From Entomortierella parvispora E1425 (taxonomy: Eukaryota > Fungi > Mortierellomycota), in NCBI GenBank assembly GCA_020891255.1, contig BQFW01000015.1, forward strand, positions 1-64,000: 64,000 nucleotides of DNA, read 5' to 3'. Positions 1 to 64,000 of the stretch are shown here, piece by piece (within the stretch, counting starts at the first letter, position 1; each line of letters starts with the position of its first letter). Under the pieces are notes generated by a model. That model did not search any database. It had not been told where the DNA came from and saw nothing but the letters and a program-made list of their open reading frames with translations. Made by a program: the position numbers and the translations under genes.

Positions 1-615
1 GCGGACAGGAGGGGCCCAGCACAGATTTTTTTTACAGGGCCCTAGCACAGACTATTTTACTGCCAATTGAAAACTGGTCAATATCCATTCTTGTCTCGTC
101 CCCACTTCGTTCGAGTGCGTCTCGCCTGTTTACTCGGCGTTTCTATAACACTACCAAAGAGATTATTCTTGCCAAAGCATCCGCAAAGGAGGCCACAGCA
201 CAAGCTGCAAGAATAAAAAAGCAAAAGTGTATAGGTATATGATATCCAGGATCTACATCGCAAACAACATCCCATTGCCGGGTTGCCCGGCCATTAGAGC
301 CTTCTATCGGAACCCCTCTTTGTTTCAATGATGGGGTGATCGCGACGGGTTACAACAAGGGCACTTAGTCATGACTTCATAGGCAAGATGGAAGGGATTT
401 ATTCTTTGGACATTCGTCCCATGGCAGAACAAAAGGCGTGAGGGTTGACTTGTATAGTCTACTGTATTGAATTGCCGCGTGAGCGAGGGGTCATTGAAGC
501 CTCCATCAACTGAGTAGAGTAGTGTGTTCTCGACCATCCTACCATCCTAAGCGAATAGACAATTTGCAGAGGCCAATCTTTTGATTTACCTGTATTCAAG
601 AGCTGCCCGACAGTG

Positions 616-781
616 GTGGATGGATAAGATTGATCATGGAGCAACTGATGGGGCGGTGGATGGACAAGGTAGATTATGGAGCAACTGATGGTGCGGTGGA
701 TGGACAAGGTAGATCATGGAGCAATTGATGGGCGGAAGATGGACAAGGTAGATCATGGGGCAACTGATGGGCTGGTGAATG
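616..781 (+). repeat. About four copies of a ~40-bp tandem repeat upstream of the TATA box (also ~39530-39690)
   Basis: Repeated gatggacaaggtagat(c/t)atggagcaactgatgg(g/t)gcgg units. Confidence 0.85.
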
Positions 782-862
782 GATTAAAGTTAATCAAGAT
801 CAACCAATGATAGTTCATCGCCAGCTCCCTCTGCTGCTGTCTCGTTCCAGCTTTGTTTGCGG

Positions 863-870
863 TATAAATA
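863..870 (+). promoter_or_regulatory. Candidate TATA box of the LINE transcription unit (copy B 39775-39782)
   Basis: TATAAATA followed by a pyrimidine-rich, ATG-free first exon and a run of introns. Confidence 0.6.
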
Positions 871-1034
871 CATCCAGGTCGCCTCGATCGCGCCCACGCC
901 CATTCTGCAGTTTCTGACTCAACTCTCTACCTTAAAACCTCCAGCACCATCATCTCTTCCCGAGCTTTCACCTGATTTTCCTTGATCTGAGTGCCAGTCT
1001 GACCCAAAGGCCGCTCTGAATCATATTTTGTCAG

Positions 1035-1642
1035 GTACGTGATGTGAGATATCTGTTCATCTACCAGCCTGCCTCAGAATTCTCTCTAACATCAATATTT
1101 TCTATCAGACCTGCTGTTGGTTTTCCCTGAGAAAAGTGCCATCTACCTCAAAGACCCTCTCGAAGACCAGATCCTCTCTTTGATCTCCAAGTACGTCTAC
1201 TAAGAGTATCCATCTGTTCTTCTATCTACATGTATCTACCAGCTTCGGAACTAATACTAAAAAACACTTCTTTATCTTCAAGTTCGACCTCGATTTTAGT
1301 GCTTGGTTCCTCCTTCGCAGAGTACCGGTCTGCCTCAAAGGCCTCCCTTCTGAAGACCAAGAAATCTACCTATTGATCGTCAGAGGTATGTAACTACAGG
1401 GTGCTTCTTCATCTATCTACTTGCTTCTGGACCCTCCCTAAACCAAACTTTTATCCACAGGTTCATGCCGAGCAATTGTTCTTGAGTAACTGTCCGCTTC
1501 AAAAAAACCTTCCCAAACCCCAAAAAACACGAGATTCCTTCCAACTGTCCAGTATTCCTTGTCGGGTATGCAGCACAAAATCAAAATATCAAAAAGGTCG
1601 AAAGTCCTGAATACTGACAGATGATCCTTTTCAACAATATAG
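1035..1642 (+). other. Spliced 5' leader with four predicted introns: 1035-1108, 1191-1282, 1386-1460, 1566-1642
   Basis: Donors GTACGT, GTACGT, GTATGT, GTATGC; branch-like CTAAC, CTAAT, CTAAAC, CTGAC; acceptors CAG, AAG, CAG, TAG; lengths 74-92 nt. The intron 2 acceptor is the least certain (alternatives at 1299 or 1320). Confidence 0.75.
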
Positions 1643-1657
1643 AGCAAGCCTCTCGCC

Positions 1658-4045
1658 ATGGCCCCACCTTTACCTTGGAACGAAAACGTGAATCGACTAG
1701 AGGCTGAGGAACTCGTCCAGAGATTTGGCAGACTCTGGCCTACACGCTGTGAGAATGCCGATTGCAATAAGCGTTTCCCACGGTCCTTCTACAAGGATCA
1801 AGTGTGCTCGCAGGGCTCAAACATCCGCCGCTTCCGTTGTGGCGGTTGTAAAATACCTTTAAAGTCCAAAAATGCTGGAGACTCTGCGTGTCGTTAGTCG
1901 TGATCCCGCAAAAGCTGAACGAGTAGTCCGTAGAAATGCGGAAGCGTATAGGAGGAGAGAGCGACGACAGGGGTCCTTATTAATGTTGTACACCCTACTA
2001 CCCACGCTGTATGCTCCGTTGACAATATGGAACTCCCTGCCCCTCAAGATGGGGCCTCTATGGACCATGCGGAACACCCTGCCACTCAAGATGGAGCCTC
2101 TGCGGACCATGCGGTACATCCTGCCACTGAAGATGGGGCCTCTGTGGACCATGCAGAACACCCTGCCACTCAAGATGGGGCCTCTGCGGATCATAATGGT
2201 ACCCCATGGCACTTGATCGGTCATAGCCTGCTGTCAGACACCGAATCAGTGCACGAGCTTGACGATTACGATTCTGGCACAATGGTGATTTCCTCGACCC
2301 CGCTGCAACCTGCTTTGGGTACCCAAATTTCTCGCCTTGGATCTCCCCTGACACAGCAGCACCGGCACTCCCAGTACCCGCACTGGTCGCCTGACTCTCT
2401 GCAGCCCTCTCAGTCAGTTGCCAACAGTCAGTCATCGTTAAGCTTCATCGTTGATGATCAGTCACAAATTGATCCACAAGCAAGCCAGATGGGCTCCTCA
2501 TCCCCACTTTGAGCCTCCACCCCTCACAGTGGACACCGATGTCAGGGGAACTCCGATACAGACTGTAGCCTTGGCATCTGGATCCACTCTGCCAGCCTTC
2601 CAAAGTTCTCCTCTCAGGGCGGGTCAAGAGCTCTCGCACACACACAGTTCCTCTCCCAGGCCATCATCTGTTGCATTGGGGAAACGTCGTCGCGCGGAGA
2701 CTCCTGAATCTACTGAGCCAGATTCGCAGAGTTTTCCGCCTGGGGCGGATCAAGAGCTCTCGCGTCAGCACATGTCCCCTCCCAGACTATCATCTGCTGC
2801 ATTGGGAATACGACGCCACGCGGAGGGCTGCATGGAGGAAACTACCTGTCAAAAGGAGCAGCCACAGCGTACTGAGGGTCAACCTTTATTCCGAGAGCAG
2901 GCTGTCGAGCTATTTACAGCCCAATTGGCGCAATTGGAAGCTCGACTCGAAGTCCAACTTGCAACCCAACTTCAAGCCGTCATCCAAGCAGAAGTGACAG
3001 AGCTCTTCCGTCTGCAACGCGAGTCCAACCAAGCACCACTGACAGCGGAGGCAGACTCCCGGCCACCTGTCATTCCCGCAACTCGAGTCCAGGCCGGTCT
3101 AGCAAAGCCTGTTCGAGTTCGTATCGACTCTGTTCGGCCGCGCCAAGCTCAGCCTGCCTCTCCTCGGTCCCATTCTGCAGCCAGATCACCGGCAGCAGTT
3201 TCTGCTGTTGCCTCGCAGTCAATTCGCCTGCCAAAGCAAGAACCAAGGCAACAGTTAACGCTGGTGCTGCTCGCCAAGGTCCTAGTAAGGCTCAGATGGA
3301 CATTGTCAAGTCCATGAAGCCTCCAAGACCTTTCAGAGCACGCAAAACTGCTGCCGAGGCCGCAAGACCAACGATTGCTCCTGTCCGAGTATATTTTTCT
3401 GGTGTTCAGTCCGGGCCTCTCAAGGTTTTCAAGGCAAAGTTGCGTGGTTTGAGAATTTGTACCTCACTGATTTACAACATCTCATTTGTTGGGAAGTCTA
3501 TGTGCGAATTTTTGGTCGATGCTGCCTACCGAGCCAAGTTCATTGAGTCTATGAAAAGCTTCACTTTCAGACACTTGCCCAACTATGACCCAGCCGTTCC
3601 TCAAGATCCCAATGTCACTGAAGAGACTGCAGAGCTTCTGAGAGGGGCGTACATTCGCCGCCTTGAAACAACGGCTTCAACGACCAACCGCGATTTCGTG
3701 CGAGATGATTTCCTGAGCATGCTTGCTGCAGCAGATCCCACAGCTCCCACATCTGCCACAGATCTCCCTGATCTCTCTGGACCGATGGACACTGGCACTG
3801 TTGCCGCGACGGCCTCTGCTTCTTCCGGGCTGGTGGAAACTGATATCCCTCTGACTGGTGCTGCTTCTGAAGCCGCCTCTGCTGCAATGGATATTGATCC
3901 CCCCCTGGCTGCTACTGCAACCGCCTCTGATTCTGAGCTAGTTGACACTCATACGCATCCCGCTGCCGAAGACACAGCTGGTGCCAGTGCTGACGCTCTA
4001 AGCGCTAATGAGGAACCCACACGCCCCGCTTCCTCTCATGAATAA
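1658..4045 (+). CDS. Non-LTR retrotransposon ORF1 (gag-like), copy A, broken by homopolymer frameshifts
   Basis: Pieces 1658-1897, 2027-2512, 2451-3317 and 3296-4045 join up to the intact 796-aa ORF of copy B. Confidence 0.85.
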
Positions 4046-7000
4046 TCAGGTCCTCCGTACTGGTTACTTGAACTGCCGCGGTCTTCAGGCAGGTTCATTT
4101 GACAGAATCGTTTCTTTCGTTTCTGGCCCATCCCCCTTCGATATCATCTTCTTATCAGAGACATGGTATATCTGCCCTGACTATTACAGTCGCCATCCTC
4201 TCTTCCTTTGTTCTACGCCCATACCTGGAAGTCGACCAGTTAATGGCCGGCTTTATGGTGGTATCATCTGTGTTGTCTCCCACCAACTCAAGCGATCACA
4301 CTGCACCTTTTCAGTCACTCGGCACTCAATTGACGTGTCCATCTTTGGCACCAACATCCGCGCCTTATATCTTCCTCCTTCTCTCAAGAACCCCAGCTTC
4401 CGTTCAGCTTTGTTCGATCCCGTCGCCCACCTTTCTTCGAGATCTCGTCCAGATATTCTTCTCGGAGACATCAACACCAAGCTAGGAGAACCAAACCTTC
4501 CCCTATCGGTGAACGTGTCACCATAGTTCAGGAGCTGGTCCATCATTACCATTACAACCGAGTTTTCCCTCTTCTGTCTACGCCAAGAACCATCATGTAT
4601 TGGCTCGCTTTCACCCAGACTTCTCTTGGAGGTATGAACGGGTTGACCCCTCAGTATGGACAGATACGGACCACAGTCTCATGTCTTGCAAGTTCACGCC
4701 TCGTGATATACATGATACTGGCACTACCGACGAGTGTTACCGTATCAGTCTGAAGTACTTGGAACTAAAAGCAGTTCGTTCTCTCTGCTGTGGTTACTAC
4801 ATGGAACTGGCCAACCAATTCGACAAGTTTATCATGGACACTGTATCGCGCGTACGGCGACTCTCTGACGCGCGTTCTTTGGATGGAGTTTCCTCCAAGA
4901 CAGACAAGCAGTGGTGGATCATCTTGACGATTGTCTTTCTTCAGCTATCTTGACAGCGGCTGAAGAAGCATGCGGCTCTTATGTCCCCAGCGTCATTCGT
5001 ACTACTCCAGACAAGCTCTCTGATTCTTTGTCTTCGGTCCCGAAGATGAATGACGCCATCCGTATCTTCAAACGAGCGTGTCGCAGCCAGGTGGTGGCTC
5101 TGAAATCTCGGGACCCTACCATCTCTCCAGTGGCAGATGTTGTCTCGCACTACAGGTCTGTTTTCACTCAGCCCGATCCACGATTCCTACCTGCGGCTCG
5201 ATCCCCTTACCGTGGCATCTCCTTTGAGCCTGATCCTGGCTTGGACGATATGTTTACGAAGGATAACATGCAAGCAATCTGGAAGAAATACCCGACCAAC
5301 GCCTCTGGTGGAGAGGATGGGATCCATGTCCAACTCCTACGAGCACTTCAAGGCACCGAGCTTCCAGAACACATTGCTGGCCTTTTCAGGATTTGCTGTT
5401 TGCTCGGTGTCACGCCATCATCATGGAATGTCTCCGTAATCAATCCTATTCCGAAGACAGAGGGTGCTACGACCATTGACAAATTCCGGCCAATTTCCCT
5501 TACATTGATGATTCGGCGGACCTTCGAAAAGTTCTTTTGGGACATCTTTTGGAGTCTGATGCCTCCAAGCTTCATCACACTCAAGCTGGCTTCCGTAACG
5601 GATTTTCAACTTTGACTCATGCATTGGTTGCTGACGACTGTGCTATCCGCGGACAAAAGTATCGTGTCTTTTACGATTTTGCCCAAGCATATGATACAGT
5701 CCCAGTGCCTCTGCTACTTTCAAAGATGAAAACCCGAGGAGCATCCGCTCAGATTTTGTCGCTCGTAGACGCCCTCTTTGTCGGCACATCTACTAAGGTT
5801 ATCGTCAATGGGAGGCAGACAGAGTCTATTCCCCTGAGCCGAGGCCTGCTCCAAGGCTCCATCTTGTCTCCTCTATTGTTTGACATCTTTATCGACGACC
5901 TGGCTCACAAGCTTAACAAGGATACTCCGGACCCGAAGAAAATACCGCGAGCGCTGTTGTACGCCGACGATATAACAGCTGGATCCCATGCACTGCACCA
6001 CTTGCAAGTTACTTCCAATGACTTGGTCGACTGGTGCCACGAGAACGGTATGACGATCAATCTCGCTAAATGCGGGGTGGTTGGTCTGACCCATGGTGAT
6101 CGTGACTTGGTCCTTCGCGGTATTGGCCCAATCCCTCGGGTTGAATGCTACAACTACCTTGGATTCCCATACAAATCCAGAGGGATCGACTGGGCTGAAC
6201 ACTTGAAATCCATGGCTTTAAAAGCATCAAAGACTCTGAAGTTCTGCGAAGCCAGGGGTAATTCCAAGTGGTCTGCAGGTCTACGGCTAGCTTTGTATCG
6301 CGCGTTTGTCCGCTCTAGAATGGAATATGGTGCAGGCATCATGTACCACTGGATCCAGAATGACAGCAAGTCTAGGACAGAGCACTTGAAGGCTATAGCG
6401 ACAGTCCAAGACGCGGCCCTGAAATGGATTTTGGAGTTCAAGGACCCTACAAAGGTTACTCACTCATTTCTTGCCTTGCCAACTATCTACGTGCGATTCT
6501 CCGACTTGGCCTGCCTCCTTACGGACCACTTTATTGGAATGGATGGGAACAACCCAGCAAGAACCCTCCGTGATGTCCTCTTCGGCAATGTTGGCCGAAA
6601 TAAGGACCGGATTCTTCCAAAGTGCCACAAGCACCCGGACCGCCTGTTGTATCAAAATTATCTGGCAAGACTTAGAAGAGAAGAAAAAGTCGATTCATTG
6701 AAGGTCTGGCTGCGGAAGAGGTTCCTTGACGAGTGCTTCCGGACGCTGCGGCTTTGCAAGTATTTCGAGCCTCAGATGCGCACGAGAGGTATAGGGCCTG
6801 TTACCGCCATCTACTTCAAGTCACTCCGCCTACGCAAGAACGCAATTGCTTGGCACCTGAACAAATTCGCTTGTGGAGCGCGCTGTTCGGAATGCAACAA
6901 CATTTTTCATCAAACCCATGTTGTCGATTGCGGCTGGCAAGAAAAGCTCCTTGATCGTGCCCCTCCGAAAGTTGTTGCCACCTTCTTGGCTCTGCCCCCG

Positions 7001-7129
7001 CTTGCACCAAACAAGTGTCGTCCCAACTTCGTCGACTTCCTCCTCAAGGAGAGGCACCTTGCCTCCTTGGCCGAGGCATTTGGCTGGTTGGAATTCTGGA
7101 TGCGTCCTCGGGAAAACTACGATGTATAG
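4038..7129 (+). CDS. Non-LTR retrotransposon ORF2: APE endonuclease, reverse transcriptase, C-terminal Cys/His motif (~1030 aa; copy A frameshifted)
   Basis: APE motifs GYLNCRGL, IIFLSETW, ILLGDIN, TDH. RT motifs FRPISL, QAGFR, DFAQAYDTV, GLLQGSILSPLLF, LLYADD, YLG. C-terminal CSECNNIFHQTHVVDC. Confidence 0.95.
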
Positions 7130-7698
7130 TCTTGGATGTTGTCTGTCAGTCAGTCAGTCTTTTTTTTTTTTTTTTTTTTTTTTTTTTGTTCGTGCTCCCT
7201 CGCGCCAGAAAAAAATAAAATAAAAAAATTGACTACAATTGCTGCCACCCTGCTCAGATCGTTGCTGCCCCATGTCTTCTCTCCTAGTAAGTGTTGATCA
7301 TTACGAAAGAAGATATCTCATTCTAACGACCTCCATGGTCTTTATTGTCCATATTGTCCAGCAATTAGTCCATCCAGTTGATGACATCTGCTCCTTTTTG
7401 CCCGTGTCCTCACACTTCTCGTATTCGCTCCCTTGGTAAGCATCTGCTCTTCACGCCTACAATACCCCTTTCAATGGAAGAGAGATAGAAAGAAAGAGCA
7501 ATCGTTCTAACCATTTCAACTGCTTTGTCCATAGAGTTAAGAATGTCAATGGTATATATCTCCTCGGTCCTTTGAATCCTTGCTGTCAATTCAAGCGGCT
7601 GTCTCCTTTTCGCCTACTCTGCTCCCTGCTTCCGTGGCGGCGCCTTGCGGCCTTGACATGATCTGAACTGACAGGGGGTTCTGGGGGTCGAGACTGGG

Positions 7699-7729
<31 letters not shown>

Positions 7730-10700
7730 GCTCCAAAAAAAAAACATTCAGCTCTCCAAGCTGCAGATGGCGGCTGTTCCTGCCCGGTTGTTATATCTGC
7801 TCTAGTTTCAGTAAGTGCAGCCTACAATTCATACATTCGATGTTCCCTACTGAGGAAGATAAACGGAGAAAGTATTTCAACTGACGGCTTTAGTTGATTT
7901 TATATCCTACGTAGTCTGACCCAGCGTCTGGTCTTCGGTCCTCCATTCAGGTGAGATGTTTCCATTCTTCCGCCTCTTCCTTGCAGACCGTTGCCACATT
8001 GTCATTGTGATTGCTCCTACCATGTCAAAGGCGCCCTTTTCTGGTCTTCTCTCCGGACTTCCATCCTGGCCAATTGGTCTTTTTCAGCCCACTCATACCT
8101 GCTTACTCCTCTTGTAGCGGCAACTTGCGGTCTTGACTCAACTTTACGGTTTCCTGGGAGTAGACGTCGTAATTTCATCATGGCATGGACCACAGGAGCT
8201 TTGTTACATGGTTTGGACACATCCTTTCTGTCTTGCTTCCATGTCTATTCCCTGCGGTGAGTGAAGTTGGCTTGTATGGAAGAGAGATAAAGAAAACTTA
8301 TTCTAACGCCCCTCTTGTTTCATCGTCCATGTAGTCGGGCATGTTGACAGCGTCTGCTCGCCTCGGCTCTAGCCAGTTCCATGTTCCTTGCGATCATTGC
8401 CCTAAGTTTTTGACTGACCGGAACTCTGGATCGGGCGCTGGTTCTTTGATGGCGAGGTCCGTCTCCGCTCAAAAAAGAAAGGAGGGGCAGCCGTCACAGT
8501 TCTGTTGTCCCATGTCTGGTCCGGTCCATGTCTTCCGCTGAATCGTTGAATACCAACTTTATGCTGGCCAGAAATCCCTCCTGCCCCTGTCGGGTCGGGG
8601 CACCAAGGGGATGAAACCACATTCACGATTCGCATGCGTGAGTCCTGGATCTGGGTTAAGGTCTGCCCTCGTTGTCGTCTATGGCTGCTTCCTGGAGTCC
8701 TTCAGTCGAAATGCCTATCGTTGCCTGTCGACTCCATGCTGGCTCTTTCAATCAAGCTGTTGCATGTGTCATTACATGTCATCTCCAAGCCGCTCTTTCG
8801 ATGAGGTTGATCTGCCCACCTTTGAAGAACCTCTCCTACTACCTCCGAGGACTGGGTGTTCAAAGGCTGAACCCAAAGCCCGCCCATATGGGTCTTGAGT
8901 TTTTGGCATGAAAGACTGGCATTGTTCCTGCTGCTCCGCGGTCTCGACTCAAGTTTCTGGTTTTCTGAAGCGCTGGGAGCTACATCTTGGGTCTGTTTCG
9001 TGAACCATATTCGCAAAAAAGAAACAAACTGGCTGTATCCTGCCGTTCCTACCGTTCCTGCAGTCCTGGAAGTTGCATCCGTTCGTATGGTAAGTTTTTT
9101 GGGGCGTGTCGTTGAAAAGAGACAAAGACGGATGGGCAGCTCCAACGAGGACGAGAATCGAGTACGAGATGGTTGACGCACGTGATGTGCCTTTTTTTCG
9201 TTTTTTTTTTTTTTTTTTTTGTCCGCAGCCAAGCATGTTCAGGAAGACAGGGTATCCTCAGCCTCAGACCTCACAGCACTGGTCTAGTCGACAGGAGTTC
9301 GGAGGAGGGGTCCTTGATTGTGTGGTTCGTTGCCCGCTTAGAAAAAAAGAGTTCCTGGCCTGCTTTGTTGCAAATCCCACTTGTTCAATCCGCTTCTATG
9401 GTAAGTGTTGTTCCTCACGCGTTTGAAAGCCTCTCGTGCAAAAAGACAAATGGAGGGACAATCGTTCTAACCCTTCCCATGTTGTCGATATAATCAGGCA
9501 GGCTACTTATCTTTGTTCACACCGCCGTTTTATTCGCTCCTTTGGTAAGTGTCTGCCACGCCTGTGATACTGTGATATCCCTTTCGAGGGATAGAAAAAA
9601 AAAAGCAATCGTTCTAACGACTTTAGCTGATTTTATTGTCGATATAGTCAAGAGCGTCAACGGTATCCATTCTCCTCGATCCTTGAGCTCCTTGCCGTCA
9701 ATCCAAGTGGGCTGATTCTTTTCGCCTACTACGATTCCTGCTTTAGAGACGGCGCCTAGTGGCTTTTGCATGAGTCCTAGACAAACTCGCACACTTGACT
9801 AGGTGTGGTCTGATTCCACGCAAAATAGCAAGAGGAGAGGGCCGTTGCTGGGTCGTCGTCGATAAGTTCGTTCCAGTATTCCTTGGGGTCGAGCCGTTGA
9901 ATATTGCCTCCGTGATGATTTCTCAGTCAAGTTTATCACCCTCATCGATACCAAGGCGATGAAGGGTGAATCCATCACCAATCGGTACTCAAGAATCCTG
10001 GATCTCCGTTGAGAATTGCTACCGTTGTCGCCTGTGGCCGCTTCCTGGAGTCTTTCGGTCGAACTGATGCCTGTCGTTACCTGTCAACCACATGTTGGCC
10101 CACTCAGTCACATTGTTGCCTGTCGCTGCCTGTCAACTCCATGCTGGTCTGCTTAGTCAAGTTGTTGCCAGGCGTTGCTTGTCGACTCCTGCCTGGTCTA
10201 TTCAGTCAAGTTGCTGCATGTGACATACATGTCATCATCATGCTGTCCATCCAGCCAAGCTGGATTGCCCTCCTTTGACCCTCCGCTCCTGCTCCTTCCG
10301 AGGACCGGATGTCAGAAGGATGAGCCCATAACCTGCACCTGTGGGTCTTGAGGTTTTGCATGAAAACCTGCGTTGTCCTGCTTCTGCACGGTCTCGATTC
10401 AAGTTTCTGGTTTTCTAAAACGCCGGAGCCATGCCTCGAGTCTAGTACTTTTTGTTGCATGGGTCCACATTCGCACAGAAGACATAGACTGGTTGCACCC
10501 TGCTGTCCTTGCTGTCCTGGATGTTGCATCCGTTCGTACGGTAAGTTTGAGAAGAGTATCTTTTGAAGAACGGGGAAAGAGTGATTTCTCAGAGCCGCAA
10601 AGGCAAAATGAAAGAAAATTGCGACAAGCCACGGACAGCGGAAAGGGAAAAAAAAAGAAATGCATTCTAACGTGGTCTCTTCTTGCTGTTGCCAACCTAG

Positions 10701-10943
10701 CCAAGCATGTTCAGGCCAGCATGTCTCTTTTGGCTTGCGGACAAGGGTTTCCGTTTCCTTCTCCAGTGACCTTGACCTAGGTTCTGACTCGACTGAAGTT
10801 TCGAATCAGGTCGAGGTCGGGGGGTTTTTTCTGGTTGTGTGGTCCGTCTGACGCTTTGCAAAATGAAACGACTTTCTGCACTGCCCGCTCCTCTGGTAAG
10901 CAAGGCGACTCTTCACGCGTCTGAAATCCCTCCCAAGGAAAGA

Positions 10944-10989
<46 letters not shown>

Positions 10990-11064
10990 GAGGAAGAGAA
11001 AAAAAGAAACGCTCATTCTGACGTTCTCTTCGTTTTATTGTCTACGCAGTTAGGAAGTCAACAG

Positions 11065-11280
11065 CGTCCTCTTCCTGGTCCTGGTCCTCTTCCTGGTCCT
11101 GGCCCTCTTCCTGGTCCTGGTCCTCTTCCTGTCCTCTTCCTGGTCCTGGCCTCTTCCTGGTCCTGGCCTCTTCCTGGTCCTGGCCTCTTCCTGGTCCTGG
11201 CCTCTTCCTGGTCCTGGCCTCTTCCTGGTCCTGGCCTCTTCCTGGTCCTGGCCCTCTTCCTGGTCCTGGTCCTCCTCTTG
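11065..11280. repeat. 17/18-bp minisatellite (cctggtcctggc(c)ctctt)n
   Basis: Direct reading of the tandem units; also at ~50020-50215. Confidence 0.9.
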
Positions 11281-11919
11281 GCTCATTATTCTGGCCAAAC
11301 CCTCTATGGCCGGATCTAGCAATCGAAGGACTTTTCTGTCCGCTTCTGCCATGCCGTTCTGTCAGGCTGTGTCTGCCTCCGACCTGCTGCGGCCCTGATT
11401 TTTTTTTTTTTGGTTGCGGAGCCAAAAAAAAAAAAAGCTTCACCCCAGGCGTGTCGTTCTGTCCGCTCCTGCAGTAGGTGTTGCTCCTCAAGCGCTTGAT
11501 GTTCCTTCTTGGAAAAAGAATCCATGCTGATGTCCTCTTGGTTTTTGTCCATATAGACCTAGCGCCTGCCCGCGCTTGCTTCAGTGGTATTTTGGTTGGG
11601 CCCCTTGCTTCCTTTGGTCCTTCAGTCGAGCAGATCTCCTCTGGTGGGTCTCCCCAGATTGTCCATTGTGGGCCTTGGGTCTTTGGGTCTGTCTGGTCCA
11701 GTTGTCGCTAGGGGCGCTCTCTGTGCTCCATCATTCAAGCCCATCGCCTGTCACCAATCTCCTTAGCCAGAGGGCACTTGCCCATCTCCCCACATGTGGG
11801 GGGATGGAGGCTGAGACTATGTGAGCTGGGACTAGGGCACCAGGACCGACTCTGTTGGCTTTTGCCCTGTGGCTACTTCCTGGAGTCTTTCGGTCGAACC
11901 GTTGCCTGTCTTGCCTGTC

Positions 11920-12180
11920 GACTCCATGCCTGGCCCATTCAGTCAAGTTGCTGCCTGTCGACTCCATGCCTGGCCCATTCAGTCAAGTTGCTGCCTGTCG
12001 TTGCCTGTCGACTCCATGCCTGGCCAATTCAGTCAAGTTGCTGCCTGTCGTTGCCTGTCAACTCCATGCTTGGCCCACTCAGTCAAGTTGCTGCCTGTCG
12101 TTGCCTGTCAACTCCATGCTTGGCCCACTCAGTCAAGTTGCTGCCTGTCGTTGCCTGTCGTTGCCTGCCGACTCAATGCC
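11920..12180. repeat. ~50-bp tandem repeat (gtcgttgcctgtcaactccatgcttggcccactcagtcaagttgctgcct), about five copies
   Basis: Tandem units seen; single copies occur in the paralogous modules at ~8720 and ~10120. Confidence 0.85.
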
Positions 12181-12579
12181 TGTTGCATGTGACATTACAT
12201 GCCATCATGAAGTTTCTGATTTCTGAAACGCCGGAGCCATGCCTCGAGTCTAGTACTTTTTGTTGCATGGGTCCACATTCGCACAGAAGACATAGACTGG
12301 TTGCACCCTGCTGTCCTTGCTGTCCTGGATGTTGCATCCGTTCGTACGGTAAGTTTGAGAAGAGTATCTTTTGAAGAACGGGGAAAGAGTGATTTCTCAG
12401 AGCCGCAAAGGCAAAAAGAAAGAAAAGTGCTGCGAAAAGTCACGGACAGCGGAAAGGGAAAAAAAAACGAAATGCATTCTAACGTGGTCTCTTCTTGCTG
12501 TTGCCAACCTAGCCAGTGACCTTGACCTTGGTTCTGAGTCGACTGAAGTTTCGGATCAGGTCGAGGTCGGGGGTTTTCT

Positions 12580-12950
12580 TCTTGGTCCTGGCCCTCTTCC
12601 TGGTCCTGGCCCTCTTCCTGGTCCTGGCCCTCTTCCTGGTCCTGGCCCTCTTCCTGGTCCTGGCCCTCTTCCTGGTCCTGGCCCTCTTCCTGGTCCTGGC
12701 CCTCTTCCTGGTCCTGGCCCTCTTCCTGGTCCTGGCCCTCTTCCTGGTCCTGGCCCTCTTCCTAGTCCTGGCCCTCTTCCTGGTCCTGGCCCTCTTCCTA
12801 GTCCTGGCCCTCTTCTTGGTCCTGGCCCTCTTCCTGGTCCTGGCCCTCTTCCTGGTCCTGGCCCTCTTCCTGGTCCTGGCCCTCTTCTTGGTCCTGGCCC
12901 TCTTCCTAGTCCTGGCCCTCTTCTTGGTCCTGGCTCTTCCTAGCCCTGGT
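12580..12950. repeat. 18-bp minisatellite (cctggtcctggccctctt)n; two units shorter in copy B (~51513-51845)
   Basis: The spanning ORF is 190 aa in copy A and 178 aa in copy B, a 36-nt difference. Confidence 0.92.
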
Positions 12951-13389
12951 CCTCCTCTTGGCTCATTATTCTTGGCCAAACCCTCCTGACTGGATCTGAC
13001 AATGGACGGACTTTTCGCTTCCCTGCATAGTTGCTATTCACTTCTGTCCTGCGGGCTTGATCTTTTTTTTTTTTTTTGGCGGAAACAAAAAAAAAGCTTC
13101 ACTCCAGCGTGTTGTTCTGTCCACTTCTGCAGTAGGTGTTGCTTCTCAAGCGCTTGGTGTTGCTCTCTTCTTGGAAAAAGAATCCATGCTGATGTCCTTT
13201 TTGTTTTCTTGTTCACATAGACCACAGCCAGCCGGGCTTCTCGCTTCAGTGGTCTTTTTGGTTGGGCCTTCTCTCCCTTTGGAGACTGAGCTAGGAGGTC
13301 GATCTTGGTCTTTGCCTCTATTTGCTCTAGTTGTCACTGGTTGGCGCTCCATTCAATTATGACCATCATGTCACTGCATGTCGATTCCC

Positions 13390-14230
13390 TGTGGCCAAGT
13401 TGTTGATCTCGGCGCGGATCTTCCCCCCTGGCCGGCCCCCACCCACTCCCCCCGAGGGACTGGGGGCCAGGGGGGTTTTCTCCCACTCTGCCCATCCCTT
13501 TTGTGTGAGGGATGGGAGTTGGGATTGGGGGCTGATTCTGCAGCAGCAGCATCTGTTGCTATTGCCCCAGATGTCACCGATGGACGCTTCCTGCGCGCCA
13601 TCCACTCAAGCCCGTCGCATGTCGCTGCATGCTGATTCCCTTCAGCCAAGTTGTTGATCTCGGCGCGGATCCTCCCCCTCTGGCCGGCTCCTGCCCACTC
13701 CCCCCCGAGGGACTGGGGGCCAGGGGGTTTTTCTCCCCACTCTGCCCATCCCTTTTGTGTGAGGGATGGGAGTTGGGACTGGGAGCTGATTCTGCTGCAG
13801 CAGCCTCTATTGCTGTTGCCCCAGATATCACCGATGGACGCTTCCTGCGCGCCATCCACTCAAGCCCGTCGCATGTCGCTGCATGCTGATTCCCTTCGGT
13901 CAAGTTGTTGATCTCGACGTGGATCTTCCCCCCTGGCCGGACTCGCCACCCCACTCCCTTCTGAGGGAATGGAGTCCAGGAGGGGGGTTCTCTTCTCTTC
14001 TCTCCCCACTTGCTCATCTTCCTCACCTGTGAGAAATGAGATTTGGGGCTGACTCTGCTGCTGCTGCCCTCTGCCGCGGCTGCCCCAGATACCACCGATG
14101 GACGCTCCCTGCGGTCCATCCTTCAAGCCCATTGCAGACTGACTGCTCCAAGTTGGTCTGTTTTGCCCCCCCTCTGGCCGGCTTCCTCCCACTTCCCCCG
14201 GGGACTGGGGGCCAGAGGAGGTTTTAGCAG
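13390..14230. repeat. GC-rich ~250-bp tandem repeat, about 3.3 copies (also ~52290-53110)
   Basis: Units begin ccaagttgttgatctcggcgcggatc at ~13395, ~13645 and ~13898. Confidence 0.9.
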
Positions 14231-14934
14231 CCCTATCCATAGCCCACTCGTGAGCCGTGGCAATGGGGCTCGGGAGGCCACTCGCCATCAGCTATCCCAT
14301 TAGCTTGCACTTGCAGCTTCTTCTTGCGCCTTTCTGCTCACCGTTGCCGTTCAAGACTCTGCCAGCTTGCGCATCCCAGCTCGCCCATGCGAGCGCGCAA
14401 GCAAGGACTCTATTCCCCGCTCACCCCTACTTGGGGTGACATGGGCGGGCTTTCCTCCCATGCAGGCAGACAAGACAAGACAAGGACACCCTACTTTCCC
14501 CACCTTGCACCCTAACTTGGGTGCCCTGGGCATGGCTCACCCCAATCTGGGGTGTCCCCAGCGTAGGGTCTCCCCATTGCAGGGTTTCCCCATTGTAGGG
14601 TTTCTTCACCCTAAAGTCCGTCCACCCAGTCTCCCCCCAGAGACCCCAACTTTCCCCCTGACCCCCACTCAGGGGGGTCATTTGGGTGTGACCAAGAGAC
14701 CAAGAGTTGGAGAATGCCCTCATGCATCTTGTCAGGGTCGTGGATGCATGCGATTGGTCCGATCGGGTTCCATCGATCACGCCATCGTCAGGGTGGATTG
14801 AGATGGAGTAAGATGGAGCAAGATGGAAAAGATGAAAGAGATGCCCAACCTAATTTGGACCTCTTTCTCTTCTCTCCATTCTCTCCATTCCTCCATTCCA
14901 CCCACCCACCCCCACCAACAACAGCACTCCCACC

Positions 14935-15770
14935 ATGAACCGCCACGCTGCCCCCCAGCACTCCCCAGTGAGCTTCAAGACAGTTGTCCAAACCCCCAAG
15001 AAGGTCACCATCGACGACTTTGTTGGCGAGAATGGCCTGGTTCCCTTAACACAGGCCCACAGCCACCTTAAGGGCTCCATGATGAGTCCTAGACCCATGA
15101 ACCTCCGCCCCCGCCAGAGGCGGGCCTCCCCCACCCACACCGTCTTCGGCGGGTCCGATGACGAGGGGCAGGGGAGCGAGGACTCCAAGGAGGACAACCA
15201 CCAAGATGACGACGCCGAGATAACGGACCCTCCCTCGGGACAGGAGGACGAGACGGGGCAAGGCCATCACGTTGCTGACACCACGTACGTGGCTGATGCG
15301 GACGATGAGGCTACCCAACCATTGCCGGCGCTCGAGCAAGAACAAGACCTGTTGGAGATGGTGCCACAGAGCCCGCTGGAGACAATGGGGGGTGGACTCC
15401 CCCCCCTGTCACAGGCAGCGACTGGCACTGTCGACCAGGCGCCCGTGGTTGACGTTCACCAACCACAAGACGCCCCAACCCCTATGCATCCGAGGCAATA
15501 TACCCAGGCCCTGGAGACCTTCGTTCAGACTCTCCAAAGGCGCTTCGAGTATGTCGAAGCGCGCCTCAGGATACACGAGCAAGCCCAAGTAGGCGAACAT
15601 TCGGCGATGCAGGCTTGGATGACCTGGAGGACCAGTTCATGGATTTGAGTGATCAGATCTCTCATCACCTCTTCCGCCTCAGGCCACAGGCCCATCCCAA
15701 GCCCAAGCGTGCCCACTCCCGCCCCAAACCATACCACTCCCGCCCCGCCTCCAGGCGTGGCCCCAGATAG
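14935..15770 (+). CDS. Orphan protein of ~278 aa (acidic/disordered, coiled-coil-like, basic C-terminus); consensus of both copies
   Basis: Copy A lacks one A near 15610 and copy B has an extra G near 54143. The merged frame runs MNRHAAP..ALETFVQTLQRRFEYVEARLR..GLDDLEDQFMDLSDQI..RPASRRGPR*. Confidence 0.6.
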
Positions 15771-15821
15771 CCCCGTAAACCATCAAGCATTGAGCCGACT
15801 GGCATACCCCATTAAAGAATT

Positions 15822-15914
15822 AAAACCTAAAAAACCCTAAAAAACCCTAAAAAAACCCTAAAAAACCCTAAAAACCCTAAAAAACCCTAAAAAACCCTAA
15901 AAAACCCTAAAAAA
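15822..15914. repeat. Interstitial telomere-like tract (CCCTAAAAAA) x8 plus one variant CCT unit; complement of TTTTTTAGGG
   Basis: Read directly from the sequence; A runs are 5-7 nt. Identity as this organism's telomere repeat is inferred. Confidence 0.9.
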
Positions 15915-16065
15915 CTTAACCTTAATTTTAGGGTTTATTCGCCCTAAACTCGCGTATTTTAAACCGTTTTACGACGTCCTGCAGCGTTTATGCATCGTTT
16001 GCGCTATTCAGACCGACCCTACGATGCATTTTATGTTCTGTCCTAAAAAGGAAAGGTGTGAATAT

Positions 16066-16150
16066 TGGGTGGCTTAGACTTTCTGGACTATTAGGTAAAT
16101 CCTTTGTTTACTTTTGCTCCCTGGTTCGAATCCGGCTTCGGCCTTGCTTT
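16066..16150 (+). promoter_or_regulatory. Degenerate tRNA-like Pol III element (A box, B box, T run); also ~54890-54975
   Basis: GGTGGCTTAG ... GGTTCGAATCC ... TTTT; I could not fold a convincing cloverleaf. Confidence 0.45.
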
Positions 16151-17089
16151 TCTGAAGATAAAAATCTAACGCATTTTTTTCCTTCATAGAGATATGAGAT
16201 TTGGTGCATTACATAGCTCTTTTCACAAGTATTCTATGTAGCTAAAAACATTGTCAATCCGTAAGGTGGATCTTGAGCAATTGCATTTTGTGATTTCGTT
16301 TTCTGTGAAATTCGAACGCTCATTTCTGGAGATCTATGTTGACGACACAGGTGATTTTCATATGGGAAGGTGCCTATTCATCAAAGGTCTATATTGAAGA
16401 AGTAAAATTGACGGTTGACAATGTAGTTGATGCGTAATTGCTGTTCTTAGATTTCGTTTTTTTTTTTGAAAAAAAATAATTCTTTGGAGTGAAGTGGCGA
16501 GAAGAGCCGAAAGCCAGACGTTGACTCTCTCTCTCTCTTGAGTTCAGTCAAACAGTTTTACTCTCCTGATCGTGCATGTAGACGAGAGATCAGCTCGCGC
16601 AGTTGTCATGTAGGTTTTTTATTGAAGTTCTGCACACTGGACAAGACTAGGAACAAGTGGGGGAACGAGGTTGCAGCGCCTTTGTCTCAGAGCGGTTTCG
16701 TTCCTCGCTCATGTATGCTCTGTATGTGAGGCAGAGGAATTTACTAGCTGATGGTCGAGATGACTTACCTAAGAAGTGCCTGCGCCTGAATTACTGACTT
16801 CATGTTTCCTGCATGCATCTCATTTGTTGCAGGTCCACTTTGGTTCATGGTTAGGTTGAATGAGCTTGTCTGTATGATTACATGTAAAAAAAAGTTGTGG
16901 TTGACGACGGAGGAAAGGAGTAGCGAGCAACGTGTGAAAAAGGATGAAAATCGAGAAGAAATGCCCAGGCCTGTGACAACAGGGAGAGAAGAAGAGAGCA
17001 AAAACGATGGCAGGGGGCTGCAAGATGCGAAAGAAGTTAGTTTGATTCAAGAGAGGAGAAGGATGCACGAGAGGGGAGTGATGCAATGA

Positions 17090-17600
17090 AAGAGACGAGA
17101 CGAGGGAGAGACGAGAGAGACGAGAGAGAGGCGAGAGAGAGGCGAGAGAGAGACAAGAGAGAGGCGAGAGAGAGGCGAGAGAGAGACGAGAGAGAGGCGA
17201 GAGAGGCGAGAGAGAGACGAGAGAGAGACGAGAGAGAGGCGAGAGAGACGAGAGAGAGACAAGAGAGAGGCGAGAGAGACGAGAGAGAGACAAGAGAGAG
17301 GCGAGAGAGACGAGAGAGAGACGAGAGAGAGGCGAGAGAGAGACAAGAGAGAGGCGAGAGAGAGGCGAGAGGGAGACGAGAGAGAGGCGAGAGAGGCGAG
17401 AGAGAGACGAGAGAGAGACGAGAGAGAGGCGAGAGAGACGAGAGAGAGACAAGAGAGAGGCGAGAGAGACGAGAGAGAGACAAGAGAGAGGCGAGAGAGA
17501 GGCGAGAGAGACGAGAGAGAGGCGAGAGAGGCGAGAGAGAGACGAGAGAGATGCGAGAGAGACGAGAGAGAGGCGAGAGAGACGAGAGAGAGACAAGAGA
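17090..17600. repeat. GA-rich minisatellite (GAGAGAGGC/GAGAGAGAC variants); differently expanded paralog at ~55890-56490
   Basis: Direct reading; it produces the spurious stop-free ORFs on both strands. Confidence 0.95.
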
Positions 17601-19042
17601 GTGGGATGCAAGAGCTGAGTGGGATGCAAGAGAGTGGGATGCAAGAGCTGAGTGGGATGCAAGAGACGAGATGGATGCAAGGGATGAGTTGGATGTAAGA
17701 GACCAGTTGGATGGATGCAAGAGAAGAGACCAGTTGGATGCAAGGGATGGGTTGAGAGATGGCATGAGATGGATGGCAAGGGAAGGGAAAAAAGAAACAA
17801 GTTCCATCTCCCCTCGACCTTAACAAATCCAAAAGAACAATGGGAAAAGGACAGGAGGGAGAGAGGAGGAGGGACAGGAGGGAGAGAGGAGGAGGGACAA
17901 GAGGCAAGAGAAGAAAGGGACAAGAGGGAGGAGGAAGACGGACAAGAGGAAGAGACGGACAAGACAAAAGACGGACAAGAGGAGAACGGACAAGAGAGAA
18001 AAAAAGGGACGGACAAGAGAAAAGACGGACGACGGACAAGAGGGAAAAGAGACGGACAAGAGGGAAAAGAGACGGACAAGAGGGAAAAGAGACGGACAAG
18101 AGGGAGAAGACAAGATGGAGAGGACAAGAGGGAGAGGACAAGAGGGACATGGGCAACAAGACAACAGACATGCGACAACAGCCGAGACCGACGACAGCTG
18201 TAACAAACGATCCGAAGCGGACAACAAAAAAAGATGTCAAGCAGGTCTTTGTCTTCTGCAAAGTGCACATCCCAAGATCAGATCTCCCCGCCCTTGGGTA
18301 GGCATGCGCAACCCGTGGGGAAGTAGGCAGGAGAGAGAGAGAGAGATAGGAGGGAAGTTCGAGAGGGAAGTTCGAGAGGGGAGAGGGAGGGAAGAGAAGG
18401 ACAGACAACGAAGCGCGAGAGAAAAAAAAATCAGGACTCCTCAGGGACAATCAACAGTGGGCAGGACAGGAACAAAAAAAGACAGAGATTCCTTTTCATT
18501 CCTGCAGCGTTATTCCTCTGCCACCTCCTTCCAGGCCTTGCGCTTGTCTTCCGTTGACAGGGGCCGTTGACGCGTTGCCTTTGGAGTCCACTATACTAGA
18601 CTCTTTAGTTCCCAAGGAACATTGAAGGGCCATGGGGTGAGTAGTGCGGCACCTGGAGGCTGGGGGATGTGCAAGGAAAGAGGTCTAGGGTTGAGTGTGG
18701 GACTGTGGAGCAAGCAAACATTTAAGCGTGGTGAGAAACAGGCGCCGCTGCTTTAAAATTTGCCAGGAAGCGGCCAAGGACTGGAGGAGGGGCGCAAAAA
18801 AAAAAAAGGGAGAAGATGCATGAATCTCGCAAGAACGGCGGCCCATGCCGCAAAATGCCTCAAAACGCCAATTCGACCTTAAAAAAAGGGACGATACTAT
18901 GAGTTTGGATGCCGTAAAATGCCTCAAAACGCCAATTCGACCTTAAAAAAAGGGGGGAGAAGGCAAACATAAAGAAGAGGACAGCCAAGAGCAACCTTCT
19001 CTTCACACTCCTTCCCTTTACCACAACTCTCTCACTTCCACT

Positions 19043-19845
19043 ATGCCCAGACAAGCCCAATGTCAAGGCAATCGTTGCACCGCAAAGAACCCCGATGCAG
19101 CGCATGCAAGACGGTACCACGATAATTCAACTCCTGTCTCGTTTCAGTCATGTTGGACAGGCCGGTTGGTGACAACGTTCAGATCTGGCGATCTCGAGAA
19201 TTATCGTTGCGAGCATCGTCTCTGCGACTTTTCCACACCTCTCAGGTCGAGTTGCATCTCGCACCACAAAACGTGCAAATTTTTTATCGATGACAACAAG
19301 GGAGCAAGGGTTGAAGAGATAATTTCATCAAACCGCTCCTCGTTCAATAATACCAGTCAAACAGCAGAAGCAGGAAGTTCCTCCACCATCTTTTCTGCTC
19401 AGCCCAGTCAAGAGGCGCGTCTGCATCCCCAGGCCAGCGCCTCTTCTGCTCGGCCCGCGCGTCTGAATTCCACCGCCGCCGTCTCTTCTGTTCGGTCCGC
19501 TCGTCTGCGTTCCTCCGCTTTCCCCTCTGTTCGGCCCAACCAAGAAGCACGTCTGCAGGGTAAGGCCATCCGTACAAAAGTTGTGTTCCTATCTGTAGTG
19601 CTAATTGCCAATTTACTTTAGGATCTTTACTCGAGCAAACCCCGGCCAATACCGTTGTTGGTCCGTCCATTATTGAAGGCGAGATATACAGATCAATGTT
19701 TCAGGCCCTGGCTAACAGAGTTGATGAGTCGATCCAGAACGGCATGACACGAATGGAGGGCATTAGTCCGCCTCAAAGTCAGGAGCACGTTTTGTACACT
19801 GTGCTGGGATCAAATTCTTCAAAGGGGATTTCGTGCCCACCTTGA
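19043..19845 (+). CDS. Two-exon Cys/His-motif (Zn-finger-like) protein, ~246 aa; intron 19560-19621
   Basis: MPRQAQCQGNRC..HARRYH..CEHRLC..HHKTC. The GTAAGG..GCTAAT..TTAG intron keeps the frame to TGA at 19843-19845. Confidence 0.65.
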
Positions 19846-20309
19846 TTTGGAAAACGGACCGGCGAAACGAACCGTTCCACATAAACATGAAAACGTTCCA
19901 GCGAAAAAACTTAGAAGACCCGCAGCTTCGCGAGCACGCACGAGAGGGACAGGAGTCGTATCGCTGGATTGGGCTGGCCAGGGCTTCCCCCATAAAGTGT
20001 TTTTTGTCTTTGATTGAGGAATCAGAAAGTTCTTAGATGGCCCAGCTCTGCACTACAAAAGAAGATGGTGCGATTCCGCTCGGTGAAGAGCGCGCAGTGT
20101 GAAAAATTAACGTACTACAACATGTACCTCTCATCTTTCGCCTCGTCCCGGGTCCCCAGTCTCGTTTTCATCCTCGTCCCCGACCTCGCTCCATCCTCAC
20201 CTCCTAACCCCTCTCCATCCTCACCTCCCAACCCCTCCATCCTCACCTCCCAACTTCGCTCCATCCTCACCTCCCCAACTTCGCTCCCCAACTCGCCTAA
20301 TTTCCGATC

Positions 20310-21540
20310 GTCAGAAAGCTTTGCGAGATCTGGAACAAGCGTTTTTGCTTGGAGTCCTTGAAGCTGAAATAAATACCAATTCGAGCCACGACTCAGAAAA
20401 CACCTCAGAAAACGACTCAGAAAGCGACGAGGACAGCAGCTCAAGTAGCGGTTCGGATGGAACCATCACCAGCGATTCTGAGAGTGACTCTGATCGCGAA
20501 TGGGAGCTTGTGAGGCATATCTACATTAGCCATGTTTCTATTACAGAATCTCGGTATTTTGATAGACCCATAACACACCGACAAGTCGACAACTACTTTT
20601 TCACAACCAAGTTTTATTCTTACACGGACGGTGAATTTCGACAACATTTCCGTATGGATAAAAATTCCTTTTCAGCTATCGCAGTCATTATAGGGCCTCA
20701 CCCCGTTTTCCAGAACTCCTCACGGTGCCGCCAACTACATCCGTTTTGGCAATTGGCGGTGACACTTGAACGATTCGGACACTACGGTAACAGGGTGTCA
20801 GAGAATATGTTGGCCAGTGATTTTGGCATCAGCCCAGGATCTGTTGTCTTGTGCACCAACAGGGTAATGACTTGATACATACGTAAAGGGAGAAGCACAG
20901 TCGGCTGATGCGCAGGGAGGGTTTCCCTGGTTGTGTTGGCTTCATTGACGGAACCACAATTCCACTTATCTGGTGCTCTTTTCCAGTGTCGTAAAAGGAT
21001 GTCCTCTAAACTGCAAAAATATGACGGTGGGATAGGTACTCAGTCAATGCTCAAATCGTTTGTAACATGGATCGAGAGATCATCGCTGTTCATGTCGGCT
21101 GCCCTGGCTCTTCTTCAGACTCAAAAGTCTTCAGTAGAATGGATCAGTATAAATTGCCAGAGGACCATTTCTCTCCAGGACAGTTTCTGATTTCTGATTC
21201 GGCCTACGGGGCCACCACATTTTGTGTCCCTGCCACAAAGTCCCCCGAGGCAGACATCAACACCCTTCAAAATGAGCACTGCAACTCGATTTTAAAGAGA
21301 TGAGGCATCAACTCCAGAACGACCGCAGCATGAGACAACTTTGCTTCTGGGTCTTGTCCTGCAGCGTTCTACACAACATGTTGGCCAAACTAGGCGATAA
21401 GTGGACAGATCCAGTGGATGCCCGCCCGGTAGCGTCAATATTTGATCCCCATTTTCAAGGTACAACGGGAGGTGGAGCATTCCGCGAAGCGTTAAAGAAG
21501 ACAACACTCGAGACAAACAGAGCACAGGGCAGATAAATTT
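20310..21540 (+). pseudogene. Degenerate PIF/Harbinger (HARBI1-like DDE) transposase
   Basis: EFRQHFRMDK, QLAVTLERFG, GFPGCVGFIDGT, YSVNAQIVC, GCPGSSSDSKVF, FLISDSAY, CSVLHNM; contains stops, frameshifts and deletions. Confidence 0.88.
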
Positions 21541-24500
21541 TTTTTCAGTGATGTAAACAATCGGAACTTGTCCCTAACGAAGGCGATCTTCCATTCGATT
21601 GGATCGAAGGCTACCTTCTCCGTTAGCTTGATACAGTAAAAGATGGCGTTCACTTTCATTTCCTCCTTCAGTTCCGCAAAGTCGAACATCAACACCCTTC
21701 AAAGCAACTGGATTTTCACCACCTCCAAGTTCAATAGCGACATCGGAACTTGAAGGCGATCTTCCATTCGATAATTCACATTCGAGGTGAACAAAATATT
21801 ATGAGGACCTCTTCCAATAAAACCAGCTGTAGATCAAAGTGTTGAGAGCGCTCATTGCTAAAACTCAGAAGACAGGACCGCGCTGTGCTCGGATGACGTT
21901 GTGCAAACAGTTGAAGCTGGCGGGGCAGGTCCTTGGAATCAGTGTTGGACTATTGAAGAGCTAGCCTACTGGGATGGATCCAGGCACAAGAAGGGCGATT
22001 ACGATGGGAGTGCAAGGAAACCGAGAATGCAAAGAGGAAGGTAGAGAAGGGACAACCAAATGGACAGATGGACATGGGAGTCTTTCTGTCTTTCCGTCTG
22101 GAGACAACAGCGGATCCGACAACAAACGAGACAGGAACAACAGTTCATGCGGAGTCCAGATGCAGGAGACAAGAGATGCGAAGAGACGAGTTGGATGCAA
22201 GAAGAATGCAAGAGAAGAAGCAAGAGAAGAGACGGGTTAAACGCAAAGAACGAATTGGATTCTACGAAATGAGAAATGAATTGGATGCAAGCAGTGAAAA
22301 AAGATGCAAGAAGCGAGTCGGATGCGAAAGAATAGAGCGAGGGAGACACGGACAAGAGAAGAGACGGACAAGATAAAAGACGGACAAGAGGAGAACGGAC
22401 AAGAGAGAGAAAAAAAAAAGACGGACAAGAGAAAAGACGGACGACGGACAAGAGGGAAAAGAGACGGACAAGAGGGAAAAGAGACGGACAAGAGGAAAAG
22501 AGACGGACAAGAGGGAGAAGACAAGATGGAGAGGACAAGAGGGAGAGGACAAGAGGGACATGGGCAACAACAGACAAGCGACAACAGCCGAGACCAACAA
22601 CAGCTGTGACAAACCATCCTCAAGCGGACAACAAAAAAAAACGATGTCGTGCAGGTCCTTGTCTTCTGCAAAGTAGAGAGACGGAAGAGAAGGACAGACA
22701 ACGAAGCGCGAGAGAAAAAAATCAGGACTTCTCTGGGACAATCAACAGCGGGAGGAAAAGGACACGGGAGGGAAGAGTAGCAGGACAGGAACGAAAAAAA
22801 GACAGATTCCACTCCTTCCTCGACCGTTCCTCATCTCCTGCTATAGTGGACTCCAAAGGCAACGCGTCGTGCAAGGAAACCGAGAATGCAAAGAGCAAGG
22901 TACAGAAGGGACAACCAAATGGACAGATGGACATGGGAATCTTTCCGTCTTTCCGTCTGGAGACAACAGCGGATCCAACAACAAACGAGACAGGAACAAC
23001 AGTCCACGCGGAGTCCAGATGCAAGAGACAAGAGATGCGAAGAGATGAGTTGGATGCAAGAAGAATGCAAGAGAAGAAGCAAGGGAAGAGACGGGTTGAG
23101 CGCAAAGAACGAATTGGATTCTACGAAATGATGCAAGCAGTGAAAAAAGATGCAAGAAGCGAGTTGGATGCGAAAGAATAGAGGGACGGAGACACGGACA
23201 AGAGAAGAGACGGACAAGAGGGGGAAAAGAGAAGAGACAGACAAGAGGGAAGGACAAGAGGGAAGGACAAGAGGGACAACAGGGACGGACAGCGGTCGGA
23301 CACAGGGGGAGGGAAAAAAAAGACAGAAACATGGGCAAGGCCTGTCCATTATTCTTTCTTCTCCTTCCTTGACCGTTCCATCTCATCTCGGACTATCTCA
23401 TCTCCTACCTCGCTCTTCCATCTTGCCACCTGCATCCATGCCATGCGCTTGCCTTCCATTGGTCTTGCGCCGTCCATCTTGTCGCCTCCATCTTTCTCGA
23501 CTCTTACATCCTCTCCGTCCTTTGTGTCCATCTCATCTCTTTCATGGTCCATGTCCATGATGCTCTTCTTTCCTATTGCATCCCACAACTCCCTCCTCCG
23601 CACCATCTCTTTGAAAGGCTGAGGCGGGAAGGTCAATTGAGAGGGTCTCAAAATGAGAGAGTAGATGGCGCGATGAGAAAAGTAGATGGCGTGAGGAGAA
23701 AAGTAGGAGAAAAGTAGATGGCTAGAAAAAAATAAATAGATACCGAAAGAGGAGAGAAGCGCAGATGAGTGGCTGCTAGAAGGATAGGATACGGGTGAGT
23801 CGCGCCAGAGACGAGCGCGTTTTCATGGGTCGCGTCAACATAAAAACCGCGGACAGGGAGGGCCCAGCACAGATTTTTTTTTACAGGGCCCTAGCACGGA
23901 CTATTTTACTGCCAATTGAAAACTGGTCAATATCCATTCTTGTCTCGTCCCCACTTCGTTCGAGTGCGTCTCGCCTGTTTACTCGGCGTTTCTATAACAC
24001 TACCAAAGAGATTATTCTTGCCAAAGCATCCGCAAAGGAGGCCACAGCACAAGCTGCAAGAATAAAAAAAAAAAAAGCAAAAGTGTATAGGTATATGATA
24101 TCCAGGATCTACATCGCAAACAACATCCCACTGCCGGGTTGCCCGGCCATTAGAGCCTTCTATCGGAACCCCTCTTTGTTTCCATGACGGGGTGATCGCG
24201 ATGGGTTACAACAAGGGTACTTAGTCATGACTTCATAGGCAAGATGGAGGAGATTTATTCTTTGGACATACGTCCCATGGCAGAACAAAAGGCGTGAGGG
24301 TTGACTTGTGTAGTCTACTGTATTAATTGCGTGAGCAGGGGGTCATTGAAGCCTCCATCAACTGAGTAGAGTAGTGTGTTCTCGACCATCCTACCACCCC
24401 AAGCGAATAGACAAGATGGAATAGATCTTCTACAAGAGAAATGGTCATTGAGCTTGCCAAGAAACATGCGAGCAACGTTATTTGGTATGGTAGTTGGCGA

Positions 24501-24639
24501 CTTGGGGTTTCAATCGCCTCAATCGAATAGCACCGCATCCCAATCGATAGACTTTTGTTCATTTATTCATAAATAGATGACAGAGGGTCCACTTGAGGCA
24601 AGACCAAAACGTTGGCAGAGTCAAGTGGGTGGGGGAAAA

Positions 24640-24725
24640 AAAAAAAAAATCGTCAAGTCCTAGGTTCGAACCCGGGGCAAAAGGTTGACCAGTCTATATC
24701 TTTCTCGACTAGACCAAAACCCAAG
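24640..24725 (-). pseudogene. tRNA-derived pseudogene/Pol III element (also ~59200-59290)
   Basis: Minus strand TGGTCTAGTCG (A box) .. CCGGGTTCGAACCTAGG (T arm/B box) .. T15 terminator; partial acceptor stem, no valid anticodon arm. Confidence 0.5.
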
Positions 24726-24818
24726 ATAATCAATTGAAAGATTTGTTCGAATTTCTTTTGTATTAAAATTCTGGCTCAAGTGACTGCACGTTGGAGCGCC
24801 ACCAACCCCGCCTTGAAG

Positions 24819-24848
<30 letters not shown>

Positions 24849-24849
<1 letters not shown>

Positions 24850-25441
24850 GGCTTGTTCTGTCGTCACTGCTTACCAAGGACTGCTCCATTCGGCTCTGAT
24901 CGAGGCCTGGAGGCCAATTATTAAAGGCCCTCGCTCTGTCGTGGTCGCCGTTGCTCATCAGTTTATTCGTCGTCTGGACAGGGATGCCTTAGCTCGGCTC
25001 TGGAAGACGCGCTGCGAAGTGACTATTGCATGGGAGAAGACACAAGGTATCCGCCCCAAGATGAAGAAGCAAGCCCAGACTGGGCAACCGTGGAACAATG
25101 CCTCTGGTACGATCTTACCACCGGACACTTGCCAATGCGGAAAGCCTAACACCGACCACCATCAAGGCCTCTGCCCTGGTGCCCAAGACAATCCCACGCT
25201 GGCCGACCAGCGCTTACTGGCTTGTGTGCGTGGCCAGGTTCACTTATCGACATTAGAAAAGATGGGGAAGATCCATTTTTTGTAACATTCTACTCTTCTT
25301 TATTACACGGTGACGAGCCGTGGCATTTGTTGCGCGGGGATCCGGGGTCTTTGTTCGTCTGGACCACGCGGCTTTGCTCAGGTTGTAGATAGTTTGGTAT
25401 CGCACTTCACTTCTTTGGCTCGACATAGCAAATAAAATGTT

Positions 25442-25474
<33 letters not shown>
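24849..25474 (+). mobile_element. 5'-truncated LINE of a second family (ORF2 C-terminus, 3' UTR, poly(A)) with TSD
   Basis: Frame ..LWKTRCEVTIAWEKTQGI..CQCGKPNTDHHQGLC..* ends at 25285; A31 tail at 25444-25474; TGAAG(A)n at both 24814 and 25475. Confidence 0.8.
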
Positions 25475-25476
<2 letters not shown>

Positions 25477-26045
25477 AAGAAAAAAAAAAAACGCGTGGGG
25501 GGTGCCATGGCATCATCACCTCAGCGTAACCTGTGGGGATGCAGATAGGGTTGTCACAATCCCACAGAGGAAGAGCGAGAAAGGCAAGAGGGGAGAGTTC
25601 AAGCAGACATGTGCAAGAGAGAAGAAGAAAAACAGGGAAGAGAGAAAAGAAACGATCAAGACTGACGAACAAGAGGGAAGCGAAGAAAAAAGACGATCAA
25701 GAAGGAGAGAAGAAAGGACAGAAGAGAGAGAGAAGAAGATAAGGACAGTTGAGTGCAACAGACGAAAAAGCGATGCAAGAGAGGGAAGACCAGACAAGCC
25801 CTAGTGTAAAGGAGAAGACATCAGCGAAGGAAAAGAAGAGAAAGACTAATGAACAAGGAGGAAAGAGAGGAGAGGAGGAGAGGAACAAGAAGGAAGGGAA
25901 GGGAATGGAAGAGAAGGACAAGAGAAGAGAGGACAAGAGAGAGAAGAGGAGAGATGGAGGAGAAGAGGGGGGAAACCCGACAACAGCTGTGTTCTGCAGG
26001 AACGATGATCCGTCCATGCGGGACAAGTCAAACACAAATAGTTTT

Positions 26046-26160
26046 GCTAAGCTAGATTGGTTAGCCATTTAGAGGCTAAGCTAGATTGGTTAGCCATTCC
26101 TTAGAGGCTAAGCTAGATTGGTTAGCCATTCCTTAGAGGCTAAGCTAGATTGATTAGCCA
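26046..26160. repeat. Four copies of a 29-32-bp repeat containing an inverted CCAAT box
   Basis: gctaagctagattggttagccatt(cc)ttagag units. Confidence 0.85.
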
Positions 26161-29062
26161 GCAGCTGCCAAGTACTCCTCCTCCTCCTTCTCCTCCTCCT
26201 CCTCCCTGTTGAGTGAGCAAGTGCGCCGCACTGTGGGAATGCAGAAAAGGTTGTCTCAAGCAGTCGAGATCATGAGCAGAGTATTTGTGAACGCGACAGT
26301 TTTTGGCCCCGAATGCATCACACGCCCGTCCCTGCTGGGTGAGCTGATTCTGAGTTAAGCAGCGGTGCCATAGTCACCAAAGGGAGGGATGGAGGTACGT
26401 TTGGGTGTTCGGTAGCAGCGATCCAGTAGAAGGAACCTGCGGAAGGTGGATGAGTGCTGGGGCCATGTCTGCCTTGCCACCTTGCCCTTTCGCGGCCAGA
26501 AGACCGTTCCACCAAATGTGCCAGCATTGCTCCACCAAGGTGCCTTGCGGACTTGAGTTGACCTTCCTTTTGACTGCCAGGATCTTTTTTGGAGTGATCC
26601 GTCGTTACTCCAAAAAAAATCTGTTTGTTGTTGAAAGCCTGACAGCTCAAGAGATTTCGAATTCATCAGAAGAGCAAGGAAGAATAGTAGGAAGAGATTA
26701 GAGGAACAAGATGAAACAAGAGACGAGCAAGAGAGAAGAGAAGAGATGAGCAAGAAGGAAGAGAGGGAGTTCTGGAAAGAGAGACGACCAAGAGAGAAAA
26801 GAAGAAAAGAGACGATCATCCAGAACGATCAGTCCATGCGACAACATAGTCTACATAAAGAGGAAAGGGTCCTTGGTTTTTTTTTCTTTTTTTCAATCAG
26901 CGGCAAACTGTTCCTCCAAGAATTACTCCTTCCTTGGATCATGGATGGACATGTCCACCCCGATGTGGAGAGAGTTGCCATACTCGGCAGCGCAACATCT
27001 TCTGGGTCTCTTCGTTGGTTGCGCCGCAGGGAGAGGGCTGGATAACGCGTCAGAACATGAGGACCTTGGTCGACAAAAAATAAATAAATTGGAGATTCTC
27101 TGCAGCTGGAGCTTAAGGACATTTGTTTCCAACAAGTCAACGTCGAGTTAGCATCCATCAGTCCAGCCATTAATGAATGCTGTAAATGGAAGAGAAAAGA
27201 GGAATGAAAGAGACGAGATGACAAGCACAAGAAGGCAGGAGACAAAGAGAGATAGAGGGAAGGGTGAGAGAAAAAGAGATCAGTTCACTCCCAGCGGCAA
27301 TAAACAACAACGCACTCGACAATGGTCTTGGGATGATTGTCAAGGCGGAAGGGAAAAGAAGACAAGAACAAGAGGGAAAAGATGAGAGGAGGCAACAAGG
27401 AGGAGCAAGAGAGAAAGGAAAGAGCAGAGAAGGAAAGATGAGCAAGAAGGAAGGACGTCCAGGAACGATCAGTCCATGCGAGCAACAAAAAAAAATCATG
27501 GTGCAACGTGCTTTTTTATTGTGCCAGCAGCGCCTCCAAGCTACTTCCTTGGATGGACATGTGCAACCTGACGTAGGCACGCGGAGAGCGTTGCCACACC
27601 AGGTGGAGTAACGTCTTCCTCCAAGTCCCCTCGTCCTGTTACGCTTTGGAAAGGACAGGATTCAAGCGCGTCAAAACATGAGGACGCATTTTTTTTTTTT
27701 TTTTTTTTTTTGGTAGAGTTCCGCGCACCAGTTCCTGTGCAGTCAGCAGGAATTTGTTTCCAACAAGTCAAGGACAAGCGGGTCTCCATTGACCGTGAAA
27801 GAATGCTGAGAATTCACCTCCATAGCCTCTTCTTGCGAGCTCACCCATCAGTCGCATCCTTACTCATATTTGTCCATGTAGCAGCATGGCACTGGCACTA
27901 TCAAATATAAGTAGGAGGTGGATGATTGTTGAGTAACAGTTCCTGGATATCATATTTTTGCTTCCTGCAGCTGGTCTGGATATTGCCGATGACCGTCCGC
28001 ATCACTTCTGACTCCAAGCCTCGTAAAAATAGCTTGAATGACTGTCTTATCGAAGGTCTAGAGTTTGCAGGTTCAACTTACGTCAAACCGAACCATCCCA
28101 AACTGTATGTCGTCGTCCATTTCTTGAGCGCTGAGGGGAGACAGCTGGACAAGAGGAAGGAAATCTAGAGATGGTGGAGCAAGCACCAACGTTGATGGTG
28201 AAAGTTCTTCCACTTTGAATGCGCCTCCTACCTTTTTTCCATTCCTACTCTGCCTTTGTTCGGTCGAACTTTTGAAGTTGCTTCCGCCTCATATGTGAAA
28301 TGAATGGACCCGGGATGCAAGGAGTGATCCATGAAAGAAATGTCGAAACCAAACGAGAGGTGATCCTTCCAGACTTCCTGTCATGTAATTACTCCATCAG
28401 ATTCTCCTCGGACAGCCGCAATTGTTGAATTAGGACGAGAGACCCCCGTTGATTCATTGCCCCTGTTTTACTAAAAAAAGCCTCTCCTGCTGGGGGCAGA
28501 GCCTCGGGCGGGGTGTGACTACGCTGTAAATTTTCATCCTTGCTGGTGGGCGTGCTTCAAAGCACGCCAGGGCGGCCACTCAAAACAAGACGAGCGTATC
28601 ACACATTGACGACACAGCGCACCAGAGCAACCCAGATGGCGTTCCTGCATCTCCGACATGGCGTACCTGCATCCCCGACATGGCGTACCTGCATCCCCGA
28701 CATGGCGTACTTGCATTCCTGACATGGCGCACTTGCATTCCCGACATTGGTGGGGCAACAATCCCGACATGGTGTCTCCCGTGCTACCAACTACGACCAG
28801 TTGCCACAGACAATATCATGCCGGCGATGGACCCTTTCTTTGCCCCTTTCATATTTTCTATCAACAATCAACAAGTACATTCATCGCTATTTGGACTTCA
28901 GGGATAGCATTTAAATGATTTTGACCGAGACTTATCAAATACGACGTTATTGCTGGCGAAGGATTTATTTCTGGATTGATCGAACTTGTTAGTTGAAGAA
29001 GGCTCCAGAAATGAAGAATGAACAACCAGTTTCATGAAATCATTATGTCACCAGTCTTCAAT

Positions 29063-30058
29063 CTATTCTCTTGGTTCCTCCTCAGATCTTTCTGGGTTCA
29101 CACGTCGGTGTCCTTGAAGTCTCGTCGGTGCGTTGGTAGCGAGGGAATTAACTGCATGAATGGATGAATAGTTAGTTCCAGTGTAGATATTATCGAAATT
29201 ATTTTCAGGGATGATGTTAACGTACATGGTTGCCGGACAGTGGGACCACCCAACCTTGCCAATTGAAAAGAAAGTAATCGCTGACCGTCGTTCACTTCAT
29301 GCCTCCAAGTTCTTACTTCATCCATAAAGGTATAGACGGCTAGTGGTTCAGTGATAGAGCTCAATTAGTTTCAGCAATCAAGATTCTGATCATGTTCACG
29401 TCATGAGATGCAGTAGCGCACCTTCAACAAAAACTGGCATATTAACGATGTCGGGAATAGGAGCGCTGAGTTCGCGTGTTGCTGACGACTCTGACGAGGT
29501 CAATGGCTGCAAGGAGATCACTGGCTCTGAGGAGATCACTGACTCGTTCAGAGTTGGGTTGGGAACAAAAGCAGGTGGTCTTTCCTCTCTGCGTTTTGCT
29601 TCAGAGGGACCAGCCTCAGATTTCTTTTTTTGGTGATGAAGGCCAGAGGCTCTTATATTGGAGGGACCCGCACCTGAAAACCCCGCTCTGGAGGGGCCAG
29701 CGGTAGAAGTCCCCACGCCAGAGGGACTAGCAGCAGATGCCCCCGTGGTGGAGGGGACAGTACCTGTGGCATTCATCATTCGGAACTGTTCCTTCACAGT
29801 AATGCAACTGTCGTAATGGCGCTTCACAGAGCCAGTGGATAGAATCCTTGCCCTTCTGCAGATGCAAGTAAAGAGTCCTATCTTCCTGTCGCGGTGGAAG
29901 GTAACTTGATTGCGGCTATGCCCACACGTAAATGTGAATGGCTCGTCAACATGGTGTGTTTTCCAATGAAACTCGTCGTCCGGGGTAAAGTTCTCTCTAT
30001 CTTCTTGAACTAGGCCCTGGCCGCAGACTTGGAAAGAGCAACTTGATGCTTTGGGCAT
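29063..30058 (-). CDS. hAT-borne accessory gene, three exons (30058-29422, 29339-29226, 29151-29063), 279 aa, Cys/His motif plus C-terminal helical segment
   Basis: MPKASSCSFQVC..HWKTHH..FTCIC..KRHYDSC. Two canonical introns keep the frame (840 nt in total). Confidence 0.8.
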
Positions 30059-30451
30059 TATGATATGGTGATGAGGAATTGTGTGCGAAAAGGAAAAGAA
30101 AGAAGAAGAGAAAGCGGTACATGTACAGGGGTTCCTTACAAAAAATGGGTGGGACAGCAAGATTGGCAAAGGGGGGAGAGAAAGGGGGAGCAGTAAGATT
30201 GGCAAAAAGGGGAGCAGCAAAGTTGGCAAAATGGGGAGCAGCAAGATTGGCAAAGGGGGGAGAGAAAGGGGGAGCAGTAAGATTGGCAAAAAGGGGAGCA
30301 GCAAAGTTGGCAAAATGGGGAGCAGCAAGATTAGCAAAAGGGGGAGCAGCAAGATTAGCAAAAGGGTTGCTGCAAGGTTGGCAAAAAGGGGAACAGAAAA
30401 GGTGGAGCACCAAGGTAAGGAAGACATTGAGTGGAGAGGCACTACTGTAGT

Positions 30452-33400
30452 TTATTGGCGGTGATAGTGGAAAGTTGGGTTCATATTTCTGCGCGCGTCG
30501 AGTTTGACAGCCTCATCAACAGCATGGATTTTTGTGATCTCGGGTATAGCTTTTGCAAAACTTCGAGCAAAAAGTACCGCCTGAAAGTTGTGGTCCGCCA
30601 TGGAAGCTCTTTTCTTGTCAAGGATCAATCCTGCTTGACTGAATGCTCGCTCGGAATCGGATGAAGTTGCCTGAATGCATAGATATGACAGTGCAATAGA
30701 ACACAGACTCATGAGAGATTCATTCGAACGATGCTGGAGCCAAAAGTCTTGAGGGCAATCCATGAACTTCTTCGTGTAGGCTTCGGACGAACAAAAGGCG
30801 CCGTAAACGTTAAGAGCTAGGAAGGCGTATCCTTGGCTATTTGCTCGGAGGATCAGTCCCATGGTTTCATCCAGGAAAGGGTCGGGGTCGATTTCCTCCG
30901 CTTCTTTGTGTCGGCGAGTCAAGTGCTCGACAACCAGATTGCCGGCCAGTTCTTTCGCACGGTTCAAAAGACTCTTGCCGTCTATCTCTGTATCCATCAA
31001 GAATTTTGATGAGGCACAGGCTGGGTTGAAGTAAATGGCAAGGAGGATGGCGTCTGGGACGTTGGTCAATGGCCAGGACTCCTTGATCTGATAGTCCAGA
31101 CTTCTGTGCAGGGCTCTGGCTTGAGGCGTAGTAAACGACTCAACAGCAGGGAGAATAGAGTAAGCGCGAGCGTAGACGTGAGAGAGTGTTGGCTTCGATG
31201 CGTGCCCAGCCCAATGGGTGAAATCTGCTGCTGGTTGCAACAAGGCGAGCATCTCTCCAAGAGCGACAGCCTCGTCATCACAGAGCATCACCTCGCGTAA
31301 TTCATTTGCTTTCATCTTCAGATCCCTTGTGCCACTCTCAAGATCGCAAAGGGAGGCAGTTATGGCAGGTAAGAGTTTGTGTACCCTTGCAGACATAGTG
31401 AACCATGAGTTCCATCGTGTTTTGTTGAAGGTCAAGAGGTTCCACTGCTTTCCATCGAAGTGGCGCTTCTGCTGCGAGTTGAGGATGTCCGTAGCTGCAG
31501 AACTCTCAGCGAAAACCGCAGAAATATCCTTGCACTTCTGAAAGATGGCGAAGACTGAGCTCTGTCGTTTGAGTGCGTTGTTGATACAAAGCTGTATCTT
31601 ATGGGAGGCACAGGGAATCCATGCAATCGGCGCAACTTGGTTCTTGTAAAGAGTCATAGCCAATTTGACATTCGCACCCTGGTCTGTTGTAATGCCTGAC
31701 ACTCGGTTGTGTAAACCCCAATCACGGACAACGCGATCTGTAAACAATGTGTATAGCTGTTAGCGTCATAAATATCAGCTGCAACGAAACCTGACCCCTG
31801 GTTAAACCTACCCAAAGCGTCCATAATGTTGATAGCTGTTTGACGTCCATGAATGCGTTCCATGCCGATGATGAAGGAAACCATGCCAGATGACCTCGAA
31901 AAAAAATGACAGGTAATCCCGAGAAATTTCCTCCTATCACGACTACTCCACCCGTCAAGAGTAAGCGAAACCTTGTCGAGTTGAGACGTGAGAAAGCTTT
32001 TGATAAACGTCTTGGCACTCTGCGTTGTGGCCTTGAGCCTCTTCTGGAGAGTAGGAATAGTCGGGATGGTAAAATGAGCGTTGAGGTCTCGGCAAAGCTT
32101 CTTCATTGAGGGGTGCGCAAGCTGGCTGAACGGCGCACCAGCCTCCGTGACCAAACTCAAAAGATTGTCATGAAAGTCAAGGATATCCCGTTCAGTTGGC
32201 TTCCTCATGTTGCTTGCAATTTGTTCCTGGCGGACAACTTCGTACCTCGCCCCCAATGGCGCTGTTTCTCCAACAGCCTGAAGTACTTCCTCTCCTCGAA
32301 CCATTTCTTGGTACTTCCGGAACTCGCTCAGAGCCAACCACAGGTCATTGTGTTCCTTGTTCATATGGCCGATCTTGCCAGTATTTCCACCAGTGCTGTA
32401 TTCAGCGCCACAGATCTCCTCAGCCTCGCCACTCTCGCCAGACTTTGCGACAACACACCGGTGTTTTAAAAATTTTGCTTTCCCGGGTCCAACAGCTGCG
32501 TCGTATCCTTCCAGGCGGACGAGGGTAAAGAAATGCATCAGGATACCAGTCTTGTTGGTACTTTTCTTAATGGGGACCCTTGCCAATACCTTCTGCGTTT
32601 CGGGGGCATTCTCACAGAGTTCTGATGGGGGGATAGTCCCAATCTCATAAGATTCGTACGCCTTATACCACTCTTCAGTTGCGGGATGGCTTTCCCTGAC
32701 TTTGATACGGAGCCGAGAAATTCGGTCCATTCGCTGGTCCATCAGTTGAGGAAGACTTCGAAGAGACAATGTATCCTCATTTTCCATGTTTTGTTCCTCA
32801 GAGACGTTGTCGATGGGCTGCTGGATTCGCGCTCGCCGTTCCAGGACATATTTAGAGGGCGCTGGATATACGAGCTCAGGCTCAGGTGCTGAATTTGCGC
32901 GAACAAACGGCGGGGGAGCAGAGGTTGAAGCCGAAACAAGCGAGGTAGCGACTGATCTCTTTCTTGGAAATACAGGAGTATGGATCGGAGGAACAGATGC
33001 CTAGTAAACGATAAAAAGAAATGAAGCAAACAGAGTGAGTTTATGGTGGGATCAGATGGATTTTGATCATATGTCCTATCATTGCTAAATTACGGGAAAA
33101 TCATCCTCTCCGACATCTTCAGTTTCGGCATCTTTCGGTCTTTTTGCGCGAGAGGCCCGGGTCGAGATTGACATTGCATCACCGTCCTTGGTGGAGGCAC
33201 AGATTGACATTGCCTCCAGATCCTGGGATGAGGAAAAAAGCCCCCCACGCACATGTTAGTAGATATTCTTTTGGCACTATTCCTATCCACGGCAAACACT
33301 TACATGTTCATTGATGCGCAAGTGGTTTGGGAGTGAAGATTCGGTCAACATGGCAATCCTAATGTTCTCCTAAAATAAACGCTGCACGTTAGCGGAAGAG

Positions 33401-33582
33401 ACGTTGAAGTGACATTCCAAGAGGTTATTTACCTCTTCGTTATCTTCGTTTTCGCTTTCACTATCTTCACTATCTGATGTCGTGGAAGACTCCCCGTCAT
33501 CAGAGAGAAACTCTTCGGCCAGGTCACTGTTAGCCTCTTCAACGTATTCGTCGGCAAAGGGATCATAAGCTTCCACGGACAT
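30452..33582 (-). CDS. hAT transposase, five exons (33582-33433, 33369-33304, 33222-33094, 33000-31812, 31737-30452), 939 aa
   Basis: BED-like finger, SLTLDGWS, ITTDQGAN, IPCASHKIQL, TRWNSWFTM, dimerisation motif IQATSSDSERAFSQAG. Four GT-AG introns give an uninterrupted 2820-nt CDS. Confidence 0.92.
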
Positions 33583-35604
33583 GGTCTTTACTGTGCAGAG
33601 TGATATGGAAAGGGTGTGTTGGTGGGAGCAGGGGTGAGAAGGGCGGACGACGGCAGCACAGCTTTTTATACATCGCTTGAAATAGAGCCAGCATGGTGCA
33701 AAAATATCTCGAACTTCCGCTGGGAATGTTCATAAGTCTCCGACGGATATTGCTGAATGAGCATGGCGATGAATGTACTTGTTGATTGTTGATAGAAAAA
33801 TGAAAGGGGCAAAGAAAGGGTCCATCGCCGGCATGATATTGTCTGTGGCAACTGGTCGTAGTTGGTAGCACGGGAGACACCATGTCGGGATTGTTGCCCC
33901 ACCAATGTCGGGAATGCAAGTGCGCCATGTCAGGAATGCAAGTACGCCATGTCGGGGATGCAGGTACGCCATGTCGGGGATGCAGGTACGCCATGTCGGG
34001 GATGCAGGTACGCCATGTCGGGGATGCAGGTACGCCATGTCGGAGATGCAGGAACGCCATCTGGGTTGCTCTGGTGCGCTGTGTCGTCAATGTGTGATAC
34101 GCTCGTCTTGTTTTGAGTGGCCGCCCTGGCGTGCTTTGAAGCACGCCCACCAGCAAGGATGAAAATTTACAGCGTAGTCACACCCCGCCCGAGGCTCTGG
34201 CTGGGGGTGCGTCTGGTTGAGATGATTCCGTTTGATTGACGAAAGCCAGCCACATTTCCTCTGAGAACAGCAACTCAAGCATCCTGTCGGTCGTTGGTGA
34301 AGATGGCGATTCCTCGAACTTGAAGATTCCTCAAACTGGATGAAGAGGAGAAGGAGAAGGAGGAGACAAGAATGCTGCCCCGCGATTCCGAGGCAAGACT
34401 GACACGAGCACAACGCGCCGAGATGCTGCCAAGCCACCAGGGACTGGACTCCCAGGAACCACGGGCTTTTTTGTCTTTTTTGCATTTCATTCTCCCCACT
34501 GCAAATCCACCCCATCCCTCGTCCTCCTGCCTCGCCCTCCTTTCTTCTTCCTCCCTCTTACTCTTTTTCTTTCCTGTCTGCCATAGCTTTGAGCCCTTCT
34601 CCCAACTTGAATCTGCTTTGATGTTGTCCCCTCCTTAATTCTACGGCAACCTGTCGGACGTCTGAGAGCTTCATGTCAGGACCATTCGAAGGAAGCAAGT
34701 CTTTAATGTCCACAGAATGACTCATCGGTCTATCTGCACGTAGTGAAGATACTTACTGTCGATAAAGGCTGGTGTAGGTAACCTACTCCAATAGAGAGAG
34801 TCATGCTGAGGAAGTAGGCAGAAAAATATAAAACTCAACTGCTCCGTTTTCTTTAGACCCGTTTTGAGAAAGACTGGCGAACGGCGAGCAGGACTCTGTC
34901 TGACATGGATCTCAGGAAGACTGCCATCAGAGAAGCATGGATTCTTTAGAAGCAGGCATCAACAACTACATCGACAGGAACAGCTGCATCTGCGACAGGA
35001 ATGTGTAGGAACTTGGACTTTGAGCCCCGGCCGGAATCAGACCCTGAATCAGCGACCTCATGATGGAATCACGTCTAACACCACCCCTTTCCTTTTGCTG
35101 ACATTCTGGGAATTGATGCCACAAAATGATACGAACAAGTTACAACAAGGGCACATGGATGCATAAAGACCATGCAGTCGGACATGCAGCTGGTCATGTT
35201 GATGACGATTACTTGTAAAGAGCTAATTGCTCCTGAGCTAATAAAGAACGATCGAATGGCCTTACCTCAAATGAGCCAAAGAAGACAGGAAGAAGATGCG
35301 TGTACAAAGAAACTCTCGATTCCTGACGGTTACTTACACAAGGCTCTGGCACGGACAATTTTTACAAGGATCTGGCGCAGAAAATGGCGGATGTAAATGT
35401 AATCAACTCTCGTCTCTTGTCCAACAGACAATAAACCCCGCATCTGCGAGGGACCCTTTGACAAGAAAAAAAAAAGAGAATTGTGCGGGTTCTGGTTCAG
35501 CTTGCGCGGGTTTTCGGGCGGCTTTTTTGCGCTGGTTGGAAAGGCCGAAAGGGGGTGCACGAGTTCAAATATCTGTTTCTGCATTAAAAAAGTCCGGATT
35601 GTTT

Positions 35605-36413
35605 TTATTTTTGATTTCTGCTATCATAGCAATTGCCTATTGTTCTTTCACTGAGGACAGCCTTAGTTGCCACCATCAAGGATATATAGATACTGCCATT
35701 CGTAGTCAATTTTCGAAACTTACAAGGAAGCTTTGGTTCCACAAGACGCACCAACCGTCGCACCTCTTGAGTGAGACTTGTCATTTCTCGACGCAACGCT
35801 CCCAGGTCAATCCTAACTTCATTCATAAATTGCAATTGGACTGAAATTGATCTAAGTCAGCAATGCTGCTCGGCATCGATTGCTTTAGTGCAGATGTGAA
35901 AGTACCTTCGGGTGGAGAAACAACTGTTGACGCAGACGACAATGCAGGGCTCGACGCACGAACGACTTGGTCCTCCTCATCTCTGTGGGGTGGGATAGCA
36001 CACGACTGACTGTATGATTGTGCGGACAGTGCCGTCTGTGAGTTTGCTGGCTGTGCCGAGTGTTCTGGGTTTGTTGGCCTTGCTGACCGTGTTGGCCGTG
36101 CCGTCTGTGCTGAGTACGCTGCGTGTGATGCCCTGGCGATTCTCTCGGCAACTTCGCAAGTACTATAATGTCTCTTCACAGAGCCACTATTTAGAATTAC
36201 AGATTTGTTGCAAACACAGGTGAAGAAATACCTCCTCTGGGGGTTCCGCCTAATTTCCACCTCCTCTCCTGTGTAAGGGCAGTCGAATTTGACCGGATCG
36301 TCTTCGTGGTAGAGTTTCCAATGTGTTTCCTCTGGCGGTGAAAAGTTCTCTCGCTCAGAACTGTCAAGGCCGAGTGAACACTTCAAAAACGAACATACAG
36401 ACTGTTTAGGCAT
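35605..36413 (-). pseudogene. Paralog of the hAT accessory gene (one frameshift or an unresolved intron)
   Basis: MPKQSVCSFLKC..RENF..HWKLYH..FTCVC..GSVKRHYSTC and a downstream FMNEVR match the 30058 gene (FMDEVR). Confidence 0.8.
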
Positions 36414-36639
36414 TGTGAAGAGAGGAGAGTGGGATGTGGTGAGCGAATAACGAGATGATGAAATGCTACCGAGTACTTATACCTTTCAAAAAATGAGACA
36501 AGGGGTCTGTGGGGGAGGAGGCCTGGTTGCAAAAAGGGAGAGAGGAAGCGTGTTTGCATTCTTGCAATCTCGCTATTTTTTGCATGACTGCAAAAAGGGA
36601 GTGTTTGCATTCTTGCAATCTCGCTATTTTTTGCATGAT

Positions 36640-36870
36640 TGCAAAAGGGGTGTGCGGTTGCCATTCTTTGCACGATTTGCATATCTATAAACATCGTCAG
36701 TCGTTCGTTCTCTTTCGCCTCAAAGTCTTTCATAAGTGGTATGACTTGATAAAACGATCGGGCAAAGATAAGATTGCACACGGTTTGATCGGAAGTTCTA
36801 CAACCCCTTGGTGAAAGAACCAGACCTGCCCTGCTGAAAAGACGCTCGAATTCAGACGAGGTAGCCTTAC
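36640..36870 (-). pseudogene. C-terminal fragment of a second hAT transposase
   Basis: ATSSEFERLFSRAGLVL..LIFARSF aligns with ATSSDSERAFSQAGLIL..VLFARSF. Confidence 0.85.
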
Positions 36871-37426
36871 CGCTCAAAATGGAGCCTCTCCAGACCATGC
36901 GGTACATCCTGCCACCCATAGTGGAGGTTTTTATGGCTCTGAAAAATGGTCCCTAGCAGGAATAAAAAAAGGGTCGCGCATCCCACACATGGACCAACAC
37001 TGTACCCGTAACTGCAGACGTGAGCGGGTGCTGCCGATCAATGCATGCTGTTGATGGCGATTGCTCCTGCAACATTCTCCAGCCGATGATGTTGGTTTGG
37101 TTCCAGCTGGAATGAAGTGCATCCTTTTCGTGTTTTCGTTGGTTGTTGAAATGCGCTGTATTGACTCGCTCTTTGTCCATTTGCTTTAGAGAGGCGCTTG
37201 TCTTTGGTGCTCTTTGCTTCACGTTCGGAGAGTTCGCGAAGGCTGGCAAGAAAAACGGAATTGAGCCTGGATCAATCAGAGGAAAACAAGCGAGGCTCTA
37301 TGCATCGTCACCCCACGAGGTAAAAGGCTGACGGATCTCTAATAAGTACTATTCTTGTCTTCACTTCAAAATTCAAGCTGAAACTCCATTCATTATTGTT
37401 ACAAAGAGCCATTTCCGCCAACGGCA

Positions 37427-37610
37427 AAGCCAAATTTTTACATGCGCCAGAACCAATCTGTAGAAAAGACCGCTGTGGGGGGTTCTGGATACACGGTGTG
37501 AAAGCCAAATTTCTACATGCGCTGGAGGCAATCTGCAGAAAAGACCGATGCGAGACGCCCTGGATGCACGGTGTGAAGGCCAAATTTTTACATGCGCTAG
37601 AATCAATTAT
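37427..37610 (+). repeat. 75-bp tandem repeat, about 2.5 copies (25-aa unit KAKFLHAxExICRKDRC..)
   Basis: Visible in the DNA and in ORF 37396-37617. Confidence 0.75.
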
Positions 37611-38414
37611 CAGATAGCTGCAGCTGAGGACTATTATGAGCCAAGGTACCAGGGTCCCAGGACCTGACCTTGCCACCGAGAAAGTGCTCCAAATGACCCT
37701 AAAAACATCAATCGACCTCACGCCACCACCCTTGCAGGGGTTTAGCACAGGGGGCCCCCTCTGATGTTATGACCGGATTACGACGAGGAGGAGGAGGAGG
37801 AGGAGGCTGGACAGGACCAGGGTCCTGGGTTCCGGCTCAGTGTGGCGCAGGAGCAAGTGCTAAGGTCCAACATGGGCTATATTTATCTGAGCTATATTTT
37901 GTCACGGGCGCAGCTGGCACAGGAAAGTCGGAGTGTTGAAGGAGCTGTGTCGTCAATCCTCGGGCATGGGCAACAGGGCCAACAGAGGCAACAGACAAGA
38001 GACAAGCGACAGCGGCTGAGACCGACAACAGCTGCCACAAACGAGCCTGATCTGTCCAAGCGGACAACCTTTTTTTTTTTTTGTCGGTAGCCGCTGCAAA
38101 GTACGCATCCCAAGATCAGATCACCCCTCCCCTCGGAAGTGGATATGTACAACCTGTGGTGAAGCAGGCAGGGCTGCCACGAAGGGAGGAGAGGGAAGAG
38201 AGAGGGAAGAGAGAGGGAAGAGGAGGACAGACAAAATCAGAAGGACTCAGGGGCAATCAGCAGCGGGAGGGAAAAAAAGGACAGAGACATGGGCAAGGCC
38301 CGTCCATTATTCTTTCTTCTTCCTCGACCGTTCCATTTCATCTCCTACCTCGCTCTTCCATCTTGCAACCTGCATCCATGCCATACGATTGCCTTCCATC
38401 GCTCTTGCGTCATC

Positions 38415-38540
38415 CATCTTGTCGCCTCCATCTTGTCGCCTCCATCTTGTCGCCTCCATCTTGTCGCCTCCATCTTGTCGCCTCCATCTTGTCGCCTCCA
38501 TCTTGTCGCCTCCATCTTGTCGCCTCCATCTTGTCGCCTC
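38415..38540. repeat. 14-bp minisatellite (catcttgtcgcctc) x9; single copy in the paralogs at ~23473 and ~58047
   Basis: Direct count. Confidence 0.95.
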
Positions 38541-40587
38541 CATCTTTCTCGACTCTTACATCCTCTCCGTCCTTTGTGTCCATCTCATCTCTTTCATCGT
38601 CCATGTCCATGATGCTCTTCTCTCCTATTGCATCCCACAACTCCCTCCTTCGCATCATCTCTTTGAAGGCTGAGGCGGGAAGGTCAATTGAGAGGGTCTC
38701 AAATGAGAAAGTAGATGACTCGATGAGAAAAGTAGATGGCGCGATGAGAAAAGTAGATGGCGTGAGGAGAAAAGTAGATGGCTAGAAAAAAATAAATAGA
38801 TACCGAAAGAGGAGAGAAGCGCAGATGAGTGGCTGCTAGAAGGATAGGATACGGGTGAGTCGCGCCAGAGACGAGCGCGTTTTCATGGGTCGCGTCAACA
38901 TAAAAACCGCGGACAGGGAGGGCCCAGCACAGATTTTTTTTACAGGGCCCTAGCACAGACTATTTTACTGCCAATTGAAAACTGGTCAATATCCATTCTT
39001 GTCTCGTCCCCACTTCGTTCGAGTGCGTCTCGCCTGTTTACTCGGCGTTTCTATAACACTACCAAAGAGATTATTCTTGCCAAAGCATCCGCAAAGGAGG
39101 CCACAGCACAAGCTGCAAGAATAAAAAAAAAAAAAAGCAAAAGTGTATAGGTATATGATATCCAGGATCTACATCGCAAACAACATCCCATTGCCGGGTT
39201 GCCCGGCCATTAGAGCCTTCTATCGGAACCCCTCTTTGTTTCAATGATGGGGTGATCGCGACGGGTTACAACAAGGGCACTTAGTCATGACTTCATAGGC
39301 AAGATGGAAGGGATTTATTCTTTGGACATTCGTCCCATGGCAGAACAAAAGGCGTGAGGGTTGACTTGTATAGTCTACTGTATTAATTGCGTGAGCAGGG
39401 GGTCATTGAAGCCTCCATCAACTGAGTAGAGTAGTGTGTTCTCGACCATCCTACCATCCTAAGCGAATAGACAATTTGCAGAGGCCAATCTTTTGATTTA
39501 CCTGTATTCAAGAGCTGCCCGACAGTGGTGGATGGATAAGATTGATCATGGAGCAACTGATGGGGCGGTGGATGGACAAGGTAGATTATGGAGCAACTGA
39601 TGGTGCGGTGGATGGACAAGGTAGATCATGGAGCAATTGATGGGCGGAAGATGGACAAGGTAGATCATGGGGCAACTGATGGGCTGGTGAATGGATTAAA
39701 GTTAATCAAGATCAACCAATGATAGTTCATCGCCAGCTCCCTCTGCTGCTGTCTCGTTCCAGCTTTGTTTGCGGTATAAATACATCCAGGTCGCCTCGAT
39801 CGCGCCCACGCCCATTCTGCAGTTTCTGACTCAACTCTCTACCTTAAAACCTCCAGCACCATCATCTCTTCCCGAGCTTTCACCTGATTTTCCTTGATCT
39901 GAGTGCCAGTCTGACCCAAAGGCCGCTCTGAATCATATTTTGTCAGGTACGTGATGTGAGATATCTGTTCATCTACCAGCCTGCCTCAGAATTCTCTCTA
40001 ACATCAATATTTTCTATCAGACCTGCTGTTGGTTTTCCCTGAGAAAAGTGCCATCTACCTCAAAGACCCTCTCGAAGACCAGATCCTCTCTTTGATCTCC
40101 AAGTACGTCTACTAAGAGTATCCATCTGTTCTTCTATCTACATGTATCTACCAGCTTCGGAACTAATACTAAAAAACACTTCTTTATCTTCAAGTTCGAC
40201 CTCGATTTTAGTGCTTGGTTCCTCCTTCGCAGAGTACCGGTCTGCCTCAAAGGCCTCCCTTCTGAAGACCAAGAAATCTACCTATTGATCGTCAGAGGTA
40301 TGTAACTACAGGGTGCTTCTTCATCTATCTACTTGCTTCTGGACCCTCCCTAAACCAAACTTTTATCCACAGGTTCATGCCGAGCAATTGTTCTTGAGTA
40401 ACTGTCCGCTTCAAAAAAACCTTCCCAAACCCCAAAAAACACGAGATTCCTTCCAACTGTCCAGTATTCCTTGTCGGGTATGCAGCACAAAATCAAAATA
40501 TCAAAAAAAAAAAAAAAAAAAAAAAGGTCGAAAGTCCTGAATACTGACAGATGATCCTTTTCAACAATATAGAGCAAGCCTCTCGCC

Positions 40588-42978
40588 ATGGCCCCACCTT
40601 TACCTTGGAACGAAAACGTGAATCGACTAGAGGCTGAGGAACTCGTCCAGAGATTTGGCAGACTCTGGCCTACACGCTGTGAGAATGCCGATTGCAATAA
40701 GCGTTTCCCACGGTCCTTCTACAAGGATCAAGTGTGCTCGCAGGGCTCAAACATCCGCCGCTTCCGTTGTGGCGGTTGTAAAAGTACCTTTAAAGTCCAA
40801 AAAATGCTGGAGACTCTGCGTGTCGTTAGTCGTGATCCCGCAAAAGCTGAACGAGTAGTCCGTAGAAATGCGGAAGCGTATAGGAGGGAGGCGACGACAG
40901 GGGTCCTTATTAATGTTGTACACCCTACTACCCACGCTGTATGCTCCGTTGACAATATGGAACTCCCTGCCCCTCAAGATGGGGCCTCTATGGACCATGC
41001 GGAACACCCTGCCACTCAAGATGGAGCCTCTGCGGACCATGCGGTACATCCTGCCACTGAAGATGGGGCCTCTGTGGACCATGCAGAACACCCTGCCACT
41101 CAAGATGGGGCCTCTGCGGATCATAATGGTACCCCATGGCACTTGATCGGTCATAGCCTGCTGTCAGACACCGAATCAGTGCACGAGCTTGACGATTACG
41201 ATTCTGGCACAATGGTGATTTCCTCGACCCCGCTGCAACCTGCTTTGGGTACCCAAATTTCTCGCCTTGGATCTCCCCTGACACAGCAGCACCGGCACTC
41301 CCAGTACCCGCACTGGTCGCCTGACTCTCTGCAGCCCTCTCAGTCAGTTGCCAACAGTCAGTCATCGTTAAGCTTCATCGTTGATGATCAGTCACAAATT
41401 GATCCACAAGCAAGCCAGATGGGCTCCTCATCCCCCACTTTGAGCCTCCACCCCTCACAGTGGACACCGATGTCAGGGGGAACTCCGATACAGACTGTAG
41501 CCTTGGCATCTGGATCCACTCTGCCAGCCTTCCAAAGTTCTCCTCTCAGGGCGGGTCAAGAGCTCTCGCACACACACAGTTCCTCTCCCAGGCCATCATC
41601 TGTTGCATTGGGGAAACGTCGTCGCGCGGAGACTCCTGAATCTACTGAGCCAGATTCGCAGAGTTTTCCGCCTGGGGCGGATCAAGAGCTCTCGCGTCAG
41701 CACATGTCCCCTCCCAGACTATCATCTGCTGCATTGGGAATACGACGCCACGCGGAGGGCTGCATGGAGGAAACTACCTGTCAAAAGGAGCAGCCACAGC
41801 GTACTGAGGGTCAACCTTTATTCCGAGAGCAGGCTGTCGAGCTATTTACAGCCCAATTGGCGCAATTGGAAGCTCGACTCGAAGTCCAACTTGCAACCCA
41901 ACTTCAAGCCGTCATCCAAGCAGAAGTGACAGAGCTCTTCCGTCTGCAACGCGAGTCCAACCAAGCACCACTGACAGCGGAGGCAGACTCCCGGCCACCT
42001 GTCATTCCCGCAACTCGAGTCCAGGCCGGTCTAGCAAAGCCTGTTCGAGTTCGTATCGACTCTGTTCGGCCGCGCCAAGCTCAGCCTGCCTCTCCTCGGT
42101 CCCATTCTGCAGCCAGATCACCGGCAGCAGTTTCTGCTGTTGCCTCGCAGTCCAATTCGCCTGCCAAAGCAAGAACCAAGGCAACAGTTAACGCTGGTGC
42201 TGCTCGCCAAGGTCCTAGTAAGGCTCAGATGGACATTGTCAAGTCCATGAAGCCTCCAAGACCTTTCAGAGCACGCAAAACTGCTGCCGAGGCCGCAAGA
42301 CCAACGATTGCTCCTGTCCGAGTATATTTTTCTGGTGTTCAGTCCGGGCCTCTCAAGGTTTTCAAGGCAAAGTTGCGTGGTTTGAGAATTTGTACCTCAC
42401 TGATTTACAACATCTCATTTGTTGGGAAGTCTATGTGCGAATTTTTGGTCGATGCTGCCTACCGAGCCAAGTTCATTGAGTCTATGAAAAGCTTCACTTT
42501 CAGACACTTGCCCAACTATGACCCAGCCGTTCCTCAAGATCCCAATGTCACTGAAGAGACTGCAGAGCTTCTGAGAGGGGCGTACATTCGCCGCCTTGAA
42601 ACAACGGCTTCAACGACCAACCGCGATTTCGTGCGAGATGATTTCCTGAGCATGCTTGCTGCAGCAGATCCCACAGCTCCCACATCTGCCACAGATCTCC
42701 CTGATCTCTCTGGACCGATGGACACTGGCACTGTTGCCGCGACGGCCTCTGCTTCTTCCGGGCTGGTGGAAACTGATATCCCTCTGACTGGTGCTGCTTC
42801 TGAAGCCGCCTCTGCTGCAATGGATATTGATCCCCCCCTGGCTGCTACTGCAACCGCCTCTGATTCTGAGCTAGTTGACACTCATACGCATCCCGCTGCC
42901 GAAGACACAGCTGGTGCCAGTGCTGACGCTCTAAGCGCTAATGAGGAACCCACACGCCCCGCTTCCTCTCATGAATAA
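40588..42978 (+). CDS. Non-LTR retrotransposon ORF1, copy B, intact 796 aa
   Basis: N-terminal C-x4-C..C-x2-C motif, 14-aa repeats, coiled-coil-like AQLAQLEARLE, globular C-terminal block; the stop overlaps the ORF2 ATG. Confidence 0.9.
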   Translation: MAPPLPWNENVNRLEAEELVQRFGRLWPTRCENADCNKRFPRSFYKDQVCSQGSNIRRFRCGGCKSTFKVQKMLETLRVVSRDPAKAERVVRRNAEAYRREATTGVLINVVHPTTHAVCSVDNMELPAPQDGASMDHAEHPATQDGASADHAVHPATEDGASVDHAEHPATQDGASADHNGTPWHLIGHSLLSDTESVHELDDYDSGTMVISSTPLQPALGTQISRLGSPLTQQHRHSQYPHWSPDSLQPSQSVANSQSSLSFIVDDQSQIDPQASQMGSSSPTLSLHPSQWTPMSGGTPIQTVALASGSTLPAFQSSPLRAGQELSHTHSSSPRPSSVALGKRRRAETPESTEPDSQSFPPGADQELSRQHMSPPRLSSAALGIRRHAEGCMEETTCQKEQPQRTEGQPLFREQAVELFTAQLAQLEARLEVQLATQLQAVIQAEVTELFRLQRESNQAPLTAEADSRPPVIPATRVQAGLAKPVRVRIDSVRPRQAQPASPRSHSAARSPAAVSAVASQSNSPAKARTKATVNAGAARQGPSKAQMDIVKSMKPPRPFRARKTAAEAARPTIAPVRVYFSGVQSGPLKVFKAKLRGLRICTSLIYNISFVGKSMCEFLVDAAYRAKFIESMKSFTFRHLPNYDPAVPQDPNVTEETAELLRGAYIRRLETTASTTNRDFVRDDFLSMLAAADPTAPTSATDLPDLSGPMDTGTVAATASASSGLVETDIPLTGAASEAASAAMDIDPPLAATATASDSELVDTHTHPAAEDTAGASADALSANEEPTRPASSHE

Positions 42979-45900
42979 TCAGGTCCTCCGTACTGGTTAC
43001 TTGAACTGCCGCGGTCTTCAGGCAGGTTCATTTGACAGAATCGTTTCTTTCGTTTCTGGCCCATCCCCCCCTTCGATATCATCTTCTTATCAGAGACATG
43101 GTATATCTGCCCTGACTATTACAGTCGCCATCCTCTCTTCCTTTGTTCTACGCCCATACCTGGAAGTCGACCAGTTAATGGCCGGCTTTATGGTGGTATC
43201 ATCTGTGTTGTCTCCCACCAACTCAAGCGATCACACTGCACCTTTTCAGTCACTCGGCACTCAATTGACGTGTCCATCTTTGGCACCAACATCCGCGCCT
43301 TATATCTTCCTCCTTCTCTCAAGAACCCCAGCTTCCGTTCAGCTTTGTTCGATCCCGTCGCCCACCTTTCTTCGAGATCTCGTCCAGATATTCTTCTCGG
43401 AGACATCAACACCAAGCTAGGAGAACCAAACCTTCCCCCCCCTATCGGTGAACGTGTCACCATAGTTCAGGAGCTGGTCCATCATTACCATTACAACCGA
43501 GTTTTCCCCTCTTCTGTCTACGCCAAGAACCATCATGTATTGGCTCGCTTTCACCCAGACTTCTCTTGGAGGTATGAACGGGTTGACCCCTCAGTATGGA
43601 CAGATACGGACCACAGTCTCATGTCTTGCAAGTTCACGCCTCGTGATATACATGATACTGGCACTACCGACGAGTGTTACCGTATCAGTCTGAAGTACTT
43701 GGAACTAAAAGCAGTTCGTTCTCTCTGCTGTGGTTACTACATGGAACTGGCCAACCAATTCGACAAGTTTATCATGGACACTGTATCGCGCGTACGGCGA
43801 CTCTCTGACGCGCGTTCTTTGGATGGAGTTTCCCTCCAAGACAGACAAGCAGTGGTGGATCATCTTGACGATTGTCTTTCTTCAGCTATCTTGACAGCGG
43901 CTGAAGAAGCATGCGGCTCTTATGTCCCCAGCGTCATTCGTACTACTCCAGACAAGCTCTCTGATTCTTTGTCTTCGGTCCCGAAGATGAATGACGCCAT
44001 CCGTATCTTCAAACGAGCGTGTCGCAGCCAGGTGGTGGCTCTGAAATCTCGGGACCCTACCATCTCTCCAGTGGCAGATGTTGTCTCGCACTACAGGTCT
44101 GTTTTCACTCAGCCCGATCCACGATTCCTACCTGCGGCTCGATCCCCTTACCGTGGCATCTCCTTTGAGCCTGATCCTGGCTTGGACGATATGTTTACGA
44201 AGGATAACATGCAAGCAATCTGGAAGAAATACCCGACCAACGCCTCTGGTGGAGAGGATGGGATCCATGTCCAACTCCTACGAGCACTTCAAGGCACCGA
44301 GCTTCCAGAACACATTGCTGGCCTTTTTCAGGATTTGCTGTTTGCTCGGTGTCACGCCATCATCATGGAATGTCTCCGTAATCAATCCTATTCCGAAGAC
44401 AGAGGGTGCTACGACCATTGACAAATTCCGGCCAATTTCCCTTACATTGATGATTCGGCGGACCTTCGAAAAGTTCTTTTTGGGACATCTTTTGGAGTCT
44501 GATGCCTCCAAGCTTCATCACACTCAAGCTGGCTTCCGTAACGGATTTTCAACTTTGACTCATGCATTGGTTGCTGACGACTGTGCTATCCGCGGACAAA
44601 AGTATCGTGTCTTTTACGATTTTGCCCAAGCATATGATACAGTCCCAGTGCCTCTGCTACTTTCAAAGATGAAAACCCGAGGAGCATCCGCTCAGATTTT
44701 GTCGCTCGTAGACGCCCTCTTTGTCGGCACATCTACTAAGGTTATCGTCAATGGGAGGCAGACAGAGTCTATTCCCCTGAGCCGAGGCCTGCTCCAAGGC
44801 TCCATCTTGTCTCCTCTATTGTTTGACATCTTTATCGACGACCTGGCTCACAAGCTTAACAAGGATACTCCGGACCCGAAGAAAATACCGCGAGCGCTGT
44901 TGTACGCCGACGATATAACAGCTGGATCCCATGCACTGCACCACTTGCAAGTTACTTCCAATGACTTGGTCGACTGGTGCCACGAGAACGGTATGACGAT
45001 CAATCTCGCTAAATGCGGGGTGGTTGGTCTGACCCATGGTGATCGTGACTTGGTCCTTCGCGGTATTGGCCCAATCCCTCGGGTTGAATGCTACAACTAC
45101 CTTGGATTCCCATACAAATCCAGAGGGATCGACTGGGCTGAACACTTGAAATCCATGGCTTTAAAAGCATCAAAGACTCTGAAGTTCTGCGAAGCCAGGG
45201 GTAATTCCAAGTGGTCTGCAGGTCTACGGCTAGCTTTGTATCGCGCGTTTGTCCGCTCTAGAATGGAATATGGTGCAGGCATCATGTACCACTGGATCCA
45301 GAATGACAGCAAGTCTAGGACAGAGCACTTGAAGGCTATAGCGACAGTCCAAGACGCGGCCCTGAAATGGATTTTTGGAGTTCAAGGACCCTACAAAGGT
45401 TACTCACTCATTTCTTGCCTTGCCAACTATCTACGTGCGATTCTCCGACTTGGCCTGCCTCCTTACGGACCACTTTATTGGAATGGATGGGAACAACCCA
45501 GCAAGAACCCTCCGTGATGTCCTCTTCGGCAATGTTGGCCGAAATAAGGACCGGATTCTTCCAAAGTGCCACAAGCACCCGGACCGCCTGTTGTATCAAA
45601 ATTATCTGGCAAGACTTAGAAGAGAAGAAAAAGTCGATTCATTGAAGGTCTGGCTGCGGAAGAGGTTCCTTGACGAGTGCTTCCGGACGCTGCGGCTTTG
45701 CAAGTATTTCGAGCCTCAGATGCGCACGAGAGGTATAGGGCCTGTTACCGCCATCTACTTCAAGTCACTCCGCCTACGCAAGAACGCAATTGCTTGGCAC
45801 CTGAACAAATTCGCTTGTGGAGCGCGCTGTTCGGAATGCAACAACATTTTTCATCAAACCCATGTTGTCGATTGCGGCTGGCAAGAAAAGCTCCTTGATC

Positions 45901-46073
45901 GTGCCCCTCCGAAAGTTGTTGCCACCTTCTTGGCTCTGCCCCCGCTTGCACCAAACAAGTGTCGTCCCAACTTCGTCGACTTCCTCCTCAAGGAGAGGCA
46001 CCTTGCCTCCTTGGCCGAGGCATTTGGCTGGTTGGAATTCTGGATGCGTCCTCGGGAAAACTACGATGTATAG
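42971..46073 (+). CDS. Non-LTR retrotransposon ORF2 (APE-RT), copy B, homopolymer frameshifts at sites different from copy A
   Basis: Same motifs as 4038-7129. Confidence 0.95.
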
Positions 46074-49000
46074 TCTTGGATGTTGTCTGTCAGTCAGTCA
46101 GTCTTTTTTTTTTTTTTTTTTTTTTTTTTTGTTCGTGCTCCCTCGCGCCAGAAAAAAAAATAAAATAAAAAAAAAATTGACTACAATTGCTGCCACCCTG
46201 CTCAGATCGTTGCTGCCCCATGTCTTCTCTCCTAGTAAGTGTTGATCATTACGAAAGAAGATATCTCATTCTAACGACCTCCATGGTCTTTATTGTCCAT
46301 ATTGTCCAGCAATTAGTCCATCCAGTTGATGACATCTGCTCCTTTTTGCCCGTGTCCTCACACTTCTCGTATTCGCTCCCTTGGTAAGCATCTGCTCTTC
46401 ACGCCTACAATACCCCTTTCAATGGAAGAGAGATAGAAAGAAAGAGCAATCGTTCTAACCATTTCAACTGCTTTGTCCATAGAGTTAAGAATGTCAATGG
46501 TATATATCTCCTCGGTCCTTTGAATCCTTGCTGTCAATTCAAGCGGCTGTCTCCTTTTCGCCTACTCTGCTCCCTGCTTCCGTGGCGGCGCCTTGCGGCC
46601 TTGACATGATCTGAACTGACAGGGGTTCTGGGGGTCGAGACTGGGCCTCTTTTTTTTTTTTTTTTTTTTTTTTTGCTCCAAAAAAAAAACATTCAGCTTC
46701 CAAGCTGCAGATGGCGGCTGTTCCTGCCCGGTTGTTATATCTGCTCTAGTTTCAGTAAGTGCAGCCTACAATTCATACATTCGATGTTCCCTACTGAGGA
46801 AGATAAACGGAGAAAGTATTTCAACTGACGGCTTTAGTTGATTTTATATCCTACGTAGTCTGACCCAGCGTCTGGTCTTCGGTCCTCCATTCAGGTGAGA
46901 TGTTTCCATTCTTCCGCCTCTTCCTTGCAGACCGTTGCCACATTGTCATTGTGATTGCTCCTACCATGTCAAAGGCGCCCTTTTCTGGTCTTCTCTCCGG
47001 ACTTCCATCCTGGCCAATTGGTCTTTTTCAGCCCACTCATACCTGCTTACTCCTCTTGTAGCGGCAACTTGCGGTCTTGACTCAACTTTACGGTTTCCTG
47101 GGAGTAGACGTCGTAATTTCATCATGGCATGGACCACAGGAGCTTTGTTACATGGTTTGGACACATCCTTTCTGTCTTGCTTCCATGTCTATTCCCTGCG
47201 GTGAGTGAAGTTGGCTTGTATGGAAGAGAGATAAAGAAAACTTATTCTAACGCCCCCTCTTGTTTCATCGTCCATGTAGTCGGGCATGTTGACAGCGTCT
47301 GCTCGCCTCGGCTCTAGCCAGTTCCATGTTCCTTGCGATCATTGCCCTAAGTTTTTGACTGACCGGAACTCTGGATCGGGCGCTGGTTCTTTTTGATGGC
47401 GAGGTCCGTCTCCGCTCAAAAAAGAAAGGAGGGGCAGCCGTCACAGTTCTGTTGTCCCATGTCTGGTCCGGTCCATGTCTTCCGCTGAATCGTTGAATAC
47501 CAACTTTATGCTGGCCAGAAATCCCTCCTGCCCCTGTCGGGTCGGGGCACCAAGGATAGAAACCACATTCACGATTCGCATGCGTGAGTCCTGGATCTGG
47601 GTTAAGGTCTGCCCTCGTTGTCGTCTATGGCTGCTTCCTGGAGTCCTTCAGTCGAAATGCCTATCGTTGCCTGTCGACTCCATGCTGGCTCTTTCAATCA
47701 AGCTGTTGCATGTGTCATTACATGTCATCTCCAAGCCGCTCTTTCGATGAGGTTGATCTGCCCACCTTTGAAGAACCTCTCCTACTACCTCCGAGGACTG
47801 GGTGTTCAAAGGCTGAACCCAAAAGCCCGCCCATATGGGTCTTGAGTTTTTGGCATGAAAGACTGGCATTGTTCCTGCTGCTCCGCGGTCTCGACTCAAG
47901 TTTCTGGTTTTCTGAAGCGCTGGGAGCTACATCTTGGGTCTGTTTCGTGAACCATATTCGCAAAAAAGAAACAAACTGGCTGTATCCTGCCGTTCCTACC
48001 GTTCCTGCAGTCCTGGAAGTTGCATCCGTTCGTATGGTAAGTTTTTTGGGGCGTGTCGTTGAAAAGAGACAAAGACGGATGGGCAGCTCCAACGAGGACG
48101 AGAATCGAGTACGAGATGGTTGACGCACGTGATGTGCCTTTTTTTCGTTTTTTTTTTTTTTTTTTTTGTCCGCAGCCAAGCATGTTCAGGAAGACAGGGT
48201 ATCCTCAGCCTCAGACCTCACAGCACTGGTCTAGTCGACAGGAGTTCGGAGGAGGGGTCCTTGATTGTGTGGTTCGTTGCCCGCTTAGAAAAAAAGAGTT
48301 CCTGGCCTGCTTTGTTGCAAATCCCACTTGTTCAATCCGCTTCTATGGTAAGTGTTGTTCCTCACGCGTTTGAAAGCCTCTCGTGCAAAAAGACAAATGG
48401 AGGGACAATCGTTCTAACCCTTCCCATGTTGTCGATATAATCAGGCAGGCTACTTATCTTTGTTCACACCGCCGTTTTATTCGCTCCTTTGGTAAGTGTC
48501 TGCCACGCCTGTGATACTGTGATATCCCTTTCGAGGGATAGAAAAAAAAAAGCAATCGTTCTAACGACTTTAGCTGATTTTATTGTCGATATAGTCAAGA
48601 GCGTCAACGGTATCCATTCTCCTCGATCCTTGAGCTCCTTGCCGTCAATCCAAGTGGGCTGATTCTTTTTCGCCTACTACGATTCCTGCTTTAGAGACGG
48701 CGCCTAGTGGCTTTTGCATGAGTCCTAGACAAACTCGCACACTTGACTAGGTGTGGTCTGATTCCACGCAAAATAGCAAGAGGAGAGGGCCGTTGCTGGG
48801 TCGTCGTCGATAAGTTCGTTCCAGTATTCCTTGGGGTCGAGCCGTTGAATATTGCCTCCGTGATGATTTCTCAGTCAAGTTTATCACCCTCATCGATACC
48901 AAGGCGATGAAGGGTGAATCCATCACCCAATCGGTACTCAAGAATCCTGGATCTCCGTTGAGAATTGCTACCGTTGTCGCCTGTGGCCGCTTCCTGGAGT

Positions 49001-49894
49001 CTTTCGGTCGAACTGATGCCTGTCGTTACCTGTCAACCACATGTTGGCCCACTCAGTCACATTGTTGCCTGTCGCTGCCTGTCAACTCCATGCTGGTCTG
49101 CTTAGTCAAGTTGTTGCCAGGCGTTGCTTGTCGACTCCTGCCTGGTCTATTCAGTCAAGTTGCTGCATGTGACATTACATGTCATCATCATGCTGTCCAT
49201 CCAGCCAAGCTGGATTGCCCTCCTTTGACCCTCCGCTCCTGCTCCTTCCGAGGACCGGATGTCAGAAGGATGAGCCCATAACCTGCACCTGTGGGTCTTG
49301 AGGTTTTGCATGAAAACCTGCGTTGTCCTGCTTCTGCACGGTCTCGATTCAAGTTTCTGGTTTTCTAAAACGCCGGAGCCATGCCTCGAGTCTAGTACTT
49401 TTTGTTGCATGGGTCCACATTCGCACAGAAGACATAGACTGGTTGCACCCTGCTGTCCTTGCTGTCCTGGATGTTGCATCCGTTCGTACGGTAAGTTTGA
49501 GAAGAGTATCTTTTGAAGAACGGGGAAAGAGTGATTTCTCAGAGCCGCAAAGGCAAAATGAAAGAAAAATTGCGACAAGCCACGGACAGCGGAAAGGGAA
49601 AAAAAAGAAATGCATTCTAACGTGGTCTCTTCTTGCTGTTGCCAACCTAGCCAAGCATGTTCAGGCCAGCATGTCTCTTTTGGCTTGCGGACAAGGGTTT
49701 CCGTTTCCTTCTCCAGTGACCTTGACCTAGGTTCTGACTCGACTGAAGTTTCGAATCAGGTCGAGGTCGGGGGGTTTTTTTCTGGTTGTGTGGTCCGTCT
49801 GACGCTTTGCAAAATGAAACGACTTTCTGCACTGCCCGCTCCTCTGGTAAGCAAGGCGACTCTTCACGCGTCTGAAATCCCTCCCAAGGAAAGA

Positions 49895-49942
<48 letters not shown>

Positions 49943-52900
49943 GAGGAAGAGAAAAAAGAAACGCTCATTCTGACGTTCTCTTCGTTTTATTGTCTACGCA
50001 GTTAGGAAGTCAACAGCGTCCTCTTCCTGGTCCTGGTCCTCTTCCTGGTCCTGGCCCTCTTCCTGGTCCTGGTCCTCTTCCTGTCCTCTTCCTGGTCCTG
50101 GCCTCTTCCTGGTCCTGGCCTCTTCCTGGTCCTGGCCTCTTCCTGGTCCTGGCCTCTTCCTGGTCCTGGCCTCTTCCTGGTCCTGGCCCTCTTCCTGGTC
50201 CTGGTCCTCCTCTTGGCTCATTATTCTGGCCAAACCCTCTATGGCCGGATCTAGCAATCGAAGGACTTTTCTGTCCGCTTCTGCCATGCCGTTCTGTCAG
50301 GCTGTGTCTGCCTCCGACCTGCTGCGGCCCTGATTTTTTTTTTTGGTTGCGGAGCCAAAAAAAAAAAAAGCTTCACCCCAGGCGTGTCGTTCTGTCCGCT
50401 CCTGCAGTAGGTGTTGCTCCTCAAGCGCTTGATGTTCCTTCTTGGAAAAAGAATCCATGCTGATGTCCTCTTGGTTTTTGTCCATATAGACCTAGCGCCT
50501 GCCCGCGCTTGCTTCAGTGGTATTTTGGTTGGGCCCCTTGCTTCCTTTGGTCCTTCAGTCGAGCAGATCTCCTCTGGTGGGTCTCCCCAGATTGTCCATT
50601 GTGGGCCTTGGGTCTTTGGGTCTGTCTGGTCCAGTTGTCGCTAGGGGCGCTCTCTGTGCTCCATCATTCAAGCCCATCGCCTGTCACCAATCTCCTTAGC
50701 CAGAGGGCACTTGCCCATCTCCCCACATGTGGGGGATGGAGGCTGAGACTATGTGAGCTGGGACTAGGGCACCAGGACCGACTCTGTTGGCTTTTGCCCT
50801 GTGGCTACTTCCTGGAGTCTTTCGGTCGAACCGTTGCCTGTCTTGCCTGTCGACTCCATGCCTGGCCCATTCAGTCAAGTTGCTGCCTGTCGACTCCATG
50901 CCTGGCCCATTCAGTCAAGTTGCTGCCTGTCGTTGCCTGTCGACTCCATGCCTGGCCAATTCAGTCAAGTTGCTGCCTGTCGTTGCCTGTCAACTCCATG
51001 CTTGGCCCACTCAGTCAAGTTGCTGCCTGTCGTTGCCTGTCAACTCCATGCTTGGCCCACTCAGTCAAGTTGCTGCCTGTCGTTGCCTGTCGTTGCCTGC
51101 CGACTCAATGCCTGTTGCATGTGACATTACATGCCATCATGAAGTTTCTGATTTCTGAAACGCCGGAGCCATACCTCGAGTCTAGTACTTTTTTGTTGCA
51201 TGGGTCCACATTCGCACAGAAGACATAGACTGGTTGCACCCTGCTGTCCTTGCTGTCCTGGATGTTGCATCCGTTCGTACGGTAAGTTTGAGAAGAGTAT
51301 CTTTTGAAGAACGGGGAAAGAGTGATTTCTCAGAGCCGCAAAGGCAAAAAGAAAGAAAAGTGCTGCGAAAAGTCACGGACAGCGGAAAGGGAAAAAAAAA
51401 CGAAATGCATTCTAACGTGGTCTCTTCTTGCTGTTGCCAACCTAGCCAGTGACCTTGACCTTGGTTCTGAGTCGACTGAAGTTTCGGATCAGGTCGAGGT
51501 CGGGGGTTTTCTTCTTGGTCCTGGCCCTCTTCCTGGTCCTGGCCCTCTTCCTGGTCCTGGCCCTCTTCCTGGTCCTGGCCCTCTTCCTGGTCCTGGCCCT
51601 CTTCCTGGTCCTGGCCCTCTTCCTGGTCCTGGCCCTCTTCCTGGTCCTGGCCCTCTTCCTAGTCCTGGCCCTCTTCCTGGTCCTGGCCCTCTTCCTAGTC
51701 CTGGCCCTCTTCTTGGTCCTGGCCCTCTTCCTGGTCCTGGCCCTCTTCCTGGTCCTGGCCCTCTTCCTGGTCCTGGCCCTCTTCTTGGTCCTGGCCCTCT
51801 TCCTAGTCCTGGCCCTCTTCTTGGTCCTGGCTCTTCCTAGCCCTGGTCCTCCTCTTGGCTCATTATTCTTGGCCAAACCCTCCTGACTGGATCTGACAAT
51901 GGACGGACTTTTCGCTTCCCTGCATAGTTGCTATTCACTTCTGTCCTGCGGGCTTGATCTTTTTTTTTTTTTTGGCGGAAACAAAAAAAAAGCTTCACTC
52001 CAGCGTGTTGTTCTGTCCACTTCTGCAGTAGGTGTTGCTTCTCAAGCGCTTGGTGTTGCTCTCTTCTTGGAAAAAGAATCCATGCTGATGTCCTTTTTGT
52101 TTTCTTGTTCACATAGACCACAGCCAGCCGGGCTTCTCGCTTCAGTGGTCTTTTGGTTGGGCCTTCTCTCCCTTTGGAGACTGAGCTAGGAGGTCGATCT
52201 TGGTCTTTGCCTCTATTTGCTCTAGTTGTCACTGGTTGGCGCTCCATTCAATTATGACCATCATGTCACTGCATGTCGATTCCCTGTGGCCAAGTTGTTG
52301 ATCTCGGCGCGGATCTTCCCCCCTGGCCGGCTCCCCACCCACTCCCCCCCGAGGGACTGGGGGCCAGGGGGGTTTCTCCCACTTGCCCATCCCTTTTGTG
52401 TGAGGGATGGGAGTTGGGATTGGGGGCTGATTCTGCAGCAGCAGCATCTATTGCTATTGCCCCAGATGTCACCGATGGACGCTTCCTGCGCGCCATCCAC
52501 TCAAGCCCGTCGCATGTCGCTGCATGCTGATTCCCTTCAGCCAAGTTGTTGATCTCGGCGCGGATCCTCCCCCTCTGGCCGGCTCCTGCCCACTCCCCCC
52601 CGAGGGACTGGGGGCCAGGGGGTTTTCTCCCCACTTGCCCATCCCTTTTGTGTGAGGGATGGGAGTTGGGACTGGGAGCTGATTCTGCTGCAGCAGCCTC
52701 TATTGCTGTTGCCCCAGATATCACCGATGGACGCTTCCTGCGCGCCATCCACTCAAGCCCGTCGCATGTCGCTGCATGCTGATTCCCTTCGGTCAAGTTG
52801 TTGATCTCGACGTGGATCTTCCCCCCTGGCCGGACTCGCCACCCCACTCCCTTCTGAGGGAATGGAGTCCAGGAGGGGGTTCTCTTCTCTTCTCTCCCCA

Positions 52901-53834
52901 CTTGCTCATCTTCCTCACCTGTGAGAAATAGAGATTTGGGGCTGACTCTGCTGCTGCTGCCCTCTGCCGCGGCTGCCCCAGATGCCACCGATGGACGCTC
53001 CCTGCGGTCCATCCTTCAAGCCCATTGCAGACTGACTGCTCCAAGTTGGTCTGTTTTGCCCCCCCTCTGGCCGGCTTCCTCCCACTTCCCCCCGGGGACT
53101 GGGGGGCCAGAGGAGGTTTTAGCAGCCCTATCCATAGCCCACTCGTGAGCCGTGGCAATGGGGCTCGGGAGGCCACTCGCCATCAGCTATCCCATTAGCT
53201 TGCACTTGCAGCTTCTTCTTGCGCCTTTCTGCTCACCGTTGCCGTTCAAGACTCTGCCAGCTTGCGCATCCCAGCTCGCCCATGCGAGCGCGCAAGCAAG
53301 GACTCCCCTATTCCCCCGCTCACCCCTACTTGGGGTGACATGGGCGGGGCTTTCCTCCCATGCAGGCAGACAAGACAAGACAAGGACACCCTACTTTCCC
53401 CACCTTGCACCCTAACTTGGGTGCCCTGGGCATGGCTCACCCCAATCTGGGGTGTCCCCAGCGTAGGGTCTCCCCATTGCAGGGTTTCCCCATTGTAGGG
53501 TTTCTTCACCCTAAAGTCCGTCCACCCAGTCTCCCCCCAGAGACCCCAACTTTCCCCCTGACCCCCACTCAGGGGGGTCATTTGGGTGTGACCAAGAGAC
53601 CAAGAGTTGGAGAATGCCCTCATGCATCTTGTCAGGGTCGTGGATGCATGCGATTGGTCCGATCGGGTTCCATCGATCACGCCATCGTCAGGGTGGATTG
53701 AGATGGAGTAAGATGGAGCAAGATGGAAAAGATGAAAGAGATGCCCAACCCAATTTGGACCTCTTTCTCTTCTCTCCATTCTCTCCATTCCTCCATTCCA
53801 CCCACCCACCCCCACCAACAACAGCACTCCCACC

Positions 53835-54672
53835 ATGAACCGCCACGCTGCCCCCCAGCACTCCCCAGTGAGCTTCAAGACAGTTGTCCAAACCCCCAAG
53901 AAGGTCACCATCGACGACTTTGTTGGCGAGAATGGCCTGGTTCCCTTAACACAGGCCCACAGCCACCTTAAGGGCTCCATGATGAGTCCTAGACCCATGA
54001 ACCTCCGCCCCCGCCAGAGGCGGGCCTCCCCCACCCACACCGTCTTCGGCGGGTCCGATGACGAGGGGCAGGGGAGCGAGGACTCCAAGGAGGACAACCA
54101 CCAAGATGACGACGCCGAGATAACGGACCCTCCCTCGGGACAGGGAGGACGAGACGGGGCAAGGCCATCACGTTGCTGACACCACGTACGTGGCTGATGC
54201 GGACGATGAGGCTACCCAACCATTGCCGGCGCTCGAGCAAGAACAAGACCTGTTGGAGATGGTGCCACAGAGCCCGCTGGAGACAATGGGGGGTGGACTC
54301 CCCCCCCTGTCACAGGCAGCGACTGGCACTGTCGACCAGGCGCCCGTGGTTGACGTTCACCAACCACAAGACGCCCCAACCCCTATGCATCCGAGGCAAT
54401 ATACCCAGGCCCTGGAGACCTTCGTTCAGACTCTCCAAAGGCGCTTCGAGTATGTCGAAGCGCGCCTCAGGATACACGAGCAAGCCCAAGTAGGCGAACA
54501 TTCGGCGATGCAAGGCTTGGATGACCTGGAGGACCAGTTCATGGATTTGAGTGATCAGATCTCTCATCACCTCTTCCGCCTCAGGCCACAGGCCCATCCC
54601 AAGCCCAAGCGTGCCCACTCCCGCCCCAAACCATACCACTCCCGCCCCGCCTCCAGGCGTGGCCCCAGATAG
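53835..54672 (+). CDS. Orphan protein of ~278 aa, copy B
   Basis: ORFs 53835-54179 and 54190-54672 join on removing one G. Confidence 0.6.
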
Positions 54673-54723
54673 CCCCGTAAACCATCAAGCATTGAGCCGA
54701 CTGGCATACCCCATTAAAGAATT

Positions 54724-54742
54724 AAAACCTAAAAACCCTAAA
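54724..54742. repeat. Short interstitial telomere-like remnant (about 2 units)
   Basis: aaaacctaaaaaccctaaa at the position matching the 15822-15914 tract. Confidence 0.8.
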
Positions 54743-57174
54743 CCTTAAATTTAGGGTTTATTTGCCCTAAACTCGCATATTTAAACAGTTTCACGAGGTC
54801 CTGGAGCGTCTATGCATCGTTTGCGCCATTAGGATCGACCTTAAAATGCGTTTTTTTGTTGTTTCCTAAAAAGGAAATGTGTAGATGTTTGGTGGCTTAG
54901 ACTTTCTGGACTATTAGGTAAATCCTTTGTTTACTTTTGCTCCCTGGTTCGAATCCGGCTTCGGCCTTGCTTTTCTGAAGATAAAAATCTAGCGCGTTTT
55001 TTTCCTTCATAGAGATATGAGATTTGGTGCATTACATAGCTCTTTTCACAAGTATTCTATGTAGCTAAAAAAAATATCAATCCGTAAGGTGGATCTTGAG
55101 CAATTGCATTTTGTGATTTCGTTTTCTGTGAAATTCGAACGCTCATTTCTGGAGATCTATGTTGACGACACAGGTGATTTTCATATGGGAAGGTGCCTAT
55201 TCATCAAAGGTCTATATTGAAGAAGTAAAATCGACGGTTGACAATGTAGTTGATGCGTAATTGCTGTTCTTAGATTTCGATTTTTTTTTTGAAAAAAAAT
55301 AATTCTTTGGAGTGAAGTGGTGAGAAGAGCCGAAAGCCAGACGTTGACTGTCTCTCTCTTGAGTTCATTCAAACAGTTTTACTCTCCTGATCGTGCATGT
55401 AGACGAGAGATCAGCTCGCGCAGTTGTCATGTAGGTTTTTTATTGAAGTTCTGCAGACTGGACAAGACTAGGAACAAGTGGGGGAACGAGGTTGCAGCGC
55501 CTTTGTCTCAGAGCGGTTTCGTTCCTCGCTCATTATGCTCTGTATGTGGGGCAGAGGAATTTGCTAGCTGATGGTCGAGATGACTTACCTAAGAAGTGCC
55601 TGCGCCTGAATTACTGACTTCATGTTTCCTACATGCATCTCATTTGTTGCAGGTCCACTTTGGTTCATGGTTAGGTTGAATGAGCTTGTCTGTATGATTA
55701 CATGTAAAAAAAAGTTGTGGTTGACGACGGAGGAAAGGAGTAGCGAGCAACGTGTGAAAAAGGATGAAAATCGAGAAGAAACGCCCAGGACTGTGACAAC
55801 AGGGAGAGAAGAAGAGAGCAAAAACGATGGCAGGGGGCTGCAAGATGCAAAAGAAGTTAGTTTGATTCAAGAGAGGAGAAGGATGCACGAGAGAGAAGCG
55901 AGAGAGACGAGAGAGAAGCGAGAGAGACGAGAGAGACGAGAGAGAAGCGAGAGAGACGAGAGAGACAAGAGAGAGACGAGAGAGACGAGAGAGAGACGAG
56001 AGAGAGGCGAGAGAGACGAGAGAGAGGCGAGAGAGACGAGAGAGAGACGAGAGAGAGACGAGAGAGAGGCGAGAGAGAGGCGAGAGAGAGGCGAGAGAGA
56101 GGCGAGAGAGAGGCGAGAGAGACGAGAGAGAGACGAGAGAGAGACGAGAGAGAGGCGAGAGAGAGGCGAGAGAGAGGCGAGAGAGAGGCGAGAGAGAGGC
56201 GAGAGAGAGGCGAGAGAGAGGCGAGAGAGAGGCGAGAGAGAGGCGAGAGAGAGGCGAGAGAGAGGCGAGAGAGAGGCGAGAGAGAGGCGAGAGAGAGGCG
56301 AGAGAGAGGCGAGAGAGAGGCGAGAGAGAGGCGAGAGAGAGGCGAGAGAGAGGCGAGAGAGAGGCGAGAGAACAGAGAGAACAGAGACGAGAGAGACCAG
56401 AGAGACGAGAGAGAGGCGAGAGAGAGGCGAGAGAACAGAGAGAACAGAGACGAGAGAGAGAGAAACGAGACGAGAGAGATGAGAGAGACCAGAGAGACGA
56501 GGACAAGGGACGCAAGAGATGAGTGGGATGCAAGAGATGAGTGGGATGCAAGAGATGAGTGAGATGAGTGGGATGCAAGAGACGAAGGGATGAGTTGGAT
56601 GTAAGAGACCAGTTGGATGGATGCAAGAGACGAGACCAGTTGGATGCAAGAGATGGGTTGAGAGATGGGTTGAGAGATGGGTTGAGAGATGGCATGAGAT
56701 GGATGGCAAGGGAAGGAGGGAGACTCGACAGAGACAGACGGAGAAAAAAGAAACAAGTTCCATCGAACAACAACAACGCACGTTTCTCCCCTCGACCTTA
56801 ACAAATCCAAAAGAACAATGGTCTTGGGAGGGAAAAGGACAGGAGGGAGAGAGGAGGAGGGACAAGTGGCAAGAGAAGAAAGGGACAAGAGGAAGACGGA
56901 CAAGAGACAAAAAAAGGGACGGACAAGAGAAAAGACGGACGACGGACAAGAGGGAAAAGAGGACAAGAAGAAGAGAGACGGACAAGAGGGACATGGGCAA
57001 CAAAAGACAAGCGACAATAGCCGAGACCAACAACAGCTGTGACAAACCATCCTCAAGCGGACAACAAAAAAAAACGATGTCGTGCAGGTCCTTGTCTTCT
57101 GCAAAGTGCACATGCCAAGATCAGATCTCCCCGCCCCTGGGTGGGCATGCGCAACCTGTGGGGAAGTAGGCAGC

Positions 57175-57235
<61 letters not shown>

Positions 57236-59310
57236 AGTTCGAGAGGGGAGAGAGACGGAAGAGAAGGACAGACAACGAAGCGCGAGAGAAAAAAAATCAG
57301 GACTTCTCTGGGACAATCAACAGCGGGAGGAAAAGGACACGGGAGGGAAGAGTAGCAGGACAGGAACGAAAAAAGGACAGATTCCACTCCTTCCTCGACC
57401 GTTCCTCATCTCCTGCTATAGTGGACTCCAAAGGCAACGCGTCGTGCAAGGAAACCGAGAATGCAAAGAGCAAGGTACAGAAGGGACAACCAAATGGACA
57501 GATGGACATGGGAATCTTTCCGTCTTTCCGTCTGGAGACAACAGCGGATCCAACAACAAACGAGACAGGAACAACAGTCCACGCGGAGTCCAGATGCAAG
57601 AGACAAGAGATGCGAAGAGATGAGTTGGATGCAAGAAGAATGCAAGAGAAGAAGCAAGGGGAGAGACGGGTTGAACGCAAAGAACGAATTGGATTCTACG
57701 AAATGATGCAAGCAGTGAAAAAAGATGCAAGAAGCGAGTTGGATGCGAAAGAATAGAGGGACGGAGACACGGACAAGAGAAGAGACGGACAAGAGGGGGA
57801 AAAGAGAAGAGACAGACAAGAGGGAAGGACAAGAGGGAAGGACAAGAGGGACAACAGGGACGGACAGCGGTCGGACAAAGGGGGAGGGAAAAAAAAGACA
57901 GAAACATGGGCAAGGCCTGTCCATTCTTTCTTCTCCTTCCTTGACCGTTCCATCTCATCTCGGACTCTCTCATCTCCTACCTCGCTCTTCCATCTTGCCA
58001 CCTGCATCCATGCCATGCGCTTGCCTTCCATTGGTCTTGCGCCGTCCATCTTGTCGCCTCCATCTTTCTCGACTCTTACATCCTCTCCGTCCTTTGTGTC
58101 CATCTCATCTCTTTCATCGTCCATGTCCATGTTGCTCTTCTTTCCTATTGCATCCCACAACTCCCTCCTCCGCACCATCTCTTTGAAAGGCTGAGGCGGG
58201 AAGGTCAATTGAGAGGGTCTCAAAATGAGAGAGTAGATGACTCGATGAGAAAAGTAGATGGCGTGAGGAGAAAAGTAGGAGAAAAGTAGATGGCTAGAAA
58301 AAAATAAAGATACCGAAAGAGGAGAGAAGCGCAGATGAGTGGCTGCTAGAAGGATAGGATACGGGTGAGTCGCGCCAGAGACGAGCGCGTTTTCATGGGT
58401 CGCGTCAACATAAAAACCGCGGACAGGGAGGGCCCAGCACAGATTTTTTTTTACAGGGCCCTAGCACGGACTATTTTACTGCCAATTGAAAACTGGTCAA
58501 TATCCATTCTTGTCTCGTCCCCACTTCGTTCGAGTGCGTCTCGCCTGTTTGCTCGGCGTTTCCATAACACTACCAAAGAGATTATTCTTGCCAAAGCATC
58601 CGCAAAGGAGGCCACAGCACAAGCTGCGAGAATAAAAAAAAAAAAAGCAAAAGTGTATAGGTATATGATATCCAGGATCTACATCGCAAACAACATCCCA
58701 TTGCCGGGTTGCCCGGCCATTAGAGCCTTCTATCGGAACCCCTCTTTGTTTCAATGACGGGGTAATCGCGACGGGTTACAACAAGGGTACTTAGTCATGA
58801 CTTCATAGGCAAGATGGAGGAGATTTATTCTTTGGACATACGTCCCATGGCAGAACAAACGCGTGAGAGTTGACTTGTGTAGTCTACTGTATTAATTGCG
58901 TGAGCAGGGGGTCATTGAAGCCTCCATCAACTGAGTAGAGTAGTGTGTTCTCGACCATCCTACCACCCCAAGCGAATAGACAAGATGGAATAGATCTTCT
59001 ACAAGAGAAATGGTCATTGAGCTTGCCAAGAAACATGCGAGCAACGTTATTTGGTATGGTAGTTGGCGACTTGGGGTTTCAATCGCCTCAATCGAATAGC
59101 ACCGCATCTCAATCGATAGACTTTTGTTCATTTATTCATAAATAGATGACAGAGGGTCCACTTGAGGCAAGACCAAAACGTTGGCAGAGTCAAGTGGGTG
59201 GGGAAAAAAAAAAAATCGTCAAGTCCTAGGTTCGAACCCGGGGCAAAAGGTTGACCAGTCTATATCTTTCTCGACTAGACCAAAACCCAAGATAATCAAT
59301 TGAAAGACGA
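54743..59310. repeat. Subtelomeric repeat family S, copy 2 (lacks the Harbinger/Zn-gene insert)
   Basis: Colinear with 15915-18470 and 22600-24745 with many substitutions; homology ends just after ccaagataatcaattgaaaga. Confidence 0.85.
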
Positions 59311-59907
59311 ATTTGTTCGAGCTTTTTTATATTTTAGCCCAATTAATCTGGTGGTCACATGCTTTTCGGTGCTTTCACTGGAAAGGTGCTAAGAGCTGCA
59401 GAGCAAAATCGACTCAATAATCGGCTCAATAATCGACTTGACATCTTTGGAGGACCATAAAAGTCCTCTGAGTTCAGTGACAGTGATCACTCTCATTCCC
59501 CAGCATGTCTGTGTTCAGATTAGTCGAAATGAAGGGTTCATATTGTTCACGGATTTTGACCGCAGCCTTGTTTGATGTTGAGGGATATGGAGCCGATTGA
59601 GCCGATTTAGTCGAATGAGTCGATTTTTTGAGCTGGTCATTAACTTTTCACGAATTCAAAAATAGCACCGCTCCAGATTTCGTTTATCGAAGATAGCTCG
59701 GGAACCAGAAGAGCTACCTGGGATCTGATAACCTTATCTGTAAGTTCTCAATATTCCCTCAACCAAGGTATGCGTTTCGTGATTCTATGGGCTCTCAATG
59801 GGGAGCAATATCGATCTAGCTCTAGCCTTACGGTGCTAAAATTGAAATTTTATTTGGGAGAACAAACTACTACCTATACCTATATAGTGCAAAGCAGGAT
59901 TGCACGT

Positions 59908-62638
59908 TTATTTCTGGCAGACATATCTGATGATGTTTTTCAATTTCACCATTTCGTCCCTGCGCTCCTCAATGCCCTCATAGAAAAATGTATCCATATT
60001 CGCAAGGTTGATAAACACCATCACATCCTCGGCGCCGGTTTTAGGGTCTGTCAAGACATAGGTAGCTGGCATACCGCTCTGGACGTCAGGGAGCGCGATA
60101 TGAATGCGGAGTATGCCCATGAGACTGGAAGGAGTACCAGAAGTCTCAAAGTCATCTCGAATCCTTTTCAAAGTTTCGTTGAACTTCTTGCCGTCCTTTT
60201 GTAAGAAGCAGCTTCGAATGTTACTTGAGGTTATGTTTTCGAGGTGCTTCGCCTGTGGTACATTGCTGCTGTAGAATTTGACTGCAAGCGAGCCGGCGTA
60301 CCGCTTGTCAGAGAAAAACCAAGCTCCATCCGGACGAGTGCCAAACTTGGCAATAAGCATCTTGTTCGGGGGACAATCAGTGAGAAAGACCTGATCGGCG
60401 GCAGTGCCAGTGCTGGTATATCCAAATCCAGCGGGAGTGTTGATCTCGTCAATTTGAAGCCGGAGATTGTAGCACCAATTGGGTAATGCGATGCCCTGGA
60501 GGAAAGGAAGGTCCGCGAGAAGGAAACCATTGAAACGCTGAAGGGATCGACGGACAAGTGGTTCTAGTGCATCCCCCTTTGACGTTGTAGCCAGTCCAAA
60601 GTTTTCGAGAATCTGAACAAGTTGATCCATGTATTCCTTGTACGCAGGATCCGTGCCCGACTGCGCCAGCTCCTCTTCCACCGCATCCAGTACTATGGGC
60701 TCATCCATGATCAGATGGACGCCATCAGGGTGTTCCCGCAGTCTGCACAGCGACTTGTTCACAAAGTCGGACTGCTGCTGGCTCGAAAATGAAATTTTGG
60801 AATCATGAAGACGATAGGCCAAGGCCATTCGACTGAGAAGCCGCGCTGCCTCGCCCGATTTGTCGCTTTTCATAATAGTGCTTACGCCTTCCCGAAGGCC
60901 CCTCTTTACACTCTCGATCGTGAGGTCGATGGCAGTATCCAGAGTGGCCTGCTTGGAAAACTGGGTCTCGTCAGCTATGTTAAGGCGCTTGACGATGCCA
61001 AGGGAAAATCGGGCTCGTCCTGACAGCTTGATGCGCTTTGCTGGTGGAATTTCACAATCTGACAGGTCGACCAGGTCCGATATCATCTTGTTGATGTCAA
61101 TCGAGTCGAACTGGGGAAAGTCAGTGATCCTTGTGAAGTTGACGGTCTTGTCAAGAGCCGAGTATACATGGTCCGCATTCTGCAACGAGAGAGATGTGCC
61201 GAGGATCACAAGTGTTGCTCGCATGCCGCTCAGCGCTGCAGACAATGGAGTGAGAAAACCGCGGCGATAAATGCTCCGGACATGGTTTTTGCTGTCAAAG
61301 ATGGCGTCCATGTTGTTTCTGAAGTCGTTCAGAGCGGACGGCGAGATGAGCTTGCCGGCTAGGATATAATTCTCCGTGACCTGGGCTTCATCCAGAGCAA
61401 TCACCAGTCCGAGTCGTCGGGGGACAAGATGAGCGTGAAGCTTGGTCTGGGTAAAATGGAGCATAGCTTCGATGGTGATTGTGTCGTACTCTCGCAGCTT
61501 ATGAACCAGCGTGCGGATAGTCGAGGCTCCACCAGTAGTTGTCTGCTCACGGAAGTACTGCTCTGGCTCCAGACCTGGGGTGTAATTGAGGAGAAGCTGA
61601 AGGAAAAGCAGGCGGGCTAGGAACTCGAGGTAAACGCGCTGTCTTGCAAGTGCTTTGGTTTTTTCATCGATGCGGATCAGATTGCCCTGCTCTTCGCTTT
61701 CAATAGCCGTGTATATCATCTCGACGTCAGCTGCAAGTGTGATGAAGTTGGGATCGTTAAAATCCGCGGAGATCACGGCGCTTGGGGTGGAGCAGACGCA
61801 GTAGATGACAAAATGTTTGGTGGCTAGATCGATGACGGTGGCTGTCTTTCCTGACCCACTGGGGGCCACCATGGCTATCACACGATTACCACTAAGCGCA
61901 CCGATGTCGCCTTCGACAATAGAACGGAGAGTCTCGTTTGTGGTCGTCCGGGCCTTCCTGTCCAGCTCAAGTCCTAACATCACAAGCTTGATATCCGCTG
62001 CTGTGCCGTGATATGGCAGTATCCTTTTGAAAAAAGGCCCCAGTCTTTTCTTCTGGTAAGCCTCGGCTTCTTTTGAATCAACAACAAAGTCGCTAGTACG
62101 GTGATGTTGGAGGTTGTTGAGAATGACTGCTAATTCCTGATCGATATGACCCTGCGGAACACACTTGAGCGGAGGAGTGGAGGGACGGGGAGGAACAAGA
62201 ACATGCGCATGGGCTACGTCAGCGTAATCAGATAAATGGGTTCTTAGTCAATAGTCAAGGTCCACTTTCATTAGTCGTCACATGATGACCACAGCACGAG
62301 CAACAATTAGAGAAAGGCAAAGCTGCATTACCTGGTGGTTTTTGGACGAGGATATAGGTATCATCTGCATCAAGTGCAAGACCGGAGACAAACTCCCGTG
62401 AATCAAGCTTCATTTTTTCGGGTAGCTTCTCGAAATCAAGTATGCTCTTCTTGTCAACGTCATGGGGCATGGTCCATTTGTAAAGGATGAGATCAATTGA
62501 GCGTGTTTTTTTAAGATCCAAAATCTTGTTGATGGCCCTCTTGAGGTCATCAACGGTGGGATGAGGTTCGGTAGGAATGACCGAGAAGGATTCATCAAGG
62601 GCTCTTCCATCGTCGATGCACCAGTATGTTCGTTCCAT
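59908..62638 (-). CDS. Crinkler (CRN)-type protein, two exons (62638-62332, 62213-59908), ~870 aa: ubiquitin-like N-terminus, P-loop NTPase, PD-(D/E)xK-like C-terminus
   Basis: N-terminal YWCI..FSV..TVDDLK..LILYKW..YILVQKPP and HVLVPP; Walker A APSGSGKT; Walker B IALDEAQ; RPDG..LAVK. Intron 62214-62331 restores the frame. Confidence 0.85.
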
Positions 62639-64000
62639 CGTAACGAGAGGTGATGAAAGTGGAAAGTGGTGAAGAGTCCGCAGTCAGAAAAGCGCGACGT
62701 GCATGGTCAGTATGATGCACGCAGATCACGCGATTCTCATCGCTGTGATTTACTTCGGTGATATCATTCACGCGCCCATTGTGTGAAAGTCGGGCGCATG
62801 CAAAATGGAAAAAAAAAGTCATGTGCGTATGGGTCTGTGTCCAGCAGGACAAGTCAGCTTGGACATTTGTCAACGTGTTTTTATTTTTTTTTGTTTTTTT
62901 GTTCCCTCTGCTGCTGAAGCTGAAGGCAAGTCGAGGACAAGCGGGTTTCCATTAAAATTTAAATCATTAATCCGACCATGAACGAATGCTGAATTTACCT
63001 CAATAGCCTCTTCCTGCGCGCTCAACCATCGATCGCACCCTACCATTAGACATGTATCTGTGCTGCTTCCCTCAGTGATCCAGGGATTGAAGAGAAGGAT
63101 ACGCACGACAAGGATTACTGAGCAGGCTATCCTCTCATTAGGCAAGAAAGATAGAGGCTACGACTGAGAGGTGCATCAAGAGAACAACAATTATTTCTTT
63201 CGAGTTTCGTGGAACTTCCTAACTCCGGCGCCTTCCAAGTTTTTCGAAAATATAACCGCAAAACAGGATCGTGTATTTTCCCTTCCTCGCTGTCCTTGCC
63301 CTACTTGTGGCACTCGCCTGCCTCAAGATGAAACGATCTTGATTTAGGCAGTGGTGCTCCAACAGAGAAAGAGGCCACGAAATCTAGAAGAGGACAAAAT
63401 AGAGGAACATTTGGGTTAGGCAGTCTATCAACAGAAGACTCTAGTCAGTCAGCAAGGCGTGATGATCTATCGATATCTATCGCGGTAGTCCATAAAGCGG
63501 GATTCAAGGATGTGGAGGGGAGCGAGGAAGACAAAGGTCGATGCTGAACCCACAAAAAAAAAAGCGTGCAGGTCCAGGCAGGCATGGTCTCTTTATTTCC
63601 CTGCAGAGTAGGAAATAACGACAGCAGCTCGCACCAAGCTGATGCTTCTGATGCCTCTTTCCGTCTCCCTCCAACACGCATCGGAGGCCCACACATCGTC
63701 CTCTTGGTCCTCCTTCTTCCACGCCATTAACTTGTTGCTTTGTTTCGTGGAAAGCCAGCCATCCCTGTCGAAACGCACTCTGCCATTACAATTGGACTCT
63801 CAATTTTTCAATCATTTTGTCAAGAAAATCAACAGACTTGCAAGCCTCGAACACATATACCCACATATGCCCTTGCTCTGGTACCTCTCCAATCCTGATG
63901 CCAATCAGGGCTCAATCAATCAAAAATCAACGCCCTTGGAGTGAAGACCAAGCTGAGCAAACAGACGAATGTTTCCCGAGAATCTCGACTCCATTGCCCA

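Follow-up and report, generated by a model that had tools for sequence, protein, structure and literature searches.

A giant LINE-encoding subtelomeric unit with a telomere-repeat 3' junction in the early-diverging fungus Entomortierella parvispora

The left end of contig BQFW01000015.1 of Entomortierella parvispora E1425 carries two nearly identical copies of a long block that encodes a reverse transcriptase (RT), which raises the question what kind of unit this block represents and how its copies arose. The window analyzed here is the stretch of 64,000 nucleotides at this end, window base 1 being contig base 1. Positions 1-15841 and 38909-54742 were aligned at 99.0% identity over 15.9 kb with an offset of 38908, 8 mismatches and 60 gap openings, in agreement with the first-pass annotation, which had described an RT-encoding block of at least 15 kb repeated at 38.9-kb spacing. 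Fewer than 10 clean substitutions distinguish copy A on the left from copy B; the other approximately 60 differences are nearly all 1-nt homopolymer indels, as would be typical of a Nanopore assembly, or changes in tandem-repeat copy number. The features of both copies and their surroundings are as follows:

1-15821, + strand: unit copy A, defined by identity to copy B, 5' side cut by the contig start, LINE protein matches at 1658-7120; contains LINE ORF1/ORF2 (approximately 1658-7129), four modules and the terminal ORF (14935-15648), all on the + strand
15822-15915, + strand: interstitial C-strand telomere tract of 9.4 CCCTAAAAAA units
15916-16477, + strand: flank f_A, from a subtelomeric flank family of about 580 bp, 94.5% identical to f_B and 82-85% to the other five members
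37968-39474, + strand: 5' region of copy B, common with the copy at the left end of contig 10 as far as that contig reaches
39475-40587, + strand: LINE upstream region
40588-42978, + strand: LINE ORF1, 796 aa, intact in copy B, C-terminal domain conserved in the relatives L010, L011 and L017
42971-46073, + strand: LINE ORF2, with APE-type endonuclease (approximately 42971-43630), RT (approximately 44390-45112) and CCHC motif (approximately 45816-45878)
46104-52300, + strand: four tandem paralogous modules, period about 1.4-1.8 kb, 75-96% alike
53835-54700, + strand: terminal ORF region, 237-aa ORF intact only in copy A (14935-15648) and split elsewhere
54701-54742, + strand: 3' terminus of copy B, with ATTAAA signal, TTAAAACC and a vestigial tract of about one unit
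54743-55337, + strand: flank f_B, the family member adjoining copy B

Distribution of the unit and its junction with telomere repeats

Contigs 1, 3 and 11 each carry one further copy at an end, and contig 10 carries one at either end; with these five, E. parvispora E1425 contains at least seven, six of them at contig ends and the seventh 38.9 kb inside contig 15. In every copy, the 5' end points toward the chromosome tip and the 3' end inward. The first-pass annotation had asked whether genomic copies lie only near chromosome ends and share one exact end point ahead of the repeats, and the five additional copies answered both points positively. No protein of the unit's LINE was found outside the seven copies among the annotated proteins of E. 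parvispora, indicating restriction to chromosome ends within a search that dispersed or fragmentary copies could escape. The unit comprises at least 16.8 kb, with 8.9-16.8 kb assembled per copy. Its 5' end was not observed, as every terminal copy runs off its contig; none of the six unit-bearing contig ends reaches telomerase-type repeats, and over the assembled 8.9-16.8 kb no 5' truncation was seen in any of the seven. Other E. parvispora strains contained about 1% of the words from 13000-17000.

The base at which the 3' end stops is identical in all seven copies, where GAATTAAAACC is immediately followed by TAAAAA(A)CCC in a single orientation. Next come about 1 to 9 units of CCCTAAAAAA, and then the flank. 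In copy A, the first unit of the tract is an irregular CCTAAAAAA that is part of the element's own 3' end. Copy B possesses only this irregular first unit (CCTAAAAA), which directly abuts CCCTAAACC of the flank; the earlier statement that each copy ends on a telomere tract therefore fits copy A well and copy B only loosely. Altogether, four of the seven junctions contain only about one repeat unit. The idea of a subtelomeric, co-oriented RT-encoding unit ending on C-strand repeats is thereby upheld by seven copies with one fixed base.

Members of the flank family of about 580 bp adjoin the tract at all seven copies and are 82-94% alike, whereas the blocks are about 99.9% alike and nearly free of substitutions (A/B divergence about 0.05%). 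Near identity indeed stops at the tract, as had been noted before: between 15901-17769 and 54724-56675 it drops to 90.6% with 86 mismatches, the first 560 bp of the flanks being 94.5% identical. At the other five ends, where flanks are 82-92% alike, homology to the window stops about 580 bp past the tract. Interpretations of the flank as the 5' UTR of an older unit or as an RNA gene were tested and not supported, and Rfam gave no match to it. Metagenome scans retrieved nothing with the flank core and five short contigs, all unrelated, with the 3' signature, and protein cluster look-ups contained no paralogues of the small flank genes.

The LINE, its modules and its compact relatives

The RT domain of ORF2 matched RVT_1 with an E value of 1e-30, and its best relatives of solved structure were L1 ORF2p (top) and R2. 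The N-terminus contains the APE motifs YLNxxGL, FLSETW, YLPPS, GDIN and TDH, in which the N, E, Y, D-N and D-H residues are aligned, and PF03372 gave weak matches in four sequences. An N-terminal APE endonuclease followed by RT is the ORF2 arrangement of the TRAS/SART kind. Toward the C-terminus, a C-x2-C-x7-H-x3-C motif is present and the protein ends 65 aa later; the motifs of a REL endonuclease (RHD/N, E, R/KPD, D/E) are absent after this CCHC. Judged by these motifs, the RT is LINE-type, and the element is neither Penelope-like nor of the REL type. Its closest RT relative was P0014.

ORF2 of copy B is interrupted by three frame breaks, each at a homopolymer that varies between copies, and comparison of break positions revealed none common to all copies. 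A majority consensus of the seven copies left the LINE frames broken, because the homopolymer errors are systematic. Once such errors are discounted, ORF1 and ORF2 are probably intact, and therefore the element may be active.

Upstream of the LINE lie 40-bp tandem repeats at 39527-39695 and, near 39775, a TATA-like box; intron-like sequences, one of them at 39947-40020, and a variable A-run at 40503-40526 also occur there. From the TATA box, the sequence shared among copies continues upstream for at least 1.8 kb, a stretch that is itself ordinary subtelomeric repeat: its segment X (38515-39474) recurs deeper in the subtelomere, at 23463-24414 and 58035-58983, with 95-96% identity. A simple insertion of the LINE into the X/g segment, for which an empty site would exist, was rejected, as the sequences following X and following the LINE do not match and there is no target-site duplication. 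Similarly, a single CCCTAAAAA at 37697-37705 was considered as 5' junction, but it lacks the lineage motif and is probably a chance occurrence, with about 0.5 such 9-mers expected in the window by our own estimate.

Downstream of ORF2, the four modules are rich in mini-satellites and in intron-like sequences on the + strand. Strict intron-like motifs number 8 on the + strand against 0 on the - strand between 46 and 51.5 kb, and about 15 intron-like sequences, defined by motif, are kept in every copy. The modules contain neither LINE protein remnants nor decayed LINE coding sequence, and a comparison with the LINE leader, of which they might have been repeats, was negative. For the terminal 237-aa ORF, no homologues and no Pfam match were found. 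LINE ORFs, intron-like motifs and terminal ORF all occupy the + strand, confirming the described orientation of LINE, intron-rich modules and terminal ORF toward the C-strand repeats, with the introns represented by motifs. In Rfam searches, no family reached the gathering score within 38300-57000, and at E<=1 no ribozyme was detected within 53600-54800.

Metagenomic relatives with 36-69% identical ORF2 are compact LINEs in head-to-tail arrays. Identity to ORF2 of L017 is 52-79% across HSPs covering the whole ORF2, and that to L011 is 36% (E 3e-76), with an additional match to the ORF1 domain (E 8e-15). Arrays with telomere repeats, also at the 5' junctions, were seen in L010, L011 and L017, about two repeat units separating the compact elements, and full-length copies are common in the arrays of L010 and L011. 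The relatives end 100-300 nt past the last stop codon with the same terminal motif and C-strand telomere repeats. An irregular first unit, TTAAA(A/G)CC-TAAAAAA-CCCTAAAAAA, is common to the lineage, and the 3' terminus at 54701-54742 matches this signature in L010 and L017. In the E. parvispora unit, the lineage-type 3' end occurs once: it terminates the block, behind the four intron-like modules and 8.65 kb downstream of the ORF2 stop, and is absent directly after that stop. By this signature, the last approximately 20-40 bases of the unit are the canonical 3' terminus of the LINE lineage. Because the relatives are compact with the same terminus, which here lies 8.65 kb past ORF2, the unit is, on present sequence comparisons, a giant derivative of a telomere-targeting LINE, and this telomere-targeting LINE lineage is previously undescribed.

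Origin and spread of the unit

Our preferred reading, to which we assign somewhat less than an even chance, is a LINE-built subtelomeric unit whose junction was made by target-primed reverse transcription and whose copies spread mainly at the DNA level. At the junction, a short telomere would have supplied its T-rich G strand as primer on the A-rich 3' end of the element RNA, and the 3' untranslated region would have swollen from 100-300 nt to 8.65 kb by gaining the four intron-like modules and the orphan ORF region. Near-identical copies may then have spread among chromosome ends when a short telomere invaded the internal tract of another end and copied everything distal to it, by break-induced replication or gene conversion in the manner of the yeast Y' elements. 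This DNA-level step is only slightly favored. It is suggested by the retention of the intron-like sequences in all copies, by the absence of 5' truncation within the assembled parts, by the inclusion of at least 1.8 kb of generic subtelomeric repeat upstream of the TATA box, and by the position of copy B in a subtelomere patchwork whose distal part has a sister flank (94.5%) and copy A. Lack of truncation is weak evidence, however, because full-length copies are also common in the L010 and L011 arrays. Against DNA-level spread, the junctions with about one unit offer little homology for strand invasion, but enough for RT priming, and the apparently intact ORF1 and ORF2 may belong to an active element. 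The key discriminator between copying via RNA and via DNA, the 5' end of the unit, is cut off in all terminal copies.

Retrotransposition of the whole unit, as a LINE-based analogue of Terminons or TART, is the less favored route, yet a serious possibility. A single RNA of at least 17 kb, ending at the ATTAAA just before the tract, would have been copied unspliced onto the telomeric G strands of several chromosome ends by the unit's own ORF1 and ORF2 proteins in a recent burst. The first-pass annotation had named a giant RT-mobilized unit as one option, and this option gained real support from the LINE-lineage 3' signature at the unit end and from the compact members in arrays. The sole lineage-type 3' end at the block end rather than after ORF2, the demonstrable association of the lineage with telomere repeats, the probably intact ORFs, the location of all features on one strand, and the break between copies of about 99.9% and flanks of 82-94% identity exactly at the tract in all copies fit this route. 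Tracts of 1-9 units also match those of other fungal telomeric LINEs (PMC12857005). The kept intron-like sequences, the unusual length for a LINE template, the lack of a truncated copy among seven and shared sequence reaching at least 1.8 kb of generic subtelomeric repeat upstream of the apparent promoter argue against it. The stronger version, in which the unit of at least 17 kb would be an active LINE-based counterpart of Terminons that uses an intron-retaining RNA, its own proteins and T6AG3 G-strand ends, provides a back-up or alternative to telomerase and forms the outermost DNA of at least six ends, appears unlikely.

A tract-to-tract unit of about 38.8 kb, comprising flank, satellite, hAT region, LINE, modules and tract and tandemly amplified by unequal recombination or circles, was the other option raised initially. 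The 38.9-kb distance between the two copies on contig 15, the right flanks of A and B being each other's closest relatives (94.5%) and a further 2.1-kb segment at 98.2% (22675-24764 vs 57249-59333) would agree with it. However, homology at the other five ends is lost about 580 bp past the tract, the flanks are 5-10% diverged versus about 0.05% for the block, and nothing after 59333 in the window corresponds to 24764-37600. A third period is not visible either, the upstream part of copy A lying beyond the assembled contig, and we consider such a unit very improbable. Still less credible is an assembly artefact, in which copy A would falsely duplicate copy B or the approximately 1-kb X repeat would have caused a mis-join of the first 38.5 kb. 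Contig ends are noisy, and in the Nanopore/SMARTdenovo assembly the block is present as a multi-copy repeat beyond the reach of short-read polishing (PMC8759367), but copies A and B differ in tract length (9.4 vs about 1 unit) and flank (94.5%), and therefore two distinct junctions are present in the data. Moreover, the five additional copies are anchored in five other unique flanks, and a mis-join would affect how A and B are linked but leave the distribution over multiple ends unchanged.

Known telomeric elements and significance

TRAS and SART of Bombyx mori are APE-type LINEs specific for telomere repeats, in a genome in which telomerase-type repeats coexist. The E. parvispora element resembles them in having ORF1 and an ORF2 with APE endonuclease and RT, in the joining of its 3' end to telomere repeats in one orientation and register, and in the confinement of copies to chromosome ends. 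Unlike TRAS/SART, it resides in an early-diverging fungus with a 10-nt T6AG3 repeat, contains 8.65 kb of non-LINE modules between ORF2 and the 3' end, and is flanked proximally by 1-9 repeats, none being seen inside long repeat arrays. HeT-A, TART and TAHRE replace telomerase in Drosophila and attach by poly(A). They are likewise LINEs with 3' ends toward the centromere and very long 3' untranslated regions, and an ORF1-only partner element appears to be present in relative L017, whereas the E. parvispora element ends in telomere repeats.

MoTeR of Magnaporthe, FoTeR of Fusarium and Cnl1 of Cryptococcus, all fungal telomeric non-LTR retrotransposons, belong to the CRE/SLACS clade; their one ORF has a REL endonuclease (CCHC...RHD/N...E...R/KPD...D/E) at its C-terminus (PMC12857005; PMC7367193). 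They share with the present unit the fungal host, the occurrence at chromosome ends only, 3' ends followed by few C-strand telomere repeats, 5' tandem repeats and head-to-tail arrays, the latter here in relatives L010, L011 and L017. In contrast to them, ORF2 carries an N-terminal APE domain and no REL motifs. Terminons are giant Athena Penelope-like elements of bdelloid rotifers (PMC6431247) and are similar as giant RT-encoding units at chromosome ends with short reverse-complement telomere repeats at the 3' end and retained introns, seen here as motifs. However, the RT of E. parvispora is LINE-type and accompanied by an APE endonuclease, not a Penelope-like RT without endonuclease; ahead of the repeats, Rfam found no hammerhead ribozyme; accessory ORFs lack support, and 5' truncation by telomere repeats was not seen in the assembled parts. 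Yeast Y' elements are comparable as homogenized multi-kb blocks distal to an internal telomere tract, next to a more diverged core subtelomere, that are found at some ends only, always in one orientation and at times in more than one copy per end; recombinational spread is plausible here as well. Unlike Y', the unit encodes a LINE with RT and, in a Pfam search of block ORFs of at least 230 aa, no helicase, and its 3' junction is a retrotransposon terminal signature. The parallels drawn initially thus do not extend to membership, and by its coding content the unit is neither a Terminon nor a Y' element.

So far, retrotransposons that target telomeres have been described in insects, in rotifers, in a few protists and algae, and in three genera of ascomycetes or basidiomycetes. 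To our knowledge, all those of fungi have a REL endonuclease. New here is an APE-type telomere-targeting lineage in early-diverging fungi, comprising Mortierellaceae and metagenomic relatives, with a 3' end adapted to the unusual 10-nt telomere repeat; as 60% of the C strand is A, this repeat resembles a poly(A) tail. One member has grown to a 17-kb subtelomeric unit on about one sixth of the assembled chromosome ends. As a culturable fungus with Nanopore (DRA010776), Illumina and stranded RNA-seq (DRA013164) data, E. parvispora is a tractable system for asking how LINE 3' ends and telomere sequences co-evolve, whether giant retro-units move as RNA or DNA, and how retroelements and recombination jointly build subtelomeres.

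The repeated unit at the end of contig BQFW01000015.1

Self-comparison of the window revealed one dominant repeat, in which positions 1–15841 (copy A) and 38909–54742 (copy B) are 99.0% identical across 15.9 kb. In a base-by-base listing, nearly all differences were 1-nt changes in homopolymer length, accompanied by a few changes in mini-satellite copy number and fewer than 10 clean substitutions. Past the tract of C-strand T6AG3 repeats, the flanks can be aligned between 15901–17769 and 54724–56675 with 90.6% identity, and the 86 mismatches represent true divergence, which bears out the first-pass annotation that near-identity ends at the tract and that the flanks are more diverged. A second shared flank segment (22675–24764 versus 57249–59333) is 98.2% identical. 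The proposal that each copy ends on a telomere tract holds for copy A, with its 9.4 units of CCCTAAAAAA (15822–15915), but is generous for copy B, where the 3' end consists of CCTAAAAA alone and the flank begins immediately with CCCTAAACC. On the proximal side of each tract, some 1.2 kb away, about 0.5 kb of a purine-rich satellite, (AGAGAGAGACG)n, occurs at 17091–17601 and 55888–56460; it belongs to the older, duplicated subtelomere. Inverted repeats of about 400 bp (28497–28890 and 33763–34199, 89.5% identical) bound a segment of approximately 5.7 kb between the two copies.

Further copies at contig ends

The window corresponds to bases 1–64000 of contig BQFW01000015.1 (assembly GCA_020891255.1), so that copy A is cut by the contig start and the assembly contains nothing upstream. 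Further copies were located from annotated proteins by a search with the 796-aa ORF1 and then through proteins that cluster with the LINE protein or with fragments of the terminal ORF. Five more copies were found in E. parvispora (n=7 including A and B), all at contig ends, as had been predicted for a telomere-associated element:

Additional copies of the unit in E. parvispora
Contig 10, left end (L001): unit copy
Contig 10, right end (L006): unit copy with a Gypsy-type insertion in the terminal ORF region
Contig 11, right end (L004): unit copy
Contig 3, left end (L005/L009): unit copy
Contig 1, left end (L007): unit copy

The insertion in the contig-10 right-end copy (L006:10362–15426) is a Gypsy/chromovirus-type LTR retrotransposon with RT, RNase H and integrase. 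The 5' end of every unit copy faces the contig end, and the contigs terminate within the unit at distances of 8.9–16.8 kb from the tract; their ends lack telomere repeats, and the sequence is visibly noisy in the outermost few hundred bases. The assembly was built from GridION reads with SMARTdenovo, Nanopolish and Pilon and comprises 19 contigs (PMC8759367). Termination inside the unit is the pattern expected when reads of limited length extend into a shared repeat, and the copies contain homopolymer noise because short-read polishing fails in multi-copy DNA.

The anticipated common end point was likewise recovered, with all seven copies sharing one terminal base (...GAATTAAAACC). The tract comprises about one unit in four copies and 5–9 units in the other three, and is followed by a flank of about 580 bp that starts with CCCTAAACCTTAATTTTAGGGTTTATTCGCCCTAAAC. 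The blocks are almost without substitutions among all copies, flank identity is 82–92%, except for 94.5% between the flanks of copies A and B, and at the other five loci homology to the window ends after about 580 bp. Each flank is therefore old subtelomeric sequence belonging to that chromosome end, with the unit on its distal side. A tract-to-tract unit of 38.9 kb found no support, given the early loss of homology at these five loci and the more diverged flanks. In sequencing runs of other strains under the same species label, just 0–2% of the 31-mers of positions 13000–17000 were present; the unit or its junctions appear to be strain-specific or fast-evolving.

An APE-type LINE lineage with a common 3' signature

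The reverse transcriptase of ORF2 matches RVT_1 (E 1e-30), and its nearest solved structures are human L1 ORF2p and then R2. The N-terminus of ORF2 gave weak but recurrent matches to the Exo_endo_phos family and aligns with the APE hallmark motifs YLNxxGL, FLSETW, YLPPS, GDIN/GDFN and TDH. The C-terminus contains a CCHC motif, 65 residues after which the protein stops; the REL endonuclease motifs RHD/N...E...R/KPD, which define the MoTeR/FoTeR/Cnl1 group (PMC12857005), are absent after the CCHC motif. ORF1 (796 aa) is uninterrupted in copy B. ORF2 is frameshifted in every copy at differing positions. For each break, one or more of the remaining copies keep the reading frame open, and copy B is broken at homopolymers whose length is not constant among copies, so the underlying LINE ORFs are probably intact. 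The deposited models EMPS_10680 (window 1658–7129), EMPS_07226 (L001:2588–7896) and EMPS_08388 (L004:1340–6813) join ORF1 to ORF2 by invented introns that skip homopolymer frameshifts. An A-run just 5' of ORF1 (40503–40526) measures 24 nt in copy B but only some 6 nt in copy A and on contig 11, and is intermediate on contig 10; the differences could reflect true length polymorphism or errors of Nanopore sequencing.

Related LINEs were present in three metagenomic contigs. HSPs covering almost the full length of ORF2 showed 52–79% identity in L017 (JGI), the closest relative, while the relatives in two ENA contigs are about 49% (L010) and 36% identical (L011; E 3e-76 across 447 aa; its ORF1 domain is also conserved, E 8e-15). 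In L010, about 150 nt past the ORF2 stop, AATTAAATAAGACCTTAAAGCC-TAAAAAA-CCCTAAAAAA is followed by the 5' region of the next unit. The start of this contig recurs, slightly altered, at its end, which places the units head to tail. The upstream unit of L017 (3–860) is visible only as the end of an ORF1 and about 100 nt, then the lineage 3' signature with some 2.5 T6AG3 units, and lies upstream of a full-length LINE (988–6148); this unit may be a non-autonomous partner of the HeT-A kind that has ORF1 only, or else a copy with an internal deletion. L011:1–12816, from a probably fungal contig, contains three co-oriented LINEs head to tail, each terminating in AATAAA...TTRAACCCTAACCC, with a repeat of the CCCTAA type. 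The last of them abuts unique DNA, and the 5' UTRs are 173-bp tandem repeats with telomere-like motifs.

The E. parvispora unit ends in ATTAAAGAATTAAAACC-TAAAAAA-CCCTAAAAAA, with an irregular first repeat (CC instead of CCC) as in L010 and L017. The signature was not found directly after the ORF2 stop, where only T27, 21 nt and an A-rich run occur, and the sole lineage-type 3' end is at the tract, 8.65 kb downstream of this stop. These elements are one lineage of APE-type LINEs associated with telomeres, whose 3' end the E. parvispora unit carries at its tract. Four unrelated metagenomic contigs (L012, L013, L015 and L016) share TTAAAACCTAAAAAACCCTAAAA and, about 40 nt on, CCTAGGTTTTTCCAGCCCTG; they represent a different repeat family, which contains T6AG3-like units.

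The 8.65-kb stretch consists of four tandem paralogous, mini-satellite-rich modules, in which no LINE protein remnants, likeness to the LINE leader or Rfam families were found. Between 46 and 51.5 kb, fungal intron signals gave eight strict matches on the + strand versus none on the – strand, and about 11 good motif-based candidates have TTCTAAC branch sites. By our coordinate mapping, a multi-exon gene model called in the corresponding part of L007 encloses one of the predicted introns. The terminal ORF of 237 aa is uninterrupted in copy A only, homologues of it were not found, and we do not count it among the established genes. After the ORF2 stop, T27 and an A-rich run of 27 nt enclose a short GC-rich spacer (46104–46178), and a similar structure, T25...A10, follows about 500 bp further in the first module (46650–46695); the run lengths of both vary among copies. 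Near the unit 3' end (53690–53808), a long hairpin-forming palindrome gave weak miRNA-precursor matches on both strands, all far below gathering scores.

Attachment and spread of the unit

The junction between unit and tract would be a product of target-primed reverse transcription that started from the T-rich G strand. The latest spread of the giant unit over at least six ends could have proceeded via RNA or via DNA. Spread at the DNA level by telomere-primed break-induced replication or gene conversion, as for Y', has in our estimate close to an even chance, because intron-like sequences are kept in the copies, truncated copies were not seen, the unit takes in 1.8 kb or more of a generic subtelomeric repeat 5' of the TATA box, and copy B is embedded within a subtelomere patchwork. 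Retrotransposition of the whole unit is an alternative that we rate only slightly less likely; it is favored by the single lineage-type 3' end, the probable integrity of the ORFs, the minimal tracts at four junctions and the behavior of the relatives as retrotransposing arrays.

In the literature searched, we found no description of telomere-associated retroelements or of the T6AG3 repeat in Mortierellaceae. The unit resembles Y' elements in position and homogenization, but a Pfam scan of block ORFs of at least 230 aa showed no helicase. With Terminons it shares size, co-orientation, intron retention and 3' C-strand repeats, whereas the defining Penelope-like RT and hammerhead are both missing. 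It operates in the manner of TRAS/SART and of the fungal MoTeR/FoTeR elements, although it differs from the latter in endonuclease type and clade.
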